In this document: piece after piece, positions 1-64,000 of the stretch
How positions within the stretch are numbered: the stretch's first letter is position 1
Layout: the number at the start of each line of letters is the position of its first letter
Source of the DNA: Gammaproteobacteria bacterium
GTDB lineage: Bacteria > Pseudomonadota > Gammaproteobacteria > Ga0077536
Direction: 5' to 3'
NCBI GenBank assembly: GCA_963662545.2
Contig: CAXXLL010000002.1
Coordinates: 2,527,135 to 2,591,134, forward strand
Length of the DNA: 64,000 nucleotides
The notes under the pieces: model-generated
Told to the model about the DNA's origin: nothing
What the model saw: only the letters and a program-made list of their open reading frames with translations
Database searches by the model: none
Made by a program: the position numbers and the translations under genes

Positions 1-1351
1 TGCCCTTGGGATCCAGCGCTTGCTTGAGGCGCCGCATGAGTGCGATTTCGCTTGCACTGCGCGATACCGACAGCCAGGGCTTCTTTTCGAGTCCGATGCC
101 ATGTTCCGCCGATACGGAGCCGCCAAGCGAGGCGAGCGGCTCGTAGATCGCGGTCTCGATCTCGTGCCGGTATTTCTCCGTTTCGTTACCCACGGCCACG
201 GCAAAATGAAGGTTGCCATCGCCGAGGTGGCCAAACGAGAAAAAATCGGCTTCGAAGGCACAGTCGTTCAGGCGCTGCCTGACAAGGTCGACATAGCTCG
301 CCATCGGCCGCACGGCCAGGCTGACATCGAAGAACACGATGTCGCCCACCTCGAACAAGTGTTCGACTTCGTCGCGGACGCGCCAGATGGCCGCGCCTTC
401 GCTGTTCGATTTGGCCACGATCGCATCGGCCAGCAGCCCGTCTTCGTGCGCGCGGGTCAGCGCGTTCTCGAACGTTTCCGCTTCCCTCTCTTGATTGGCG
501 CCCAGTGATTCGACGATCGCATAAAACGGCCGCTCCGGATCCATCTGCATCGCGGGGCCCCCGACCTTATCCCGCGTGTAAAGAAAATAGTCCGGCCACA
601 TGACTTCATAGGCCGACAGGTTGCCGCTCAGAGCGCCATCGAGATACGACAGGAATTTCAACACCGCCTCGTAGTTGGGAAAGGCGACCAGGGCCGTGTG
701 CTGGGCGGAGAGCGACGTACGCAGCCGGAGGACCAGGCGCGTGACGACCCCCAGCGTCCCCTCGCTGCCGATGAAAAGCTGTTTGAGATCGTATCCGGAA
801 TTGTTTTTGATCATGACATTCAGCGAGGATACGACGGTGCCGTCGGCCAGAACTGCTTCGAGGCCGAGTACGTTCTCGCGCATCATGCCATAACGGATAA
901 CCCGCAAGCCGCCGGCATTGGTTGCCACGTTCCCGCCGATCTGGCATGAACCGCGTGCGCCGAGATCGACCGGGAACATCAAGTCTTGCGCCGCCGCCGC
1001 TTCGTGGATCTGTTGGAGGAGCACGCCGGCCTGGACCGTCATCGTGCGTCCGAGCGTGTCGATATCCTCGATGGCGTTCATGCGCTCCATCGAGATGACG
1101 AGGTCCGCCGGTCCGGAATCAGCGGCGCGGACAAGGCCTGTGAGTCCGCCGTGCATGACCACCGATTGTCCGTGTTCATGACAGAGCGCCATGACCGCCG
1201 CCACTTCTTTAGTGGAAGTCGGCCGAACGATCGCCTGCGCCTGAATCGTGTCCTGGCGCCAAACACCGGCGACACGGTTCGTCACGTCCGCGCCGGTCAG
1301 TACATCACCCTTGTTCAGGACGGCCTCAATCTGTTTGACGAATTCACCCAC
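1..1351 (-). CDS. FAD-binding oxidoreductase (D-2-hydroxyacid dehydrogenase-like); 3' end runs off the window
   Basis: Manual minus-strand translation gives GGNVATNAGG, KNNSGYDLKQLFIGSEGTLG and SAEHGIG...ALDPKG. Absent from the ORF track because its stop lies outside the window. Start is approximate (GTG 1351 or 1360). Confidence 0.88.
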   Translation of the reverse strand, partial: MGEFVKQIEAVLNKGDVLTGADVTNRVAGVWRQDTIQAQAIVRPTSTKEVAAVMALCHEHGQSVVMHGGLTGLVRAADSGPADLVISMERMNAIEDIDTLGRTMTVQAGVLLQQIHEAAAAQDLMFPVDLGARGSCQIGGNVATNAGGLRVIRYGMMRENVLGLEAVLADGTVVSSLNVMIKNNSGYDLKQLFIGSEGTLGVVTRLVLRLRTSLSAQHTALVAFPNYEAVLKFLSYLDGALSGNLSAYEVMWPDYFLYTRDKVGGPAMQMDPERPFYAIVESLGANQEREAETFENALTRAHEDGLLADAIVAKSNSEGAAIWRVRDEVEHLFEVGDIVFFDVSLAVRPMASYVDLVRQRLNDCAFEADFFSFGHLGDGNLHFAVAVGNETEKYRHEIETAIYEPLASLGGSVSAEHGIGLEKKPWLSVSRSASEIALMRRLKQALDPKG

Positions 1352-1440
1352 TGTGTTCACCTCTGCAATGCTTAGCAGCCTGTCGGACCTAGGAAGAATT
1401 GACTTGGGCGTTGGGACAACGGTCCGGCTGTGCCATGGTT

Positions 1441-1573
1441 TTGTTCAGCGCGTCCCTGCGCTTCACCCCTCCGGGGCTTGCGCGAAAATTCGTTCCCGAC
1501 GAATTTTTGTTCAGCGCATCCCTGCGCTTCACCCCTCCGGGGCTTGCGCGAAAATTCGTTCCCGACGAATTTT
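1441..1573. repeat. Two tandem 66-bp REP-like units with internal hairpins
   Basis: ttgttcagcgc...gaaaattcgttcccgacgaattt starts at 1441 and again at 1507 (1 mismatch seen). Each unit contains the inverted repeat aaaattcgt/acgaatttt. Confidence 0.85.
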
Positions 1574-1704
1574 TCGTTAAATAGCCGCGCTATTCGCCGC
1601 AAACCATGACACATCCGGACTCGCTCTCCCAACCGCCGCGCTACGATTCCGTAAGTCCGACAGACTGCTAGGCGCCGCATTCTAGCGGCGCCGAGAAGCC
1701 TCGC

Positions 1705-1830
1705 ATATTTTGCGACGACCTGACTCGCAGGGTACGATTTCCGTGAGAGGCCGACCACCGCAATCGTTCGCGTAGCGGCAAGTATGCAGCGCAAAGTCAA
1801 AAGGTCGGCGTCAAACGCCCGGGCGTTCAC
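1705..1830 (-). pseudogene. N-terminal remnant of a CoA-binding (YccU-like) protein
   Basis: ILAATRTIAVVGLSRKSYPASQVVAKY resembles the start of this family; similarity is lost afterwards. Confidence 0.6.
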
Positions 1831-3016
1831 GAATGCGGTCCAAAGTGATTTCGTCGACCCGCCTGCAACCGAGCAGGGCCATATCGCGGATCACCTCCGC
1901 CCGTAGGAGCTCGAGCGCCCGGGCAACGCCCGCGCGCCCACCGACCCCGAGTCCGAACAAATACGGTCTGCCTACCATGCAGGCCTTGGCGCCGAGAGCG
2001 AGGGCTTTGAGAACGTCCGTTCCGCGCCTTACACCGCCATCGAGTATCACCTCGACGCGATCGCCCACCGCTTTGGTCACATCGGCAAGAAGGCTGATCG
2101 GGGACGCCGCAGAATCAAGTTGCCGGCCCCCGTGATTTGACAGTATCACCGCATTAGCGCCGATATCGGCGGCACGAACGGCATCTTCGACGCTGGCAAT
2201 GCCCTTGACGGCAAACGGACCCTTCCACTGCTCGACCATCCACGCGGCGTCGTCCCATTTGACGGTCGGATCGAACTGTTTCTGCAAATACTCCACCAGG
2301 GTCGTGACATCGTGATCATCGACCGGCGCCTTGTGTGCGACGTTCGATAGTTGAAACGGTTGTCCCGACAGAACGTACTTGAGTGACCACAGGGGATGGA
2401 AGAAGAAATCGAGGTAGCTGGCGAGAGACAACTGCGGCGGAATGGTCATGCCGCTATAGAGGTCCCGTTCACGGTTTCCCGGTACAGGAACGTCGATCGT
2501 CAGGATCAACGCGTGATATTTCACCGCCCGGCAACGCTCGAAAAACTCGAGGATCAGATCGCGGTCGCGAAAGACGTAGAGCTGAAACCACTTGGGGCCG
2601 GAACAGACTTCGGCGACTTCCTCGATTGAATACGTGCTGACGGTCGACAGCGAATAGACCGTGCCCGCGTCCGCGGCCGCCGCCGATGCCGCCAGTTCAC
2701 CGTCGTTATTGAACAGGCGCGACATGCCGGTCGGTGCCAGCACGATGGGCAGATCGATGTGCTGACCCATGATCTCGGTCGAGGGATCGATCTCGCCGAC
2801 GTCGACCAAGTATCGCGGTAGCAAATCATAACGATTGAAGTCGCTCTGGTTGCGATTCAGCGTGATTTCGTCGTCCGCCGCGCCATCCATGTAATCGAAC
2901 ATCGGACGCGGGACGCGTCGTTTGGCGTAACGCCGGAGATCACGGATATTGTGGCAGCGCTTGAGACACCAGTGAGCGACGGCGTCGTCGAGGCGGGTAA
3001 TAAATGCAGGAACCAT
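1811..3016 (-). CDS. lldD: FMN-dependent alpha-hydroxy acid oxidase / L-lactate dehydrogenase
   Basis: FDYMDGAADDE, SNHGGRQLD, DGGVRRGTDVLKALALGA. Confidence 0.88.
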   Translation of the reverse strand: MVPAFITRLDDAVAHWCLKRCHNIRDLRRYAKRRVPRPMFDYMDGAADDEITLNRNQSDFNRYDLLPRYLVDVGEIDPSTEIMGQHIDLPIVLAPTGMSRLFNNDGELAASAAAADAGTVYSLSTVSTYSIEEVAEVCSGPKWFQLYVFRDRDLILEFFERCRAVKYHALILTIDVPVPGNRERDLYSGMTIPPQLSLASYLDFFFHPLWSLKYVLSGQPFQLSNVAHKAPVDDHDVTTLVEYLQKQFDPTVKWDDAAWMVEQWKGPFAVKGIASVEDAVRAADIGANAVILSNHGGRQLDSAASPISLLADVTKAVGDRVEVILDGGVRRGTDVLKALALGAKACMVGRPYLFGLGVGGRAGVARALELLRAEVIRDMALLGCRRVDEITLDRIRERPGV

Positions 3017-3082
3017 GGAAACTATCCGCAATACTTTCAGTCGCTGAACGATAGCAGACCTTGAACGCCGTCGGCGACGGCT

Positions 3083-4864
3083 TCAGAAGGACGCTGTGTC
3101 CAGCGCCACGACGGCAGCGGATCCATCCACGATGGCATGCGCCAGAGCCGATGCGGTCGGCATGATCTGCGCGGCGTAAAAGCTCGCGGTCGCGAGTTTG
3201 GACTCGTAGAATGCGGTGTCTCCCGTACCCGCATCGAGCCGACCCTGGCTCGTGCGCGCCGATTCCGCCATCATCCAGCCGCCACAGACGACACCGCATA
3301 GCTGAAGATAATTGCCGGCGGCGGCGGCAGCCAAGCGCGGATCATCGGTCGTCTTCAGGATCCATTCTAACGCCCGCTCGAACTCGGAGACGCCGGCCTC
3401 GACAGCATTGCGTACCGCCGCAACCCGGCCGGCGGCGTTCTTTAGCGACGCCACGGATGCCCGCATATCCGCGATCAGTTCTCGCACACCCTGCCCGCCG
3501 TCGCGCAAGGTTTTACGACCGATGAGATCGCCGGCCTGGATACCGGTCGTGCCTTCATAAATGGTCGTGATGCGGACGTCGCGCAGGTACTGTGCCGCGC
3601 CCGTCTCCTCGACGTATCCCATACCGCCGTGGACTTGCACACCGAGCGACGCAACCTGTTGTCCCATTTCGGTACTGTATCCCTTGACGATCGGAGTCAG
3701 CAGATCGCCGCGCCGCGCGGCCAAGGCTTGGCGTTCGGGATCTGGATGACGATCGGCTGCATCGTACTCCCAGGCGCAATGATAGGTCAGCGCGCGCATT
3801 GCTTCGACTTGCGACTTCATCGTCATGAGCATTTTCTTGACGTCCGGGTGCTCGATGATCGTCGCCCGTTCGCCGGCCCCGGCGGGCTGTCCCTGAACGC
3901 GTTCGCGGGCGTACTTCAGCGCATGCTGATAGGCTGCTTCTCCAATCGCCACGCCTTCCCGTCCGACCGCATGCCGCGCCGCATTCATCATCGTGAACAT
4001 ATACATCAGCCCGCGGTTTTCTTCGCCCACGAGATAGCCGGTCGCGCCGCCGTGGTCCCCGTAGGACAATACGGCCGTCGGGCTGCCGTGGATCCCAAGC
4101 TTGTGTTCGATGGAAACGCAGTGCACGTCATTGCGATCACCAACGCTGCCGTCGCCGTTGACGAGAAATTTAGGGACGACGAACAAGGAAGTGCCACGGG
4201 TGCCGTCGGGCGCTCCGGGCGTGCGCGCGAGCACCAGGTGAACGATATTTTCAGTCAGGTCGTGCTCGCCGTAGGTTATGAAGATCTTTTGCCCCGTGAT
4301 GAGGTAATGGTCGCCCTCCGGCACCGCCTTGGTGCTCACGGCGCCGAGGTCGGATCCGGCCTGCGGCTCGGTCAAATTCATCGTGCCGGACCAGACACCG
4401 GTGACGAGTTTTTCGAGGTAGGTGTTCTTTAGTGATTCGCTGCCGTGGCGTTCGATCGCTTCGATAGCGCCCGCCGTCAACAGCGGGCATAGCGAAAACG
4501 CCATGTTGGCGGAATCCCACATCTCCGATACCGCCGTCGCGATCAATTTTGGCAGACCCTGTCCGCCATACTCCGGGCTCATCGCGAGACCATTCCATCC
4601 GCTCTCGCAAAACGTCCGGTAGGCGTCCTTCCAGCCTTCCGGCGTGCACACCACGTCGCCTTTCAGCCGGCTGCCTTGGAGATCACCCACACGATTCAAG
4701 GGACCGAGCAATTCCTGCGCAAGCTTGGCCGCTTCCTCCAGCACGGCGTCGGACAGATCTTCGCTAACTTCATCGAATCCCCGCAGTTGTTTGATGCGCG
4801 CGAATCCGACGAGTTCGTTGATGACGAACCTCATATCGCGCACGGGTGCAGCGTAATCCATCAT
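3083..4864 (-). CDS. Acyl-CoA dehydrogenase (~590 aa type)
   Basis: TMNLTEPQAGSDLG, KIFITYGEHD, VQVHGGMGY, IYEGTTGIQA. Confidence 0.93.
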   Translation of the reverse strand: MMDYAAPVRDMRFVINELVGFARIKQLRGFDEVSEDLSDAVLEEAAKLAQELLGPLNRVGDLQGSRLKGDVVCTPEGWKDAYRTFCESGWNGLAMSPEYGGQGLPKLIATAVSEMWDSANMAFSLCPLLTAGAIEAIERHGSESLKNTYLEKLVTGVWSGTMNLTEPQAGSDLGAVSTKAVPEGDHYLITGQKIFITYGEHDLTENIVHLVLARTPGAPDGTRGTSLFVVPKFLVNGDGSVGDRNDVHCVSIEHKLGIHGSPTAVLSYGDHGGATGYLVGEENRGLMYMFTMMNAARHAVGREGVAIGEAAYQHALKYARERVQGQPAGAGERATIIEHPDVKKMLMTMKSQVEAMRALTYHCAWEYDAADRHPDPERQALAARRGDLLTPIVKGYSTEMGQQVASLGVQVHGGMGYVEETGAAQYLRDVRITTIYEGTTGIQAGDLIGRKTLRDGGQGVRELIADMRASVASLKNAAGRVAAVRNAVEAGVSEFERALEWILKTTDDPRLAAAAAGNYLQLCGVVCGGWMMAESARTSQGRLDAGTGDTAFYESKLATASFYAAQIMPTASALAHAIVDGSAAVVALDTASF

Positions 4865-4902
4865 GAATCAGTAGTCTCCGGCGTCGTGCGACGGACTTTT
4901 TA

Positions 4903-5066
4903 GGGAACCTCTGAATAAGTCATGATGCGGGTGAATGGTGCATGAAATCGTGCAGATCAAGGCACGAATCGCAGGCCATAGCAGGGACTATGGGCAAGAT
5001 GCGTAGCGTAAGGCTCCGCGATTTCAGGCGCCAGGCCGGTGTGCCATAACTTATTCAGAGGTTCCC
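4903..5066. mobile_element. ~164-bp MITE, family A
   Basis: Terminal inverted repeats gggaacctctgaataagt / acttattcagaggttccc, TA on both flanks, non-coding; homolog at 9145. Confidence 0.85.
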
Positions 5067-5219
5067 TAAATATTACGGGCAGGACATTGACACCATTGTG
5101 TCAATTTCGCAGCCCGATGAAAAATCCTTTCAGCCAAGGCAGGCCGACGCTCGCCCGCGATGTGACGAGCAGGCCGATGATTCAATCGAATTCCGCGGCG
5201 GTGACCGCGGCGCAGGCGA

Positions 5220-7286
5220 TTACACCGAGGCTAGAACGGGGATCAGTCCGAGATCGATCGGACCCTTGTCGATGACTTCGATCTGCCTGGTAGGCAAACC
5301 GTTGCGCGAGCGCGCATACATGGCAAGCGCCCACAAGGGAAAGTAGTGGCTGTAGCCGTGATAGCGTAGGTAGAACACGCGCGGAAAACCGGTCCCCGTA
5401 TATTCTTCCTCATCCCATTCGCCGGCTTCGTTCTGATTACTAAGGAGGTACTCGATGCCCCGGTGGACCTGCGGTGAATTCACCTCGCCGACGGCCATGA
5501 GGCCGATCAGGGCCCAGGCCGTCTGGGACGCAGTACTGACGCCGTGGCCGGCCAGGCCCGTGTCGTCATAGGTATTACAGCTTTCGCCCCAACCGTCGTC
5601 TCCATTCTGGTGATCCTGCAGCCATTGGACAGCTTTTCTTACGTAGGGCTTGGCCACATCCTCGCCAATGGCGCCAAGCGCGGACAACACGCTCCAGGTG
5701 CCATAGATGTAATTGACACCCCAGCGTCCGTACCAGCTACCGTCTTCCTCCTGATCGCGCTCCAGAAAATCGAGCGCACGGCGTACCGGAGGATAACTCG
5801 CGTCATAGCCCAGCATGGCCAGGAGTTCGATGCACCTCGCGGTGAGATCCGCCGTACCGGGGTCGACCAGCGCACCGTGGTCCGCGAACGGAATTTTGTT
5901 CAGGGATTCATATTTGTTCCCGATATCGAAGGCGCCCCAACTGCCATCGGGATTCTGCATGCCCATCACCCAATTCAGTGCCTGGTTGATGCGCTTTTTC
6001 TTGTGCTCCTTGTCGTGCGCGCCGGCGCGCAGCAGCGACATCAAGACCATCCCCGTGTCGTCGACATCCGGATATTTGTCGTTCTCGTATTGAAATGCCC
6101 AGCCGCCGGATTCGAGTCCGGGCGCCTGGTCCATCCAATCACCCCCGACAAAAATCTGATGGTCGAACAACCATTCCACGGCTTGCTGAACGGCAGGGTG
6201 ATCGGCCTGAGCGCCAACTTCGGTCAGCGCTGCAAGCGACAGACAGGTGTCCCACACCGGCGACACGCACGGCTGGCAGAGCGTTTCTTTCTCGCCGTCC
6301 AGTACGAGATCCTCGATCGCCTCAACGGTACGAACCAGGTCCGCGTCGTCTTCAGCGGCCCCCACTAATTTTAAGGCCATCGCTGCGTTCGCCATCGCCG
6401 GGTAGATCGCACCGATACCGCCCTTGCCCTTGGTATGGTCGCGCATCCAGCTTTCAGCGCGGTTCAGCGCCCGCCTACGGATCCATTGGGGGATGCAAGG
6501 ATCGATGATCTTCAGGACTCGATCGAGCGCGGTGAAGCAACTCTTGAGCGGTTCGCCCGCATGAAACCTGTCGAGGTGACGAAGTTTCGAAGGCGACGTC
6601 AGGAACAGTTCTGAAATACCGAGTTTCTCGTCGACATCGACTACCGGCCGCTTGGCGAAAATGATCAACAACGGCACGATCACGCATCTAGACCAGTACG
6701 AAACTTTGCTCAGGTTGAAATACCACCAACGCGGCAGAAGCATGATTTCGACCGGCATGGCCGGCACCGTGCACCACGGAAGCTGGCCGAATATAGCTAG
6801 TGAAATGCGGGTGAACACGTTGACTTTTTCCGCCCCGCCGTTAGTCCGTACCCAACGCCGCGCCCGCACCATATAGGGCGCGTCGACGGAATGCCCCATC
6901 ATCTTGAGGGCGAAATAGGCCTTTACCGTTGCGCTCAGATTGCCCGGCCCACGATGGTAGAGCGGCCAGGATCCGTATTGGTTTTGTCGCCGACGCAGGT
7001 AGCGCGCGATTTTTTCCTCTCGCAGTTTATTGGTACGGCCGAGAAAGTGTTGCAGCAAGATGTATTCCGACGGGATGGTCGCGTCGGCTTCGAGATCGAA
7101 GCGCCAATGCCCGTCGGTGGCTTGCTCGCCAAGCAGGTTATTCGCCGCCTTTCTCACTGCTTCGCGAACGGGGTCGGCCACTCTTTCGAGCGGATGAACG
7201 GCTTGTTGTTCCAGGATAGCTTCCGCCGATGCAGCATCGTGCGCCGATACCACCCGCGAAAAAGTTTTGTATTGTTCTTCGATCAT
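5220..7286 (-). CDS. shc: Squalene-hopene cyclase
   Basis: Catalytic DVDDTG motif, QxxxGxW repeats, TGTGFPRVFYLRYH. Confidence 0.96.
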   Translation of the reverse strand: MIEEQYKTFSRVVSAHDAASAEAILEQQAVHPLERVADPVREAVRKAANNLLGEQATDGHWRFDLEADATIPSEYILLQHFLGRTNKLREEKIARYLRRRQNQYGSWPLYHRGPGNLSATVKAYFALKMMGHSVDAPYMVRARRWVRTNGGAEKVNVFTRISLAIFGQLPWCTVPAMPVEIMLLPRWWYFNLSKVSYWSRCVIVPLLIIFAKRPVVDVDEKLGISELFLTSPSKLRHLDRFHAGEPLKSCFTALDRVLKIIDPCIPQWIRRRALNRAESWMRDHTKGKGGIGAIYPAMANAAMALKLVGAAEDDADLVRTVEAIEDLVLDGEKETLCQPCVSPVWDTCLSLAALTEVGAQADHPAVQQAVEWLFDHQIFVGGDWMDQAPGLESGGWAFQYENDKYPDVDDTGMVLMSLLRAGAHDKEHKKKRINQALNWVMGMQNPDGSWGAFDIGNKYESLNKIPFADHGALVDPGTADLTARCIELLAMLGYDASYPPVRRALDFLERDQEEDGSWYGRWGVNYIYGTWSVLSALGAIGEDVAKPYVRKAVQWLQDHQNGDDGWGESCNTYDDTGLAGHGVSTASQTAWALIGLMAVGEVNSPQVHRGIEYLLSNQNEAGEWDEEEYTGTGFPRVFYLRYHGYSHYFPLWALAMYARSRNGLPTRQIEVIDKGPIDLGLIPVLASV

Positions 7287-7998
7287 GTTCCGTAAAACCT
7301 ACCAGCCCCAAAAAAACACGTGGCCGCGCTCACGATATGAGCGTCACCAGCGACACGTGATCCATGACCGATATCCATCGATTCGATATCGGCCCTTTCC
7401 AATCCGTCAGCATGAGAACACAGCCTTGCCGCGTAGTTCCCCACGTTGAAATATGCCATTCCAACGCACCGGACGAATGTGCCAGGTGCTGCTCTAACAT
7501 GAAGCCCGTGTTTCGAAGCACTGTGCGCGACGGCGCATTGGATCGATCTCGACCATGCATACTCTGTAGTAATCCAATGCGATCAAATAAGGGGCAGGCC
7601 GTTGCATCACCGTACACCTGCCCGGTGGCGCGACCTTCTTTCCCCTGTTCGTTGATTGCTGTGCCAAGCAAGTGTCCGTTATTGTTACCGCTGCCATCGA
7701 AACGCTGGTATTCCGGGCCAGATTACCTGTTGGCTGTCTGTCTGTGCGCGATGCCGCCGTGCCAACATCGTCTTTAGTTGTTGTAATCAGACGCCGTTAT
7801 TCTATTGAACGCACGTCTGATTGCAAGGATTTAGGCGCAAATTTGTACTATCCGCAACATCTTTTGATGTAAAAATGCGACACCTGTTCGCGGTACGAAA
7901 CCCTCCATATACCCGGCGCGGGTCGGTTGTCGCCGCAGGAAATGGTAATTAGACCGTGGGCCCGGACCACCCTACGACCCACGCCGCGCAGCGGTAGA

Positions 7999-8086
7999 TG
8001 GTGCCCGGGGCCGGAATCGAACCGGCACGGCCGCATTGGCCGGCGGATTTTAAGTCCGCTGCGTCTACCTATTCCGCCACCCGGGC
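7999..8086 (-). tRNA. leuZ: tRNA-Leu(TAA)
   Basis: Cloverleaf with variable arm, anticodon TAA, TTCGA T-loop, CCA end. Confidence 0.95.
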
Positions 8087-8107
8087 CGTTCGGCTTTAAC
8101 CGAAAAA

Positions 8108-8181
8108 TGGAGGCTGGGACCCGAATCGAACGGGCGTACACGGCTTTGCAGGCCGCTGCATAACCACTCTGCCACCCAGCC
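8108..8181 (-). tRNA. cysT: tRNA-Cys(GCA)
   Basis: 74 nt, anticodon GCA, CCA end. Confidence 0.95.
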
Positions 8182-8269
8182 TTTGTGTCGATAAGAGCTC
8201 GCCTGTCAGTCGATTCGAAAAGGCTGCACAAACGAAAACCCCGCCTGCGCGGGGTTTCGGCCGTGATAT

Positions 8270-8345
<76 letters not shown>

Positions 8346-8491
8346 GTTGCCAGCCTAGCTTTCCTGTCCTCAAGAGCGCCGCGAAATCACGCGTCGCGAG
8401 ACCGCACCATCGAGCGTCCCGAGCCCACTGCCGCAGCATTGTAACGGTGGCACTTGACCTGTCAAGAAATCGTGGAACACCGTGAAAAGTC

Positions 8492-9049
8492 TCAAGATTC
8501 CGACAGATCGGGCCAGGCGAGAACGAGGTATACGACCATCGTCCACAGGGTCATGACCATCGCGACATAGAGCATCGCCATGCCGACCCAATAAAACCAG
8601 ACCGGGGCTTCGTCAGCCGCGCCGATGATGAGCAAGACCAGCGCCGACATCTGCAGCACGGTTTTCACCTTGCCCAAGCTCGAAACAGCGACCTTCTTTC
8701 GCGCGCCGATTTCCGCCATCCATTCGCGCAATGCTGACACCGCAATCTCGCGTCCGATGATCACCGCGACGGGCAGTGCCAGCCACAGACTCGGCTGCGC
8801 CTGCAGCAAAATGACCAGGACGACCACCACCATTAGCTTGTCGGCGACGGGATCGAGAAACGCGCCGAACCGAGAGGTCTGGTTCAAGCGCCGGGCAAGA
8901 AATCCGTCCGCCCAATCGGTCAGCGCCGCGACGCCGAAGACGGCCGCCGCTACGATTGGTGCGCGAGCGAACGGCAGGTGATAGCACACCGCAAAACACG
9001 GGATCAAGGCGATCCGAACGAAGGTGAGAATGTTAGGCAGGGTCAACAT
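8492..9049 (-). CDS. pgsA: CDP-diacylglycerol--glycerol-3-phosphate 3-phosphatidyltransferase
   Basis: TDWADGFLARRLNQTSRFGAFLDPVADK motif; lies between uvrC and tRNA-Gly. Confidence 0.96.
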   Translation of the reverse strand: MLTLPNILTFVRIALIPCFAVCYHLPFARAPIVAAAVFGVAALTDWADGFLARRLNQTSRFGAFLDPVADKLMVVVVLVILLQAQPSLWLALPVAVIIGREIAVSALREWMAEIGARKKVAVSSLGKVKTVLQMSALVLLIIGAADEAPVWFYWVGMAMLYVAMVMTLWTMVVYLVLAWPDLSES

Positions 9050-9144
9050 GGAACCGACCGTTTGCTAGGGCCATCCCGCTCGGCTGCGGGCACGCTTAAA
9101 CAACACGTGCGCTCTGCAACGTTGAGCCCTACTGGCGAGACTTT

Positions 9145-9309
9145 AGGAACCTCTGAATAAGTCACGGTGCGTCTGAATGGTTCATGCAATGGTGCAGGTC
9201 AACGCACGAATCGCAGCCCATAGCGGGGACTATGGGTAAGGTTACGTAACGTAAGGCTCCGCGATTTCATGGGCAAGGCAGATGGGCCATGACTTTTTCA
9301 GAGCTTCCT
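9145..9309. mobile_element. MITE family A, diverged second copy between uvrC and pgsA
   Basis: ggaacctctgaataagtca ... tgactttttcagagcttcc; interior colinear with 4903-5066. Confidence 0.8.
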
Positions 9310-11148
9310 TTAGACATGCAATACGTCATAAATACGCTGCGCGAGTTCCTGGCTGATGCCGGGCACCCGCCGCAGGTCGTCGATCCCCGCCCGGGTGATG
9401 CCTTGCAGCCCGCCGAAATGCTGCATTAATTTCTGCCGCCGTTTGGCGCCAATGCCGATGATCTGCTCGAGCGGCGACCGTTTTCGCGTGTTTGCGCGCG
9501 ATCGACGGTGCGCTTCGATGGCGAACCGGTGCGCTTCATCGCGCACGTGCTGCAGCAGATGCAGCGCCGGCGAATCCGGCGCCAGCCGATATTCGCGCAG
9601 GCCGTCGTGTAGCACAAGCTTCTCGAAGCCGGGCTTACGTGTCACCCCCTTGGCGATCCCGACGACTAGGACGTCGTCGATCTGTAATTCGTCGAGCACT
9701 GCCAGCGCCTGCGCGACCTGCCCCTTGCCGCCATCGATCAGGATGAGGTCTGGCATCGCGCCCTCCTCCCGTTTGAGGCGGCTGTAACGACGGTCGAGAG
9801 CCTCGTGCATGGCGGCGTAATCATCGCCCGCCCCCGCTTGCTTGATATTGAACTTACGGTAGTCGGATTTCCGCGGACCGCTGCGATCGAACACCACGCA
9901 CGAAGCCACCGTCGATTCACCCGCGAGATGGCTGACATCGAAACATTCAATGCACTCGATCGCGACGTCGCGATCGAGTGCATCACTCAGCGCCGCGATG
10001 CGCTCGTGATGATCGGCCTCGGCGGACAATCGATGATCGAGCGCCATTACGGCGTTGTCGGTCGCCATGCGCACCCATTTCGAACGCTCGCCGCGCACCG
10101 AGTCTCGGATCCGGATACGGCGGCCGTGGGCTTGCGACAATGCTTCGGCCAGCCACTGTGCCTCGCCAAGGGTCTCGCCGACGATGATGTCACGCGGTAT
10201 ATCGCGGTCGCGGTGGGCGGCGAGATAAAACTGCGCGAGGAAGGCCTCGAGCACGTCTCCGGAGCTGGCACCCTGGGTATGGGCGGGGAAAAATGCCTTG
10301 TTCCCGAGCATGCGTCCGTGCCGAATGAAAAAGACCTGCACGCAGCCGACACCCGCCTTGACCGCCGCTGCGACGACGTCGAAATCGCCCGAAATACCCG
10401 CCACATGCTGTTCGGATTGAACCTTCTGCAAGCTCGTGATCTGGTCGCGAAACCTTGCCGCGCGTTCGAACTCAAGCGCCGAAGATGCCTCCTCCATCTG
10501 TCGCACCAGATAGTCGATCACCTCCTGGGCGCGCCCTTCGAGAAACAGGATGGCGTGCCGGACGTCAGCGGCATATTCCTCGGCACCGATCAATCCCACG
10601 CAGGGTGCTGTACACCGGTCGATTTGATATTGCAGACACGGTCGGCTGCGGTTACTGAAGAAACTATCCTCGCACTGCCGGATCATGAAGAGCTTTTGCA
10701 GCAGCTTGAGTGTCGAGCGAACGGCGCCGGCGTTCGGAAACGGTCCAAAATAGCGCCCTTTACCGGAGCGGGCTCCGCGATGAAAACGCAAGCGCGGGAA
10801 TTCATGTTCGAGTTCCGCATAAATGTACGGATAACTCTTGTCGTCACGCAGGACGACGTTGTAGCGCGGCCGCAGTTCCTTGATCAGGTTGCTTTCGAGT
10901 ATCAGCGCCTCGTTCTCATTCGCGGTTATCGTTACCTCGATCGAATGGATGCTCGCGATCATGGCGCGCACTTTTGCGGTCGCACCCGTCTGGCGATTGA
11001 AATAGCTGCTGACGCGCTTGCGTAGATGGCGCGCCTTACCGACGTAGATGACCTGGCCGCGATCGTCGAGCATGCGGTAAATCCCCGCCGAGGTCGGCAT
11101 ATCACGACACCTCGCGCGTAGCGACGACAATCGATCCCCAACCGTCAT
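9310..11148 (-). CDS. uvrC: Excinuclease ABC subunit C
   Basis: GIY-YIG (GIYRM..IYVGKA), DDKSYPY, RDEAHRFAI, HhH C-terminus; ATG at 11148 overlaps the upstream stop. Confidence 0.97.
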   Translation of the reverse strand: MTVGDRLSSLRARCRDMPTSAGIYRMLDDRGQVIYVGKARHLRKRVSSYFNRQTGATAKVRAMIASIHSIEVTITANENEALILESNLIKELRPRYNVVLRDDKSYPYIYAELEHEFPRLRFHRGARSGKGRYFGPFPNAGAVRSTLKLLQKLFMIRQCEDSFFSNRSRPCLQYQIDRCTAPCVGLIGAEEYAADVRHAILFLEGRAQEVIDYLVRQMEEASSALEFERAARFRDQITSLQKVQSEQHVAGISGDFDVVAAAVKAGVGCVQVFFIRHGRMLGNKAFFPAHTQGASSGDVLEAFLAQFYLAAHRDRDIPRDIIVGETLGEAQWLAEALSQAHGRRIRIRDSVRGERSKWVRMATDNAVMALDHRLSAEADHHERIAALSDALDRDVAIECIECFDVSHLAGESTVASCVVFDRSGPRKSDYRKFNIKQAGAGDDYAAMHEALDRRYSRLKREEGAMPDLILIDGGKGQVAQALAVLDELQIDDVLVVGIAKGVTRKPGFEKLVLHDGLREYRLAPDSPALHLLQHVRDEAHRFAIEAHRRSRANTRKRSPLEQIIGIGAKRRQKLMQHFGGLQGITRAGIDDLRRVPGISQELAQRIYDVLHV

Positions 11149-11801
11149 GCCGACTTCCGCCCCAAACGTAATCGCGCCCGTTCGAACACCTGGTCGAACA
11201 TCGCCTCGGTTAAGCGACCGGTCTGCGTGTTGTAGCGGCTGCAGTGATATGAATCGATCAACCACAAGTCCTGCCCGGCCAATTCGTGTTCGGCGTTATG
11301 TGAGAATTTGAGTTGTTTCAAAGGCAGGTTCAGCGCTCGAGCAATGGCCTCGTGCGCGATGCGGCCGAGCGCGATGAGAACCGAATCTTTCGTCAATGTC
11401 TTCAATTCCGCAGCAAGGTAGGAATTACAGTTCGAAATTTCGGCGGCCTTCGGCTTGTTTGCGGGCGGCACGCACTTGACGGCATTCGTGATACGGCAAT
11501 CCAGCAAGCTCAAGCCATCCTCCGCGCTGAGCGAGTGCGGACGGCTCGCAAAGCCGAAGCGGTGCAGCGTACGATACAGGAGGATACCGGCGTGGTCTCC
11601 GGTGAAGGGCCGGCCGGTCGCGTTGGCACCGTGCAGCCCCGGTGCCAGTCCAACGATCAACAAGCGCGCTTGGGGGTCGCCGAACGACGGGACGGGTGAG
11701 GCATGGTATTCAGGATGCTGCTCACCCGTTTGCCGAAGATACTCGACCAGACGGGAGCAGCGCTTGCAGCTGCCGTCGAAAACAATGCCGCCAGCCCGCA
11801 T
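11145..11801 (-). CDS. Uracil-DNA glycosylase, family 5 (UdgB-like, Fe-S)
   Basis: CxxC, GLAPGLHGANATGRPFTGD, HCSRYNTQTGRL. Confidence 0.9.
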   Translation of the reverse strand: MRAGGIVFDGSCKRCSRLVEYLRQTGEQHPEYHASPVPSFGDPQARLLIVGLAPGLHGANATGRPFTGDHAGILLYRTLHRFGFASRPHSLSAEDGLSLLDCRITNAVKCVPPANKPKAAEISNCNSYLAAELKTLTKDSVLIALGRIAHEAIARALNLPLKQLKFSHNAEHELAGQDLWLIDSYHCSRYNTQTGRLTEAMFDQVFERARLRLGRKSA

Positions 11802-11991
11802 ATCTCACCCGCGTTCGTCGCGAGTCGGTTCAGCAAACTCCGTTGCACGGCCCATGATGAGATGCCTCACCCCCCGGCCAGAGTACTGACGTCGATCAGG
11901 CCCTGTTCGCGGGCGACACCCGCGAGGTGGACGCCGTTCTGGACGCCCAGCTTCGACAACAGCTAGCGGCGGAAAATCTATCCTCGATTTC

Positions 11992-12549
11992 TTAACCGCC
12001 CGACGACGTGTCCCCATGCCATAAAGGCTCCCGGTTTTTACGAAGAGAATTCAGATACACCGAGAATATCAATTTGATGCTATCGGTATAGTGACTCGGA
12101 TCACGCGACATCCGATCGCGCAGGTCTTCGCACGTATGCCATGCGATGTCCTCGATTTCGTCCGCGGCGGGAACCGGCACGAGATCGGTTACGCAGAGAT
12201 AGGCGTGAACGAATTCGAATCCCGTGCGGGGACCCGCGGGTAATTGGCACAGGCCGTGGAGTCGAAGTCCTTCAAGTCCCAGCTCCTCATGCAGTTCTCG
12301 GATTGCCGCGGTTTCATATCGCTCTCCGCGACCGACGTGGCCGGCGGCCGAGGTGTCCCAAAGTCCGGGATCGCAGTCTTTGTGCAATCCGCGACGCTGG
12401 GTGAGCACCTTGCCGCTGGAATTGACCACCAGGACGTGTACCGAGCGATGCATTAGCCCGTTCGCGTGGACGTCGGCGCGCGACGCCTCGCTGACCACGC
12501 GATCGTCGGCATCGACGACATCGAGTATCTCGTCGTCAGCTGCAGCCAC
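11992..12549 (-). CDS. NUDIX hydrolase (IDI/YfcD-like)
   Basis: HRSVHV, PGLWD, GExYETAAIRELHEELG. Confidence 0.88.
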   Translation of the reverse strand: MAAADDEILDVVDADDRVVSEASRADVHANGLMHRSVHVLVVNSSGKVLTQRRGLHKDCDPGLWDTSAAGHVGRGERYETAAIRELHEELGLEGLRLHGLCQLPAGPRTGFEFVHAYLCVTDLVPVPAADEIEDIAWHTCEDLRDRMSRDPSHYTDSIKLIFSVYLNSLRKNREPLWHGDTSSGG

Positions 12550-12573
12550 GGATCCGGCAGCTCATTCAGTTCG

Positions 12574-15045
12574 TCACGCCGCGTCCGCGGCCCGGTCCGC
12601 TTCCGCCGCTACCGCCCACAGCTCGGCGGAGTCGAAATCGTCAACATCGATGGCCCGCCGGATGGCTTTTTCCAGCACCCGTAGCTGTTCGGCTTCCGTC
12701 TCCGAAATGACGCCTGCTTCGAGCGCGGCGGTAGGCACGTCCACCCCATATGCTCGAAACGTATCGCTCTTGATCGCCTCGCGCACGCGTTGCGACAGCG
12801 CTTCGCACTGTTCAGTCGTCCTGAGCGCGTACTCGAGGCATCCGATAGGATCGCTTTCCGAATCCACCAGATACATGCCGAATGAAAGGCGATCGCGAAC
12901 TTCGCGCGATTCCGCGAGCAAATTCGCGACGCTTGTAGTCAGCTCGTCATTCGGCCGACGCCAGCGGCGACCCCAGGGAAACACGACCCTGCGCAGACCC
13001 CAGGCAACACTGCGCACGGGGAGGTTTTGCAGGATTTCATCCAAGCGGCTTTGCACGGTATAGAGTCCGTCGCGCATGGCGAATTCCAGCAACGGCAATT
13101 CCGCCGCGCTCCTGCCGCCGTCCTCGAAATGTTTAAGCGCGCAACTCAGCAGATACAGTTCACCCAGCACGTCGGCAAACCGCCCCGACAACATTTCGCG
13201 GCGCTTCAAGGCCCCGCCCAACTGCGCCAGTGTGGCGTCGGCAATGACGGCAAACGAGGCGCTCGCGCGTTCCAGTTGCGCGTACCAGTAATTGACCTCG
13301 CCGACCGAGGGGGCACTGCCGAGTTTGCCGCCGGTAAGGTTGCGGAACGCGGCCCGCGCCAGATTTGTGAGAATGTGCCCTATATGTCCCATGAAGGCGT
13401 TGTCGAAACGCGCCAGCGCGTCGTCCGGATCGTCGAGCGCCGCGGCATTCATCTCCTCCAGCAACCACGGATGGCAGCGTACGGCGCCCTGGCCGAATAT
13501 GATCAAGGAGCGGGTGAGAATATTCGCCCCTTCCACCGTGATCGCGACGGGCGCCGCCATGTAAGGATGGAACAGGTAGTTCGATGGTCCGTCGCAGATC
13601 GCGCGGCCGCCGTGGACATCCATCGCGTCGTTAACGCTCGCACGCATGCGCTCCGTCGCCTGATACTTGAGCACGGCCGACAGCACCGACGGCTCCTCCC
13701 CGATGTCGAGAGCACCGGCCGTGACGTTGCGGGCGGCGTCGATCAGGTAGGTATTCGCGGCAATACGCGCCATCGCTTCCTGCACGCCTTCGAAACGGCT
13801 GAGCGGCACGTTGAATTGTTGACGGACACGCGCATAGGCTCCGGTCGTACGCGCGCAGACCTTGAGCACGCCCGCACTCGATGCCGGCAGTGAAATCGAT
13901 CGGCCGACCGCAAGGCAGTTCATCAACATCCGCCATCCGTCACCGCAGCGCGCCTGTCCGCCGATAATCCATTCCATCGGAATGAAAACCTCACGTCCCG
14001 AATTCGGTCCGTTCTGAAACGCCTGGCGCGCCGGATAGTGGCGTCGTCCGATCTCGACGCCCGGATGGTCGGTCGGGATCAAGGCCAGGGTAATGCCGAC
14101 GTCTTCGTCTTCACCGTCGCCGAGCAGCCCGTCGGGATCGTAGAGCTGAAATGCGAGCCCGAGCAAACTTGCCACCGGGCCAAGCGTGATATAGCGCTTT
14201 TCCCAGGTCACCCGCATGCCGAGAACCGTGCGGCCGTCGTGCTCGCCCTCGCAGACGATCCCGAAATCCGGGATGTTCGCCGCATCGGATCCCGCATACG
14301 GATTCGTCAATGCGAAACAAGGGATCTCCTCACCACGCGCGAGACGCGGCAGGTAATGATCTTTCTGTTCTTCCGTACCGTAGCGCATGAGCAACTCGGC
14401 CGGTCCAAGTGAATTCGGCACCATGCAACTGACCGCGGCCGTGCCCGACCGGGTCGCCAGCTTCATCATGATTTCGGAATGTGCGTGCGCCGAAAAACCG
14501 AGCCCGCCGTATTCCTTCGGGATGATGATCCCGAGGATCCCGCTGGTCTTGATGTAATCCCAAGCCGATGCCGGCAGATCGCCGAGTTCGCGCGAGATCT
14601 CCCATTCGTTCACCATTTCGCAGAGTTCCGTGACGGGCCCGTCAATAAAAGCCTGCTCTTCGTCGCTCAAGGCCTTGGCCGGCAAATCCAGCAGCCGGCG
14701 CCAGTCGGGTGCACCAGAGAAAAGCTCCGCATCCCACCACACGGTGCCAGCGTCGAGCGCGTCGCGCTCTGTTTGGGACATCGTGGGCAGCGATTTACGG
14801 AAAAAGGCGAGCACCGGCGCCGTCAAGTAGCGCCGGCGTAAATCACCGAAATTGAGCAGCAACATCACCGCCCAGGTAAGCCATGCCGCGACCATCAACA
14901 GGCCGGAGAGTACCCCTTGCCCAACGTTACTCAAGACCAATAGGCCGATTCCCGAGGCCGCCGTTGCGATCGACAAGGGCGCTTTGAGGTAGGCGAGCAG
15001 GCCGCCGCCGGCGATGATCGCGAATGATAGAAACAGGAAATTCAT
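12574..15045 (-). CDS. fadE: Long-chain acyl-CoA dehydrogenase FadE
   Basis: 823 aa, N-terminal TM segment, VPNSLGPAELL, ITVEGANILTR. Confidence 0.92.
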   Translation of the reverse strand: MNFLFLSFAIIAGGGLLAYLKAPLSIATAASGIGLLVLSNVGQGVLSGLLMVAAWLTWAVMLLLNFGDLRRRYLTAPVLAFFRKSLPTMSQTERDALDAGTVWWDAELFSGAPDWRRLLDLPAKALSDEEQAFIDGPVTELCEMVNEWEISRELGDLPASAWDYIKTSGILGIIIPKEYGGLGFSAHAHSEIMMKLATRSGTAAVSCMVPNSLGPAELLMRYGTEEQKDHYLPRLARGEEIPCFALTNPYAGSDAANIPDFGIVCEGEHDGRTVLGMRVTWEKRYITLGPVASLLGLAFQLYDPDGLLGDGEDEDVGITLALIPTDHPGVEIGRRHYPARQAFQNGPNSGREVFIPMEWIIGGQARCGDGWRMLMNCLAVGRSISLPASSAGVLKVCARTTGAYARVRQQFNVPLSRFEGVQEAMARIAANTYLIDAARNVTAGALDIGEEPSVLSAVLKYQATERMRASVNDAMDVHGGRAICDGPSNYLFHPYMAAPVAITVEGANILTRSLIIFGQGAVRCHPWLLEEMNAAALDDPDDALARFDNAFMGHIGHILTNLARAAFRNLTGGKLGSAPSVGEVNYWYAQLERASASFAVIADATLAQLGGALKRREMLSGRFADVLGELYLLSCALKHFEDGGRSAAELPLLEFAMRDGLYTVQSRLDEILQNLPVRSVAWGLRRVVFPWGRRWRRPNDELTTSVANLLAESREVRDRLSFGMYLVDSESDPIGCLEYALRTTEQCEALSQRVREAIKSDTFRAYGVDVPTAALEAGVISETEAEQLRVLEKAIRRAIDVDDFDSAELWAVAAEADRAADAA

Positions 15046-15220
15046 GTTCGGTCTCCTCGCATTGTGTAACGCGGCTTATCGCCGAGACCCCGGCATGCGG
15101 ATCCGCCACTGCTTCGCCCGCTTGCGGGCGAAATATTTTCTACTCGAATTCTCGGGTGCCAATCCTAGTATCGGCACCCACCGGGCTAAATTCTACCTGG
15201 AGACGGTAGCAGCCCGCGGC

Positions 15221-16465
15221 CTACTCCCCGGCGATCGCCGAAGTTCCCACCAAAGTTTCGCTGACCACCTGGTTTCGGCCCTGCCCTTTGGCCAGATAAA
15301 GTGCCTTGTCCGCAACACCCATCAAGGTCTCGCCGGCGCCCGTATCGTCGGGCATCGTCGTGCTGATCCCGAAACTCGCGGTCACGTTGTCCTTGATTTG
15401 CGAGCCCTCGTGCCGGATCGCCAGTTCGTCGAACGCAGTACGCGTGTTTTCCGCCAGTTTGAGCGCGGCCTCATGATCCGTCGACGGCAGCAGCAGCGCA
15501 AATTCTTCGCCGCCGATACGCGCCGCCAGATCGCCGCCGCGGCGACAGTAGGATTCGAGGATACGCGCAAATGACTTTATGCATTCATCGCCCTCTTGAT
15601 GGCCGTAGAGATCGTTGAACTGCTTGAAGTAATCGATATCGCAGATCACCAGCGATAGGTAAGTCCGGTCTCTGAATGCGCGCGAGATCTCCGAATTAAG
15701 CCGCTTGTCGAAGTATCTGCGATTGGCTATCCCGGTCAGTCCGTCAGTCGCCGACATCTTCTCCGCGCGGTCCCTGGCGGCCCGCAACAGCCGTTCGGTG
15801 TCCATGCGCTGGCTGAGTTCGGCCGTCGTCTTTTCAGCGTCGGCGCCGAGCTGTTCCGCGAGCATCGCGTTCTCGAGCCTTAAGCGAATCTGCGTCTCGA
15901 GAACGTGCCGCGCTTGGCGGATGACGACGAACTGATGCGCGTAGAGCAGGACCAAGGCAACCCCGACCGCGTAGTACGCCGGATTACCGCTGGCCGCGAT
16001 GGCGCCGAGGCTCGCGACCCCGATCGGGACCGTGACGGCCAGCACGGCATAGAGATTGATGCCGTAGGAGCCGAACGCAGCGATCCCGATACCCGTGGCA
16101 AAGAGCAGCGCCGTAAACATCATGATCTCGTCGACCAGCCACGCGATGAGCACCGGGGCGATACCCCAAATCGTGCCCGTTGCCAGCATGATCAGGTAGA
16201 AAAGCCAGATCGGTGCCACGGGCAGGGATTCGCTCTCAGAGGCGGCTGGGCGCGCGACCCACCATCGCAGGGCCAGGACCGAAACCAAAGCCAGCCACCA
16301 CATCCACGTCTGCGGGACAGCCGCAAACTGCGTGAAAAAAGCGGCGTAGATCGCGCCGACGAAAACCGTCGGCAGAGTCGATGCGCGGACGTTCTGCAGC
16401 AGTAGCGACCACCGCTCACGCTCGATGTCCGTACGGATGTCGTCTACGACCGTCGCCTCGACCAT
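15221..16465 (-). CDS. Membrane-bound diguanylate cyclase
   Basis: Several TM helices, DIDYFKQFND, RIGGEEF. Confidence 0.9.
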   Translation of the reverse strand: MVEATVVDDIRTDIERERWSLLLQNVRASTLPTVFVGAIYAAFFTQFAAVPQTWMWWLALVSVLALRWWVARPAASESESLPVAPIWLFYLIMLATGTIWGIAPVLIAWLVDEIMMFTALLFATGIGIAAFGSYGINLYAVLAVTVPIGVASLGAIAASGNPAYYAVGVALVLLYAHQFVVIRQARHVLETQIRLRLENAMLAEQLGADAEKTTAELSQRMDTERLLRAARDRAEKMSATDGLTGIANRRYFDKRLNSEISRAFRDRTYLSLVICDIDYFKQFNDLYGHQEGDECIKSFARILESYCRRGGDLAARIGGEEFALLLPSTDHEAALKLAENTRTAFDELAIRHEGSQIKDNVTASFGISTTMPDDTGAGETLMGVADKALYLAKGQGRNQVVSETLVGTSAIAGE

Positions 16466-16748
16466 GGGTCAATTTCCACCTATTTTTTTCGTCCGTCCCC
16501 CTCCCCGAACGCGCAGGGAACGTCCGAGAATCCCGGCGCGGCCACGCGCATTACCGCGGCCATCGGATGATAACCGATGGTCGAACTAAGTTCCGCAGGG
16601 TGTCAGGAGCGCAAGATTATGAGGATGCGATCCAAGAGAAGCCGGCCCTGCACAAGGCCATTTCGCTTGCACCGGAAACATGGGTAGCAGGTGGGGCGAG
16701 CGACGCGAAACCATCGCGACAGCTTCGAGTCGAGCAGCCGTTACGGCG

Positions 16749-17051
16749 TCAGATTGAAACCACCCACGCCGACGATTCAGCGCGCGCGTAAATGTGATTC
16801 GGATCGGCCGCCAGCACGCGTTCAAACGCGAATAGGGCGATGCCCGCGCGTCCGGAATCCAGCGCGGCGATGCCGTAGATGTAATCGAATTCGGGGTCGT
16901 CCGCGGGCTCTTGCTCTTCAGCGAGCAGCCGGAATGCATCTTCCGCTTTTCCTTGTTCCATCAGGCGTCGCGCCTGTTCGAGATCGGCGGCGATGGCCGT
17001 GAAAGTCGACGCCAGCAGCAATACGGCAAAAAGCCCGCAAACCTGATTCAT
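16749..17051 (-). pseudogene. Truncated secreted TPR protein (Slam/DUF560-like N-terminus)
   Basis: Signal peptide and FDYIYGIAALDSG..ALFAFERVL; stops after ~100 aa. Confidence 0.55.
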
Positions 17052-17230
17052 TCCCCGCTCCCCATGAACTTCGATGTGCGTTTACGAGGCGGTATCGAAA
17101 GATAGATCTAAGCTGATGAAAACAGTGTATTCCATTGTAATTTATAGGTTCTCCGATATCAAAGTATTATTTACTTGTGCAAGCCGCATGCTGATGAGAC
17201 CCGTTTCGAGAGCGATGTTTTTCTCCGATT

Positions 17231-17623
17231 TTAGTCCGCCAGCTTCGCCGTGCACTTAATTTCCACCAGCAATCCCGGCATCGCCAGCGTCGTAACCCCG
17301 ATGCCGGTCCAGGCGGGCACACGGCCCGTGAAGTACCGGTCTTTAACCTCCATGAACAACAGCAAATCCCGCATGTCGACGTGATACGTGATCATTTCAA
17401 CGACGTTATCGAATCCGGCCCCGGCCGCCGCCAGCACTTTTTTCACGTTCTCGAAGGCCTGGGTGAATTGCGCCTCAGTGCCCTCGATGACGTTCAGGTT
17501 CTCATCGCGTCCCACTTGCCCGGCGATGTACAAGGTATCGTCGACCAAGACGCCGGGCGCGTAATGGAAACGCTCGAAGATGTTCTCCATGCCAGTGGGA
17601 ATGATGTCTCTGCGCTCTTTCAT
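17231..17623 (-). CDS. RidA/YjgF family protein
   Basis: LYIAGQVG, PAWTGIGV..L..PGLLVEI. Confidence 0.9.
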   Translation of the reverse strand: MKERRDIIPTGMENIFERFHYAPGVLVDDTLYIAGQVGRDENLNVIEGTEAQFTQAFENVKKVLAAAGAGFDNVVEMITYHVDMRDLLLFMEVKDRYFTGRVPAWTGIGVTTLAMPGLLVEIKCTAKLAD

Positions 17624-18073
17624 GCCCTTTCATCCACCCGATTGATATTCTAGGCATCTTACCATCGGGTCGTCGCGCGCGACCTAGGTCGTACCGTAAC
17701 TGACCTCGACGCTGGCCAGCGGTTTTGGCCGACGACTTGATCGGTCGCCGACTTCTTTTTCGGATCCGGTCTGCGGATACGCGGTACGGCCTCCATCTCC
17801 TCGACCGTCTTGAATCGCTGCATGCCGATCGACCGTGTTTTTAGCTTGAGGTAGCGAGAAAGCGCCTGGCTGATCGCTGCAAAGCCGTACTCCTCGGTAT
17901 CGTTCCAGCAATTGGGGTGACCATGATGACTCCCCGAATCTCAGCCTGTTGAAATGCGATTTTCTATCGTTCTTCAACATCCTGTTAGTCGATTATTTCG
18001 GTATATTAACGAGCGCTTTCGTCAAGGGACATGGTCACCGACTCGGCCGCGGCGATAAGCCCCGTGTTTTAGG

Positions 18074-19114
18074 CTAAATAGGTGATCCAAATCCGACACT
18101 CGGGCAGTTTCCCGGGAATGGACTTGCCGCACGCATGAAGGCACGTACTGCGTCCATCAGACGGTCGATGGTCGAGTAACGATGATTCCGGGTGACATTG
18201 TCGTGCAACTGTTTCCAGAGTTTCTCAATGTCATTGACCCAGGGCTGATAGGCCGGCTGGAACAGCAATCGGAATTTCGGATTGTGCTTTAGCCAGACGT
18301 GTGCCAAGCGACATTTGTGGATGATGTAGTTATCCACGATCAAGATAATTCGACGCGCGGCGCGGTAAGTTTGCCGCAGGTGGTCGAGCAGGCAAAGGAA
18401 TAGGTCGCTGTTTTTCCGTGTGCCCTCGACATACGCAACGCGACCGGTTCGTGCGTGCAGCGCGCCCGCCAGATAGCGTTTCCGGTTTTGCCCAGGCGTG
18501 GGGATGGCACGTTGACAACCTTGAGTAGACCAAAGGAAACCGATTTTGGGATTGAGGTCGATATCGACCTCATCGGCGTAAAACACTTCATGCCCCGATG
18601 GGGCTCGAGACAACGCACGATGAATGGCTTTCAGGCGCGTGGCTGCCCGTGGGTCGCGCAGATGTAAGGTCGGACGAGCACGACGCCAGCCGAATCCCAA
18701 ATTAACTAGCCAGCGACGTACCGTAGAGGCGTGAATGGGCCGTGACAGCAACGAATTCAGCGTCTCGGCCAGCATCTCGCTCGTCCACGTACTGCGCAGG
18801 TAGCCATAATCACTGGGCGGCTGCTCAACTAACTCGGCGAGCGTCTCCAACAGGGTGTCATCCACCGTATACGCCCGCCGGCCCGAGCCGCACGCCTCGA
18901 GAAAGGCTTCACCCGCGGTCTGGAATTGCGTGACCCATCGATAAACCGTTGAACGCGCGACCGACAAACTGCGTGACACGGCCGTCGGTGAGACGCCTGA
19001 AGCTAACTGCAACAGGACTTGAGCGCGGCGAACCACCCGCCCGTTATCGCTGCGTTGAATCAACCGCTTAAAGCGACGTTTCTGTGAGCGCGTCAATGAC
19101 ACTAAACTATCCAT
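18074..19114 (-). CDS. IS630 transposase
   Basis: HTH, YADE...IVDNY..H, PAYQPWVNDIEKLW. Confidence 0.92.
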   Translation of the reverse strand: MDSLVSLTRSQKRRFKRLIQRSDNGRVVRRAQVLLQLASGVSPTAVSRSLSVARSTVYRWVTQFQTAGEAFLEACGSGRRAYTVDDTLLETLAELVEQPPSDYGYLRSTWTSEMLAETLNSLLSRPIHASTVRRWLVNLGFGWRRARPTLHLRDPRAATRLKAIHRALSRAPSGHEVFYADEVDIDLNPKIGFLWSTQGCQRAIPTPGQNRKRYLAGALHARTGRVAYVEGTRKNSDLFLCLLDHLRQTYRAARRIILIVDNYIIHKCRLAHVWLKHNPKFRLLFQPAYQPWVNDIEKLWKQLHDNVTRNHRYSTIDRLMDAVRAFMRAASPFPGNCPSVGFGSPI

Positions 19115-19220
19115 ACTCAGGTGACCTCTTTCGGGAACGTAGATTGCTCGATACAACCTCTGATCTCTGAATGTCACCTGAGTTCTTTTTATTTGATCGA
19201 GTTTTTGGAACACCTATTTA
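18075..19220 (-). mobile_element. IS630-family element
   Basis: Inverted repeats taaataggtgatccaaa / tttggaacacctattta with terminal TA. Confidence 0.9.
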
Positions 19221-19279
19221 GTAGTCAAAGCGGGTACTCTGACGGCAACGAACCGGTGAATTAACCAGGGGGATAAACC

Positions 19280-20083
19280 ATGGGCAAAGTCGAATGCAGC
19301 ATCGATGACGGCGTCGCGACCGTTACCTTCACCAACCCGCCGAAGGGCTTTTTCACCTCGGACATGGTGGCGCAAACGAGCGAGATCATGGCCTCGCTCG
19401 AAAGCGACGAAATCGTAAAGGTCATCGTTTTCACGGGCGGTCTGCCCGATGTCTTCATTCGTCATTTCTCGGTCGAGGAGATCATCGAGATGGCCGCGGC
19501 TTTGCGCACGCGCCGCGCTTCGGGTCTGCCGGATCCGAGGTTCGCGCGCACGCCTCTGCGCATGATGTGGGAAAACGTCGACAATTCGCGCAAGCCGACC
19601 ATCGCGGCCATCAATGGTTTTTGCGGTGGTGGCGGATGCGAGCTGACCCTGTGCTGCGACATCCGCCTCGCAGGCCCCGGCGACTACACCATCGGGCAGA
19701 TGGAGATCCTGGTCGGACTGCTGCCGGGAGCGGGCGGCACGACGCGCCTGGCGCGCACGGTGGGCACTGCCAAGGCCCTCGAATGGGTCCTGCGCGGTCG
19801 CACCTTCAACCCGCGCGAAGCCGCCGCCGAAGGTCTGGTGCATCATTACGTCGAAGGCAATGTGCTGCAGGCCGCCACGGAGATGGCGCGCGAATTCCTG
19901 GACAAGCCACCGGCGGCGCTGGCCTACATCAAGCAGGTCCTACGCTCGAGCTGCGGCAAAACGACGGCGGAAGGCGTCGACGAGGAAGGTGACCTGTTCG
20001 CCAATCTCATCGCCGAGGACGATCGCTGCCTTGACATGATGAAGGCTTATGTCGCGGGCGGGCACCAATTGACGAAGTATTGA
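19280..20083 (+). CDS. Enoyl-CoA hydratase/isomerase family protein
   Basis: KPTIAAINGFCGGGGCEL..CDIR, EILVGLLPGAGGT. Confidence 0.9.
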   Translation: MGKVECSIDDGVATVTFTNPPKGFFTSDMVAQTSEIMASLESDEIVKVIVFTGGLPDVFIRHFSVEEIIEMAAALRTRRASGLPDPRFARTPLRMMWENVDNSRKPTIAAINGFCGGGGCELTLCCDIRLAGPGDYTIGQMEILVGLLPGAGGTTRLARTVGTAKALEWVLRGRTFNPREAAAEGLVHHYVEGNVLQAATEMAREFLDKPPAALAYIKQVLRSSCGKTTAEGVDEEGDLFANLIAEDDRCLDMMKAYVAGGHQLTKY

Positions 20084-20661
20084 GCTTTCGCGCTCCCGCG
20101 CTTGAGCGAAGCAAGCGGCCGAAAATGCCTGCGGGGACGCCGAAGCTAGATGGCCGTCGGACCACCTTGCAGTGCACAATGCAAACAAACGTTGCAGCGC
20201 TAGGTAATTACTTTTTAAAAATTGCTGCTAGGTCTAGACTCGAAGGCAGAGTTATGGTCCCCAATGCGGGCAAAACCTTGCAGCCAACAAGCCCCTACGT
20301 CCCACCTGGGGCCGCTCCGAGGCATCCGAATTCGGGGGCAGTATATGATTTGCCGCCGTATCGCGTAATCGGTGATCACGTGAGCGCGTTGGCGTAACCG
20401 TATACTGTTCCCGAAACCATTCACAACGCGAATTGCTACGACTTTCTAAAGGGCCTACGAGGCCCTTTATTTATTGGCGGAGAGGGATGATGTTCCGATT
20501 TGCGAAGTTTTTCGCGGCCGTTGCATTGCTGCTCGTGCTGGCTCTGCTGTGGATGATGGGAGGGCCGTATGGCAAGCCGATGCGCCCAGGATCTGATCAT
20601 TTCGACCGGCACCAAGGCGAGAAGTACGGCCCCGTTGGGAAATGGCTGGCCCGGTGCGATC

Positions 20662-20819
20662 GAAGTTGTGTCAATAGCTGAAAAATGCTCTACGCTGCGA
20701 AAATGTATCCCACTAGAATTTCTATGAGCGGTCGATTAGGGGGTCGCGCCGTTTAAGGTAGGTGAATCGGGCTACGCTTCTTCCACTTAGAAATTCGAGA
20801 TAACTTTTCACACAGCCCC
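20662..20819 (-). mobile_element. Diverged IS1182-type MITE, inverted homolog of 54931-55089
   Basis: Colinear with the reverse complement of 54931-55089 (e.g. taaggtagg.gaatcggg); flanks gatc/ggtc. Confidence 0.75.
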
Positions 20820-20873
20820 GGTCCATAGTGGACGGTCGCGGAAGGAATTCCGCCCTACGAGGAAGGTTTACCG

Positions 20874-21533
20874 ATGCCACCGCACTTAACCGCCAATGAA
20901 GCCCGCGTCATCGGCTGCCTGATGGAGAAGTCCGTCGTCACGCCGGACCAGTATCCACTGACGCTCAATGCCCTGACCAATGCCTGCAATCAGAAATCCG
21001 GGCGCAACCCCGTGACTTTGCTGGAGCAAGGCCTGGTGCAGCGTACGGTTCGCGACCTGGGAGCCAAACACCTCGTGCCCGTGGAAGAGAATTTCAAGAG
21101 TGGAGTGGAAAAGTACAAACAGCGCTTTTGCAATACGAACTTCAGTAATTATCAATTCGACCCGCCCCAGTTCGCCATCGTCTGCTTGCTGTTGCTTCGC
21201 GGTCCTCAAACGCCCGGTGAGCTAAGAGCGCACAGTGGGCGCCTGCATACCTTCGCCGATAATGCGGCGGTCGTGGAAGCGCTCGCCGGTCTGATCGAGC
21301 GGGAGGACGATCCGCTGGCGGTGAAGCTGCCGCGCACGCCGGGGCGCAAGGACGCAGGGTACATGCACCTGTTCTCCGGTCACGTTGACCTTGAGGCACA
21401 CGCTGTGCGAGCGCAAGCCGCGAAGGCTGGCGGTACTTCGGAGCGCGTGAGTGTGTCCGAGCTGGCACAGAGAGTCCGTAAGCTGGAAGCGGAAGTCGCC
21501 GACCTCAAGGAGTGGTTAAAGGGTTCACAATGA
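20874..21533 (+). CDS. DUF480 / YceH family protein
   Basis: EARVIGCLMEKSVVTPDQYPLTLNALTNACNQKS, LLLRGPQTPGELR. Confidence 0.92.
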   Translation: MPPHLTANEARVIGCLMEKSVVTPDQYPLTLNALTNACNQKSGRNPVTLLEQGLVQRTVRDLGAKHLVPVEENFKSGVEKYKQRFCNTNFSNYQFDPPQFAIVCLLLLRGPQTPGELRAHSGRLHTFADNAAVVEALAGLIEREDDPLAVKLPRTPGRKDAGYMHLFSGHVDLEAHAVRAQAAKAGGTSERVSVSELAQRVRKLEAEVADLKEWLKGSQ

Positions 21534-21705
21534 TTCGGCCTAATCTGCATCCTCATGAATATAGTGACGGAGGGGGAGGGATTGATTCGCAAACAAAGTT
21601 TTGTTTGCTCACCCCTGCGGGGCGCCTCCCCTTTGCTGCGGCGTCCAACTTCGCTTCGCGAAGTTATCGAACCGAGAGGGTCGTACCTAAGCCGCCCGCT
21701 CTACC

Positions 21706-21792
21706 ACGACCGCTTACGAGGGCATTGCAGACGTAATCTGGAGCTGTGCTGTACTGCCGCGATTAGCCGGCTAAAGACCCATTGCAGTCCTT
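21706..21792 (+). repeat. Composite repeat R1 (units A+B, unoccupied)
   Basis: acgaccgcttacgagggcattgcagacgt-31nt-gccggctaaagacccattgcagtcct. Confidence 0.85.
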
Positions 21793-22145
21793 GGAGCTGA
21801 CGTTTTCAGACGAGCGCTTTGGCCGCAATCCGTTACAAACTACGGTATCGAGCCGTCCGATAGCGCGGCGAGCCAAAAGCGGCGGCCAATATGTAAAGTA
21901 TAAAAGCCGACGGCAATCCGACGCATTCTCGGCGTTCTCGGAAAACGTGCAGCACGTACGTCGCTGCGCGCTGACCCTTCGGCCCGCGCACCCCCACAGG
22001 CAAAGGTGCCCGGCCTCAACGATTGAGGCGGGCTTAAGTAAAGCATCGATGCACGACCGCTTGAGCAGACGGCCGCGGCCTCACTTGTTCACCCAGAGTT
22101 TATGGGGGCAGCGTCTATCTGACGCGATGACTAAACGATGCAATG

Positions 22146-23195
22146 CTAGTTTCTAAAATGCGGCATGACTTCATCAGCAAAGAGTTTCATGCACGCCTCG
22201 GCCTTCTTCGGGTCCATGCCGGCTAACTGCATCCAGATCACCAAATGGGTCACCCGGCTTGCCTTTTGATACCGCTCGATCTCCGTGATTGCATCCTCCG
22301 GCGTACCGATCACGAGTGGGGCCTCGAAAAACGTTAGTCCGGGGGTATCACGAAGCTTCTCGGGCGGCGGCATGCTCGATACCGACATTGTTTCTTGAAA
22401 CCATTTGACATCCGCCGCCTCCTTCAACCACTTGTCGTAGGTTTCCATCATGTAGTGGGCATGATATTGGGTGTCATCCCACGCTTGATCCCGCGTCGGT
22501 GCGACATAGAACAATCGCAACTGGCTGACGCCATAGTCCGCCGGGTCCTTGCCTTCTTTGGCCAGGGCATCGTCGAAATACTGCTGCAGATTCTCACCAC
22601 CGGTCCCCGCTACATTGAGCCCGAAACGCGCCGCCCGCGCCGCCGCCCGCTTGCTCATGGCGGCCCCCCAAATCGGGGGGTGGGGTTGCTGGATTGGTCG
22701 GGGCATCAAAGTGACATTTTCCAAGTTGTAGTGCTTGCCGGAGAAGGAGAATGTCTCCTGAGTCCAGGCACGATGGATGATTTCGAGCGACTCATCCATG
22801 CGTTCGGCCCTTTCTCCACGCGAGATCCCGAATCCCTTGTATTCAGGGACCCTGTAGCCCAGGCCCAAACCGAGATCGAACCTGCCGTTGGATAGGATGT
22901 CGACCGTCGTCGCATCTTCGACGACCTGAACCGGATGCTTGCCTAGCGGCAGCAGCAGTACGAACGTCCCGATACGTATCGTCTTGGTACGTTGTGCCAT
23001 TGCCGCTGCAATGGGAAATAACGATGGCGACCACCCATCCTCGCAAAAATGATGTTCCGATAACCAAATCTCATCGTACCCAACGGATTCCGCCACCTTC
23101 GCCAGGCGCATTTGGGATTCATAGAATTTGTTCCAGGGCATCTGCCATTGCGGCGGGTTTCTAAATGGGAAAAACAAACCGAAACTTAGACTCAT
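22146..23195 (-). CDS. LLM-class flavin-dependent oxidoreductase
   Basis: IWLSEHHF, DILSNGRFDLGLGLGY, PRPIQQPHPPIW. Confidence 0.92.
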   Translation of the reverse strand: MSLSFGLFFPFRNPPQWQMPWNKFYESQMRLAKVAESVGYDEIWLSEHHFCEDGWSPSLFPIAAAMAQRTKTIRIGTFVLLLPLGKHPVQVVEDATTVDILSNGRFDLGLGLGYRVPEYKGFGISRGERAERMDESLEIIHRAWTQETFSFSGKHYNLENVTLMPRPIQQPHPPIWGAAMSKRAAARAARFGLNVAGTGGENLQQYFDDALAKEGKDPADYGVSQLRLFYVAPTRDQAWDDTQYHAHYMMETYDKWLKEAADVKWFQETMSVSSMPPPEKLRDTPGLTFFEAPLVIGTPEDAITEIERYQKASRVTHLVIWMQLAGMDPKKAEACMKLFADEVMPHFRN

Positions 23196-23237
23196 TTTTA
23201 TTTACCTCCTGAATTACAAGGCCCAAATCAACTGACC

Positions 23238-24432
23238 TGTGGGTGGCGAATTCCAATTTTGAACAGAAAGAGTGCAATTTCCTAGTCTTGTCAGCGTCGC
23301 CTAGCTGGATACGATAATGGGATGCGAGAAGGGATTTTCCTGCTCATCCATCTCATGGTGACGATCGCCAAATTACTAGGTCCGGGCGGCGTCCGATCGG
23401 TGGTCGCCGAATCGCTCCTGGTCAAACACCAATTGCTGATTCTCAATCGCTCGCGCGAGCGCGCGCCGAACCTGCGCGCCATGGACCGAGTCATAGCTGG
23501 ACTCTGTGCTTGCTTCATGCGCCCAGCCCGGGTCGTGCGTTCTGGTATCGTGCTAAAACCCTCCACAATCATGAGCTTTCACCGACCCTCGTGAAGCGGA
23601 AATATCGATTACTGTTCACGCCTAAACACCGTGGAAAGCCGGGTCCGAAAGGACCGTCTCCCGAATTAATTTCCGCTATCGTTGAGATGAAACGGAGGAA
23701 TCCGCGTTTTGGCTGCCGGCGCATCGCACAGCAGATTTCGTTTGTCTTCGGAATCAAGATCGACAAAGACGTCGTGCGCCGCGTACTGGCCAAACACTAC
23801 CACCTCGGGCCTGGTTCTGGTGGTCCGAGCTGGCTGACGCTCCTCGGGCACACTAAGGACAGCCTCTGGAGCGTCGACCTGTTTCGGTGCGATTCGTTGA
23901 TCCTCAAAACCCACTGGGTGATGGTCGTCATGGACCAATTCACTCGGCGAATTATCGGTATCGCCGTAAATGCAGGCGTGCTCGATGGACCCACGGTCTG
24001 CCGTCTATTCAACGAAGCGATCGCCGGATCAGGATCTCTACCCCACTATCTCAGCAGTGACAACGATCCGTTGTTTGAATTCCATCACTGGAAGGCGAAC
24101 TTTCGGGTCCTTGAAATAGCGGAAGTAAAGACCGTCCCATACGTCCCCTTATCTCATCCCTTTGTCGAACGTTTGATCGGCACCATCCGTCGGGAGTTTC
24201 TCGATTTCGTGCCTTTCTGGAATGCCCATGATCTGCGGCAGAAGCTCCATGATTTTCACGAATACTACAATTGTTCGCGCGTTCACCGTTCCCGGGACGG
24301 CTTCACACCGGATGTTCCGGCCTCGACTAAGAAACATCGGATCGCTCGGCTGGACGATTATCGATGGGAAAACCATTGTGGTGGCCTATATCAGCTGCCC
24401 GCGGCGGCGTGACTGTTAATTCGCCACCGACA
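23238..24432 (+). mobile_element. IS with integrase-core (rve) transposase, IS481-like TGT...ACA ends; transposase frameshifted
   Basis: Inverted repeats tgtgggtggcgaatt / aattcgccaccgaca; ORFs 23322-23594 plus 23510-24412 together match the intact paralog at 29384. Confidence 0.85.
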
Positions 24433-24748
24433 GGTCGATATCCTTTGCGTGAAGCTCGCCCAGGAAGCCTACCAGGTGCTGCAGGCTGCGACCGAGCCTG
24501 TCGATGCTCCATGCCATCACGACGTCGATTTCGCGCCGTGTAGCGGCTTTGAGAAGCGCATCGAACGCGGGGCGCTTGTCTCGGCCCTTGGCGCCTGAGA
24601 CCCCTTCGTCAACGAACTCGGCAACGACTTCCCAGCCGCAACGCTCGGCAACCTGGCGCAGTTCGCGGAGTTGGTTCTCGGTGGTCTGATCGTCGGTGGA
24701 AACGCGCGCGTAGATGACGGCGCGCTTGATAGACTTGTTGGTAGCCAT
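24433..24748 (-). pseudogene. Serine recombinase (resolvase) truncated by IS
   Basis: IYARVSTDDQ, DEGVSG, DRLGRS; cut at the IS end at 24432. Confidence 0.85.
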
Positions 24749-24847
24749 GGTCAACTCCTATACAGTTGATGGTGGTTAGGGCCGTGTGGGTGTTGACGCA
24801 CTCACGCGGCCTGTCTTTTCAAAGTAGCCCGTCTTGACCCGTTGTTC

Positions 24848-25340
24848 AAGAAACGAGCGTTTCCCCCGACGAGCGGCCCCTAGCGCAGCGCCATACCGCC
24901 ATGACCTGGGCGCAACGCCTCAAGCGGGTCTTCAACATCGACATCACCACCTGCCAGGCCTGTGACGGCACCCTGAAGGTCATTGCCTGCATCGAAGACC
25001 CCCACGTCATCCGCAAGATCCTCGACCACCTGGACAGGCTCGCACCAACAACCGACCCCAACTCATTACCCGAACCCCGAGCGCCCCCCCCAGCCGGGCC
25101 TGTTCGACACGCTCTGACCGTCCCGCTCTTCCCCGCACTGATGACCTTCCCAGACCCGGCAGAGTTTCGTTCGTCCGGGACCAGGAAAATGACCCACACC
25201 CCTCGCTCAACCACCACAACGTTCGCCAAATACAGCCCACATCCGGCAAGTTTTGCTCCACCTGCCCAGACCAACCAATACCAGTCAGCCCTTGGCAGGC
25301 TTGTCCTTCATCGGAATGTGGCTTTATGCTTCTATATGCG
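24848..25340 (+). mobile_element. ISCR/IS91-family remnant: transposase C-terminus plus oriIS-like end
   Basis: AMTWAQRLKRVFNIDITTCQACDGTLKVIACIEDP..I.KIL.HL..PRAPP; gtggctttatgcttctatatgc near 25318-25339 resembles ISCR oriIS ends. Confidence 0.75.
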
Positions 25341-25387
25341 CAGTACGCCATGTTCTGTCACTGCGCTAGAAGCCGCTAATCTCGCGG

Positions 25388-27427
25388 TCAGATCTCGCGC
25401 CCCAGCTGCTCTCCCTCGTAAATAATCGCAGCCAGCTTGCGTGGCGCGACCACATCTCCGACTCGGTGGACTTCTGGGAAGCTACCCCGAATTTCCTGAA
25501 ACAGGGCATCGTTCGGAGTCCGCAGCATAGAGAGAATAACGCTATCGACGGCGGCGATCGTGCGGGCCTGCCCGCCCCAGATGTTGTAGGTTTCGACCGT
25601 GTTCCCATCTACTTTCTCAATGTGATGCTGGGCCGTGAGCCGCACCCCGGCTTGAATGAGCTTGGGGTAGAGCACAGGCATGTCTCCAGTGCTGAAAGTG
25701 TCTTCACCGACAAACATGTGCGGAGAAATAACCTCGACCTCCGCGCCGCCTTGTGTGGCGAGTATCTCGGCGAGCCCGAGGGGCAGGTAGCTTGCGGTCT
25801 CGTCAACAATAATCACCCGCTTACCGAGTGCGGTGGGGTCTTCGAGGGCGCGGCGGGTGGCGGTCTCGACGTCCAGAACATGCTCCTGATCGGATCCAGG
25901 AATGCTCGCACGCTCGGACCGATACGGACTGAAACCACCGCCTGAGTCATACGTCGAGCCAGTGGCGCAGACAATGGCGTCGGCCTTTTCGTTTTCGAGC
26001 AAGCCTTTAGTCGCCGCCGTGCCGCACCGCACGATGACTCCGGCGGCTCCCATCTCATGCGTCAGATTATCAATCGCGCTTTGCCACTCGGCGCGAGTGG
26101 GTAGCCGTTTATGCAGATTGAGATGTCCCCCGAGTTCGTCTTCTTTTTCGATCAGGGTCACGTGATGGCCGCGCCTGGCTGCTATGGCCGCCGTCTTCAT
26201 GCCCGCAGGTCCGCCACCGACGATGACGATCTTTTTTGCTTCGTTTTCAGCGACCGATTTGAGCGTTCCGTCTCCCCATTGGCGCTCGCGTCCAACCGTG
26301 GGATTCATCAGACAGATCACTTCGCGATTGTTGAAAAGACGGTTCACACACTCGTTTGCCCCGACACATCTGATGATTTCCTTTTCTCGGCCCTCACGTG
26401 CTTTTGTCACGAGAAACGGGTCAGCCATTTGCGCGCGTGTCATCGCTACCATGTCGGCGGCCCCGTCGCTAAGGATCTGCTCTGCCATCGCGAGGTCGAG
26501 AATGCGGCCCACAATAAAAACCTTCGCGCGGTCGCCCACGATTTCTTTGGCGCGCTTGCCAAAAGGAACCAGAACGCCTTCTGGCCCACTACCCATGGGC
26601 GGGGCAACTCGATGTGGGGTTTGATAACCACCGCCTGAAATGTTGAAGAAATCGAATAAGCCGCTTGCAGCGAGGATCTCGGTCTGCTCCTCAGCTTGTT
26701 CCTGTGTGATCCCGGCCTCGCCTATGAATTCATCAAACGACAAGCGAATACCCAGCGTGAAGTCGGTGCCCACTTGCTGCCTGATACGCTCGCCAATCTC
26801 GAGCGCGAGCTGGCAGCGCTTTTGAACCGACCCGCCGTACCGGTCCGTTCGTTTATTGTAGGCCGGACTGAGAAACTGCCCGATCAGATAGCCGTGCGCA
26901 CCATGGATCTCGATTCCATCGAGGCCGGCGACTTTCACGTTCAGCGCCGACTCGCCGAAACCGGTGACCAGGTCATCGATGTGCGCTTGCTCCATCTGCA
27001 GAGGGATCTCTCTTCTCAGCACCGAGGGGATAGGCGACGCCGCCCACAACGGATGCCATTCGTCGATGAGCATCGTCCCTTGATCGTGAACGCCGGCAGC
27101 ATAGAGTTGGACAAATTGTTTCGCACCGTATGCGTGCACCGCCTCTGCCAGCTTCGCGTACTGGGGAATGGCGCGTTTTTCCCAAGCCGTACACCCCATG
27201 TGGAACGATCCCTTGCTAAGGCGATGGCCGGCTTGCTGCTCAGTGATGAGCAGTGCGACACCCCCCTTGGCTCGTTCGCGGTAGTAGGCGATATGACGAT
27301 CACTGAGAATGTGATCTTCTGCATACAGAACCGTTTGCGCGGTCATCATGATTCGGTGCTTGACCGTGGTATGACCGATGGTGAGAGGGCTCCACACGTG
27401 AGGCAATTCGGATAATGAGTCGCTCAT
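25388..27427 (-). CDS. NADH:flavin oxidoreductase (OYE / TMADH-like with FAD domain)
   Basis: YYRERAKGG, EIHGAHGYLIGQFLSP..NKRTDRYGG, IVGGGPAG. Confidence 0.92.
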   Translation of the reverse strand: MSDSLSELPHVWSPLTIGHTTVKHRIMMTAQTVLYAEDHILSDRHIAYYRERAKGGVALLITEQQAGHRLSKGSFHMGCTAWEKRAIPQYAKLAEAVHAYGAKQFVQLYAAGVHDQGTMLIDEWHPLWAASPIPSVLRREIPLQMEQAHIDDLVTGFGESALNVKVAGLDGIEIHGAHGYLIGQFLSPAYNKRTDRYGGSVQKRCQLALEIGERIRQQVGTDFTLGIRLSFDEFIGEAGITQEQAEEQTEILAASGLFDFFNISGGGYQTPHRVAPPMGSGPEGVLVPFGKRAKEIVGDRAKVFIVGRILDLAMAEQILSDGAADMVAMTRAQMADPFLVTKAREGREKEIIRCVGANECVNRLFNNREVICLMNPTVGRERQWGDGTLKSVAENEAKKIVIVGGGPAGMKTAAIAARRGHHVTLIEKEDELGGHLNLHKRLPTRAEWQSAIDNLTHEMGAAGVIVRCGTAATKGLLENEKADAIVCATGSTYDSGGGFSPYRSERASIPGSDQEHVLDVETATRRALEDPTALGKRVIIVDETASYLPLGLAEILATQGGAEVEVISPHMFVGEDTFSTGDMPVLYPKLIQAGVRLTAQHHIEKVDGNTVETYNIWGGQARTIAAVDSVILSMLRTPNDALFQEIRGSFPEVHRVGDVVAPRKLAAIIYEGEQLGREI

Positions 27428-27688
27428 GGTTACTCCGTTCGCAGCGTACAATTTACCGCCAGGCTTGTTCTGTTATAGCCCATTATTGTCTTTTGTCGTT
27501 TCCTCTGCCTCGCAAGTCACAAAGACTCCGTTGAGATTGTCCAGCGGGCTCCCGAATCGGGCTATATATAGACTTGGCACAACGCAAAAAATGCGAAACT
27601 GGAGGGCGCAGGTATATTGAGGACAAGGACAGTTGGGGGGCAGTCGCATCGATTGCGTCACTTGTGCCGTCACGCGGAGGAAAAAAGG

Positions 27689-28429
27689 ATGGGAATTCCA
27701 AGACTGATTTATATTTATCAATCGCCCTGGTCAGAACGCGCGCGCTGGGGATTTGAGTTCAAAAAGGTGCCCTATGAGCGAGTAGATTACCAAGTTGGGA
27801 CGGGCGAAGACGAGTTGAACCAGCAGACCGGTCAAGTCCAGGTTCCCGTCCTCGATATCGGAGAGACCTGGCTCTCGGATTCGACCGCGATTCTCAACTG
27901 GTTGGAAGACCGCTTTCCGCAGCCAGCGCTCATGCCCCAGTCGGATGCCGAAAGAGCCGAAGTGATGCTGTGGGAAGAATTGATGGATGGGGTGCTCGGA
28001 CCGCAAGCACGAGTGCTTATCACCGGCCGCCTTTTGGCATCGACGGATTCTCAAGTCCAACAACTGGGTGAGTTCCTGAAGCAGAAATATCACTACTCGG
28101 CAGGCTACGCAGAAGAGCATGCCCGCGCCACGGTCAAGCGCTGCCTTACGATTCTTACCCACACGCTGGCCGAACGACGCTACTTGGTGGGCGACACGTT
28201 TACTCGCGCGGACTTAACGGCCGCCTGCATGCTCGCTCTAGTCAACCCACCGCCAGATGATCTGTTTTTTGTGGCGTCTGCTGACGGTGACGATCAAGAC
28301 GGCAATATTGGCGCTAAGCTGCGCACGCTATGGGTCGACAGAACAGCTCGCGAGCCCGACTACGCAGCGCTCTTTGCCTGGCGAGATGCAATCTATCGAG
28401 AACATCGGGGCGGGCAGGTGAAGCCCTAG
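27689..28429 (+). CDS. Glutathione S-transferase family protein
   Basis: SPWSERAR, QVPVL, DSTAI, YLVGDTFTRADL. Confidence 0.88.
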   Translation: MGIPRLIYIYQSPWSERARWGFEFKKVPYERVDYQVGTGEDELNQQTGQVQVPVLDIGETWLSDSTAILNWLEDRFPQPALMPQSDAERAEVMLWEELMDGVLGPQARVLITGRLLASTDSQVQQLGEFLKQKYHYSAGYAEEHARATVKRCLTILTHTLAERRYLVGDTFTRADLTAACMLALVNPPPDDLFFVASADGDDQDGNIGAKLRTLWVDRTAREPDYAALFAWRDAIYREHRGGQVKP

Positions 28430-28489
28430 CCGTGTCTCAACGACAGCGTCTTCGTCGGGAAAGAACAAAAAGCGGCATCAGCTGGTGCT

Positions 28490-29245
28490 TCAAAGAAACA
28501 CGTCGCCGCCGTTTGGACTGAGACATTGGCCATGGAAGTGGCGCGATTCATCGGACGCCAAGAAGACATACGCAGGGACGATATCGTCGACTTCTGCAAT
28601 CCGCTTCTTGGGAATGGAATCGCGGATGACGTCAATCAATTCGGCGGGCGCCTTATCGAGAATAGGCGTACGCGTGGCGCCGGGGGCGACGCAGTTGGCA
28701 GTAACGTTGCGTGCGCCAATCTCGAGCGCGAGCGAGCGCGTGAACGAAACGATGGCACCCTTAGCAGCCGTGTAGTGTGTGAGTCCCGGTGCACCTTTGT
28801 ACGCGAGTTGTGAGGCGGTGTTGATAATGCGCCCGTAATCCTGGTCGTACATCATCGGCAGGATGCGCCGCGTGGTGAGAAACACGCTCCTCAAGTGTAC
28901 CGCCAGCATTCGATCCCATTGCTCGACTGGAATTTCCTCGACAGGCGCAATGTGCACGATGCCCGCGTTGTTGATCAAAATGTCGATGCCGCCAATGGCG
29001 TCGACCGCCTGGTCGATGAGGTTATCGACGTGATCCTCTCGCGAAACATCCGCCATGACAGCCAGCGCCCGCCGCCCGCGCGATTCGATGGCTGCAACGA
29101 CAGCCAGGGCATTAACGCGCTGTTGATCGTCGGGGTAATTCACTATGACGTCCGCCCCTTCGTCAGCGAAGGCGAGCGCCACGCCTGCGCCGATCCCGGA
29201 GCTACTGCCAGTGATCAAGGCTCGTCTGCCAGTCAATTTTTCCAT
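28490..29245 (-). CDS. SDR oxidoreductase
   Basis: TGSSSGIG, NNAG, YTAAK. Confidence 0.92.
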   Translation of the reverse strand: MEKLTGRRALITGSSSGIGAGVALAFADEGADVIVNYPDDQQRVNALAVVAAIESRGRRALAVMADVSREDHVDNLIDQAVDAIGGIDILINNAGIVHIAPVEEIPVEQWDRMLAVHLRSVFLTTRRILPMMYDQDYGRIINTASQLAYKGAPGLTHYTAAKGAIVSFTRSLALEIGARNVTANCVAPGATRTPILDKAPAELIDVIRDSIPKKRIAEVDDIVPAYVFLASDESRHFHGQCLSPNGGDVFL

Positions 29246-29295
29246 TGCGAGGACCCCGTATTTCTTGCCTGAAGTTGGTAGCGAGGCCGCGTACC

Positions 29296-30492
29296 TGTCT
29301 GTGGCGAATTCGTAATTTTCACCTGAAAACGATAACTGAGACAGTCTTGTTCCAGACGGCAACCTTTCCTAACCTCCCTGGCCATGAAGGACCTGTTAGT
29401 ACTCGTCGCACATTTATTTACTACCATCGCCAAACTCCTGGGACCCGGTGGTGCGAAGGCCGTCGTCGCCGACAGCCTCCTCATGAAGCAGCAACTCCTG
29501 GTCATCAATCGTTCTCGGCGACGCGCACCCAATCTCTCGGTATTTGATCGATTCTTGGTCGGCTTCTGGCCATTGTTTCTCAGTCCACGCCGTATTCAGC
29601 GGGCTGCCGTGATTATCAGACCATCGACACTTCTGAAATTTCACGACATCCTCAAGAAGCGAAAGTATCGACTCCTGTTTTCATCGGGCAGAAAAGGAAA
29701 GCCAGGTCCCAAGGGCCCATCACCGGAACTCATCCAAGCTATCGTTGAACTGAAACAACGTAACCCGCGCTTTGGCTGCCGCCGGATCGCCCAGCAGATC
29801 GCCAACACGTTCGGGATCGATATCGACAAGGACCTTGTAAGGCGTGTCCTCGCCAAATACTACCGCCCAATGCCCAACGACGGTGGGCCATCCTGGTTGA
29901 CCTTCCTCGGAAACACCAAGGACAGCCTCTGGAGCATTGATCTGTTTCGGTGTGAATCTATTCTGCTGAACAGCCACTGGGTGCTCGTGGTGATGGACCA
30001 GTTCACCCGTCGCATCATCGGCTTCGGTGTGCAAGCCGGCGATGTCGATGGGTTCGCCCTGTGCCGCATGTTCAATACAACCATTTCTACCCAGGGTGTT
30101 CCGCACTATCTCAGTTCTGACAATGACCCGCTATTCCTGTATCACCGATGGCAAGCCAATTTACAAATTCTTGGGGTCGACGAGATTAAGACCGTCCCGT
30201 ATACGCCGCAATCGCATCCCTTCGTTGAGCGACTGATCGGGACGATCCGTCGCGAATACCTTGACCACATCTTCTTCTGGAACACTCAGGATCTTGAGCG
30301 AAAACTCGTCGACTTCAGGCAGTACTACAACCGCGAGCGGGTTCATCATTCGCTAGGCGGAGATACACCGGGAATGGCTAGCGGTGATCCCCAGCCTCGA
30401 CGCGCAAATCTCCGTAACTATTCATGGATATCACACTGCAATGGACTTTTTCAGACTCCCATCGCCGCATGAATAGGAATTCGCTACCCACA
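29296..30492 (+). mobile_element. IS with intact rve transposase (CDS 29384-30472), same family as 23238-24432
   Basis: Inverted repeats tgtctgtggcgaatt / aattcgctacccaca; DDE residues in WSID, SSDND, VERLIGTIRRE. Confidence 0.88.
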
Positions 30493-30545
30493 CCTCCACA
30501 CCTTCATTTCTTGCAATAATACGATAGTTCTATAATAATCATATT

Positions 30546-30914
30546 ATGATACGGCACGGGCAACGCCAGCTGACATCGCAACTCGACGGGGTTTTCTTGG
30601 CGTTGTCGGATCCCATCAGGCGCGCGATGCTTGAACGTTTGCATCAGACTGAAATGACTATCGGTGAATTGGGTGACCCTTTTCCCGTCGGAAAACCGAC
30701 TATTACGCATCACACACGTGTACTAGAGAGCGCCGGTTTGATTCGAATCAGGCGCGACGGGCGTCGGCGCTGGTGTGCCATTTCGCGTGATGCTCTGCAC
30801 GCGGCGAGTGGTTGGTTGGAGTTCTTTTCGGCCTTTTGGTCAGAATCTTTCGATCGACTCGAAGAAACTCTTGACCAGGGCGGCCGCGAACCAAATGCGC
30901 GATTAAAACGATGA
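30546..30914 (+). CDS. ArsR/SmtB transcriptional regulator
   Basis: VFLALSDPIRRAML, HTRVLESAGLI. Confidence 0.9.
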   Translation: MIRHGQRQLTSQLDGVFLALSDPIRRAMLERLHQTEMTIGELGDPFPVGKPTITHHTRVLESAGLIRIRRDGRRRWCAISRDALHAASGWLEFFSAFWSESFDRLEETLDQGGREPNARLKR

Positions 30915-31330
30915 GCGGGGCAATCGAAATCGAGCGCTCGTTCGATACATCGGCGGAACTTGTGTTCGAAGCCTGGACGCAGGCCGAACGGCTCACCACA
31001 TGGCTCGGTCCCGAAGGATTCGTATGCAAGCATGTTGAGTTGGACGTTCGCGTAGGCGGCACGCTCGCAGTCGACATGCTCTCGCCAGACGGCACGTCGT
31101 ATCGATTTGTAGGCTCTTATCGAGAGGTATCGCCGCCGGCGCGGCTGGTATTTACGTGGGGCACGCCTGCGACGGGGGAGACAGTGTGTACTGTGCAGCT
31201 TACGTCCAAGGGTCAGCGTACGCACATGCATTTCAAACAGACCAACATCCGGCAAGAAGAGATCGCGGGTTATCGCACAGGCTGGGAACAATCGATTGCG
31301 AAATTGACGCAATCGATTTCGTCCTTATGA
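30911..31330 (+). CDS. SRPBCC/AHSA1 domain protein
   Basis: VFEAWT..L..WLGP, DVRVGG, RLVFTW, GW; ATGA overlap with ArsR. Confidence 0.88.
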   Translation: MSGAIEIERSFDTSAELVFEAWTQAERLTTWLGPEGFVCKHVELDVRVGGTLAVDMLSPDGTSYRFVGSYREVSPPARLVFTWGTPATGETVCTVQLTSKGQRTHMHFKQTNIRQEEIAGYRTGWEQSIAKLTQSISSL

Positions 31331-31346
31331 ATGAATGAGGTGAACT

Positions 31347-31784
31347 ATGAATAGAGTATACGGCGCACCGCTGAGCGCGGTGGTATGTGCGGGAATCGCG
31401 AACTTCGTATTCGGATTCGTTTGGTATGGCGCCTTATTCGGCGAGGCGTGGGGTCGACAAACGGGAATTGCTATGGGTGGCGACGGCGGTTCCGTCATGC
31501 TCGGTTCGGTCGTTGGGACTATCGCATATAGCTTTTTGTTGGCACTTGGTGTCGCTTACACGTTGGGACGCGGCGACGAAACGAGCGTTCTTGCCGGATT
31601 TAAAACAGCGGTGCTACTCGCATTACTCTTAATCCTTCCCGCGCATGCGTCGAAGTGGGCCTGGCAGCTAAAGCCAGTGCTTTTCGCTATCGATGCGAGT
31701 AAGGACGCTTTGTGTGTGATTATGTCCGGACTCATATTGGGAGCGTGGCCACAGGCCGTGAAGGCGGATCCCGTCTCCGCTTAA
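31347..31784 (+). CDS. DUF1761-like membrane protein
   Basis: GFVWYG.LFGEAW, four hydrophobic segments. Confidence 0.75.
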   Translation: MNRVYGAPLSAVVCAGIANFVFGFVWYGALFGEAWGRQTGIAMGGDGGSVMLGSVVGTIAYSFLLALGVAYTLGRGDETSVLAGFKTAVLLALLLILPAHASKWAWQLKPVLFAIDASKDALCVIMSGLILGAWPQAVKADPVSA

Positions 31785-32144
31785 CGTCCGTTCGGAGCCG
31801 CATGGGACTGGAGCAGCGGGTTCAGGTGCCGGAGTTGATTTATTCCACTATACATAGTGGCTCTGCCGTCGGAATCGTGAAAAAGCGCGGCACGGTACCG
31901 AATCGCAGCGGCCAAATCGGCGCACCTGCCCCTCCTAAATATTCGTCCGAATTGATTTAGGAGGGATGTTAAAGTTTCGTTTCCCTGATAATTCCCTGTT
32001 AACTTCTGACGCGTTTTATCGCAGGGTGCCGTAACGCGCTATAAACGCAGGATATTGGTAAAGCACAGCCGGATTTACTGGCGGAAATCGAAAGATTTTC
32101 CCTGTATTTTCCCTGTAAACATGGGAGAGTAGTTCGCACCAGAC

Positions 32145-32157
32145 TCCCTCTCCGCCA
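32145..32157 (+). other. tRNA-Ser-like 3'-end fragment (possible att core)
   Basis: tccctctccgcca preceded by gttcgc; no full cloverleaf. Confidence 0.45.
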
Positions 32158-32480
32158 AACTTAAAAGTTAACATATTGATTAATAGATAGTTCATTCATT
32201 TAAATAATATCCGGCCCCCCGATTAGCCCCCAATCTGATCGTTGCCGCGGTCCTATCCGTCCGCTTCCTGGCGGCCGTGCGTGACGACAACACCCCCGCC
32301 AGGTAGGCGTCGATAAGTATTTCCAATCATTGCAGCCAACCAAACTTCCTTGAACCGGCCAGCGACGGCCCGGCTTTGAAAACGCATTCCGAAGGGCCTG
32401 GGAATTAAGAGTCACCTGGTGCAATTTAATTCGGCGCGTAACGTACTGAAGCGGCGAGTAATGTCCAGTTAGACTTTTGG

Positions 32481-32504
32481 AAGTTACCGTCAAAGTTACC
32501 GTCA
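32481..32504. repeat. 12-bp direct repeat, candidate integrase arm-type sites
   Basis: aagttaccgtca twice in tandem. Confidence 0.55.
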
Positions 32505-32602
32505 GCAGGATCGAGCTTCTAATCTAGAACTCAGGTGTAAAAACTCAGACTTGTTCTTACAGATGTCGATTCTAATTTTCGACCGTATCTGGCAACCGCC
32601 GA

Positions 32603-32674
32603 ATGTCTCCTGCGCTCGATAGCGGACGTTCGCGCGAAAGGCTCGTGAGTCCGTTATGTGCCCGAAGCGGTCAT
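32603..32674 (+). repeat. Two-unit variant of the palindromic repeat
   Basis: atgtctcctgcgctcgatagcggacgt ... gtccgttatgtgcccgaagcggtcat. Confidence 0.6.
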
Positions 32675-32781
32675 CACTACAAACTCCGCAACGGTTAGTT
32701 CCTGCTCGAACAGTCGGGAAGAAACGGGTGGATCTGACCTGCCCCTACGAACTGGTCCAGTTTTCTGATGGCAGCTCACTC

Positions 32782-33555
32782 CTACGCCATATTCTTCACC
32801 ATCCCGCCGTCGATGTCATAAGCTGCACCAGTGATAAAGCTAGCCCGTTCTGAGGACAGAAACGCAACCAGGTCGGCAATCTCCTCAGGGCGGCCAAACC
32901 GGCCTAGCGGAATATTCGCGGCGGCAAAGTCATTAATCATGCCATCCGGATCGTCAGGATTAAACGTCTTGGCCAGACCATCCCACAATGGCGTACGCGT
33001 TGGTCCTGGACAGACTGCGTTGACCAGTATGTTTTCCTTGGCCAACTCGTCGGCCAGGGTTTTGGTGAGACTGATAACTGCTGCTTTGGTGGTGTTGTAG
33101 TCGATCAAGCCCGCGTTAGGCTGTTTGCCGAAGATCGAAGAAATATTGACAATCCGACCCCATTTCTGTTTCTGCATCAGGGGAACGGCAAGCCGCGAAC
33201 AGCGAATCACGCTGAACAGGTTGATATCAAGATTGTCCTGCCACTCCTTGTCGGATAGATCCAGTCCTTGGCTCAGGTGATACCAGCCAGCATTGTTGAC
33301 CAGGATGTCAAGTTTGCCGAAGTGCTTCACAGTGCTATCAAAAAGTTGTGTGATGTCTGCCGCCTTGCTCACATCAGCCTGGATTGCTAGTGCGTTGGGA
33401 CCCAGAGCTTGTGCAGTACGGTTCAATTGCTCCTCGCCGCGCGCGCAGATAACGACTCGTGCTCCCTCTTTGACTAGGCGCTGGGCCATGGCCTCGCCCA
33501 GCCCATAGCTCGCTCCAGTAATGACCGCTACGCGGTCTTTTAAACCAAGGTCCAT
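32782..33555 (-). CDS. SDR oxidoreductase (3-oxoacyl-ACP reductase-like)
   Basis: TGASYGLG, NNAG, YNTTK, PLGRFGRPEE. Confidence 0.92.
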   Translation of the reverse strand: MDLGLKDRVAVITGASYGLGEAMAQRLVKEGARVVICARGEEQLNRTAQALGPNALAIQADVSKAADITQLFDSTVKHFGKLDILVNNAGWYHLSQGLDLSDKEWQDNLDINLFSVIRCSRLAVPLMQKQKWGRIVNISSIFGKQPNAGLIDYNTTKAAVISLTKTLADELAKENILVNAVCPGPTRTPLWDGLAKTFNPDDPDGMINDFAAANIPLGRFGRPEEIADLVAFLSSERASFITGAAYDIDGGMVKNMA

Positions 33556-33824
33556 ATCACCCTCCTTCCGACGTAATTACCTCTAGATCCGCGCGAACAC
33601 GACAGCTCTAGGAAAAAAAGGAAATTTGTGGTCCAAATATCGGGACGTATCTCCTCACTCCTGGTCCCTCACAAGCGCCGCTGCGACCGGGCTCCAGTTC
33701 TGCAAGCCACAGGCCAAACGCCACGCCGATGAACTTCGATCGGAGTATAGGCAGAATAAAAGGTCTTTTCCCCAAGTGCATCGAGTATCCCCAGGTCATC
33801 AAACAGTGGTCAATCTGTGCTTCG

Positions 33825-33897
33825 ATGCGATGTTGGCCTGAATAGCGAACCTGAGTCGGGAGAACCCTGCTGACCGCTAATGACCGAACCCGGCTGT
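33825..33897 (+). repeat. Degenerate two-unit variant of the palindromic repeat
   Basis: ttggcctgaatagcgaacct ... gaccgctaatgaccgaacccggctgt. Confidence 0.45.
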
Positions 33898-34035
33898 AGC
33901 TTGATGCAAAGCGACCGTCGGCTTACGGGAAAGCTGACGCTCAGAATCGCGTCTATATCGTCTCAAATGTGCTCAGTACGGTCCTTTCTAATGTCACGCG
34001 TCGGACTCGCTCGCTTCTTAGGTAGCGCTCGCGAT

Positions 34036-34250
34036 TCATCTTATGGCCGCACTTGTATTGCTCATAATCCGCTCTACTTCATGTCGAAACCCTTTTTCGA
34101 ACTCATTGCCATAATTGTCCCAAAACCATTTGCCACCGTTAGTAGATAGTGTACGTCTGATGGCAGGTATTTGAGCTTCCCAAGTGTCGTTCGCCAACTC
34201 GGCGTAAGCGCTCTGAGCGTAGACGTTTGCCTGTGACATTAAGGCTCGGC
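34036..34250 (-). pseudogene. C-terminal fragment of the family-X membrane-anchored protein
   Basis: LANDTWEAQ...STNGGKWFWD...FEKGFRHEVE aligns by eye with the C-terminus of 46840-47328. Confidence 0.6.
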
Positions 34251-34322
34251 ATGTTCTCTTGTGGTGATCCCGGTTCGAAGGTTGCGGCGGTGTGATACCC
34301 CCTTGCACAGACAGCACGTCCT

Positions 34323-34568
34323 GCTCACGCCGGCACAGTTCAGCGATCGAATGCTCTCCTCGCAACCTTTCTATCACGATGCGGATCTTTTCTTCCGCTG
34401 AGTATTGTTTCCGTGTTGCCCGTCGGATGCTCTTTACATGCTGTTCTGCGGTCTGTTGAGACCTCGATTTATTGTTCATCTTCGCTCTCGGTGGTGAGCT
34501 TCGATGAACCAGCATCTCTCCGTTAACTAAATCCCGCAACTGGTCTCATGAATGCTGACGTCGGACAA
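34323..34568 (-). pseudogene. IS3-family orfA fragment with IS end
   Basis: IRRATRKQYSAEEKIRIV..LRGEHSIAELCRRE. Confidence 0.8.
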
Positions 34569-34578
34569 TTAGCACCGC

Positions 34579-34884
34579 TCACAATAAAGAATCAGGCCGC
34601 AGCTGTATCTTGGTCGGCGCCTCCATTCGCTCTTGCGAGAACCCTGTGGTGTCGTTAATTTTCAGTTTACAGGTCTTCTCTTTCGCGCACCGCGCCCGCT
34701 GCACCCGCATTACCCTCGCCAGACTCCGCAGAAGCATTCGTGTGCCCCCCTTACAGGCGTTTTGTGCCGAAGTTTCCTTCCCGCTTTGGCTGGTCGGGCC
34801 GGTCGATTTCGCCCACGGCCTCCAATTCTGAATCAGTTGCGCCTGCCTTGCCCGCCGCTCCGGTGTCCAACCATTCGCTGCCAT
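34579..34884 (-). CDS. Small phage/island protein (STGP motif, HGGxSTG-like)
   Basis: WTPERRARQA.LI..WRPW.KSTGP...GK. Confidence 0.6.
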   Translation of the reverse strand: MAANGWTPERRARQAQLIQNWRPWAKSTGPTSQSGKETSAQNACKGGTRMLLRSLARVMRVQRARCAKEKTCKLKINDTTGFSQERMEAPTKIQLRPDSLL

Positions 34885-35437
34885 GTTTCTGCTCCAATAG
34901 TTCGTTTGGCGGAATTTTGTTTTCCCGTGCGCAAGGATCGCCGCTTTTTTTAATATCCGCATTGTTTATCTGCTGGTGACCGTGCGCAATATTCGCTTGA
35001 CCGACGTAGCCCGCCATCGGCGGATTCTTGATGGCCGATAGCGCCTCCCACGTTGCCCGACATTGAGACTGAGCACGCAGCGCAAGTTTCATGTACGTCT
35101 CTGCCGCCCCCATATACTCACCCATATTGAGAATTGCGCGCTGGACGAGGGTGTGAAATAACGCGTCCAGCGTATGCGCCTGTGTCGCAAGCATCGCTTC
35201 ACCACGACCCAGGTCGCCCTCGTTTGCTGACTTCGTCTGCTCCGACAGCGCTTCCATTAGTCCTGTAAGGTCTTGCTCGCCGAATTGTTGCGTGAGCGCC
35301 TTAACCGTAACCGCAGCCTGCACGGTGGGACGGAGTACTGTACGAGCTTTTGCGACGCCCTCATCGTCATCGGGCTTAGTACTTGCAGTAATCTGGTTCG
35401 CGTCACGCTTTTTGGTAGATTTTCGTTTACTCGCCAT
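34751..35437 (-). CDS. Conserved hypothetical protein of integrative elements
   Basis: 228 aa; ALRAQSQCRATWEAL..IKNP, QANIAHGHQQ; directly downstream of the primase. Confidence 0.65.
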   Translation of the reverse strand: MASKRKSTKKRDANQITASTKPDDDEGVAKARTVLRPTVQAAVTVKALTQQFGEQDLTGLMEALSEQTKSANEGDLGRGEAMLATQAHTLDALFHTLVQRAILNMGEYMGAAETYMKLALRAQSQCRATWEALSAIKNPPMAGYVGQANIAHGHQQINNADIKKSGDPCARENKIPPNELLEQKHGSEWLDTGAAGKAGATDSELEAVGEIDRPDQPKREGNFGTKRL

Positions 35438-35475
35438 TTGGCTAATCTCAATTAATTAGGAAGATGAGTGACTTT

Positions 35476-37523
35476 CTATTCACCGCGGCTGGCACGAGCA
35501 TATGCGTTGCGGTCACTGACAGTTTTCGCACACCCGTCGACAGAAACCGACAAAACCGGCGAAACCGATTCCACGACTTCTATTCGCCAATGCTCTGATG
35601 ACCCATTGCCACTTCCGCGGATGATCTTTTTGCCATCAACGATCCGGCCCGCGTGACGACGTATCCACCAACCCACTTTTCTACGATTAATTTCCCCGCG
35701 TTCGCTGGCAATGTCGTGCAGTACTTCTCGAAGCTCGACATTTACATCGCAATACTCGGTAGGATGTTTGACGGCTTCTCGGACCATTGCGGGCGTTTTT
35801 CTAAAAACGCTGAACCACGCCTCTAAAAGACGCGATAAGATTTCTCGGTCGGGGTCGTCGGCGATAGCCTCGAACACGGACGCGGTGGGGTCTTCGCATC
35901 CTAGCCACATCATCGGCTGCCGGCAAAAATCTGACCAGACGCCGTAGCTGGCTAAGGGCTTACATGGTGACTTGGGTCTACCGGCGACGATCCAAGCGCG
36001 AATGATTGTCAGCGCGGCGGCAACGTAACGATCACGGTCGCGGAGAACTTCCTGGATCAGATCCGGGCGCTCAAATTCTCGCGCTGCGGGCACTTCACAT
36101 TGCGGAGAAAGATTAATTGCGATGCAACGCCGCGTCATATCTTGAACCGGTCCGACGTTGTTTCCGCTGGATAGAAAAAGCGCCCGAGTACCGACTGCGG
36201 CCGTTTTTGAAACACCAAGAATCCGGCCACTAATATACTCCGATGTCAGCGCCGTACAGAGGCTCTTGTGTGCAACCAAATCACTCGTGAGGTTATCGAA
36301 CTCGATAACCGCAGGCGCGCGCAGTAACTCGGCAAGTAAAAGTTTGCGGCACTCTTCGTCGTCGCGGGGAAACGTTGTCGGCGTGCCGCGCTTCGGGGTC
36401 GCGAACGCTGTAATCAGCTCACAAAGATAAGACTTTCCAGAGCCAACCATATGCGCTCGTGCGTGGAACATGGGCGCTGCGGGTAAGCTCGGACGAATTG
36501 CCGCGGTCAAGATGGCGGTCAACGCGGCGGCGCGATCCACGTCGCCGGCAAAACTGAACTCGGCCAGCAGGTCGCTCAACGTTGTTAAAGCGGTCTTTGC
36601 TTCAGCGTACGTTGGCCGCTCCGGAATAGTAAAATTCCGAGCATCAAATACGCCGAACATTCTGGTTGTCGTATCGTACCCTGCTGATCCCATTAGCGAG
36701 CCATCTTCACGGAGATAAGGCTGCCGGGCGATCCCGTGAAGCACTGCCAAGTGCGCATAGCTGATAGAGTCAAACAGGACTGAAGCGTGCCGCGCTGGCG
36801 GGTCCGTGCGCGACCATGTTTGCGACCGCGCATCGTATCGTTCCCACGTTGCTGCGCCAGCCAGCGCACGCACCAAAGCGGGCTGGGTAATTTCCTGGAC
36901 CCTTGTGTCGCGTGTGCCTGGGTCGGTGGTCACGGTAACGATCAATCCGCCGCGTTGATAGTATCGACCGGCTTCCGCAAGCTGATGCTCGGCAGCATCG
37001 ACTATACGGTGGATTTCGCCTGGGATGATCCGGATCGTTGGCTTCATCCGCGCCGCCCCGACTTCTACGCTAAGAAGCTCCAATAGATCGCGAATGTGAC
37101 GTTCGGCACAGTGACCGTGGAAACATTTGAACCCGCCGATCGGCCAGCTGTCGTCAGGTTCGAAATATGCAGCACCGGTATCAACCTGGTCAGTATGCTC
37201 CCGGACCCACGGGCAGGTAATAGCGTGCTTGCCGTCGCCAAGCGGAGCCTTATAAAGATCCCGCTCACGCAATGAGGCAGTGACGGCGTTGTCGTCGGGA
37301 CGCGGAATACACACGGCGTCATCGAAGTCGGGACGGGCTACCGGAAGTTGTGCCCCCCGCTTTCGCGCATGTCGGGGCTCAACCATATCGAGTTGAAGAC
37401 CGTTGACAATTTCATCGACCGAGTACCGATTTTCGGGAGCCCAAGTATCGAGAAAGCATTCGAAAGGCGGGTTATGTTTTCCGTTGACCGCTACAGGTAG
37501 GCGCGCCAATCGCGCGCGAGGAC
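35476..37523 (-). pseudogene. Primase/helicase-like replication protein, 5'-truncated by IS21
   Basis: RLP...NGK, CPW..EH...CFHGHC Zn-finger-like motif, Walker A GSGKS; frame runs into the IS21 end. Confidence 0.7.
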
Positions 37524-37723
37524 TGTCAACGGCGGAGCAAAATTAGTCCACCCGGGCGGAGCAAAACTAGTCCACTTAACGTTATGCGGTACGCAGTGTT
37601 GGGGGGTTGTCCCGGTAGTCCATAGGAGGGACCCGCGCTGCTTCGTGTAGCGCTTGCGTTACGCGGAGCGAAGCAGCGTGGGAGGTTCCTGTGGACCCAC
37701 CGGGTCAACCTTGAGTTCGGTGG

Positions 37724-38494
37724 TCAAGCAGGCGTATTTGGGGATTTCCGCCGTTTTTGGCTTTGGTTGAGACGATAGCTCTCGCCGTTCATTTCCAGGA
37801 TATGGACAGGGTGGGTCAGGCGGTCCAGCAAAGCCCCGGTCAGACGTTCCGAGCCGAATATCTCCGTCCACTCATCGAACGGCAAGTTGGAGGTCACCAT
37901 GATCGAGCCCCGCTCGTAGCGCTGGCTGAAGACTTCGAACAGCAGCTCGGCGCCGGTCTTCGAGAGCGGCACGAAGCCGAGTTCGTCGATGATCAGAAGG
38001 TGATACTTTGCCAGTTGCTTCTGCAGGCGCAACAGGCGTTTTTCATCCCTGGCCTCCATCAGTTCATGAACCAGGGCGGCGGCCGTGATGAAGCCGACGG
38101 AGAGCCCCTTTTGGCAGGCCGCCAGACCGAGACCGAGGGCGATATGGGTCTTGCCGGTTCCGCTGTTGCCGAGCGCGATGATATTCTCACGACGCTCTAC
38201 GTATTCGCATCGCGCCAACTCCAGAACCAGCATCTTGTTGAGCGAGGCGATGGCCTTGAAGTCGAAGCTGTCGAGGCTTTTGACGGCGGGGAACCTGGCC
38301 TGTCTGCTCCGCCGCTCGACCATGCGGCGCTCACGGTCGATCAGTTCCAACTCGGTCAGACGGACAAGATACCGCACAGGGTCGGCGCCCTCGGTGGCGC
38401 ATTGGCGGGCCAGCTTGTCGTATTCGCGCAGGAACGTCGGCAGTTTCAGGGTCTTGAGGTGATGGGCCAGCAACACTTGCGGCGTATCGGTCAT
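37724..38494 (-). CDS. istB: IS21 helper ATPase
   Basis: GNSGTGKT, LLIIDELG, TSNLPF, ALLDRL. Confidence 0.95.
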   Translation of the reverse strand: MTDTPQVLLAHHLKTLKLPTFLREYDKLARQCATEGADPVRYLVRLTELELIDRERRMVERRSRQARFPAVKSLDSFDFKAIASLNKMLVLELARCEYVERRENIIALGNSGTGKTHIALGLGLAACQKGLSVGFITAAALVHELMEARDEKRLLRLQKQLAKYHLLIIDELGFVPLSKTGAELLFEVFSQRYERGSIMVTSNLPFDEWTEIFGSERLTGALLDRLTHPVHILEMNGESYRLNQSQKRRKSPNTPA

Positions 38495-40005
38495 GACGCG
38501 CCTCCACCCAACAAGCTCATATAACTGGCGGCGGCCGTGGTCGCCACGTTGGCCCGAGGCAGGTAGGGATAGATATCCAGGTCGAGTTTGGGCGGGCGTC
38601 GCTCGATACGGCACAGCACAAGGTGTTTGACGGCGTCGTAGCCGATCGCGCCCAGGCGCAGGGCGTCCTTCACCGCGCCGTGAAGCACCTCGAGATCGAA
38701 GGTCTCCAGAAGCCGAAGGACCTGGACGTATTCCCGCTTGCCGGCCTTGCCCATGCGCGCCTCCAGGAGACGGCGCAGGGTTGGGAAGGCATCAGGCAGT
38801 TCCCATCCGGCTAGCGGCGCGGCCTGATCCAGGGCACCGATCTTGTGCTCCAGCAAAGGCAGGTAGTGGATCGGATCGAAGACCCTATCTTCCCGGTCGT
38901 AGGAACGGGGGTGTCGGGCAATGATCCCGGCGCCGCAACCGATAACCACCTCGTGGACATAGCCACGGACCCAGACCTCTTGGTGGCCGTAGGCGACGGG
39001 CACGGAATAGTCATTCGTCCGGTAGCGCACCAGGGACAGCGAGTTGACCCGCGTGCCCTGCTTGTCGCACGCGTCGAACGGTGCCGGCAGTGGCCTCTTC
39101 AACGCTTCGCGGTCACGCACAAACCGTTCGCCGATGCTCTCGCGGTGGCCGCGCAGGACGTCGTCTTGCCGTTTGCGGCATTGTTCCTCCAGGTAAGCGT
39201 TGAAGGCGTCCCAGCTCGCGAACCGGGGAAGCGGCGTCATGAAGTTCCGTCGGGCGTAGCCAACCACCCCCTCAACATTGCCTTTGTCGTTGCCCTTGCC
39301 GGGACGGCCGTAACGGTCCTCGAAGAGGTAATGGGACTGCAGTCCGCTGAACGCTCGCGTTCGTTGTCGCGTGCCATCCGGCAAGATGCGCGACACCAGG
39401 CACTTGTCGTTGTCGTAGAGAATCGATCGGGGAACACCGCCGAAGAAGGCGAAGGTTCTGTTGTGCCCGTCCAGCCAGGCCTCCGTCGTCGCTGACGGGT
39501 AGGCCGCAACGAAGCAGGCATCGCTGTGGGGAAGTGTCATGACGAAAAAATGCGCCCGATACTTGACGCCGGCGATGATCGCATCCGCCTCGCCAAAGTC
39601 CGCTTGAGCATGGCCCGGAGGATGTGACAACGGCACAAACATCTCACGCCGACGAAGGCGCCGTTCCCGAACGTAATCCTTCACGATGGTCTCTTTGCCC
39701 GTGAAGCCATGTTCGTCGCGAAGGCGCTCGAATATACGCTTCGCCGTGTGGTGCTGCTTACGGTGAACCGTTCGGTCCTCCTCCAGAATACGGTCGATGA
39801 TATCCGTGAAGGGGGCCCGTTTCGGGCGTTTCGGTGGCTGGCGTCGCCGATATCCCGGCGGTTCCGAATGCCGCAGCATCTTCCTCACCGTCTCGCGCGC
39901 AATGCCAAACCGACTTGCCGCCTCTCGCTGGCTCAGACCATCAACATGGCAGGCCAGCCGAACGCGCAGATATAGGTCCACGGTGTACATCCTCCCGCCT
40001 TCCAT
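38491..40005 (-). CDS. istA: IS21 transposase
   Basis: HTH, QADFG, LYDND, KGNVE. Confidence 0.95.
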   Translation of the reverse strand: MEGGRMYTVDLYLRVRLACHVDGLSQREAASRFGIARETVRKMLRHSEPPGYRRRQPPKRPKRAPFTDIIDRILEEDRTVHRKQHHTAKRIFERLRDEHGFTGKETIVKDYVRERRLRRREMFVPLSHPPGHAQADFGEADAIIAGVKYRAHFFVMTLPHSDACFVAAYPSATTEAWLDGHNRTFAFFGGVPRSILYDNDKCLVSRILPDGTRQRTRAFSGLQSHYLFEDRYGRPGKGNDKGNVEGVVGYARRNFMTPLPRFASWDAFNAYLEEQCRKRQDDVLRGHRESIGERFVRDREALKRPLPAPFDACDKQGTRVNSLSLVRYRTNDYSVPVAYGHQEVWVRGYVHEVVIGCGAGIIARHPRSYDREDRVFDPIHYLPLLEHKIGALDQAAPLAGWELPDAFPTLRRLLEARMGKAGKREYVQVLRLLETFDLEVLHGAVKDALRLGAIGYDAVKHLVLCRIERRPPKLDLDIYPYLPRANVATTAAASYMSLLGGGAS

Positions 40006-40106
40006 CTCAAAAAAGATCGAAGGCTACAGGTGGCAGAGTTTTACTCCGCCCGCGGCTGGGAAATCCCGCCGCTTCCGTGGACTAATTTGTCACCGCCGTT
40101 CTCACA

Positions 40107-40164
40107 GCCATGAGCGGCAGTGAAGGAAGAGGGCCGTCAAGCGTTGGCTGGAGCTTGTTAGGCG
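40107..40164 (-). other. Truncated attC-like site
   Basis: GCCTAAC (RYYYAAC) 1 nt after the stop codon, then ctccagccaacgc; cut by IS21; homologous to 46775-46845. Confidence 0.55.
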
Positions 40165-42183
40165 TCACCTGGTCTTATACTCGGTTTTATCAAGCGTATC
40201 GACGAAGTGACGAAATGTTGGGTCGTAGTATTCACGCCTCAACTCCCAAACCCGCAGAAAGGATTGCGCTGAAAGAAATGAGGCGTGCTGTTTAACCATT
40301 ACGTCCCAAATATATCCATCTAGCCTTCCTTCTCTGTGTTGGTGGAACGCTTCTTCCCAGACGCGGAGGATTCGTTGAATTCCGGCGATTAGTACGTAAA
40401 TATCGGTGTCTGACAGAGCGTCAAAGTTCTCGTTGCCTCGCACGGAACCTGTCAATGAAAATAGGACACATGGTTTCGAAGTTCAATGTCTATTCTGATT
40501 GGCAGCGGCTCTCCTTTTTGGTTTGAACTGGCGGATTGATCCATACGGCCGTCGGCAGCGGCGTGACCGTGGGTGCGGCATATTTGAAGCGCTCGGGATG
40601 GGCCGCGAACGCTTGGTTTAGGGCCTGCTGGCGCCCTGCCAGTATGCCGTCGGCAAGACCGTAATGAACGGCGTGCGGCGTCAACATCGTGATACCGGAG
40701 TGCTTGTGCTCGAGGTTGTACCAATTGAAGAAGGACTGACTGTGTCTTGCGGCAGCACCGATGTGGGGGAACCGTCCTGGGAACCCCGGTCGATATTTGA
40801 GCGTTTTGAATTGCGCCTAGGAGAACGGATTATCATCACTGGTATGCGGCCGCGAGTGAGACTTGATCACGCCGAGATCCACCAGCAGTTGAGCGACCAA
40901 CTTCGACTTCATAGATGAGCCGCGGTCGGCGTGCAACGTCAACTGGCCTTCGACGATGTCCTGTTTCGCGCAGATCTCAGTGATCAGCCGTTTGGCCAGC
41001 ACCGCCGCTTCACGTTCAGCCACCATCCAGCCCACCACGTAGCGGCTGTACAGGTCCAGGATGACGTATAGGTAGAAATACTGCCACGTAACCGGCCCCT
41101 TGAGTTTGGTGATGTCCCACGACCAGCATTGGTTCGGTACCCTGGCGACCAACTCCGGCTTCGCGTAGTGCACCCGGCGGTGTCCACGACGCCGCTCTCG
41201 CACCTGCTGATGCTCATGCAAGATCCGATACATCGTTCGCGCTGAGCACAGATAGGTGCCGTCATCGAGTAGATTAGCCACCACGGTGGCCGGTGTTTGA
41301 TCGACGAATGCTGGCGAGACCAAAACCTCATGGATGTGCTGGCGTTCGCCCTCACTGAGTTTCAATGGCGGTGGCGCTCGCCGCGTGGCAAGCTTGGGAC
41401 GTCGAAAACGGTAGTACCGTGACCGATGCACATTGAGTGCCGCGCAGGCGCCTCGTGTGCCCACGGATCCACCCAGCGCTGTGACCGCGTTCATGACGAC
41501 TCCTTGTCGTCGGGCATCGCCGCCAGGATGGACGAGAGTTTTTTTTGAACATCAATGATAGTGCGGGCCTTCTCAAGTTCGTGCTCCAACTTCGCATTAC
41601 GACGACGCAGCTGCTCGAGCACGCGCCGATCTACCGGGTCCAGCGTTGGTCTGGGCCCGCGCTTGTTGTTCTTGAGCGCCTGCAGCGTTCCCTCACGCCG
41701 TAACCGACGCCAGGTGCTCAAGTGGGACGAATATAGTCCTTCTCGGCGCAGTAGCGCACCGACCTCACCATGCCCCTGGCACTGATCGGCCTGCTCTAGG
41801 ATCGACAGCTTGTAGGCGGTCGTAAAGGCGCGTCGAATCGTCTTCGATTTGACCTGTGGATCAGGCGTTTCGTCGCTTGACCCCGGTTTCTCTTCGATCA
41901 TTGAATGATTGTTCTGTAACATTTGATGGACTCACTTTCTACAATAAACTATTTCTAGAAAGTGTCCTGTTCATACTGGCAGATTCGGCATGATAATGTC
42001 TGCTTTCTCTAAGTCTGAGAACGTCCCGATACTCTCCCGGAACGCTTCTGAAATTTCATGCATCGCCGACATACGCGCTTCTCGATTCTGAGCACGAATT
42101 TGCACAGCGAGGTAGGCGAGGGTCACAACAACAGCGCCGGCACCAATGATTTCCGCAAGAACTCCGATTGATTCCCAGTTCAT
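40165..42183 (-). pseudogene. Family-X membrane-anchored protein split by IS3
   Basis: Removing 40443-41988 and one TG joins ...KADIIM to RGNENFDAL... in frame. Confidence 0.8.
40443..41988 (-). mobile_element. IS3-family element; orfA 41491-41922, orfB 40490-41494 with a premature TAG at 40817
   Basis: Imperfect inverted repeats, A8 run near the orfA end, WSWDIT / HADRGS / DNPFS*AQFKTLKY. Confidence 0.88.
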
Positions 42184-42244
42184 CTTTCAATCCCTGTCCA
42201 CAAAACCAAAGGGGGCAGAATATCCGAGGGGATTGGAAACCTGA

Positions 42245-42390
42245 ACGACCGATTCTGTACGACAGCCGAAGTCGGCGTTCCGCATCGCTCTTGCAGCAGT
42301 TTGACGACCGCTTCTGGGGAAATCGCAGACGTTATTTAGAGCAATGCTGCACTGCGGTGGTTAGGCCGCTGACGACCCATAACGGCCATC
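42245..42390 (+). repeat. Composite repeat R2 (units 0+A+B, unoccupied)
   Basis: ...cagccgaagt-33nt-gaccgcttctggggaaatcgcagacgt-31nt-ggccgctgacgacccataacggccat. Confidence 0.88.
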
Positions 42391-42792
42391 GGCAGCAAAT
42401 TTACCGCGATTACTATTGACCGAAACGGAAGCGAAGGGAAAGCCGCAGATCGCCTTTTTTATGTCGTCAACGAATTCGGGCAGCGCCCTTTTTATAACGC
42501 CAATAAAAATTGCCCCCGGTGTTCAGGGAAACCAGCGGGGGCAATTAGGGTAGGGATCTTGCAACTTAATTATAGTACACAGCGTCACCTGGTGCCTTTT
42601 GAAAACGGGCTACAAAACGGCCATTCCACCGAAACACCAACCCCAACCCATGGGTAACCCTACGCTGACCTGATTAGGCCAACACGCGCCCCGAAAAGGG
42701 GCATTTCCGGCGAGCCAGGGCCACTCGAATATTCAGCACACGACAAGGTATACGGAGTTGGCGGCGAATCGGTTTAATGGGTTTTGGAAGGA

Positions 42793-43470
42793 TTAGTACG
42801 ACTCTTCCGTTTCAAGTTCGGAAAAGCTGACCGCGAGTATCTCGCGTATAGAGGTTGCCTTGTTTTCTGCTTGCTCGACGACCAGCAGCTTTTGCGATTC
42901 AAGCAGTCCTGCCGGGATCACCATGCGTCCGCCTGGAGCAAGCTGGTTGAGTAGCGGCGGTGGGATTAGGTCTGGGGCAGCAGTGACTAGGATGCGATCG
43001 TATGGCGCGTGCTCCGGCAACCCGCATGATCCGTCCCCGATTTCGAGTGTGATCTTCTTCGAGTAACCGTGCCGTTCGAGCCGTGAGCGCGCTTGCACCG
43101 CAAGTTCTTTGATGATCTCGATGCTGTAGACGTTATTACAGAGCTCCGCAAGGATCGCCGTTTGGTAGCCTAACCCGGTGCCAATCTCAAGCACTCGGTG
43201 CTCCGATTCGACCCCAGGCAGATCAGTCATCAGAGCGACCATAAATGGTTGCGAGATAGTCTTGTCGTAGCCAATGGGAAGCGGAGTATCTTCGTAGGCG
43301 TAGAGCTGCAACTCCACAGGCACATATTCGTGCCGCGGCACCGCGCTCATTGCGCTCATTACTGACGTTGAGAAGGCAGGCCGTCCAGTGTGCTCAGCGG
43401 CAAAGTATGCGTGTGTTGCGATCGCATTGAGCATTTGCTGCCGCTCCGCTTCGAGGTAATTGCCTTCCAT
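42793..43470 (-). CDS. pcm: Protein-L-isoaspartate O-methyltransferase
   Basis: VPRHEYVP, TISQPFMVA, VLEIGTGLGYQTA, APYDRILVTAA. Confidence 0.93.
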   Translation of the reverse strand: MEGNYLEAERQQMLNAIATHAYFAAEHTGRPAFSTSVMSAMSAVPRHEYVPVELQLYAYEDTPLPIGYDKTISQPFMVALMTDLPGVESEHRVLEIGTGLGYQTAILAELCNNVYSIEIIKELAVQARSRLERHGYSKKITLEIGDGSCGLPEHAPYDRILVTAAPDLIPPPLLNQLAPGGRMVIPAGLLESQKLLVVEQAENKATSIREILAVSFSELETEESY

Positions 43471-43822
43471 CCTCGCCTACGGCACAACGCTTCGCTGATA
43501 CCCTTCTTTAGCGCACATACACTATTCACTTGGCGGTCGTATTACAGTTAATTTTAGGCGGCCTTCAAGCAGCTTTCCTATGCGGTCTTGTTGATGGTTA
43601 ATGAAGACTGTCGCTTTCGTCCCGAAACTCCGGCGCTTCCACCGCCTCCTTAATCCGCGCCCGCCAGCTCGCCCACGGTCCTGTCGGCGGCTTCCATGAG
43701 GCTTTCGGGTGCTTTCTCGTCGCTCCGTGTCACGCTAATGAAGGCTGCTATGACTTCGGTGGCGTCGTCCAGCGTTTTATACAAGTCGTGAAAGCCGGGT
43801 AGACCCGTTTCGTGCTTTTCAG

Positions 43823-44182
43823 TCATGAGGCTAGGTATTCAGTGCAGGGGAAGGCTTCCATGAGCGCATTGAGCACCAAGCTGCCGCCGCTCAGATGTAA
43901 CTTTGCTGGATGCGCTTCAAGGTACTTCACGACGACGAGCCTGAGCTGATCTTGCGTTACCTCGTCTGGCGAACAAAATTTCTGAGGTAAGTCGCCCCAT
44001 TCCACCCAGACGTTATGGGTATCATAAGCCGACGCTATGTAGCCGTGGCAGTATATGAATTTCATGCCTCGGGGAGTCTCAGCGCAGTCCGATAACATTT
44101 CGTTGCCGGTAATGAAAGACTCCACTGCTGCCCCCGCATTCCCAGAAACACACAGCAAAGCAATAAGCAAAAACTTCTTCAC
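43823..44182 (-). CDS. Rap1a/Tai-family immunity-like secreted protein
   Basis: Signal peptide, TGNEM..DC, C.GYI, FC.P, VVVKYLE.HP..LH, AFPC. Confidence 0.78.
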   Translation of the reverse strand: MKKFLLIALLCVSGNAGAAVESFITGNEMLSDCAETPRGMKFIYCHGYIASAYDTHNVWVEWGDLPQKFCSPDEVTQDQLRLVVVKYLEAHPAKLHLSGGSLVLNALMEAFPCTEYLAS

Positions 44183-44337
44183 CGGACACCCCCTCGCGCA
44201 TACCTACGGCAAGAATACGGCAAGAGAGGAGTTTATCGGGTCACTCTGAAAATTCGGCCTCCTGTATTACGTTCTAAGCGACGTTCTCGATCTGACCCAT
44301 ACCGTAGCATCCCCTTGTTCTGGCCCTGGGTTACTAT

Positions 44338-44538
44338 TTGGGCGGGATGAACATAAAACGCGGTTTCAAGCGGCTGCTCATCGCTCTGACAGTGATTTGG
44401 CTTGGGTTGGGATTGATGTATTGGATCGACAGGCCGTCGTATTTTATTGAACACCATTTCGCCCTCTTCATAGAAACGACGGTGACCGCATGGGTGCTGT
44501 TCTACCTTTTGCAGTTGCTTATCCCCGATGACGACTGA
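44338..44538 (+). CDS. Small two-TM hypothetical protein
   Basis: NIKRGFKRL followed by two hydrophobic stretches. Confidence 0.45.
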   Translation: MGGMNIKRGFKRLLIALTVIWLGLGLMYWIDRPSYFIEHHFALFIETTVTAWVLFYLLQLLIPDDD

Positions 44539-44896
44539 TAAAAGCATCCAGAAGCTGGTCGATGCCGCGCTCGCTATCGAAGCGATGGCAGCCTAGATCT
44601 ATGTGTTGAGCAATGGCGTAGGCCATGTAGCCCTCAGAGAGGCTGTGGACGCGCCTGAGTTGGCTGGGACGGGCAAACGCGACATACATTAAGAGGCCTT
44701 GGTGGGTGCAAGGGTGTGGGATGACTTCTTGGCAGAGTTTTGTAAGGTCGAGTTTCTAAGTAATAAACGAGAGCTAAATTGGCTTGGGTGCTTTGTTTGG
44801 GGGTGGGCGTCTACCGTATTGGCGCGTGGCGAGTGTCACGGGAATCGCGTCCCAAGGTGGAACGAAACTGATTAGTGATATACAGGGTGGACGGCC

Positions 44897-45210
44897 CTAC
44901 CTTGGAATTGAAGCTATAGAAGGCATTTGCTCCCATACCGCTCCGTCGAGAATGTGCCCATTTGCTTTCTTCGAGCGGCGAACTCCATCGGGGCCATGAG
45001 TACCCCATTGCTTGAAGAAAAACTCGACCCTGTCGCGCCTGCATTGCTCTTTGACAGCTCGCACCCATTCAGGCTGCATCGGACGGGCTTTGTGTCCCGA
45101 TTCTCCCTCAACTATGACCCAAGAAATACCTGCGAAATCGATTGGCCCTAAATCCTCCACCAGAGGTTCGACGGACAAGAATCGTATCGACGCTTCGACT
45201 CGCGCTAATA
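44897..45210 (-). pseudogene. Phage Gp37/Gp68 (DUF5131) C-terminal fragment
   Basis: RFLSVEPL, WVIVEGESG..ARPM..EWV, FFFKQWG; abuts an orphan IS end (aattcgccacccaca, ~45217-45231). Confidence 0.8.
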
Positions 45211-45312
45211 TTTACTAATTCGCCACCCACAGGTTCTGCAAAGTCCATTCACTTCGTGATTCATAGCCGGAAGTTAAACGATCCGTGTAATTACGGGCGA
45301 GTCGAAATCTGT

Positions 45313-46278
45313 CTACACGAATATCGATTTCGGCATGTGGTAGGTCACGTGGCTCGCATGCCCGTCGCCGAGCACCGGTACGGCGATCTTCAAGTCGCCC
45401 GCGATGCTGCAGATCATGTAAGCATCTGCGCGATCAATCCCGCGGGTCCGTTCCAGCGTGTCGATCATGAGCCGTACCGCATCTTCCACGCTCGTGTGCA
45501 AATCGGGACCCGTGCCACAGGTGACGTAGTGGCCCAAGCCGTCAACCTTGCTGGTCGTCGGACCGCTGGTCTCGAAGCGCGCCGCGGGGATCTCCATCCC
45601 TTTGATCAAGCTGAAGCGCATGGTCACATCCAAGGGGGCTTCGATCGCGATGCCGGCTACTTCCCCATCGCCTTGCGCGAGGTGACCGTCGCCGGTTGAA
45701 AACAGGGCGCCCGGTACTTTGACCGGGAAATACACCGTGCAGCCCTTGCCCGTGTGGCGGCAATCCATGTTGCCGCCGTGTATCGTCGGCGGCATCGTCG
45801 GATGCGGTCCGGGTTCCGCCCAGGCGACGCCCATCTCACCCATGAACGGTTCAATCGGCACCTTAACGCCCGGAATAGCAGAAGTGGCGCAGCCCTCCTC
45901 TCCCACCGTCCAGATGCGCACGGCTTTGGTGTCGCCGAACTCTGCGCGCAACAGACCGAAATTTGGAATGACCGAGGTCCAGCCCCAACCGTGATGCCCC
46001 AATTCCAATATTTCGACTTTCAAAGTATCGCCAGGTACGGCGCCGCGCATCTCCACGGGGCCGGTCAAAGCATGGACTCGATCCCAATCGAGATCGTCCA
46101 GGACGGCGACGGTCGAGTCCTGCGTGAACTGTCCATCGCAGGCCTCCCGGCACACCATCGTCACGATGTCGCCGCTATCGATGCTGAGGGCGGGTGGGAT
46201 TGAATTGTCGTAGCGGTAGTGAATCGTCTCGTTCAGGAAATGGACCGTTCCTGGCAGTGGGCTCAAGCGGGTGGACAT
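45313..46278 (-). CDS. Acetamidase/formamidase family protein
   Basis: HALTGPV..GAVPGD.L, HGGNMD, GDGHLAQGDGEV. Confidence 0.93.
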   Translation of the reverse strand: MSTRLSPLPGTVHFLNETIHYRYDNSIPPALSIDSGDIVTMVCREACDGQFTQDSTVAVLDDLDWDRVHALTGPVEMRGAVPGDTLKVEILELGHHGWGWTSVIPNFGLLRAEFGDTKAVRIWTVGEEGCATSAIPGVKVPIEPFMGEMGVAWAEPGPHPTMPPTIHGGNMDCRHTGKGCTVYFPVKVPGALFSTGDGHLAQGDGEVAGIAIEAPLDVTMRFSLIKGMEIPAARFETSGPTTSKVDGLGHYVTCGTGPDLHTSVEDAVRLMIDTLERTRGIDRADAYMICSIAGDLKIAVPVLGDGHASHVTYHMPKSIFV

Positions 46279-46352
46279 GGCAATCCCCTCCTGCGAATGG
46301 GTCATTATTGTAATCGATGATTGTCGGCGACGGGCTTGGGGCCGTCAATTCG

Positions 46353-46500
46353 TCACAATCGTATATCGCGAATAGCACCTAGTACGCGATGCGGTAAGGC
46401 GGGGACGTGGTAGATCCATACGCCGGTGGCATGGTGAATGGCGTTCAAGATCGCGGCCGGCGTCGGTATCAGGGCGGGCTCGCCCACGCCTTTGGCGCCG
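46353..46500 (-). pseudogene. Xanthine dehydrogenase-family Mo-subunit C-terminal fragment
   Basis: FGAKGVGEP......AAILNAIHHATGV; begins at the edge of R3. Confidence 0.8.
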
Positions 46501-46511
46501 AACGCTACTGG

Positions 46512-46761
46512 ATGTCTGCTATGGAGGGTATTGCAGACGTAACTTTGAGCAGTGTTGCGGTAGCGCGATCCGGCGGCTATCGACCCAGACTGTGTGAAAA
46601 CTATTTTCATTTTTCAAAAGTGGGGGAACTACCCTCGAAATTGGATCTAATTGAAATGCCGATCCCTATTCGAGGGGCATAACAACTATGCTGGTGGGGA
46701 ATATTTTTATTTCGTCGTCGTATTTTTGAGTTTTCACACACTCTGGACCCATTCCGGACAT
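46512..46761 (+). repeat. Composite repeat R3 (unit B interrupted by MITE)
   Basis: atgtctgctatggagggtattgcagacgt-31nt-ggcggctatcGACC[MITE]GACCcattccggacat. Confidence 0.88.
46586..46745. mobile_element. 160-bp IS1182-type MITE, copy 1
   Basis: cagactgtgtgaaaact / agttttcacacactctg, GACC duplication. Confidence 0.92.
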
Positions 46762-46839
46762 CAGTGTGGAGCTTGATTGCAGTCGGACCGGAGCGGTGGC
46801 GAAGGAAGGGCGTGGTCAAGTATCGGCTGGAGAGCGGGG

Positions 46840-47328
46840 CTAGGCGTCACGGTTGAGTGCTTCATTAACAATCTCTGCGAAGGCAGGAACAATGTGGATA
46901 TTGGTGGACTCCCACCAAGCCTTGCCTCCAGAGCGTCCAATCCATTGCCTGATTAAGTCAGTTAATGCGCTTTCCCAGATTTCTTTGGCGAGCACCCCGT
47001 CATTATATCTTGACCAGGTGAGAAGGAATGTCCAGACAATATCCCACATGAAGCTATCGAATCGAATTCGCTCAGTTTTGTTCAGTTGATCGTAATTGTC
47101 GAGTCCCTTCTCTACCAGATCAGCGATTGCTCCATCGGACGCAATGAAGAATCGGTGGCGAGAATGCATTTCGAAGAGCTGTCCCAAGCCAGATTGCCGA
47201 ATATCAGCGGAACTCTCTTTCATTTGACGAGTGTTCTGCCGAAGTTGAATTGCCAAATAGATAAGAGTCACGATAACGGCGATGGACGCAATAAAGTCAC
47301 CCAGATTCCCTAATTCTTCTAATGTCAT
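46840..47328 (-). CDS. Family-X protein (N-terminal TM anchor), cassette-like
   Basis: LGNLGDFIASIAVIVTLIYLAIQLRQNT...GGKAWW; GTTAGGC upstream (47348-54), attC-like tail downstream. Confidence 0.8.
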   Translation of the reverse strand: MTLEELGNLGDFIASIAVIVTLIYLAIQLRQNTRQMKESSADIRQSGLGQLFEMHSRHRFFIASDGAIADLVEKGLDNYDQLNKTERIRFDSFMWDIVWTFLLTWSRYNDGVLAKEIWESALTDLIRQWIGRSGGKAWWESTNIHIVPAFAEIVNEALNRDA

Positions 47329-47427
47329 TGGTAAATGGTTCCGCGACGCCTAACTATTATTGGACGGCCTAAAAGCCGAAATTAAAAACGACTTTTACGC
47401 CTGAATAATAAATTCGATTGCAAATTA

Positions 47428-47559
47428 TCAAGTATTTTGGCCGTAGGCGGAAGTCAGCGCCAGCAATGATATCCAGGCATTTTGGATGACTGCTTCCGAG
47501 AGTATTGCAGACGTAATCCTTGCCAGTGCTGCGCTGCAGCGATTAGGCAGCTAACGACC
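47428..47559 (+). repeat. Composite repeat R4 (right arm resumes at 49245-49260)
   Basis: ttggccgtaggcggaagt-33nt-gactgcttccgagagtattgcagacgt-31nt-ggcagctaacGACC. Confidence 0.88.
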
Positions 47560-49244
47560 CAGAGTGTGTGAAAACTCGGAATGAAGAGGAATCACGTCGA
47601 GAACTCCTCGTCAGACGCAACGCGGCGCGGTTACGACGGCCGCGCTCGCGGTCCAATGCGATCGGTTAGTTAATGGAACATTCCTTAGAACGGCCCCAGA
47701 AGCCGGCAGTGAAGCCGTGGATCAGGGAGTTTTCGAGGCCACAGAGGGTCTCATGCCGTCATCGCTTCGATGAGCGTAGCGACACCCAGTAGATTCATCA
47801 CGCGTTTCATGTTGTAAGCGAGCACGTGCAGACTCATTTCCGTACCAACGTGTTTCAGCGTGCGCATCTGGAAGTGGGTCGAACCCATCCAGGATTTGAT
47901 CGTGCCAAATGGATGCTCGACCGTCTCTCGGCGGACACGCATAGGGTCAGGTTCACGATCCAATCGCGCCTGCACCGCTTCAACAACCGCTTCATGTTCC
48001 CAACGGCTGACGCGCCGGTATCGACCCGTTGTGCATTTAGATTTGATCGGGCAGCGGGGACACGCCGAACTCCAGTAGCGCCGGATCTGCTTGCCTTTCT
48101 CCACTCGGGTGAACCGGTAAATCAGTCGCTCACCGGCCGGGCATTCATACGCATCCTCTTCGGGTTGGTAAATGAAGTCGCGCTTGCCAAACAAGCCCTT
48201 CGCCTGGTTACCCGAGGTCTGCGGTTTCGGCAGATAGGTCGTGATGCCGGCTTTAGCGCACGCCAAGATCTCTTCGCCACTGAAGTACCCGCGATCCGCA
48301 ACGACGGTCAACTCCTTCTTATCCAGCGCCTCTTTGGCTTTCTCCGACATGTTCGACAGTTGCGCCCGGTCATGACCTACGTTCGTCACTTCATGTGCCA
48401 CAATCAGATGACTCTTCGTGTCGACCGCCGTCTGCACGTTGTACCCCACCATGCCGCTGCCACGGCCGCTCGTCGCCATCGAGCGCGCGTCCGGGTCCGT
48501 CAGTGAGACCTGATGGTCCGGCGTCTCCTCGAGCCGTACCTCGAGCTTTTTTAGGCGGCCTATCTCTTCCTTCAGTACCTCGATCTTGTCCTTCAAACGC
48601 TGCGACTTGTCACCTGACACCGCACGCTCCTGGCGGTCGGCACTTGCAATTTCCGCCAGGTACCGCTCAACGCTCTCGTCAATCTGCTGCAACCGACGTT
48701 TCAGCTTCGCCTTCGTGAAGTTCCGGTCACGGTTGTTTACCGCTTTGAACTTGCTGCCATCTATCGCCACGAAGGCTTCCGAAAACAGCTGCAGCTTACG
48801 GCACAGCATCACGAACTCCCGGCATACCAGACGAATGGCGTCACCGTTATCTTTGCGGAAATCGGCAATGGTCTTGAAATCAGGCGCCAGACGACCCGTC
48901 AGCCACATCAGTTCCACGTTCCGCTGCGCCTCCCGTTCCAGGCGACGGCTCGATTGAACCCGGTTCAGGTAACCGTAGATATAGAGCTTCAGCATCGTCG
49001 CCGGGTGATACCCCGGTCGACCCGTCTCATGCGCATCGGTTCTGAAACTCAGACCTGACAGATCCAACTCATCGACGAACACATCGATGACCCGCACCGC
49101 ACTCTCCTCAGCGACATAATCGTCCAGACACTCGGGAAACAGCGTTGTTTGGCGGCGGTCCGCGCCTTCAATGAACCCGCTCATCAACGACTCCCCAGGA
49201 CCGAAAGAGTGATCTTATCTGATGCAGAGTTTTCACACACTCTG
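47560..49244 (-). mobile_element. IS1182-family element copy 1 (1685 bp)
   Basis: Inverted repeats cagagtgtgtgaaaactc / gagttttcacacactctg, GACC duplication. Confidence 0.95.
47751..49187 (-). CDS. IS1182 transposase
   Basis: GRPGYHP, SSRRLER, PDFKTIADFR, IDGSK, TDPDAR, ADRGY, VEHPFGTIK. Confidence 0.95.
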   Translation of the reverse strand: MMSGFIEGADRRQTTLFPECLDDYVAEESAVRVIDVFVDELDLSGLSFRTDAHETGRPGYHPATMLKLYIYGYLNRVQSSRRLEREAQRNVELMWLTGRLAPDFKTIADFRKDNGDAIRLVCREFVMLCRKLQLFSEAFVAIDGSKFKAVNNRDRNFTKAKLKRRLQQIDESVERYLAEIASADRQERAVSGDKSQRLKDKIEVLKEEIGRLKKLEVRLEETPDHQVSLTDPDARSMATSGRGSGMVGYNVQTAVDTKSHLIVAHEVTNVGHDRAQLSNMSEKAKEALDKKELTVVADRGYFSGEEILACAKAGITTYLPKPQTSGNQAKGLFGKRDFIYQPEEDAYECPAGERLIYRFTRVEKGKQIRRYWSSACPRCPIKSKCTTGRYRRVSRWEHEAVVEAVQARLDREPDPMRVRRETVEHPFGTIKSWMGSTHFQMRTLKHVGTEMSLHVLAYNMKRVMNLLGVATLIEAMTA

Positions 49245-49348
49245 GACCCTTTGCGGTCATCCTCGACCCAAACCGGAAATGTCAGTGGTGTACCTTTACA
49301 TACGTTAGTTCGCTTCCCCGGATTCGGCTCCACACGCTGGCTACAAAG

Positions 49349-49867
49349 TTAAGATATCTTCTGAGTGCCTGTCCCAATCGTCGTAGTTTGGGATAGCTCG
49401 ACTCTTCCGACCGACTCGACACAGTCGAGAAACGACTTTGTGTAAATAGGCAGCGTCGATTCATCTGCCCACCACTCGGCAGATGCAGGGAATTGCACGA
49501 GGCCACTAAACGAAGTCAGGCGGGCCTCCCAAACTTCTGGGTCGAGCAAATTCGCCTTATATTGAAAATATTGTGCTTCCACCTGCTGTGCGAAAGCACG
49601 AAACGCGAAAGTAATGGCAGTCCTTTCCTTGTCACTGAAATTATCCAACTTTTCATTTGGATCGAATATACGAACTATCGTGTCTCTGTCCTGATGTTCG
49701 GAAATGATCAAGTTGTATCGTGACCATTCCATCTGGGACTTGGTGCCCGCATCAGCGCGCATCGTGCGAGTGTTCGAGCGAACTTCGTACGCAAGGTAGA
49801 GCACCGATAATATTACGCCGAGAGCACCCAAACTCTCGGCCGTAGCACTAATCGCCTCGAAATTCAT
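49349..49867 (-). CDS. Family-X protein (N-terminal TM anchor)
   Basis: AESLGALGVILSVLYLAYEVRSNT...LLDPEVW...EWW; GTTAGAT directly before the ATG. Confidence 0.8.
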   Translation of the reverse strand: MNFEAISATAESLGALGVILSVLYLAYEVRSNTRTMRADAGTKSQMEWSRYNLIISEHQDRDTIVRIFDPNEKLDNFSDKERTAITFAFRAFAQQVEAQYFQYKANLLDPEVWEARLTSFSGLVQFPASAEWWADESTLPIYTKSFLDCVESVGRVELSQTTTIGTGTQKIS

Positions 49868-49908
49868 ATCTAACACCTCCCGTCTGTAAACGAACACGTA
49901 GGATAGCG

Positions 49909-50158
49909 ACGACCGCTATGGAGAGTACTGCAGACGTGATCTGGAACAGTGCTGCACCGCAGCGAGGGGGCCGCTAACGACCCAGACTGTGTGAAAACTA
50001 TTTTCATTTTTCAAAAGTGGGGGAACTACCCTCGAAATTGGATCTAATTGAAATGCCGATCCCTATTCGAGGGGCATAACAACTATGCTGGTGGGGAATA
50101 TTTTTATTTCGTCGTCGTATTTTTGAGTTTTCACACAGTCTGGACCCATAGCGGTCAT
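49909..50158 (+). repeat. Composite repeat R5 (unit B interrupted by MITE)
   Basis: acgaccgctatggagagtactgcagacgt-31nt-ggccgctaacGACC[MITE]GACCcatagcggtcat. Confidence 0.88.
49983..50142. mobile_element. 160-bp IS1182-type MITE, copy 2
   Basis: Interior matches copy 1; GACC duplication. Confidence 0.92.
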
Positions 50159-50285
50159 CGCCGATCTGGACGAAAATCTAGTTATCCTTGCTGTTTTGAT
50201 TCGTTACCGACGGTGACGCTTTGTCGAATAATCGGGACGCGCATACTATGATTGTAGGGTCTATGCGCGATAGGACGACCACACC

Positions 50286-50945
50286 ATGTACAGCCGAATA
50301 GCTCCAAACAAGCCCCTCGTTGACGACGCTATCATCCTGTGCCTCGACATGATCAATGATTTCCTGCTAGAGGGCGAGCCTTTCGTGATTGACGAAGGCC
50401 GCGATATGTACGGCAAGATGGGGCAATTGCTCAAGTTCGCGCGCGACCACAAGATCCCGATCGCGCACGGCGTCTCAACCGACATGAGAGGTACGTTGCT
50501 CGATCGATGGGGGCCGATTTACGACGGCGTTGCACTGAATTCAGGAACCAAGGGCGTTGAACTCGTCGACGAATTGAAGCCCGACGCCTTCAACGAATAC
50601 GAGGTCTACATTCCGAAACCGAAGTACAGCCTCTTCTGGAACACCAAGCTCGACGTCGTCATGAACAACCCGCCTTTCCGCGGACGTAACACTTGCATCG
50701 TCATCGGTATGGCGACGAACTTCTGCTGCATGACGACCTCGATCGACGCATTCAACCGTGACTACGATGTGATCTTCGTTGACGATCTGAATTGTACTTT
50801 CGATACCGACGACGGCACACCGGCGGCCATGATCCACAAGTACACTGTCGAGACCCTCAAGCAAGGTTATATCTCGGAGCTCTTGACCGCGGACGAACTG
50901 ATGGCGCGGTTGAATCAAGGCACCGAAGCCCGCTCCGCCGCATAG
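50286..50945 (+). CDS. Isochorismatase-family cysteine hydrolase
   Basis: LDMINDF, KPKYSLF..TKLD, GMATNFCC..T..DAFNRDY. Confidence 0.9.
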   Translation: MYSRIAPNKPLVDDAIILCLDMINDFLLEGEPFVIDEGRDMYGKMGQLLKFARDHKIPIAHGVSTDMRGTLLDRWGPIYDGVALNSGTKGVELVDELKPDAFNEYEVYIPKPKYSLFWNTKLDVVMNNPPFRGRNTCIVIGMATNFCCMTTSIDAFNRDYDVIFVDDLNCTFDTDDGTPAAMIHKYTVETLKQGYISELLTADELMARLNQGTEARSAA

Positions 50946-50989
50946 TAATCCGTACTCTGGAAACAGGTATTTAAATCTCGGGGCCTTCT

Positions 50990-51240
50990 CGAACCCCTTC
51001 AATCAAATGACGCTCTCGAGCCAGTGCCGGCTCCTTGGCATCGAGCATTGCACATCGGGGATCATCCGGCGTACCCACCGTTATGGAGATCTGACCAGGA
51101 TACCCCGTCGTGGTTTCCGATATTGGGGTTCCGCAGGTTCTGTAGAACGCTCGGTTTCTAATGTTTCCGACATCGGTTCGCTTGTCGAAGAATTTCAGTT
51201 CAACGGTCATTTAGACGTCGCTTTTGAGATAGAACATCGT
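50990..51240 (-). pseudogene. GFA-family protein fragment
   Basis: RAFY.TCGTPI.....PG..I.VGT.DDP; no 5' part before R6. Confidence 0.6.
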
Positions 51241-51271
51241 AGTCAAGAACGCACTGCCCAAACGCTACAGA

Positions 51272-51345
51272 ACGACCGCTTACGAGCACATTGCAGACGT
51301 AATTCTTAGCAATGCTGCGCTGAGGCGACAGGGCAGCTAACGACC
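51272..51345 (+). repeat. Composite repeat R6 (right arm resumes at 53031-53046)
   Basis: acgaccgcttacgagcacattgcagacgt-31nt-ggcagctaacGACC. Confidence 0.88.
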
Positions 51346-53030
51346 CAGAGTGTGTGAAAACTCGGAATGAAGAGGAATCACGTCGAGAACTCCTCGTCAG
51401 ACGCAACGCGGCGCGGTTACGACGGCCGCGCTCGCGGTCCAATGCGATCGGTTAGTTAATGGAACATTCCTTAGAACGGCCCCAGAAGCCGGCAGTGAAG
51501 CCGTGGATCAGGGAGTTTTCGAGGCCACAGAGGGTCTCATGCCGTCATCGCTTCGATGAGCGTAGCGACACCCAGTAGATTCATCACGCGTTTCATGTTG
51601 TAAGCGAGCACGTGCAGACTCATTTCCGTACCAACGTGTTTCAGCGTGCGCATCTGGAAGTGGGTCGAACCCATCCAGGATTTGATCGTGCCAAATGGAT
51701 GCTCGACCGTCTCTCGGCGGACACGCATAGGGTCAGGTTCACGATCCAATCGCGCCTGCACCGCTTCAACAACCGCTTCATGTTCCCAACGGCTGACGCG
51801 CCGGTATCGACCCGTTGTGCATTTAGATTTGATCGGGCAGCGGGGACACGCCGAACTCCAGTAGCGCCGGATCTGCTTGCCTTTCTCCACTCGGGTGAAC
51901 CGGTAAATCAGTCGCTCACCGGCCGGGCATTCATACGCATCCTCTTCGGGTTGGTAAATGAAGTCGCGCTTGCCAAACAAGCCCTTCGCCTGGTTACCCG
52001 AGGTCTGCGGTTTCGGCAGATAGGTCGTGATGCCGGCTTTAGCGCACGCCAAGATCTCTTCGCCACTGAAGTACCCGCGATCCGCAACGACGGTCAACTC
52101 CTTCTTATCCAGCGCCTCTTTGGCTTTCTCCGACATGTTCGACAGTTGCGCCCGGTCATGACCTACGTTCGTCACTTCATGTGCCACAATCAGATGACTC
52201 TTCGTGTCGACCGCCGTCTGCACGTTGTACCCCACCATGCCGCTGCCACGGCCGCTCGTCGCCATCGAGCGCGCGTCCGGGTCCGTCAGTGAGACCTGAT
52301 GGTCCGGCGTCTCCTCGAGCCGTACCTCGAGCTTTTTTAGGCGGCCTATCTCTTCCTTCAGTACCTCGATCTTGTCCTTCAAACGCTGCGACTTGTCACC
52401 TGACACCGCACGCTCCTGGCGGTCGGCACTTGCAATTTCCGCCAGGTACCGCTCAACGCTCTCGTCAATCTGCTGCAACCGACGTTTCAGCTTCGCCTTC
52501 GTGAAGTTCCGGTCACGGTTGTTTACCGCTTTGAACTTGCTGCCATCTATCGCCACGAAGGCTTCCGAAAACAGCTGCAGCTTACGGCACAGCATCACGA
52601 ACTCCCGGCATACCAGACGAATGGCGTCACCGTTATCTTTGCGGAAATCGGCAATGGTCTTGAAATCAGGCGCCAGACGACCCGTCAGCCACATCAGTTC
52701 CACGTTCCGCTGCGCCTCCCGTTCCAGGCGACGGCTCGATTGAACCCGGTTCAGGTAACCGTAGATATAGAGCTTCAGCATCGTCGCCGGGTGATACCCC
52801 GGTCGACCCGTCTCATGCGCATCGGTTCTGAAACTCAGACCTGACAGATCCAACTCATCGACGAACACATCGATGACCCGCACCGCACTCTCCTCAGCGA
52901 CATAATCGTCCAGACACTCGGGAAACAGCGTTGTTTGGCGGCGGTCCGCGCCTTCAATGAACCCGCTCATCAACGACTCCCCAGGACCGAAAGAGTGATC
53001 TTATCTGATGCAGAGTTTTCACACACTCTG
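51346..53030 (-). mobile_element. IS1182-family element copy 2
   Basis: Same ends, length and protein as copy 1; GACC duplication. Confidence 0.95.
51537..52973 (-). CDS. IS1182 transposase
   Basis: Same 478-aa translation as copy 1. Confidence 0.95.
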   Translation of the reverse strand: MMSGFIEGADRRQTTLFPECLDDYVAEESAVRVIDVFVDELDLSGLSFRTDAHETGRPGYHPATMLKLYIYGYLNRVQSSRRLEREAQRNVELMWLTGRLAPDFKTIADFRKDNGDAIRLVCREFVMLCRKLQLFSEAFVAIDGSKFKAVNNRDRNFTKAKLKRRLQQIDESVERYLAEIASADRQERAVSGDKSQRLKDKIEVLKEEIGRLKKLEVRLEETPDHQVSLTDPDARSMATSGRGSGMVGYNVQTAVDTKSHLIVAHEVTNVGHDRAQLSNMSEKAKEALDKKELTVVADRGYFSGEEILACAKAGITTYLPKPQTSGNQAKGLFGKRDFIYQPEEDAYECPAGERLIYRFTRVEKGKQIRRYWSSACPRCPIKSKCTTGRYRRVSRWEHEAVVEAVQARLDREPDPMRVRRETVEHPFGTIKSWMGSTHFQMRTLKHVGTEMSLHVLAYNMKRVMNLLGVATLIEAMTA

Positions 53031-53083
53031 GACCCTAAGCAGACCTTGTAGGTTCTTGTACTCTGACCTCAAACCATTAGCAG

Positions 53084-53791
53084 CTATTCAGCGCGCTGCT
53101 TATCCCAGCCGTTCCAGAACGTCACATCGCGCGCCGGGAAGCGTTTCGCGGGTCTTAAATCGCCACCCTTGAGCCAGGCGACCGGTAGCAGTACCGCCTG
53201 CGTGTAATGCGCAGGAACGCCGAGAAGTTCCTGGATCTCTTTTTCATACATCAGAGTGAATGTCGTCCAGGCCGACGCAACTCCGCGCGCGCGGAGCGCC
53301 AGCATCAACGACCAGGCCGCCGGTAGAATGGACCCCCACATGGAGCCTTGGGTAAAGACATCTTCGTGGTCGAAGCGGTTTTCCAGGAAAAGCATGATGT
53401 GTACGGGGACGCGGTGCAGATTTTCTATTAAATGGACCGCCGATTTGACGATTAGAGGCATTCTTTGCTGACGCGGGTCGTCGTCAGGGTACTGTTTATC
53501 GACGGCCACGCCGGTGCGCGTTACTCCGGTTTCACCGGCCAGGTAACGCTCCGCCCCCTGGCGATACAGGTCAGCTATACCCGAGCGTAAATGTTCATCC
53601 GTGACTACGACGAAGCGCCAGGTCTGAGAATTCGCTCCGGTCGGTGCCTGGAGCGCCACTTCGATCGCTTCTTCGATCAGTGATTCCGGAACGGATCGCT
53701 CGAGGTCGAGGCGCAGACGGACCGTGCGCGTGGTCTTCATAACATGATCGACGCTTGCGAGGTCGATTTTCTTGGGGGCTTGCTCCGCCAT
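53084..53791 (-). CDS. Nitroreductase family protein
   Basis: TTRTVR, QAPTGANSQTWRFVVV, LALRARGVASAW. Confidence 0.9.
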   Translation of the reverse strand: MAEQAPKKIDLASVDHVMKTTRTVRLRLDLERSVPESLIEEAIEVALQAPTGANSQTWRFVVVTDEHLRSGIADLYRQGAERYLAGETGVTRTGVAVDKQYPDDDPRQQRMPLIVKSAVHLIENLHRVPVHIMLFLENRFDHEDVFTQGSMWGSILPAAWSLMLALRARGVASAWTTFTLMYEKEIQELLGVPAHYTQAVLLPVAWLKGGDLRPAKRFPARDVTFWNGWDKQRAE

Positions 53792-53930
53792 ATCTGCTCT
53801 CCAAGTTCGTTGTGCGAACGGGGACGGATAGCCGTCTCCGACATATTACACAGGCGTTGCTCCGACGCCGCTGTGATTCGATATCATTGCGCCGCTCTTT
53901 GTCTGCCAAGTGGCGCAGCGCGTCCAATTG

Positions 53931-54797
53931 TTAGTCGTTCAGTTCAACCGTGTCGCCCTGTTTGATTTCACCGGGCACGCGCACATGGGCGCCAACGCCA
54001 AGGCATTGGTCGCCTTCCTTCACCACAGTGCGCAATATCGATTTGTCATATTCGATATCGGCTTGTGGTCTTACGGTCATACCGCAACGCACCGTCGGCA
54101 TGGTGATCTCGAGGGTTGCCGAGCCGATCGCCAGAGTCTTGCCGACCCAGTCGTTTTCGACCAGGCCCGTTACCGCCGGGTCGGTCTCGATGTAGAAGTT
54201 CGGACGAAAACGCCGGATATCCCAGTTCGCGCCGGGATTTTTCCTGCGCATGTAGTCCATCGACGCCGTGGTGATCATATGGATCTCCTCATTGTCGAAA
54301 AAAGTGCCGGGGACCGCGACATGATCCATCAGCACCTCTGGGAACAGAGACATCTCCGGTACCGGTTCGCCCGGCTCGCGCGCGAAAAGCTCCGTCATTT
54401 CCTCAAGGAATACTTGTTCGTCCGGTTTGTGGCGCTTGTAGAATTCGAGATTGCTAGCTGGTTCGATTGCGCGCAACGTCGCATCACGCTCGATCAATTC
54501 GCTCAGTTTAGCGTTGACCCGCGCATCGTCGCTGCCGATCGTTTGCCCGTCGGGGAACGTGATAACGACCGGTGTGATCGCATCATCGCTCGGCTCGGCG
54601 CGATACCGCGCCGAGCACAGCATGAGCTGCGGATAACGCTTGCCCCATGTAATCTCCGCCCGTCCCTCGTCGCGCATCGCCCAGCACCGGTCACCCGCGA
54701 CGCCGGTTTGAGTGACCTTGCAGCGCTCGATTGTGTCGCCCTGCATCGATTTCACCGGAAAACGCCAAATCTCCTTTATCACTCCAACGCGCGCCAT
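53931..54797 (-). CDS. MOSC domain protein
   Basis: WRFPVKSMQG, GDR.WA, RRFRPN, RCGM. Confidence 0.92.
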   Translation of the reverse strand: MARVGVIKEIWRFPVKSMQGDTIERCKVTQTGVAGDRCWAMRDEGRAEITWGKRYPQLMLCSARYRAEPSDDAITPVVITFPDGQTIGSDDARVNAKLSELIERDATLRAIEPASNLEFYKRHKPDEQVFLEEMTELFAREPGEPVPEMSLFPEVLMDHVAVPGTFFDNEEIHMITTASMDYMRRKNPGANWDIRRFRPNFYIETDPAVTGLVENDWVGKTLAIGSATLEITMPTVRCGMTVRPQADIEYDKSILRTVVKEGDQCLGVGAHVRVPGEIKQGDTVELND

Positions 54798-54913
54798 ATT
54801 CGACTCCTCGCCACTATTGCTGTATGCCCACTGTCAAGAGTAACTCCGTTAGACACCCGCGCGCACTTCAAATCGATGCCCGTCGAATAATCGAGCTCAG
54901 AGCAACAACTCAT

Positions 54914-55222
54914 AAGGTCTGTTATTGGCCGAGGCTGTGTCAAAAGTATTTTCGAATTTTGAAAGTGGGAGAAGTTTAACCCGATTCGCCTACCTTAGGC
55001 GGTGCGTTCCCTTAATCAATCGTGCATAACAACCTAAGTGGGGAAAATTTTCGCGGCGGGCTCCATTTTTCGACTTTTGACACAGCCTCGGCCGGAAGCC
55101 GAAGTCACCTCCAGCGATGTTTTCTAAACAAGCTGAATGGCCGCTTACGAGCGCATTGCAGACCTGACCCCAAGCAGTGCTGCACTGCCGCGAGGAGGCG
55201 GCTGACGACCCATTTCAGCCAC
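54914..55222 (+). repeat. Composite repeat R7 (unit 0 interrupted by MITE; A+B intact)
   Basis: ggtctgttattGGCC[MITE]GGCCggaagccgaagt-33nt-ggccgcttacgagcgcattgcagacct-31nt-ggcggctgacgacccatttcagcc. Confidence 0.88.
54931..55089. mobile_element. 159-bp IS1182-type MITE, second subfamily
   Basis: Inverted repeats gaggctgtgtcaaaagt / acttttgacacagcctc, GGCC duplication. Confidence 0.9.
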
Positions 55223-55328
55223 CCAAGCGAAATTTTCTCGACTTGCTGGCTGAGTTGACCGAGAGTCTCCCAGAGCGCCCGCGAAGAACATTGTACAATC
55301 CACTTCGACGCACAAGGGAGGAATCACC

Positions 55329-55706
55329 ATGTCAGAACGACACACCGAACTTTACGCAATCACATTGAAATTCCTCGACGCATTCAATCGTAACGATCTC
55401 GATGACGTCATGTCATTTTTCTCCAATGAAGCCGTTTATGAAGAGCTGCATGGCAAGATTAACGACGGCAAGGACGCGATTCGCGAAGCCTTTGTTCCCC
55501 AATTCGAAGGAAAGTTCGGCAAAATGGAGTTTATAGAAGACGACACTTTTATTGACGCTGACGCCGGCAAGATCATGAGCGGTTGGGATCTGCATATGGA
55601 AAAAGACGGCGGGCCAGTGGTGGTGAAAGGGCTTGATCTGCTTTACTTCGAGGGCGATAAAATTGTACGCAAGCAGACGTTTGTGAAGCAGAAAGATCCG
55701 TTGTAA
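55329..55706 (+). CDS. SnoaL/NTF2-like protein
   Basis: FLDAFNRNDLD.VM.FF..AVY, G.DL..FEGDKI. Confidence 0.85.
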   Translation: MSERHTELYAITLKFLDAFNRNDLDDVMSFFSNEAVYEELHGKINDGKDAIREAFVPQFEGKFGKMEFIEDDTFIDADAGKIMSGWDLHMEKDGGPVVVKGLDLLYFEGDKIVRKQTFVKQKDPL

Positions 55707-55821
55707 GAGAGACGCTCTGTAAGCCGGGGCCGAATCGACTCGATAAATAAATGGGGCCAAGCAAACACGACCGTGAACGCCGTGAATTTTTACTCTGGCC
55801 CCGAGGGATGAGGAGAGCGAG

Positions 55822-56316
55822 ATGACACTGCCTGATTCTGCAATCCTGCTCCGGCGTGGAGAGGGCGACTATGTGACCATCGGGACCGGCACTCGCTGTA
55901 CCTTTAAGCTCAGGGGGGAAAACACGGACGGGCATTTCGGTCTGTTCGAGTATGTGATGGAGCCTGGGACTGAAGGACCGCGGCGCCATATCCATCGTCA
56001 GATGGCGGAAATCTTCTACGTGGTCGAAGGAGAGCTCGAATTCATCGTTGGAGACGAGAAGATCACGGCCCGGGCCGGTACGACCGCCCTCGTCCCCAAG
56101 GAGGTTGTGCATGCCTTTTCCAACCCGGGCCCGCAGCGCTCGGTGTTGCTGGTTATGTTTTGCCCGGCAGACTCGCGTGAGAAATACTTCGAGGGGCTGG
56201 CTGAACTCCTCAAAGACGGGCAAGCGTCGGATCAAGAAGCCTTACTGGAGTTGATGCGGCAACATGACACCGAGCCGGTGGCGGAACCGCTCTATGGAGA
56301 AATAGATGCGCCGTAA
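55822..56316 (+). CDS. Cupin domain protein
   Basis: HIH...EIFYVVEG, VP..VVHAFSN. Confidence 0.88.
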   Translation: MTLPDSAILLRRGEGDYVTIGTGTRCTFKLRGENTDGHFGLFEYVMEPGTEGPRRHIHRQMAEIFYVVEGELEFIVGDEKITARAGTTALVPKEVVHAFSNPGPQRSVLLVMFCPADSREKYFEGLAELLKDGQASDQEALLELMRQHDTEPVAEPLYGEIDAP

Positions 56317-56368
56317 AGGAAGCTAGTGTGCTGTCCCGCAAGAAACTTACGCTCAAATAAATCTGTCC

Positions 56369-57721
56369 CTGAAGGCTCCCCACGAATTGAAGGAGAATTC
56401 ACATAAAAAATAGCCATTTAGAAAAATAAATAGCGAACAATAGGGAACATGCATGACGTTCGGTGATCAATAACGGTGACGAAACCAAATTGGTCACGGG
56501 AGAACGCCATGCATGCACTGAGATTGTTGCACAAAATAATGGGGCAAGCCTGTCCGCAGATACACGCGGTAAGGCTAACGGCATTGATGGCGAGCGTTGA
56601 GGCCCTTTTGGTCGGCCGTCAGATGAGCTTAGCCGGTCTTGGTCGCGCCTTGCTGTCGGGGGCGCGAGTCAAACACAACATCAAGCGAGTCGACCGGTTA
56701 ATTGGCAACCGTCATCTGTGGGGAGAACGAACGGAACTCTATGGGGCGATGGCGGGGCTGGTGCTTGGACAAGGACCACGTCCGGTAATTATTCTGGACT
56801 GGTCGGATATGCGCGAAGATCGGTCATGGCAGTTGTTGCGTGCGGCGGTTCCGGTGGGAGGCCGTTCACTGACGCTCTACGAAGAAGTACATCCCTTGTC
56901 GGCGTATGACAACCGGGGTGTCAGGAAACGGTTTCTGGAGCGTCTTCGAGAGATCTTACCACCGGGGTGTCGCCCGCTCTTAGTCACGGATGCCGGCTTC
57001 CGGACGACTTGGTTTAGACAGGTCGAAGCAATGGGTTGGGACTGGGTCGGTCGGGTCCGCGGGCGCACCCATTTCCGGCTGGACAACCAGGCAAGCTGGC
57101 AACCGTGCCGGACGTTGCATGCGATGGCCAACTCACGTGTGCGGCATATCGGGACAGTCGAACTAACGGTATCGAATCCATTGGCCTGTGACCTGTACCT
57201 GGTGAAGAAGAAAAAGCGTGGCCGTCAACAACTGACCTGCCGCGGCACGCGTGCCCGTGGTGGCCGCAGCCTTAGCTGTGAACGACGCCAGCGCGAACCC
57301 TGGATATTGGTCACCTCACTGGGGTCGCGCGCGGCCCAGCAGGTGATGCGGTGTTATCAGTTGCGCATGCAGATTGAGGAGAGTTTCCGGGATATGAAAA
57401 ATGCCCGTTTGGGACTGCACTTCCGCAGCGCGCGTTCCAACAGCGCCGAGCGGCTCTCGATCCTCGTCCTGATTGGTACGTTGGCAACATTAGTCGCTTG
57501 GTTAGTCGGCCAAGCGATGCAGCGTTTCGGGCTGCAGCGCCATTACCAGGCCAATACAACCCGGCATCGGCCGGTACTCTCCACCGTCTTTCTGGGCTTG
57601 CAAAGTTTTTGCAGGCAACCCGTAAAGCTTATGCTGGCAGACATCAAGCAATCGATTATCGCCTTACACCAAAATACCGCAAACCCGTTGCGTTATGCGT
57701 AAGTTCGTGGGGATCCTTCAG
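56369..57721 (+). mobile_element. IS4-family (IS10-like) element
   Basis: Inverted repeats ctgaaggctccccacgaa / ttcgtggggatccttcag; 9-bp duplication aatctgtcc. Confidence 0.93.
56509..57702 (+). CDS. IS4-family transposase
   Basis: ILDWS, TDAGFR, YQLRMQIEESFRDMK (YREK). Confidence 0.93.
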   Translation: MHALRLLHKIMGQACPQIHAVRLTALMASVEALLVGRQMSLAGLGRALLSGARVKHNIKRVDRLIGNRHLWGERTELYGAMAGLVLGQGPRPVIILDWSDMREDRSWQLLRAAVPVGGRSLTLYEEVHPLSAYDNRGVRKRFLERLREILPPGCRPLLVTDAGFRTTWFRQVEAMGWDWVGRVRGRTHFRLDNQASWQPCRTLHAMANSRVRHIGTVELTVSNPLACDLYLVKKKKRGRQQLTCRGTRARGGRSLSCERRQREPWILVTSLGSRAAQQVMRCYQLRMQIEESFRDMKNARLGLHFRSARSNSAERLSILVLIGTLATLVAWLVGQAMQRFGLQRHYQANTTRHRPVLSTVFLGLQSFCRQPVKLMLADIKQSIIALHQNTANPLRYA

Positions 57722-57725
57722 AATC

Positions 57726-57856
57726 TGTCCCCTTTGGCAGAGAGCCGAAGTTGCCGCCGCCGCTCACTGTTACGTAAGTCGAGTGACCGCTTACAAGCGC
57801 ATTGCAGACGTAATCTAGGGCGGTGCTGCACTGCCGCGATTAGGCCGCTGACGACC
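57726..57856 (+). repeat. Composite repeat R8 (right arm resumes at 59542-59557)
   Basis: ttggcagagagccgaagt-33nt-gaccgcttacaagcgcattgcagacgt-31nt-ggccgctgacGACC. Confidence 0.88.
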
Positions 57857-59541
57857 CAGAGTGTGTGAAAACTCGGAATGAAGAGGAATCACGTCGAGAA
57901 CTCCTCGTCAGACGCAACGCGGCGCGGTTACGACGGCCGCGCTCGCGGTCCAATGCGATCGGTTAGTTAATGGAACATTCCTTAGAACGGCCCCAGAAGC
58001 CGGCAGTGAAGCCGTGGATCAGGGAGTTTTCGAGGCCACAGAGGGTCTCATGCCGTCATCGCTTCGATGAGCGTAGCGACACCCAGTAGATTCATCACGC
58101 GTTTCATGTTGTAAGCGAGCACGTGCAGACTCATTTCCGTACCAACGTGTTTCAGCGTGCGCATCTGGAAGTGGGTCGAACCCATCCAGGATTTGATCGT
58201 GCCAAATGGATGCTCGACCGTCTCTCGGCGGACACGCATAGGGTCAGGTTCACGATCCAATCGCGCCTGCACCGCTTCAACAACCGCTTCATGTTCCCAA
58301 CGGCTGACGCGCCGGTATCGACCCGTTGTGCATTTAGATTTGATCGGGCAGCGGGGACACGCCGAACTCCAGTAGCGCCGGATCTGCTTGCCTTTCTCCA
58401 CTCGGGTGAACCGGTAAATCAGTCGCTCACCGGCCGGGCATTCATACGCATCCTCTTCGGGTTGGTAAATGAAGTCGCGCTTGCCAAACAAGCCCTTCGC
58501 CTGGTTACCCGAGGTCTGCGGTTTCGGCAGATAGGTCGTGATGCCGGCTTTAGCGCACGCCAAGATCTCTTCGCCACTGAAGTACCCGCGATCCGCAACG
58601 ACGGTCAACTCCTTCTTATCCAGCGCCTCTTTGGCTTTCTCCGACATGTTCGACAGTTGCGCCCGGTCATGACCTACGTTCGTCACTTCATGTGCCACAA
58701 TCAGATGACTCTTCGTGTCGACCGCCGTCTGCACGTTGTACCCCACCATGCCGCTGCCACGGCCGCTCGTCGCCATCGAGCGCGCGTCCGGGTCCGTCAG
58801 TGAGACCTGATGGTCCGGCGTCTCCTCGAGCCGTACCTCGAGCTTTTTTAGGCGGCCTATCTCTTCCTTCAGTACCTCGATCTTGTCCTTCAAACGCTGC
58901 GACTTGTCACCTGACACCGCACGCTCCTGGCGGTCGGCACTTGCAATTTCCGCCAGGTACCGCTCAACGCTCTCGTCAATCTGCTGCAACCGACGTTTCA
59001 GCTTCGCCTTCGTGAAGTTCCGGTCACGGTTGTTTACCGCTTTGAACTTGCTGCCATCTATCGCCACGAAGGCTTCCGAAAACAGCTGCAGCTTACGGCA
59101 CAGCATCACGAACTCCCGGCATACCAGACGAATGGCGTCACCGTTATCTTTGCGGAAATCGGCAATGGTCTTGAAATCAGGCGCCAGACGACCCGTCAGC
59201 CACATCAGTTCCACGTTCCGCTGCGCCTCCCGTTCCAGGCGACGGCTCGATTGAACCCGGTTCAGGTAACCGTAGATATAGAGCTTCAGCATCGTCGCCG
59301 GGTGATACCCCGGTCGACCCGTCTCATGCGCATCGGTTCTGAAACTCAGACCTGACAGATCCAACTCATCGACGAACACATCGATGACCCGCACCGCACT
59401 CTCCTCAGCGACATAATCGTCCAGACACTCGGGAAACAGCGTTGTTTGGCGGCGGTCCGCGCCTTCAATGAACCCGCTCATCAACGACTCCCCAGGACCG
59501 AAAGAGTGATCTTATCTGATGCAGAGTTTTCACACACTCTG
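57857..59541 (-). mobile_element. IS1182-family element copy 3
   Basis: Same ends, length and protein; GACC duplication. Confidence 0.95.
58048..59484 (-). CDS. IS1182 transposase
   Basis: Same 478-aa translation. Confidence 0.95.
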   Translation of the reverse strand: MMSGFIEGADRRQTTLFPECLDDYVAEESAVRVIDVFVDELDLSGLSFRTDAHETGRPGYHPATMLKLYIYGYLNRVQSSRRLEREAQRNVELMWLTGRLAPDFKTIADFRKDNGDAIRLVCREFVMLCRKLQLFSEAFVAIDGSKFKAVNNRDRNFTKAKLKRRLQQIDESVERYLAEIASADRQERAVSGDKSQRLKDKIEVLKEEIGRLKKLEVRLEETPDHQVSLTDPDARSMATSGRGSGMVGYNVQTAVDTKSHLIVAHEVTNVGHDRAQLSNMSEKAKEALDKKELTVVADRGYFSGEEILACAKAGITTYLPKPQTSGNQAKGLFGKRDFIYQPEEDAYECPAGERLIYRFTRVEKGKQIRRYWSSACPRCPIKSKCTTGRYRRVSRWEHEAVVEAVQARLDREPDPMRVRRETVEHPFGTIKSWMGSTHFQMRTLKHVGTEMSLHVLAYNMKRVMNLLGVATLIEAMTA

Positions 59542-59782
59542 GACCCTTATGCGACATTCGTCGATTTCGACAACTACCCTAATAGAAAGCAGCGCGGCCT
59601 TCGGAAAGGCGGTAAGCAAAGCGGGCAACACCGTTGTCGCGGCGCCCATAACTGGGCGCAGACTGGGAAGCCCGGAGGTCATCGTTTTCGTTCAAATTTC
59701 GGTGACCGAGGGATTAGAATTCGAATCCTGACGAGAATATCGTCCCTCCATCACCCTTTTTTCCGAAGGAACCGACTAAATC

Positions 59783-60688
59783 ATGATTGAAGCGCACGAG
59801 ACCTTCGACGGCACCTGGCCGTTTGCTCCGAATTTCTTCCACGGCAACGGCTTTGCGATGCACTACGTGGATGAAAACCCCGAAGGCACAGAGACGTTTC
59901 TTTGCGTCCACGGAGAACCTACCTGGGGCTACCTCTACCGGAACATCATTCCACGATTGGCGAGGCATGGCCGCGTGGTGGTCCCGGATCAGATGGGCTT
60001 CGGCAAAAGCGAAACGCCACAGGACCGTCGATACACCATCGAAGAGCACTGCGAGAATTTGGACAAGCTGGTACTCGAGCTTGATTTAACCAACCTGACG
60101 TTGGTGCTGCAGGACTGGGGTGGGCCGATAGGCAGTGCGGTTGCATACCGCCACCCTGAAAGGGTCAAACGGCTTTGCGTCATGAATGCGATTGTCGGTG
60201 GCCGCTCCAAGGAAAGCTCGTCTGTGTTCAGCACATCACCGTGGCCCGTGTGGGTTGCCGGGCCTTCTTTTGAACCGACCATCCACAACTTGAACAGTAC
60301 CGTGCTGTCGGTAATGAAACGCGTCGGTTTCGAACGCACTGCCGATATCGACGAGACTTGGGTTCGCGCCTACGCCGCGCCCTTCCCAACGCCTGAGTCA
60401 TGTATAGCGGCCTACCGCTTTCCGCAATGTATCGCCGACAGGGAAACGGTGGATTACCTCAAATCCATCCGCACGCCGGAGGCCGTCGCTTCGGTAAAGC
60501 AAAAGCCCGCCATGATGGTGTTCGGCGAGGCCGACCGCGCGCTGCCTCAATCATTTACCATCGGGTGTTTTAAAGATTTGTGGCCCGACGCGCCGGTTGT
60601 CACGCTACCTGGCGTCGGGCATTTTCTACAGGAGGATGCGCCGGAGACGGTGTCGGCGCTGATTGAACAGTTTGTCCAGATGACGTGA
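59783..60688 (+). CDS. Haloalkane dehalogenase-like alpha/beta hydrolase
   Basis: HGEPTWGYLYR, QDWGG nucleophile elbow, GHFLQEDAP. Confidence 0.85.
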   Translation: MIEAHETFDGTWPFAPNFFHGNGFAMHYVDENPEGTETFLCVHGEPTWGYLYRNIIPRLARHGRVVVPDQMGFGKSETPQDRRYTIEEHCENLDKLVLELDLTNLTLVLQDWGGPIGSAVAYRHPERVKRLCVMNAIVGGRSKESSSVFSTSPWPVWVAGPSFEPTIHNLNSTVLSVMKRVGFERTADIDETWVRAYAAPFPTPESCIAAYRFPQCIADRETVDYLKSIRTPEAVASVKQKPAMMVFGEADRALPQSFTIGCFKDLWPDAPVVTLPGVGHFLQEDAPETVSALIEQFVQMT

Positions 60689-60868
60689 TGACGATGACTT
60701 GCGCCTTTAAGGAACCTCTGAACAGTAATTATCTCGGTCCGTATAAAAATAACGGGCGAACATCATTTAGAAACCCAGTAACAGTGTTTATTTCCATGGT
60801 GACGGGAGTTTAGCGCGAGGATCTGCCCGGCGGTCAACCATTTTTATACAGACAGCGCGACGGACTTA

Positions 60869-61177
60869 ACGTTTGTTGTTGGCCGAGAACCGTCCTGCTC
60901 CGCTAACGTTCCGCCCAATGCTACTCGACGACCGCTTTCGGGCGCATAGAAGACGTAACGTTTAGCAATGCTGCATTGCCGCGAGGCGGCGGCTCACGAC
61001 CCAGAGTGTGTGAAAACTATTTTCATTTTTCAAAAGTGGGGGAACTACCCTCGAAATTGGATCTAATTGAAATGCCGATCCCTATTCGAGGGGCATAACA
61101 ACTATGCTGGTGGGGAATATTTTTATTTCGTCGTCGTATTTTTGAGTTTTCACACAGTCTGGACCCTTTGCGGACAT
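60869..61177 (+). repeat. Composite repeat R9 (unit B interrupted by MITE)
   Basis: ttggccgagaaccgtcct-33nt-gaccgctttcgggcgcatagaagacgt-31nt-ggcggctcacGACC[MITE]GACCctttgcggacat. Confidence 0.88.
61002..61161. mobile_element. 160-bp IS1182-type MITE, copy 3
   Basis: Interior matches copies 1 and 2; GACC duplication. Confidence 0.92.
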
Positions 61178-61214
61178 TTAGCGGCCGACCATGACTTCCA
61201 ATTCGATCAGTTTG

Positions 61215-61484
61215 CTAGGCATTTCTGTGCATTTCGTTCACGAGGTCTTGAAAAGAATTACTTACAAAGTTTTTTTGGCGCTCCCAAGATTCCCTTCCGC
61301 CAGCGGTATTTACGATGAATTCTATCGTTCTGTATGTTGCAGACCAGTGATCTTCATCGAGTGCTTGTGATCGTTTTTGATGGTATTGAATATCACTTTC
61401 GCGAAATGCCTGCAGCATAATCAAGTCGAACCGGCCTCTATCTTCTGCAGCCTGGTTCTGGTCCGGGGAGAGTACGGGAATCAC
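61215..61484 (-). pseudogene. C-terminal fragment of a family-X protein
   Basis: RFD...YHQ...LDEDHW...TAGGRESW...SFQDLVNE. Confidence 0.65.
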
Positions 61485-61498
61485 ACCCCGTATAATGG

Positions 61499-61700
61499 CT
61501 ACGTCGTAGGTTCCTTCAGCTTTTCGGCGCCAATCTCGGTCGGTCGCAACTGAATGCGAGACTTGTGCCCAGCTTCGCTGATATAACGCTCCGCAACTGC
61601 GACCGTGCTGGGAAGGTCAGCGAGCGTGATCGACAAGTTGGGCCACGCTTCTGCCATCGCCACTGAAACGCCGCCGGAGCCGACCCCCTCGCGAAGTGAT
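61499..61700 (-). pseudogene. O-methyltransferase internal fragment
   Basis: GVGSGG.S.AMAEAWPNL..TLADLP. Confidence 0.65.
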
Positions 61701-61910
61701 GTCTGAGTCTCCATGAATTCTGCTGGTAGGCTTCTGCTAGGGCAGTGGCTCGATTTCTCACGATAATTCCGCCGTATTTATGAGAAGAAGCCATGTCCGA
61801 TCGCCGTTGCTTTCTCGAGGGATTTTCGTGTCAGGTCAAAGATTCGATAAGACTACGACGCTCTGAGATGGTGATGCAGGTACTCATCCAATATCGACCG
61901 GGGGAAGACG

Positions 61911-62855
61911 ATGAACTCACAAAGGAAGCGACCGTTGAAACTGGGCCTGGTTCTCCCCGAGGCCGAGTGGGACATGGGTGGCAAAACTGCTGGCTGGAGC
62001 GACTATGTGGCCATGGCCCGACTGATCGAGGACATGGGTATCGACTCCATATGGTTCGTTGATCACCTGCTTTATCGCGGCGACGCGACCACCATCGAGC
62101 AGCAGGGCGTAAGAGAATGCTGGTCCATTCTCACGGGTCTCGCGGCCATAACCGAACGAGTGGAACTGGGCTCACTGGTGACACCTACCTCGTACCGCAA
62201 CCCGGCCATGCTGGCCAAAATTGTGGATACGGTGGAGGAGATCTCCGGTGGACGAATCATCCTCGGCCTCGGTGCCGGCTGGCACGGAGATGAATACCGT
62301 GCCTTCGGCTATCCGTTCGATCGCCTGGTCTCCCGTTTTGAAGAGGCCTTTACCATTATCCGCGGCCTGCTGGTGGACGGTGCCGTGGATTTCGAGGGCA
62401 CCTATTACTCGGCCAGAGATTGCGAGCTGCGCCCGCGCGGCCCTCGCCCCAATGGGCCCCCAATCATGATCGGTTCAACCGGCAAACGCATGTTGCGTAT
62501 CACGGTGCCGCACGTTCAGATGTGGAATGCCTGGCTGTGCAGCGAACGCAGCAACGCCGACGAGGTTCCGGCACGGCGTGAGCTCGTCGATGCGGCATGC
62601 CGTGACGCGGGCCGGGATCCGGCGACGCTGGAACGCACCATCTCCATCCAGGTGGCCCCGACCGGAACAGGCAAGATACCGTTGAGTATGGCGCCGGATA
62701 CAGCCACGCCACTTTCCGGTTCGCCGCAGGAGATTGCCGCCGGCATCCGGGATTTCGCACAGCAGGGTATCGCGCACCTGCAGGTGGCTCTGGTGCCGAA
62801 TACGATTGAGAGCATCGAAAGCTTCGGGAAGGTACTGGAAGAACTGGACCGGTAA
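61911..62855 (+). CDS. LLM-class flavin-dependent oxidoreductase
   Basis: DSIWFVDH, RNPAMLAK, SGGRIILGLGAGW, PPIMIG. Confidence 0.92.
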   Translation: MNSQRKRPLKLGLVLPEAEWDMGGKTAGWSDYVAMARLIEDMGIDSIWFVDHLLYRGDATTIEQQGVRECWSILTGLAAITERVELGSLVTPTSYRNPAMLAKIVDTVEEISGGRIILGLGAGWHGDEYRAFGYPFDRLVSRFEEAFTIIRGLLVDGAVDFEGTYYSARDCELRPRGPRPNGPPIMIGSTGKRMLRITVPHVQMWNAWLCSERSNADEVPARRELVDAACRDAGRDPATLERTISIQVAPTGTGKIPLSMAPDTATPLSGSPQEIAAGIRDFAQQGIAHLQVALVPNTIESIESFGKVLEELDR

Positions 62856-63081
62856 CGGCTGCTCGAACGTGGGGTATAGCTATGTGCGAACAAGTTTCCA
62901 GCGACAAGGTGAGTACATGCTCATCGGATGAGTTTCACTCCAGTCGCAAGAACTATTACAGTGACTCTCGGGTCCATGTCGGGTCTCCAGCGAAGGAAAA
63001 ACCGACACTACAATCTGCGGTTCACACTTGAGGTGCGTATAACTCCTCTTATGTCAAACGTGATTTCCTTTCTGTTATCCG

Positions 63082-63262
63082 TCAGTTCTCTCGCAGCACT
63101 GGCTCGATTCGCTCGAGCGCCCAATCGACCTCGTCTTTGCTGATCACCAACGGAGGGGTGAAGCGAACCGTATCCTTGTGGGTTTCTTTGCACAATACGC
63201 TACGCTTCAGCAGCGCCTCGCAATACCGACGTGCACCGCCGGCTTGGGGATGGAACTCCACT
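63082..63262 (-). pseudogene. rocD: Ornithine aminotransferase C-terminal fragment
   Basis: ARRYCEAL....LCKETH..TVRF.PPLVI. Confidence 0.75.
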
Positions 63263-63564
63263 AATTGGCGGCGACCCATAATTGCTACTCGCCGGATGTT
63301 TAACGTGAAGTGGGGGGGAAGAGGTGTTAATGCCGCCTATACTTGGCACCGTCGCTCTGGCCGTCGGCCGGAGACCAGCGCTCAGGGTGCGTATGGGGTG
63401 CGTCAGCGGGCCGCGAGAGTGGGACATAAAAGCAGGAAATACGCTTCAAGACAAACCTACGGCGGGGTGAAGCGCGCGACCACCGGCCACGACCTTCGAC
63501 CTCAACCAAATTGATGTGTGGTCGCCGGGGTAGTATGTCGCGAGACCGGGCATGTCCGCTTTTG

Positions 63565-64000
63565 TTAAGGGTTGTCAGATGCCTGCCGTAGACAGTGGAC
63601 GGACTGGGTCGAGAGGGTGGGGGCAGGCGTCTGACAAGCCTCAAGGGAGGAAACCGCGGGAGAAGAACGCCGGCGCGTTGGTCGGCACGGTGCTATGGGG
63701 ATTTGAGGGTGGCGTTGTTCGGATTGATATGATCGGTAGCCAACGGCAAGCGGTGTGTCGGGCAAGAACGGGTCAGCGTGCAATGAGGTGGGTGGGTGAC
63801 CGGACGTTGAGGAGCGGGATCGGTACCGCTATGTGGTTTCGTCACGGCGCCAAGCAAGACGGTAACGTTGCCGGTGGTAAAGCGGCGATTTGTGGGCTGG
63901 TGGGCTGGCGAGTTCGAACGGTCGAGGGTCAAGGTGGGTCGCCTCCGCGGTGCGGTGGTGCACAGGGCGCGTGACCGGGCTCGAAGGTGTCGATGATGTG
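63565..64000 (-). mobile_element. Probable end of an IS91-like element (last 23 aa of CDS at 63929-64000 plus terminal hairpin)
   Basis: HIIDTFEPGHAPCAPPHRGGDPP* resembles IS91-family C-termini; 23-bp imperfect inverted repeat at 63565-63587 / 63621-63643. Confidence 0.5.

What the first reader, a model, noticed from the sequence alone, without database searches (positions are those of the whole stretch)
42245..61177. Array of gene modules delimited by a fixed-geometry composite repeat: candidate non-integron cassette system
Seen: eight co-oriented copies (R2-R9), plus an outlier R1 at 21706, of unit0 - 33 nt - unitA (gaccgct.....cattgcagacgt) - 31 nt - unitB (ggc.gct.acgaccc....cgg.cat). All are intergenic. 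Between successive copies lie: a mixed block (pcm, Rap1a-like, amidase); X protein; X protein; isochorismatase; nitroreductase+MOSC; SnoaL+cupin; dehalogenase. Cargo points in both directions and the repeat lacks the RYYYAAC/GTTRRRY boxes of attC, so this is not a classical integron. Inference: these are recombination or capture sites of a gene-cassette platform. I cannot assign it to a named system.
Basis: partly seen in the sequence, partly recalled or inferred. Interest (0 to 1): 0.9.

Follow-up and report, generated by a model that had tools for sequence, protein, structure and literature searches.

The report
Mosaic repeat joints between accessory-gene modules
A 145-base mosaic repeat marks the joints between accessory-gene modules in this sponge-associated bacterium; it is not an integron site but an insertion-sequence landing pad and a likely recombination scaffold, with no recombinase of its own found.

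Summary
The repeat is real and far larger than the window shows. nhmmer finds 115 copies in the 5.58-Mb genome. Of these, 108 lie in 12 clusters, and 94 of 96 neighbouring pairs are co-oriented.

It is not attC. It has no hairpin and no AAC/GTT boxes, and the genome carries a canonical integron elsewhere.

Each copy is about 145 nt and holds three 26-27-nt REP-like units, the first of them inverted, joined by conserved linkers.

An IS1182-family IS and its 160-bp MITE insert only in the unit loops, with target duplication GACC. About half of the copies are interrupted in unit B. One 8.2-kb IS-bounded composite transposon has a preserved empty site.

Modules recur in other arrays and in two congeners, in the same orientation but with other neighbours. 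IS-free homology breakpoints fall at five or more positions in the repeat.

No recombinase co-occurs across the three genomes; one of them has only XerC and XerD.

Best reading: a BIME/NIME-like mosaic repeat acting as IS target and portable homology. A dedicated cassette system is not excluded (about 0.2).

The parts
21648..21795 (+). R1, an uninterrupted element and the first copy after the core genes (DUF480 gene ends at 21533)
   Evidence: (80.7 bits)
42246..42392 (+). R2, an uninterrupted element (unit0, unit A at 42306, unit B)
42719..42796 (+). Fragment (last 25 codons plus stop) of a FimB/FimE-like tyrosine invertase gene
   Evidence: tblastn, 96% over 25 aa
42793..46305 (-). Module R2-R3: PCMT (42793-43470), Rap1a-like (43823-44182), ORF 44233-44547, formamidase/acetamidase (45313-46305)
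46454..46585 (+). R3, left part up to GACC of the unit B loop
46586..46746 (.). 161-bp MITE derived from the IS1182-family element, in the R3 unit B loop. The right part of R3 follows at 46747-46765.
46840..47328 (-). X protein 1 (162 aa), a small membrane-anchored protein of an expanded family
47428..47559 (+). R4, left part
47560..49245 (-). IS1182-family IS (transposase 47751-49187, 478 aa) in the R4 unit B loop. Target duplication GACC. The right part of R4 follows at 49246-49265.
   Evidence: NF033551, 466.5 bits; cut-off 270
49349..49897 (-). X protein 2 (182 aa). The module is 99% identical to C2:670813-671482 in another array.
49911..49982 (+). R5, left part (no clear unit0)
49983..50143 (.). 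161-bp MITE in the R5 unit B loop. The right part of R5 follows at 50144-50165.
50286..50945 (+). Isochorismatase-family gene (module R5-R6)
51274..51345 (+). R6, left part. This is the left half of the target element into which the composite transposon inserted.
51346..59542 (.). Composite transposon: IS1182 copy (51346-53031), nitroreductase (53084-53791, minus strand), MOSC (53931-54797, minus strand), R7, SnoaL (55329-55706), cupin (55822-56316), IS4-family IS (transposase 56476-57702), left half of R8, IS1182 copy (57857-59542). It is 99.8% identical to C3:909923-918197. The empty site is kept at C3:13498.
55079..55225 (+). R7, an uninterrupted element, with an IS terminal-repeat remnant (TTTTGACACAGCCTC) abutting the loop of unit0
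59543..59565 (+). R8, right part (GACC duplication plus the right arm of unit B). This is the right half of the target element.
59783..60688 (+). It is shared with G002 at 97.7% and with C3:12087-13424 at 100%.
60870..61001 (+). R9, left part
61002..61162 (.). 161-bp MITE in the R9 unit B loop. The right part of R9 follows at 61163-61183.
61911..62855 (+). Luciferase-like monooxygenase, the last module before the contig end

Best explanation
The repeat is a genus-specific, BIME/NIME-like intergenic mosaic element of about 145 bp. It holds three 26-27-bp REP-like units with arms GnCCGCT / AGCGGnC and a loop of about 10-12 nt. The first unit is inverted and the other two are direct. Two conserved linkers of 31-33 bp join them. 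The element sits at the joints between accessory-gene modules in hypervariable, partly tRNA-linked islands.

Shown:
(a) The loops of the outer units are the insertion target of an IS1182-family IS, its 160-bp MITE and some further elements. About half of all copies are interrupted or cut short in unit B.
(b) Two IS copies sitting in two elements can move everything between them as a composite transposon into the loop of a third element.
(c) The same modules occur in other arrays and in congeners. They keep the same orientation to the repeat but have different neighbours.

Inferred:
The co-oriented copies act as portable homology. General recombination or gene conversion between copies excises, re-inserts (Campbell-type, which keeps all copies co-oriented) and reorders modules. 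No dedicated recombinase is needed. In outcome this resembles an integron; in mechanism it does not.
For: - Anatomy. The unit B matrix hits unit0 on the opposite strand.
- No hairpin selection: folding z-scores range from -2.5 to +1.1. Compensatory changes are no more frequent than in shifted controls. This points to a double-stranded DNA motif.
- IS target: all 79 IS/MITE ends found abut GACC/GGTC half-sites. In one search, 13 of 109 copies carry the 1.68-kb IS, 16 carry the MITE, 1 carries a truncated IS, and others carry three further insertion types at the same spot.
- Interruption: 54 of 109 copies have a match that ends before unit B is complete.
- Composite transposition: a filled/empty site pair with GACC duplication.
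- Module sharing in conserved orientation: the four INV rows on G000 segments involve repeated or IS-like sequence, the two INV rows on one module (C2:710185-714750 against G001) and the G001-internal one were not examined. All other non-IS module matches are 'same'.
- IS-free breakpoints lie at about -40 (twice), +20..37, +36..49, +57/58 (twice) and +73..79. That is at least five different places.
- Recent duplicates (>=99.7% identity) also break inside modules, away from any repeat.
- No cognate enzyme. G002 has 7 hits with the repeat model but only two tyrosine recombinases, scoring 182 and 174 bits, which I read as XerC and XerD. The FimB-like invertase was not found in G001 or G002. No Y1 transposase gene is flanked by units. 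The only serine recombinase in G000 is broken.
- Related palindromic units occur in alternating orientation, like a BIME, in G038. They are also the target of a related IS in G009.
Against: - REP/BIME families are normally dispersed genome-wide. Here 108 of 115 copies sit in 12 clusters that span about 4.8% of the genome, and 94 of 96 adjacent pairs are co-oriented. Generic units of this type are no more frequent outside the arrays than in a reversed-sequence control.
- Several older breakpoints do cluster in or beside unit B (+57..79) and in the loop of unit0. These are also the IS targets and would fit a crossover site.
- IS copies insert in both orientations. Composite transposition alone should therefore give some inverted elements, and almost none are seen.
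- Strongly conserved blocks such as ATTGCAGAC and GTGCTGCACTGCCGCGA suggest that a protein binds them, which pure homology does not require.
- Homologous recombination was not observed directly. The laid contigs were too short to show junctions.
Confidence: 0.45

Rival explanations
1. A dedicated, integrase-independent gene-cassette system. The 26-bp palindromic units would be core sites of an unidentified site-specific recombinase. Crossover in the loop of unit B (or of the inverted unit0) would excise modules as circles and re-insert them directionally at any other element. Unit A and the linkers would act as accessory sites.
For: - Co-oriented arrays: 94 of 96 adjacent pairs.
- Module orientation relative to the repeat is conserved across arrays and species.
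- Between G000 and G002, modules X and Y are permuted, with the junction mapped to +58..70 of one element.
- Three to four older IS-free breakpoints lie in or beside unit B, and two lie in the unit0 loop.
- By analogy, insertion elements are known to home to true recombination sites. The IS1202 family does so at pdif (abstract of PMC10132070, seen in the listing). The IS1111-attC group and the res-site hunters are recalled, not checked.
- The layout of three sub-sites over about 145 bp recalls res/IRS sites (recalled).
Against: - No candidate enzyme was found. G002 has only two tyrosine recombinases, read as XerC and XerD. G000 has no intact serine recombinase.
- The chromosomal dif candidate at C2:2180004 bears no likeness to the units.
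- Tyrosine recombinases inside the arrays belong to IS91-like elements. Those at array starts are P4-type island integrases next to tRNA genes.
- Breakpoints at +20..37 and +36..49, and breakpoints inside modules, do not fit a single crossover point.
- The palindromic arms are 10-12 bp apart, wider than the 6-8-bp overlap regions usual for tyrosine recombinases (recalled).
Confidence: 0.22
2. The element is itself a non-autonomous transposon (MITE) with 26-bp terminal inverted repeats (unit0 and unit B), spread by a transposase encoded elsewhere.
For: - Unit0 is an inverted copy of unit B, so the 145-nt element has 26-nt inverted ends.
- The size and inverted-end layout recall Correia elements (passages of PMC1797815).
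Against: - Orientation is not random, and copies are not dispersed.
- No conserved target duplication shows at the outer ends.
- I found no full-length element bounded by these ends.
- No empty site was found for the two singleton elements tested (C3:2018454, C3:2752028); their flanks lie on different contigs in G001 and G002. For R1 only the enoyl-CoA hydratase flank was found in the relatives.
- The left arm of unit0 is poorly conserved.
Confidence: 0.1
3. The element is a cis-regulatory region (promoter, operator or leader) carried by cassette genes, in particular by the expanded X protein family.
For: By my reading of the coordinates, 16 of about 20 X-family genes inside the arrays point away from the element, with their start codon about 95-160 nt from unit A. 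This is a hand count.
Against: - Over all elements there is no orientation rule. On the unit0 side, 47 genes read toward the element, 41 read away, 19 have none and 2 abut an IS end. On the unit B side the counts are 18 away, 21 toward and 13 none.
- No sigma-70-like promoter or terminator was found in R7.
- No Rfam family matched.
- X genes outside the arrays have no element.
Confidence: 0.08
4. The repeats are divergent attC sites (a CALIN) used in trans by one of the genome's two integron integrases.
For: - Two IntI genes score above the TIGR02249 cut-off (462.5 and 461.1 bits; cut-off 265). The second, at C3:1527239, has no array next to it.
- X-family genes occur both in the classical attC array and in these arrays.
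Against: - There is no conserved AAC...GTT pair and no long imperfect hairpin.
- Genes are not co-oriented with the sites.
- The genome's true attC sites (about 122 nt, CCTAAC...GTTAGG) look entirely different.
- G002 has the repeat but no IntI-like hit.
Confidence: 0.02

Closest known systems
Neisserial intergenic mosaic elements (NIMEs: dRS3 units flanking RS elements)
   Same: Both have short units with inverted terminal arms separated by conserved spacers of 30-150 bp. Both stand next to variable genes and collect IS insertions. [quoted passage not shown]
   Different: Here each joint holds exactly three units with a fixed geometry, and whole gene modules of 0.3-22 kb lie between joints. 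All joints of an array are co-oriented. The unit sequence is unrelated to dRS3. The host is a sponge-associated Pseudomonadota genus, whereas that paper states that NIME arrays had not been seen outside Neisseria.
REP/BIME elements of Enterobacteria and Pseudomonas, and the IS that home to them (IS1397, ISKpn1, ISPpu9/10; recalled, not looked up)
   Same: Both have imperfect palindromic extragenic units combined into mosaics with conserved linkers, and an IS that inserts into the loop of the palindromic unit.
   Different: This element is not dispersed. It has no RAYT association. There is no selection for the hairpin. The targeting IS belongs to the IS1182 family.
Integron attC arrays and CALINs
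   Same: Both form co-oriented arrays of a repeat separating accessory modules of roughly 1-4 kb. Array content differs between close relatives. Both attract site-specific IS.
   Different: This repeat has no AAC/GTT boxes and no folded bottom-strand structure. No integrase sits at an array end, and genes point either way. A true integron coexists in the same genome.
Acinetobacter dif modules (pdif sites, XerC/XerD)
   Same: Both are non-integron modules bounded by short sites in inverted orientation. Here unit B stands to the left of a module and the inverted unit0 to its right. Modules are shuffled between replicons, and a dedicated IS family homes to the sites (abstracts of PMC6449649 and PMC10132070 in the listing).
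   Different: The units are not dif-like; the chromosomal dif candidate is unrelated. A conserved 95-bp segment with a third unit lies between every pair of sites. The arrays are chromosomal.
res/IRS sites of Tn3-family transposons (recalled)
   Same: Both have three protein-binding sub-sites over about 115-145 bp, with exchange at an outer sub-site.
   Different: No cognate resolvase was found. There are more than 100 copies rather than one per transposon.

Membership tests
Integron attC / CALIN | R'' (RYYYAAC) and R' (GTTRRRY) boxes at the two ends | tested here: not met
   Consensus of 50 and of 120 copies. The position that would be AAC in unit B varies (GAC, CAC, ATC, AAA). True attC sites of this genome do show CCTAAC...GTTAGG.
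Integron attC / CALIN | Imperfect long hairpin of the single strand | tested here: not met
   DNA folding of three copies on both strands gave z-scores from -2.45 to +1.12 and no common hairpin.
Integron attC / CALIN | IntI gene and attI at one array end; ORFs co-oriented with the sites | tested here: not met
   The IntI genes at C2:996723 and C3:1527239 lie more than 60 kb from any array. Longest ORFs in IS-free modules: 22 same, 15 opposite.
CRISPR array | Identical repeats separated by unique spacers | tested here: not met
   The 31-33-nt 'spacers' are conserved between copies, for example GTGCTGCACTGCCGCGA. There are only three units per site.
REP/BIME | Extragenic imperfect palindromic units of 20-40 nt combined in mosaics | tested here: met
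   Arms GnCCGCT / AGCGGnC with a 10-12-nt loop. Unit B stem positions pair in 64% of cells, against 29-38% in shifted controls. Mosaic of three units.
REP/BIME | Hundreds of copies dispersed between core genes | tested here: not met
   108 of 115 copies lie in 12 clusters. Generic units outside the arrays are not above the reversed-sequence control.
REP/BIME | Cognate RAYT (Y1 HUH transposase) flanked by the units | tested here: not met
   Of the 7 Y1_Tnp hits, 6 were scanned. Four have no unit within about 1 kb, one has weak unit B-like hits (up to 17 bits), and the gene fragment inside an array has weak hits.
NIME-like intergenic mosaic repeats | Short inverted-arm units bounding conserved spacer elements, next to variable genes, acting in recombination | tested here: inconclusive
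   Structure and association with variable gene content are met. The role in recombination is inferred from breakpoints only.
dif modules (XerC/XerD) | 28-bp sites with XerC and XerD arms like the chromosomal dif | tested here: not met
   The dif candidate at C2:2180004 is 2 mismatches from the recalled consensus and is unrelated to the units.
MITE | Terminal inverted repeats plus target duplication; copies in both orientations | tested here: not met
   Inverted 26-nt ends are present. No duplication is seen. 94 of 96 neighbours are co-oriented.
IS1182 family (the inserted IS, not the repeat) | Transposase matching NF033551 above its cut-off | tested here: met
   466.5 bits against a cut-off of 270. 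Pfam domains DUF772, DDE_Tnp_1 and DDE_Tnp_1_6.

The most novel reading that the evidence does not exclude
A second gene-cassette system, independent of any integron integrase, coexists with a classical integron in one genome. More than 100 co-oriented 145-bp joints, each built of three palindromic core sites, would be cut and rejoined in the loops of the outer sites by a recombinase that has not been identified. That enzyme could be a host factor or a protein of a family not yet linked to recombination. Modules with their own promoters, in either orientation, would be excised, captured and reordered. An IS1182 lineage would have evolved to home to these sites, as IS1111-attC elements do to attC.
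Probability: 0.2. Interest if true: 0.9.

Novelty: new variant of a known kind. Interest (0 to 1): 0.55.

Why it matters
The genome keeps about 270 kb (4.8%) of its DNA as accessory modules strung between one repeat, next to a normal integron.

If the joints are only portable homology and IS landing pads, this is a clear non-Neisseria case of repeat arrays organising gene flux. It also shows how an IS with strict target choice can turn a passive repeat into a module-shuffling scaffold.

If a dedicated enzyme exists, it would be a new class of cassette platform without the integron's orientation and promoter constraints.

Either way, the filled/empty site pair and the three-genome comparison make the question testable with long reads from sponge microbiomes.

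Tried and rejected
- attC: rejected.
- CRISPR-like array: rejected, because the spacers are conserved.
- Coding remnant: no three-base periodicity by eye in the information profile, and there are stop codons in the frames. This was not tested formally.
- Known RNA family: none at the gathering threshold over the whole window, and none at E<=1 on R7.
- Promoter or terminator in R7: none.
- FimB/FimE-like invertase (P0001) as the cognate recombinase. It was suggestive at first: 3 genes plus a window fragment, 3 of the 4 at arrays. It was not found in G001 or G002, and no conserved site lies downstream of the gene. The inverted unit-like sites I thought I saw by eye near C2:486 kb did not score.
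- IS91-like elements with an upstream integrase: the five to six integrase-linked copies or remnants all lie in or beside arrays. One search shows weaker Y2_Tnp hits elsewhere in G000 as well, and only fragments in G001 and G002. Their ends are not consistently at units.
- Orientation set by replication direction: rejected. Both orientations occur within the positive-skew part of C2.
- Wider distribution. The pattern scan of genome contigs gave only G002's contig and two short MAG contigs. Of 16 metagenome-contig loci, 3 are true by nhmmer. Viral contigs gave 0 and plasmids gave no match.
- Empty-site test for singleton elements: flanks lie on different contigs in the relatives, so there is no verdict.
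- Laying Logan contigs of four runs: the contigs are short, and the 'joints' have sides of 25-36 nt and are simply other copies of the repeat. This gives no evidence either way on circles or deletions. Parts without cover mean nothing.
- Runs that hold the stretch are mostly sponge and marine metagenomes. I use this only as a loose habitat hint.
- The protein-atlas search on X protein 2 gave only hypothetical-protein clusters.
- Supplements of papers were not consulted.

Full report
**Observation.** Unit A starts at 21708, 42306, 46514, 47488, 49911, 51274, 55139, 57785 and 60930. All are on the + strand and are 72-86% identical over 74 nt.

Reading the sequence shows that six copies are split at one and the same base of unit B. 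R4, R6 and R8 are split by a 1686-bp IS. R3, R5 and R9 are split by a 161-bp derivative with the same terminal inverted repeats (CAGAGTGTGTGAAAAC...). In each case GACC is duplicated. After in-silico excision the copies align through unit B.

The IS transposase is of the IS1182 family (NF033551, 466.5 bits against a cut-off of 270).

**Scale.** The window is the last 64 kb of contig C2 of a 5.58-Mb, 58% G+C genome in three contigs. An nhmmer profile of the nine copies finds 115 hits at E<=1e-3. Of these, 108 lie in 12 clusters and 7 are singletons. The two largest clusters are adjacent, hold 39 copies and span C2:612976-748947. 94 of 96 neighbouring pairs within 20 kb have the same orientation. 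The clusters span about 270 kb.

Orientation does not follow GC skew.

**Anatomy.** Consensus of 50 uninterrupted copies and of 22 aligned copies:

...ttGGCCG..aGCCG.CGT (unit0) - about 33 nt - GACCGCTTacGAGcGcATTGCAGACGTAA (unit A) - about 31 nt holding GTGCTGCaCTGCCGCGA - GGCcGCTgACGACCCa.aGCGG.CAT (unit B).

A weight matrix of unit B hits unit0 on the opposite strand. Unit0 is therefore an inverted unit-B-like site, and the 145-nt element has 26-nt inverted ends.

Each unit has 7-bp inverted arms (GnCCGCT / AGCGGnC) around a loop of about 10-12 nt. The hairpins are not under visible selection. Single-strand folds are unremarkable. In 120 distinct copies the unit A 'stem' keeps three conserved mismatches, and compensatory changes are no more frequent than in shifted controls. 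No Rfam family, promoter or terminator matches.

**Not an integron.** The genome has two integron integrases above the TIGR02249 cut-off. Next to the first (C2:996723) lies a classical array of at least 11 attC sites of about 122 nt, with CCTAAC...GTTAGG boxes. The repeat studied here shares none of these features and lies more than 60 kb from either intI.

Genes in the modules point either way. The longest ORF is in the same orientation in 22 IS-free modules and opposite in 15. Flanking genes read toward or away from the element in near-equal numbers on both sides.

**Distribution.** A sequence-only covariance model run over 41 genomes finds the element in G000 and in both other genomes of the genus (G001 27 matches, G002 7). 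It finds it in none of the 22 genomes of other genera of the family that were searched. Four weak matches come from G038, in another family.

In G038 the matches are clusters of related palindromic units (GACCGCT-N10-AGCGGAC) in mixed or alternating orientation. Collection scans add only a few short contigs. Public runs that hold the stretch are mostly sponge and marine metagenomes.

**IS targeting (shown).** All 79 ends of the IS/MITE family found in the genome abut GACC/GGTC half-sites. In one search, 13 of 109 copies carry the 1.68-kb IS, 16 carry the MITE and 1 carries a truncated IS. Three other kinds of insertion sit at or next to the same spot. 54 of 109 matches stop before unit B is complete.

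An IS-end remnant also abuts the loop of unit0 in several copies. The IS is found in both orientations relative to the element.

A 60%-identical IS in another genus (G009) sits in the loop of a related palindromic unit with a 4-bp duplication.

**Module movement.**

(i) *Composite transposition.* Window 51272-59546 is 99.8% identical to C3:909923-918197, and both are bounded by IS copies. The window flanks (50150-51346 and 59542-64000) are contiguous at C3:14621-8971, where one intact element shows the empty site. The window shows GACC on both sides of the insert.

(ii) *Shared modules.* Comparing all inter-repeat segments of G000, G001 and G002 gives many shared modules in different arrays with different neighbours. 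Examples:
- a 2.1-kb module at C2:442897, C2:682907 and G001:C14:16639;
- the hydrolase module in the window, at C3:12087 and in G002.

The four inverted rows on G000 segments involve repeated or IS-like sequence. The two inverted rows on one module (C2:710185 against G001) and the G001-internal one were not examined. All other matches keep their orientation to the repeat.

(iii) *Divergence and permutation.* The core is about 90-92% identical between the species, but array content is almost wholly different. One pair of modules is permuted between G000 and G002.

(iv) *The island as a whole.* In G002 the enoyl-CoA hydratase gene (window 19280-20083) is followed directly by the tRNA-Ser region that begins contig C3 of G000. 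The whole window array is therefore an island absent from G002. Two other arrays start just after a tRNA gene and a P4-type integrase.

**Where homology breaks.** IS-linked breaks lie, as expected, in the loops of unit B (4 pairs) and unit0 (2 pairs).

IS-free breaks lie at:
- about -40 in unit0 (C2_76111 against C3_929932; G001:C14 against C2:1624419);
- +20..37 (C3_359255 against C3_909147);
- +36..49 (C3_930674 against C2_1113568);
- +57/58 (C2_247939 against G002; C2_682862 against C2_445064);
- +73..79 (C2:442897 against C2:682907).

One further pair could not be resolved. Recent duplicates also break inside modules. That makes seven events at five or more positions. There is some excess at the outer units, but no single crossover point.

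**Search for an enzyme.**
- Tyrosine recombinases inside arrays are the upstream genes of IS91-like elements; the five to six integrase-linked copies or remnants of these all lie in or beside arrays.
- A FimB/FimE-like invertase has three genes plus a 25-codon fragment at window 42719-42796. It is next to arrays in three of four cases. It was not found in G001 or G002.
- G002 (95% complete) has only two PF00589 hits, which I read as XerC and XerD.
- The chromosomal dif candidate is unrelated to the units.
- No Y1 transposase gene is flanked by clear units.
- The only serine recombinase in G000 is a broken gene at window 24395-24721.

**Conclusion.** The array and module observation stands and is stronger than reported. 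The enzyme-driven 'capture platform' is not shown.

The evidence fits best a genus-specific BIME/NIME-like mosaic repeat that works in two ways. First, it is the homing site of an IS1182 lineage whose copies move modules as composite transposons (shown once). Second, it is portable homology for recombination between co-oriented copies (inferred). Campbell-type re-insertion would explain the uniform orientation.

A site-specific system acting in the unit loops remains possible, at about 0.2. What speaks for it is the near-perfect co-orientation, the conserved blocks and the excess of breaks at the outer units.

The closest described analogue is the neisserial NIME array. Its authors left the same two mechanisms open (PMC1797815, passages read).

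**Caveats.**
- Only three genomes of the genus are held.
- ORFs were called by length, not by a gene finder.
- The X-gene orientation count was made by hand.
- Parts of the window are 99.8-100% identical to C3 and could in part reflect assembly redundancy at a contig end.
- Paper supplements were not seen.

Noticed in passing
G000:C2:982000-997700 (outside the window; loci L009, L010): A classical integron. An IntI gene (462.5 bits against TIGR02249, cut-off 265) stands beside at least 11 canonical attC sites of about 122 nt (CCTAAC...GTTAGG). A second IntI gene at C3:1527239 has no array beside it.
   Followed up: partly
window 63033-63060: A dif-like 28-mer (GGTGCGTATAA CTCCTC TTATGTCAAAC) lies in the last module, about 500 bp from the end of an IS91-like element. 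The same site is at C3:9912. The likely chromosomal dif is at C2:2180004.
   Followed up: no
window 46840-47328, 49349-49897 and 42064-42186; about 40 places genome-wide: The two 'X proteins' are distant paralogues (25% identity, E=2e-8) of a small membrane-anchored family with no Pfam or NCBIfam match. The family has about 40 hits in the genome. About 20 lie in the repeat arrays, 4 in the classical attC array (C2:988840-993445) and 1 next to IntI-2. By hand count, most of those in the arrays point away from the element.
   Followed up: partly
L101 (G009:C8:71300-74000), positions 409-438 and 2075-2104: In another genus, a 60%-identical IS1182-family IS sits in the loop of a related palindromic unit (GGTCGGTTGTGGGCA | CAAAGCGGAC, GGCA duplicated). 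Loop-targeting thus seems to be a trait of this IS lineage.
   Followed up: partly
window 63550-64000; C3:6584-9421; C2:623520-627523; C3:920803-923640: IS91-like elements that pair a 293-319-aa tyrosine recombinase with a Y2 transposase. The five to six integrase-linked copies or remnants in G000 all lie in or beside the repeat arrays; weaker Y2_Tnp hits occur elsewhere in G000. One copy probably caused the contig break at the window's end.
   Followed up: partly
window 42719-42796; C2:486757-487386; C3:1447161-1447751; C3:352207-354608: A FimB/FimE-like 207-aa tyrosine invertase family: three genes (one split by an IS) plus a fragment in the window. Two genes lie just upstream of the first element of an array. 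The family was not found in G001 or G002.
   Followed up: yes
window 24395-24721 (- strand): The only serine-recombinase (PF00239) hit in the genome, and it is broken (one stop, 113-aa frame).
   Followed up: no
L036 and L040 (G038): A genome of another family has clusters of related palindromic units (GACCGCT-N10-AGCGGAC), some in alternating orientation like a BIME. This suggests the unit family is older than the genus.
   Followed up: partly
window 20100-64000 against L094 (G002:C74): In G002 the enoyl-CoA hydratase gene is followed directly by the tRNA-Ser region that starts contig C3 of G000. The whole array is absent there, and contigs C2 and C3 of G000 probably adjoin. The tRNA-Ser region is duplicated in inverted orientation at C3:4663-6094 and C3:20980-22292.
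   Followed up: partly
C2:1635250, C3:15198, C3:2555745; C2:76111, 76737, 445064, C3:2556024, 2557911: Two further insertion types at unit B. One begins GGTAGAGTAAGGATG after GCTGACG (3 copies, sharing 500-890 bp). The other begins TATT[CG]TGTTGAAAAAGTC after GACC (5 copies). Neither was identified.
   Followed up: no

Follow-up and report, generated by a model that had tools for sequence, protein, structure and literature searches.

A recurrent intergenic module with fixed internal spacing in a gammaproteobacterial accessory-gene region: a possible double-stranded recombination site

Introduction

A non-coding module of 84-145 nt occurs nine times (R1-R9), always on the plus strand, in the 64-kb stretch of DNA analysed here (the window), and its subsites are held at fixed distances from one another while one of the spacers between them drifts in sequence. 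The fixed spacing with a free spacer, the direct, dyad-like units and the lack of a coding or folding signal point to a site that is read as double-stranded DNA by several protein subunits. Taken together, the evidence suggests that the module serves a DNA-rearranging protein as a docking site, one whose kind fits no family described so far. Recombination or transposition is favoured over gene regulation because the modules form head-to-tail arrays among accessory genes, because the intervals between them are compact and mixed in composition, and because one cassette is shared with another genome and has its breakpoints within modules. The explanation considered best, a multi-subsite recombination site used in double-stranded form by a recombinase for which the window has no gene, is put forward tentatively and falls a little short of an even chance; binding, enzyme class and crossover are presumed.

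Anatomy and coordinates of the module

A repeat finder recovered the module as a family of 74-nt repeats starting at positions 21708, 42306, 46514, 47488, 49911, 51274, 55139, 57785 and 60930, which correspond to R1-R9. These 74-nt cores align without gaps at 72-86% identity to the reference copy. An IUPAC pattern made from the 23 positions that are invariant in R1-R9 matched nine of nine copies, all on the plus strand, against 0 expected from 100 shuffles, and allowing three mismatches yielded no extra copy in the window. The core is composed of two direct repeats, unit A (27 nt) and unit B (26 nt), which are offset by 58 bp, and of a 15-nt palindrome P (7-1-7; GCAGTGC-T-GCACTGC) that lies midway between them. 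The units carry 6-bp arms (GNCNGC ... GCNGNC) flanking 12-13 nt. Within each copy, A and B agree at 13-18 of 26 positions at offset +58, which outscores all other offsets in 11 of 13 copies; in four of the 13, the best other offset is -59 and corresponds to an optional third unit. This unit 0 is found 59-61 nt upstream of A and shares one ungapped register in R2, R4, R7, R8 and R9. Since the left edge of the module lies 61 nt before A and conservation ends sharply with ...CAT, 84 nt from the beginning of A, the full module spans about 145 nt, in agreement with the coordinates of the initial annotation.

R2 is a complete and uninterrupted module (42245-42389; this and all other module parts are on the plus strand). 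Its unit 0 extends from the left edge to a GAAGTC motif (42245-42273) and is identical to its own A at 17 of 26 positions at offset -59. It is followed by the unit 0-A spacer of constant length and variable sequence (42274-42305), by unit A with its arms around 13 nt (42306-42332), by P with one mismatch (42341-42355) and by unit B, a direct repeat of A that is 1 nt shorter and after whose ...CAT conservation stops (42364-42389). R7 (55078-55222) is also complete and uninterrupted, with a perfect P at 55174-55188, and R1 (21708-21791) consists of an uninterrupted A-P-B without an in-register unit 0. The other six copies are each divided into a left part and a displaced right half of B. For R3, the left part comprises A, P and the left half of B up to GACC (46514-46585), with the right half displaced by a MITE (46750-46761). 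For R4, unit 0 to the left half of B (47427-47559) is separated by an IS from the right half (49249-49260). The corresponding parts are 49911-49982 and 50147-50158 in R5, where unit A is 14 nt from the start codon of a minus-strand ORF (49349-49897), 51274-51345 and 53035-53046 in R6, 57724-57856 (unit 0 to the left half of B) and 59546-59557 in R8, and 60869-61001 and 61166-61177 in R9. By manual count, the initial annotation, which concerned 42245-42390, had described an A-B spacer of 31 nt in all nine copies, a palindrome that is perfect in R7, a unit 0-A spacer of 33 nt in R2, R4, R7, R8 and R9 and a recurrence of units every 58-59 bp. Each of these readings was borne out, with the A-B length fixed by the gapless core and the unit 0-A spacer constant in the five copies at 32 or 33 nt, according to where the unit edge is placed. 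In R1 and in one copy from a related contig (L003a), a reading of the sequences by eye weakly indicates that unit 0 may be present about 11 nt closer to A.

Elements inserted into unit B

Six of the nine copies (R3, R4, R5, R6, R8 and R9) are split at the identical base, the centre of unit B. A 4-bp duplication, GACC, accompanies each insert, and the orientation of the insert relative to the module is uniform (6/6). The insert in R4, R6 and R8 is a 1685-bp IS with 18-bp terminal inverted repeats and a 478-aa transposase that belongs to the IS1182 family (NCBIfam score of 466.5 bits against a cut-off of 270; also recognised by Pfam). Its three copies are located on the minus strand at 47560-49244, 51346-53030 and 57857-59541 and are identical across 1685 bp. 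R3, R5 and R9 contain a 160-bp MITE on the plus strand (46586-46745, 49983-50142 and 61002-61161, respectively), whose copies differ at 1-2 positions and which has only the terminal repeats in common with the IS. The inserts were cut out by coordinates before the module was analysed, and the reconstructed empty site of R8 is confirmed by its uninterrupted counterpart on contig L001, in which the left part and the right half of B are joined. IS1272, a member of the IS1182 family, is reported to target inverted repeats (PMC5678879), and the insertions at the centre of a dyad-like unit resemble the inverted-repeat targets of IS1272 and IS1182-family elements. According to the same study, IS1272 replaces its target repeat and generates no duplication (PMC5678879), whereas GACC is duplicated and the target retained here; the comparison concerns the passenger IS only and not the module. 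As the preferred landing site of an active IS1182-family IS and of a MITE, the module makes both target choice and its own function testable.

Relatives in other genomes

An exact-pattern scan of 185,579 species, each represented by one genome, required all 23 fixed positions and matched four contigs, all of them from MAGs. These are labelled Pseudomonadota (L001), Gammaproteobacteria (L002), Chloroflexota (L003) and Candidatus Poribacteria (L004). The contigs of L003 and L004 are merely 3.9 and 5.7 kb long, and L002 and L003 share a 695-nt stretch at 81% identity; the phylum labels of L003 and L004 may therefore be binning artefacts. Diverged relatives were missed because an exact match was demanded, and the scan caught four of the seven copies later found in its own loci. 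A profile built from 13 copies with nhmmer was then used to search the window and the four loci, which added three copies and gave 16 significant copies on five contigs (E <= 2e-17), the next best match having E = 0.31. A possible degenerate inverted pair of units is seen at 32604-32676 (nhmmer E of 0.31 and 4.4). Copies within the window are only 65-86% identical, so that they are old and give no sign of recent activity; the mean over all 16 cores is 76%. Searches with R7 by blastn returned just two 30-nt chance matches among plasmids and none among phages.

Fixed length and drifting sequence

Mean pairwise identity among the five full copies of the window is 51% in unit 0, 35% in the unit 0-A spacer (26 nt), 77% in A, 67% in the A-B spacer and 89% in the left half of B. 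Free sequence is found in the unit 0-A spacer alone. The variability that the initial annotation attributed to the spacers accordingly applies to the unit 0-A spacer and not to the A-B spacer. For the nine A-B cores of the window, parsimony on a neighbour-joining tree counts at least 93 substitutions and 0 indels. The probability of observing no indel is 0.01 to 1e-6 at assumed indel:substitution ratios of 0.05-0.15, a range for which a hand count in orthologous non-coding flanks (2 indels against about 22 substitutions) gives a rough local value of about 0.09. Over all 16 cores, at least 148 substitutions and 3 indels are counted, and the probability of three or fewer is 0.06 to 5e-7. The A-B length is constant in 14 of 16 copies, the exceptions being L001b (+2) and L003a (-1), and 10 of the 11 copies with a recognisable unit 0 have their left edge 61 nt before A (L002 has +4). 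Indels in the module are rare yet permitted. Frequent indels in the spacers and a lack of conserved arms, which the earlier proposal of selection on spacing had named as evidence against itself, are thus not what wider sampling yields, and the alignment of 16 copies has 25 invariant columns, concentrated in the unit arms and the palindrome. Even when read conservatively, the module represents a clear natural case in which spacing, rather than sequence, is under selection.

Genomic context and array layout

The first 18 kb of the window encode housekeeping functions, including squalene-hopene cyclase, uvrC, pgsA and three tRNAs, with a GC content of 59.7% and no module. Eight copies are located at 42-61 kb of the window and three at 9.9-12.5 kb of L001. 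In the 98 kb examined with the profile search, no copy occurs at 1-20.8 kb of the window, 1-9.9 kb of L001 or 0.35-10.3 kb of L002, which together make up about 40 kb of backbone. The intervals between modules measure 0.6-4 kb and contain one to five unrelated genes on either strand. These genes encode an isoaspartyl methyltransferase, a Rap1a-type immunity protein, an acetamidase, an isochorismatase, a nitroreductase, a MOSC protein, a SnoaL-like protein, a cupin and an alpha/beta hydrolase, in addition to several ORFs without an assigned family, and their GC content ranges from 46.6 to 61.1%, compared to 59.7% for the backbone. On L001, three copies inside 2.5 kb flank a hydrolase gene and a pilin-like gene, and the 9.9 kb upstream, which include selA and selB, are free of modules. 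On L003, two copies flank one gene. Luciferase-like genes beside R1 and the L004 copy were considered as a second cassette shared between genomes and rejected at 39% identity.

Every contig with more than one copy displays a single orientation (9/9 in the window, 3/3 in L001 and 2/2 in L003). By the authors' own arithmetic, this uniformity has a chance of 1 in 2048 if orientations are random. The position of the modules relative to neighbouring genes is inconsistent in orientation, and both divergent promoter regions and gene ends are occupied. Because the GC skew is negative across most of the window, the one-orientation rule could be linked to replication.

Across the 64-kb window and the 34 kb that the related loci comprise, searches with Pfam and NCBIfam models detected no recombinase able to act on the module. 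The recombination genes that were found in the window and the four loci are IS transposases, a truncated serine-recombinase N-terminus (24416-24754) and an ISCR fragment. The serine-recombinase remnant is separated from R1 by 2.6 kb and from R2 by 17.5 kb, and the stretch upstream of its start codon contains no unit with a score of >=12 bits. A candidate partner, the 677-aa ORF at 35476-37509, has no match in Pfam, NCBIfam, PADLOC or PDB; a Walker-A-like motif can be discerned in it by eye.

A hydrolase cassette shared with another genome

The alpha/beta hydrolase gene of the R8-R9 interval recurs in L001, where 299 of 301 residues are identical (99% at the amino acid level). At the DNA level, the cassette is 95% identical across 1.47 kb between the window and L001, and the outer flanks are unrelated on both sides. 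Identity is at background left of R8, reaches 50% in unit 0 and its spacer, 78-88% in A-P-B and 95-100% in the hydrolase gene and its flanks, and then falls to 85% in unit 0 of R9, about 68% in A-P-B of R9 and background past the centre of B. R8 and its counterpart L001a are reciprocal best matches among the 16 cores (91% against a family mean of 76%), and R9 and its L001 counterpart, at 75% identity, are not best matches. No relation is seen between the 33-nt spacer of R8 and its equivalent in L001a, though A-P-B are 91% identical. Repeat similarity therefore seems to track the cassette and not the genome, with the hydrolase gene apparently travelling together with its left-hand module, for which the evidence comes from this one shared cassette. 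Judged from the identity profile, the rearrangement breakpoints are located inside modules. Since the left and right breakpoints disagree, a single fixed crossover would need an extra conversion event. Mosaic similarity among the copies suggests exchange between repeats.

A possible mechanism

In the proposed mechanism, the module of about 145 bp would act as double-stranded DNA and dock a sequence-specific recombinase or transposase-like enzyme for which the window has no gene. Units A and B, the palindrome and the optional unit 0 would each bind protein, and the need for the bound proteins to come together in a single complex would fix the spacing. Such an arrangement would parallel a resolvase res site with its three subsites, or a recombination core with accessory arms. 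Head-to-tail modules would divide the accessory-gene island into cassettes of one to few genes, and recombination between modules may excise, insert and shuffle these cassettes, in a manner reminiscent of integrons, though through a different kind of site.

Alternative explanations

Another way to read the module is as an extragenic mosaic of the BIME/REP type, composed of palindromic units at fixed spacing that are tolerated or used by the host and are bound by nucleoid proteins or a REP-type transposase, with insertion sequences and rearrangements drawn to the same place by coincidence. In enterobacteria and pseudomonads, such elements consist of short, GC-rich, imperfect palindromes that are able to form hairpins and alternate in orientation; they are spread over the intergenic regions of the genome and are accompanied by a REP-type (Y1) transposase. 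The module shares with BIME/REP elements a strictly intergenic, non-coding and modular character, in which unit 0 is present or absent, dyad-like units in addition to a palindrome, and fixed inter-unit motifs; the mosaic similarity that suggests inter-repeat exchange fits as well. An IS or MITE occupies one position in six of nine copies, and REP sequences are documented targets of IS (PMC1525189). This reading is nevertheless rather doubtful: the orientation of the modules is uniform on each multi-copy contig and the copies, in the 98 kb examined, appear confined to arrays instead of being dispersed, the units are direct and do not alternate, the module far exceeds the length of a REP, hairpin covariation is absent from the palindrome and the units alike, no Y1-type transposase was detected in the Pfam scans of the window and loci, and divergent promoter regions are occupied as well as gene ends.

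A less probable possibility is that the modules are fused or solitary transposon ends with several transposase-binding sites, i.e. a non-autonomous mini-element that inserted repeatedly in one orientation. Transposon ends with several binding sites for the transposase are known from Mu, Tn7, Tn552 and Tn402. Both the entropy profile and the alignment show the module to end abruptly on the right, at ...GCGGNCAT, in almost every copy. By eye, R2, L001a, L002, L003b and L004 have A[TCG]G[TA]CCG at the left edge, the reverse complement of what stands at the right edge, and these five copies may thus have a 7-nt terminal inverted repeat. The possible inverted pair of degenerate units at 32604-32676 would agree with this explanation, as would unit 0, which scores as an inverted unit in L001 (16.4) and L004 (13.6), but these scores are inside shuffle noise (the maxima of 20 shuffles range from 7.8 to 19.3). 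MITEs of the DDE type combine terminal inverted repeats with a target-site duplication. No such duplication was seen in the six copies inspected by eye, and the identity of 65-86% between copies contrasts with 99-100% for the neighbouring active MITE and IS. A matching transposase was not found, and the ends of the IS21 element in the window, which were considered as a source of the units, carry a different repeat.

Structured RNAs typically conserve length as well. That the module specifies such a non-coding RNA, or that it folds as single-stranded DNA and in this form serves, for instance, a recombinase or nickase acting on one strand, is improbable on the tests applied. A coding function was rejected, given that the best frame has stops in three of 13 copies and that per-phase entropy is flat (0.84, 0.88 and 0.81), without a three-base period. 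At the gathering score, Rfam models identified only three tRNAs in the whole window and nothing on the module; permissive searches (E up to 5-10) over R2, R7 and three L003/L004 copies also returned nothing on it. RNAalifold predicts -6.4 kcal/mol for the 16 copies, with none of 12 predicted pairs compensatory, a covariation test that on 16 sequences has little power against folds built wholly of conserved bases. When the palindrome is treated as a hairpin, two compensatory cells are observed, but 84.4% of cells are paired against 84.1% in shuffles, and 261 of 500 shuffles are as high. The full-length consensus folds as single-stranded DNA at -2.6 and -2.1 kcal/mol on the two strands, which derive from a 6-bp palindrome only, and single-copy folds, with z-scores of -2.5 to +1.3, are no better than shuffles (R1, R2 and R7 on both strands; nine full-length copies). 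On the plus strand, the palindrome could form a conserved stem with the right arm of A, a stem that includes several one-sided changes compatible with G-U pairing. In opposition to a transcribed RNA, no sigma-70 promoter or terminator was predicted within any copy between 42 and 61.4 kb, the orientation relative to neighbouring genes is inconsistent, and the variable spacers, considered as guides, match just chance-level 11-12-mers elsewhere. The initial annotation had left the choice between phased protein sites and a folded ssDNA or RNA and had suggested covariation analysis and folding of both strands; protein-site phasing survives, mostly by elimination, and the folded alternative is left without support by both analyses.

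Ordinary integron attC sites in an integrase-less array (CALIN) would fit the small cassettes of unrelated genes in one orientation, their variable GC content and the length of the module, which is in or near the attC range. The attC consensus is defined by an inverse core, RYYYAAC, at the 5' side and a core, GTTRRRY, at the 3' side, which are complementary to each other. Neither motif of this pair is present at the module ends on either strand, as judged by eye from the alignments. Complementary core pairs separated by 45-150 nt and stably folded on the bottom strand were sought across the entire window by regular expression and folding, a crude test that yielded 0 candidates on both strands. 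No end-to-end hairpin of the attC kind was found in the module folds. In addition, A and B are direct and not inverted, and no IntI or other tyrosine recombinase is encoded in the window or the four loci, even if arrays without an integrase exist and this one may continue beyond position 64000. The CALIN reading is thus highly unlikely.

A decayed mini-CRISPR-like array, with a unit of about 26 nt, a spacer of about 32 nt and a period of 58-59 that are in the CRISPR range and a first spacer of variable sequence and constant length, is scarcely credible and was rejected, as the units within a copy are only 50-69% identical, the second spacer is 67% conserved and holds a palindrome, the repeated entity is the entire three-unit block, and neither a CRISPR-DR Rfam match on the module nor cas genes in the window or loci were detected. 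A supposed likeness of the P-to-B segment to the type I-F CRISPR repeat was likewise dropped, as Rfam models gave no support.

Returning to the double-stranded recombination site, a broader and unlikely, though consequential, proposal is that the modules define a cassette system other than the integron. Uncultured marine or host-associated bacteria would then capture, excise and exchange accessory-gene cassettes through a double-stranded site with three subsites, using a recombinase family new to such arrays, and the geometry of the synapse would set the spacer length. To our knowledge, no well-understood system other than the integron stockpiles cassettes of single genes. If the proposal is true, a second and mechanistically different cassette system would change models of accessory-gene flow in uncultured bacteria and could possibly provide a new tool for site-specific recombination.

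Comparison with known systems

Integron arrays resemble the present arrangement in several respects. They also place sites head to tail in one orientation between compact cassettes of unrelated accessory genes with mixed GC content, the site here likewise apparently moves with its cassette between genomes, and both are targets of site-specific IS. In contrast to integron attC sites, the module is without the R''/R' core motifs and the bottom-strand hairpin, and its subsites are direct and not inverted. Furthermore, unlike in integron arrays, the genes are found about equally on both strands, cassettes may contain up to five genes and no IntI was seen. Four literal motifs from the module and the IS end were not found in a full-text literature search, and a text search for cassette arrays not based on attC gave nothing relevant by title or abstract; going by these motif and text searches, the module appears to be undescribed in print.

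The res sites of Tn3-family serine resolvases and sites of the cer/psi type with accessory arms contain several dyad-like, protein-binding subsites within about 120-150 bp, and the spacing between these subsites matters; a res site has three of them, each dyad-symmetric and bound by a dimer, at constant distances within about 120 bp. They occur once per replicon or transposon, beside the recombinase gene, and directly repeated sites of the res type lead to deletion of the intervening DNA. The module, with three units of about 26 bp, 6-bp inverted arms, a spacing of 58-59 bp and an additional palindrome, resembles them in having several dyad-like, putatively protein-binding subsites and keeps the spacing rather than the sequence of the spacer. 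In contrast to res sites, nine modules are present in 40 kb without an adjacent intact recombinase, and, to the extent that a plasmid-wide blastn search can show, the subsite sequences are unrelated. Because tested defining features of both systems are absent, the module is assigned neither to integrons nor to res sites. By analogy, its layout is closest to that of an integron array, and its internal design is closest to that of a resolvase res site or of a recombination core with accessory sites.

Mobile elements in and around the modules

The exact centre of unit B, the right-hand unit of the non-coding repeat module, is the insertion point of an IS1182-family IS or its MITE in six of the nine modules. 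These insertions share a single orientation and are accompanied by a GACC duplication. The IS is present as three identical copies of 1685 bp each (47560-49244, 51346-53030 and 57857-59541), the MITE as copies of 160 bp (46586-46745, 49983-50142 and 61002-61161), and 18-bp terminal repeats are the sole sequence common to the two. Plasmid-borne ISPa7-type transposases share about 66% identity with the transposase of the IS, and the element is apparently active.

At 20803-20835 (repeat family D12) lies what may be the decayed remainder of a MITE right end and, after it, a right half of unit B, with 70-78% identity to the intact MITE/unit B junctions; the array may formerly have started upstream of R1, the first module copy. 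Two adjoining unit-like sequences, 45 nt apart, were also observed on the minus strand at 32604-32676, in the orientation opposite to all nine modules. With nhmmer E values of 0.31 and 4.4 and a PWM score of 16.0, which lies inside shuffle noise, this pair may represent a degenerate partner in inverted orientation, or it may be due to chance.

Other transposable elements are found near the modules and elsewhere in the window. An IS4-family element (56369-57721), encoding a 408-aa transposase (NCBIfam, 337 bits), carries 29-nt imperfect terminal inverted repeats and is flanked by a 9-bp target duplication, AATCTGTCC; unit 0 of module R8 lies a few bases downstream of this insertion. A second MITE-like element of about 162 nt, unrelated to the 160-bp MITE of unit B, occurs in two copies (4904-5065 and 9146-9308, families D10 and D14) that are 84-87% alike, have 17-nt terminal inverted repeats (GGAACCTCTGAATAAGT...), and are both located in backbone intergenic regions. 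Family D11 is a tandem duplication of a 66-nt unit (1439-1570, 98% identity). Within the interval between modules R2 and R3, a Rap1a-family type VI immunity gene was identified (43823-44182, Pfam E 2.9e-20), and no effector gene was recognised beside it.

Among contigs with further module copies, one binned as Gammaproteobacteria (L002, 3804-4490) and one binned as Chloroflexota (L003, 3171-3857) have a 695-nt stretch in common. Since this stretch is 81% identical across two differently binned contigs, it points to either mis-binning or transfer between module hosts.

Mobile-element remains and three consecutive ORFs

The zone 18074-41922 is rich in mobile-element remains. It includes an IS630-type transposase, a pair of IS481-like copies that are 73-77% alike, an IS21 whose terminal motifs are repeated, an IS3-type pair, an ISCR-type transposase represented by its final 65 residues (24901-25425) and a serine-recombinase N-terminus that is cut off at 24416, beside an IS. 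Three consecutive minus-strand ORFs of 167, 228 and 677 aa (34036-37509) had no match in Pfam or NCBIfam; one of them gave a weak, sub-threshold PADLOC match (E 0.002), and the 677-aa protein had no match in the PDB. Inspected by eye, this protein contains a Walker-A-like motif, GSGKS, together with clusters of Cys/His residues near its N-terminus, features that recall the primase-helicases of integrative elements.

Follow-up and report, generated by a model that had tools for sequence, protein, structure and literature searches.

Elements of the IS91 family (IS91, IS801, IS1294, IS1294b) encode a transposase with a zinc-binding region and a Y2 HUH domain, and have two unlike ends. Members that additionally carry a tyrosine recombinase (YR) are already known, and we take ISAzo26, ISWz1 and ISMno23, as entered in ISfinder, to belong to this YR-carrying IS91 subgroup. 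The gene order there is YR followed by transposase, the order also found in the present element, and the same pair can be seen in public annotation (e.g., NC_009955.1). ISShvi3, which lies beside an attC site, is a further YR-carrying IS91 element according to the available sections of PMC9229058, and in the available text of Smyshlyaev et al. (10.1101/542381) the YRs of IS91 elements group with integron integrases, whose closest relatives they are, and lack the IntI insertion. For IS801 and IS1294, the ter cleavage site is GTTC and the functional intermediate is a bottom-strand circle (PMC13181058, available sections).

The window analyzed here, a stretch of 64,000 nucleotides from a gammaproteobacterial genome, ends inside an element of this kind. 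What it holds is the right end of the element, a YR-carrying IS91 member inserted site-specifically in a family of palindromic repeats (hereafter units). The element probably does not differ in kind from others of the subgroup.

Comparison with known systems

In common with the IS91 family, the element has a ter-side GTNC with an adjacent palindrome and a preference for the bottom strand (PMC13181058, available sections), cleavage there being predicted for the present element. It differs in having a YR upstream of the transposase, where IS91 family members have orf121 or nothing, and in its target, which is a 28-bp palindrome; the tetranucleotide (CTTG, GTTC or GTCC) beside oriIS was not encountered. 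The bases 5′ of the proposed ori nick were mostly CGCT (19 cases) and otherwise varied, unlike the target tetranucleotide of canonical IS91. Two bases are common to both junctions and two variable bases are added, and the left end pairs with a sub-terminal repeat 70–110 bases from the right end, neither of which belongs to IS91. A target other than a tetranucleotide marks a variant subgroup, not canonical IS91.

Integrons share with the element a related YR (33% identity to an integron-integrase-like gene of the source genome) and joined ends that form a long imperfect hairpin, best on one strand, known here from predicted folds. On the window strand the sequence at the right end is GTTAAGG, which resembles GTTRRRY, the integron core site. 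However, the YR has a gap of ~22 residues against the IntI-like protein of the source genome and scores 187 against TIGR02249, where the cut-off is 265; moreover, the element encodes its own enzymes and uses a symmetric palindromic target that is neither attI nor attC. With Tn554/SE it shares the appearance of donor flank bases at the opposite junction of a new insertion (PMC10214605, available sections), but those elements use two or more YRs with helper proteins, leave a 6-bp footprint and have no HUH enzyme, compared with one YR, one Y2 transposase and a 2-base footprint here. Helitron2 elements likewise have an inverted repeat at the terminal hairpin whose partner is sub-terminal, upstream of the hairpin of the other end, with compensatory changes (PMC3627910, available sections); they are, however, eukaryotic, encode a RepHel protein with a helicase, have no YR and use short AT-rich targets.

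The host XerCD recombinases, as used at dif, pdif and IMEX sites, which consist of a XerC arm, a 6-bp spacer and a XerD arm, were considered as the enzyme and rejected, the units being without a XerD arm and having arms 1–2 bases closer together (compared by hand). The genome does contain a dif-like site (in the region of G000 C2:2180020, beginning ATGTTCGCA) in which seven of nine bases are like the unit arm ATGTCCGCT. This likeness hints that the arms may be binding sites for a Xer-like recombinase.

The element and its genomic context

The 3′ limit of the window (64000) is the end of contig C2, and the following 3 kb could not be read there. The element carries on in contig C3, where C3:13429-8971 is 100% identical to window 59542-64000 and a full-length identical copy of 2,586 bp (~2.6 kb), with a YR and an IS91 Y2 transposase, occupies C3:6823-9408. 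From the sequence and this copy, window 63563-64000 (minus strand) comprises the right, ori-side 438 bases of the element, truncated at the contig edge; the right junction is crossed without differences by a contig of public run X2. Contig C3 opens with an inverted duplicate of the tRNA-containing core (1-5976 against 20980-26954), which suggests an inversion or assembly ambiguity around the island, and because of which the C3 copy and the C2 end may be one locus assembled twice. The stretch from window position 32144 begins with the 3′ end of a tRNA-like sequence.

Within the C3 copy, the YR gene (C3:6945-7835, 296 aa) matches PF00589 and PF13495 and retains the catalytic R-K-H-R-H-Y. Beginning 13 bases after it, the transposase gene (397 aa) matches PF14319 and PF04986, with 429.5 bits against NF033538 (cut-off 125), and is thus of the IS91 Y2 (HUH) family. 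The minus-strand coding sequence at the window's edge (63929-64000), seen by the earlier note, is its last 23 codons and stop, ending HIIDTFEPGHAPCAPPHRGGDPP-stop. That note had proposed an IS91-family Y2 transposase accompanied by a YR just outside the window, and a far end adjoining the other half of the unit. The YR does lie directly upstream of the transposase, and the far end of the C3 copy adjoins exactly the missing spacer and palindrome arm.

The source genome holds three near-identical copies of the element (A1–A3; the YR of A3 is interrupted by a 1.4-kb insertion) and a second family of three (B1–B3) at ~60–65% amino-acid identity to the first. All six complete elements adjoin units or one another, A3 and B2 being arranged in tandem such that the right end of one element serves as the left flank of the other; tandem dimers are also present in G061 and G064. 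A motif scan of the source genome found no non-autonomous mini-copies with both ends, and a search of 40000-64000 against Rfam gave a single chance-level match (E = 0.24). The element is real and probably active.

YR-carrying IS91 elements are common: a transposase relative was encoded in 592 of the 595 candidate stretches that a scan of species-level genomes returned. The 79 loci retained have transposases at 56–70% identity, with a YR directly upstream in 72; of the remaining seven, two are at a contig edge, one is mis-oriented, two have an interrupted YR and two have none. The catalytic residues are conserved in 60–62 of 64 aligned YRs, and the HUH motif and both tyrosines in 74–76 of 76 transposases. 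Five cysteines are conserved in the transposases as well. YR and transposase identities are weakly correlated (r = 0.26, 62 elements).

Target site and junctions

The half-unit recognized by the earlier note, ATGTCCGCTTTT at 63552-63563, is present as described (comparison unit ATGTCTGCTAT...ATTGCAGACGT at 46512-46540). Its match to an arm of the units stands, but its description as a left arm in the same orientation depends on the strand, the units being symmetric; on the element strand it is the right arm of the target. The nine conserved bases of the arm occupy 63552-63560 (plus strand; ATGTCCGCT(TTT) at 63552-63563), followed by two variable bases (63561-63562, plus strand), apparently the target's, which differ among identical copies. 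The element's final dinucleotide comes next (63563-63564, minus; CA when read along the element); it recurs at the left junction and is termed here the crossover dinucleotide.

The units are non-random, with a strict pattern giving 77 matches in the source genome against 7 for a reversed-pattern control. The target can be described as a 28-bp palindrome in which a spacer of 6–7 bases, closed by the crossover dinucleotide, is flanked on each side by two bases and then an arm. Read along the element strand, each of the six right ends in the source genome shows AAC or ACC, A, two bases and the arm (e.g., AGCGGAC), and five of six left ends read the arm, two bases, xGGCCA, two bases and GGAC, the exception being the A3-B2 tandem. 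A pre-insertion version of the window's exact site was not found in 40 relatives or elsewhere in the source genome, and the comparison with empty sites rests on paralogous empty units. There is no classical target duplication; both junctions have two bases in common, and the occupied site has two more than the empty paralogous units.

Most of the 79 related loci, from many genomes, adjoin such half-units at a fixed register, an association that had been anticipated. With up to two mismatches allowed, 37 of 62 right flanks fit the arm consensus (background 1.9%), and 20 of 51 left flanks match the arm (background 3.9%). Of 85 elements, 70 were kept after exclusion of the mis-oriented L034, four without the right motif, eight without an end call, and L023 and L070, which were off register by eye; the 47-element junction test additionally drops tandem or duplicated ends (A3, B2, L057, L066) and short flanks. 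In that test, both junctions show the same base at the first crossover position (the last element base) in 45/47 elements and at the second (the base following it) in 44/47 (35.4 and 18.1 when permuted), while the next two bases agree in just 18/47 and 22/47 (16.0 and 12.8 when permuted). Flank complementarity within an insertion does not exceed that of permuted pairs (3.49 against 3.39 of 7 bases), and the arms are therefore a degenerate consensus. Public runs X16, X17 and X19 show right flanks at L002:9280-9440 that are missing from the assembly and lead into the same arm; related strains thus hold further insertions that follow the rule.

The two variable bases and their apparent hand-over

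In genomes with multiple copies, the first shared base is fixed within each family on both sides (A, C or G) and the next two are variable at either end. Among eleven identical copies of 2,612 bp in G064, for example, there are seven left and eight right variants of the two-base spacer. Empty paralogous units in the source genome hold one such pair, and insertion therefore adds one. The right pair tracks the right flank in all three pairs of copies with related flanks, and the left pair differs even between copies in which 103 flank bases agree. In two pairs of copies some 104 left-flank bases are identical, which may represent carried DNA or a repeated target.

Left pairs recur among the right pairs of sister copies in 15 of 16 cases in G062 (pooled), 8 of 10 in G061 and 9 of 11 in G064, where 8.4, 4.3 and 6.1 are expected, although related copies are counted as independent in these tests, with p-values overstated, and the pooled test could be inflated by host-specific target composition. 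Family 6 of G062 taken alone gave no hand-over signal (2/8 against 2.9). The simplest reading of these patterns is that the circle takes up the pair flanking its parent on the right and deposits it at the left junction of the daughter. Left spacers tend to complement the two bases after the sub-terminal repeat (48 of 96 cases, 33.0 expected) and right spacers show no such tendency (37, 32.3 expected), in a pairing test that did not discriminate between strands.

The literature searched, including the available sections of PMC5737581 and PMC10288648, yielded no description of the target rule, the two-base hand-over or the internal dinucleotide match described below, though an earlier description is possible.

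Structure of the ends

The hairpin of the earlier note (63565-63643) is real and extends one base further, its arms at 63565-63587 and 63622-63644 pairing at 20 of 23 positions by Watson–Crick rules. It forms the inner stem (63565-63644, plus strand) of a larger fold of the joined ends, and the fold of region 63540-63720 has a z-score of -2.9, equalled by 2 of 200 shuffles. Beside it, a sub-terminal 12-mer (63646-63657, minus strand) is an inverted copy of the first 12 bases of the element, giving an asymmetric terminal inverted repeat. Across 24 end types, 251 of 288 positions of these 12-mers pair (permuted mean 215.5, maximum 234), with compensatory changes at three positions and 3–4 pair types at two; the pairing persists when the inner motif is located without the left end (194 against 166.7). 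The joined ends form one long hairpin, the bottom strand giving the better fold in 48 of 52 cases, and the natural head-to-tail junction of A3 and B2 folds at z = -6.2 (-29.6 kcal/mol bottom, -22.4 top). On the bottom strand, left ends read GTCC, GTGC, GTTC or GTAC in 57 of 57 elements, three of the four bases being fixed by the search motif, and a left-end hairpin at -3 kcal/mol or better is predicted in 63 of 66.

Counted from the end of the inner motif, bases three and four (TG on the element strand in the window, 63642-63643, minus) are complementary to the crossover dinucleotide in 62 of 70 elements (24.3 when permuted), with 0–7 of 70 at other offsets. This internal dinucleotide, a candidate two-base guide, also complements the dinucleotide on the target side in 46 of 52 elements (permuted 17.6). 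Seven dinucleotide types show the complementarity, and of the eight exceptions at the element end six form G·T wobbles on the bottom strand (judged by hand). Over the transposase tree of 64 elements, at least 17 changes of the end dinucleotide are counted, and of 13 phylogenetically independent pairs, nine match exactly, three by wobble and one not at all. It is likely that the internal dinucleotide helps to aim insertion.

A further motif, AAATCCCCATAGC (element strand), is located at window 63692-63704, 35–47 bases inside the sub-terminal repeat, and has close variants in family B and in the G061 and G064 elements; it is possibly a binding site for the transposase.

Proposed mechanism

We favor, with moderate confidence, a mechanism of two steps divided between the two enzymes, in which the transposase would copy the element out and the YR would integrate the folded circle. 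In the first step, the Y2 transposase would peel away the bottom strand. It would begin immediately outside the variable bases of the right junction and stop at the GTNC of the left end, a sequence similar to the ter cleavage tetranucleotide of the IS91 family; the resulting single-stranded circle would include the two right-flank bases of the parent. In the second, the joined ends of the circle would fold into one long hairpin, and a YR, whether the element's own or one supplied in trans, would carry out a single-strand exchange with the target at a point two bases inward, where the target would be checked by pairing to the internal dinucleotide. Replication would complete the insertion and leave the two carried bases at the new left junction.

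A hand-over of two bases would require two cut positions, two bases apart. The outer position coincides on the left with GTCC, GTGC or GTTC on the bottom strand. The inner is the edge of an 11-base arm and needs two bases of identity, as is expected at an arm edge for a single YR strand exchange. Since the outer cut is ter-like and the inner YR-like, copy-out by the transposase and integration by the YR are favored. Against this reading, the YR lacks the DNA-recognition insertion carried by integron integrases, and the 2-base footprint is shorter than the spacers known for YRs, which are of 6–8 bases. The YR-less copies and the Helitron2 end pairing taken up below also count against it, as do the bases at the proposed ori nick, the flank complementarity at permuted level and the G062 family without a hand-over signal. 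In its favor, flank-to-flank footprints are described for the YR elements Tn554 and SE (PMC10214605, available sections). No circle junction was found among the joints and loose ends listed for seven public runs, in which contigs show presence, not absence. The literature searched held no statement on the role of the recombinase in YR-carrying IS91 elements.

If the two-step model is true, rolling-circle transposition is linked to single-strand site-specific recombination, which bears on the origin of integron cassettes. The junction rules define a direct assay, giving the target, the joined-end substrate and a predicted cut for each enzyme, with the two internal bases predicted to change the target.

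Alternative explanations

The main alternative, possible though rather unlikely, is that the Y2 transposase alone copies the element out and targets it, the folded ends and internal dinucleotide serving as a DNA guide and the YR being accessory (e.g., resolving tandem dimers or cointegrates); if so, a Y2 enzyme is aimed by DNA pairing. YR-less copies speak for it, representing a lineage whose transposase is apparently conserved and that hits the same target. Three such copies of 1.69 kb in G066 (L222, L223, L225) are 82–92% identical with third-position-biased changes and keep the same target and junction rule. The YR-less 1.69-kb elements in G066 and L068 have intact ends and normal junctions, and offer a natural test set for the YR requirement. 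In IS200/IS605 a guide pairs with the cleavage site, which counts toward targeting by a transposase alone, as does the existence of tandem dimers in three genomes. According to the available sections of the respective papers, canonical IS91 inserts bottom-strand circles with TnpA alone (PMC13181058), and the ends of Helitron2 pair without a YR (PMC3627910). A single cut register, however, cannot give both a varying left spacer and a right spacer that follows the target, the target is a two-armed palindrome with no tetranucleotide, and the YR catalytic residues are strongly conserved. Furthermore, a YR-bearing relative occurs in each of the two genomes that have YR-less copies (a distant one in G066), and the YR could possibly be supplied in trans to the G066 copies.

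More doubtful is an extension of the two-step reading, in which the two enzymes form a system whose target is set by the two internal bases, and the same YR would also exchange host gene modules between repeats, in an integron-like manner without IntI or attC. Duplicated low-copy segments end on half-sites in 15 of 560 cases (2.5 for shifted controls), five of them exactly at the crossover, which indicates that modules are exchanged at the repeats. The cargo module next to the element (61167-63562), recognized from its sequence, from unit and MITE ends and from Pfam matches, lies between inverted arms at 61169-61177 and 63552-63560, and contains a luciferase-like monooxygenase gene with fragments of a class-III aminotransferase and a probable O-methyltransferase (Pfam match slightly below its cut-off). 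The fragments, at 61499-61714 and 63082-63279, flank the intact luciferase-like gene. This content suggests captured or decayed DNA, unlike clean one-gene cassettes.

Less probable still is the proposal that the element, or its YR in trans, creates the units and shuffles the modules as the engine of an integron-like array system. The earlier note had offered that the element inserts at the units or generates them, and insertion at units is upheld by the junctions, with generation and the role of engine finding no support. The same breakpoint excess, the layout of the element itself as a cargo module with the same junction register, and the adjacency of all six complete source-genome elements to units or each other would fit an engine. 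Yet units abound where the element was not detected: in G038 the strict pattern has 52 matches and its control 2, the remaining 59 genomes being near their controls, and in G038 and G054 the same units stand between genes although neither genome has a transposase match or a YR above 34%. G038 is in 190 contigs, in which multi-copy elements could be unassembled, and G054 is one contig, 100% complete. Conversely, five genomes with 6–23 transposase matches show little or no excess (15/6, 7/22, 10/6, 19/7 and 12/11 strict units/control), bearing in mind that the strict pattern misses degenerate units. The module breakpoints are, in addition, few, partly from one event, inside conserved repeats and coincident with the IS1182 insertion point, and most exact ones end in CC, where source-genome elements need CA; the source genome also has other recombinases, including two integron-integrase-like genes and small YRs. 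The element thus probably did not create the repeats, which are most likely an older, independently maintained family of sites exploited by this element and by IS1182.

A last reading, in which recombination by the YR is strand-biased as in Tn554/SE and suffices for both excision and integration, with the HUH protein just replicating the circle, is very improbable even though the target resembles a YR site and flank-to-flank footprints are described in YR-only elements (PMC10214605, available sections), given that an HUH ter site and its neighboring palindrome fit the left end (63 of 66 fold), that YR-less copies retain the transposase with the reverse not seen, and that the footprint is only 2 bases.

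Other recombinases and mobile DNA associated with the repeats

Catalytic-domain-only YRs of ~180–210 aa (L213:4758-5381, L214:4216-4752, L209:3118-3675) occur in or near unit-containing islands of the source genome and G038, and are candidates for an array enzyme. The integron-integrase-like genes of the source genome are at L216:3655-4671 and L217:4129-5211, with no palindromic units within ~4–5 kb of either. Units also form a three-palindrome module of ~150 bp, the outer two facing outward (e.g., window 60880-61003), whose middle unit has at least 70 copies genome-wide; the module is also found in G038, which is of another family.

Six units in the window are occupied by IS1182 copies and MITEs (46585-46746, 47559-49245, 49982-50143, 51345-53031, 57856-59542 and 61001-61162). 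The three IS1182 copies and the three ~160-bp MITEs share the same ends and lie in unit spacers with a 4-base repeat, ACCC, in the register used by the IS91 element. The 8.2-kb stretch at 51347-59546, bounded by two IS1182 copies, is duplicated at C3:909923-918197 (99.8%), and a clean empty site for it is present at C3:13425; it looks like a composite transposon with a pre-insertion allele.
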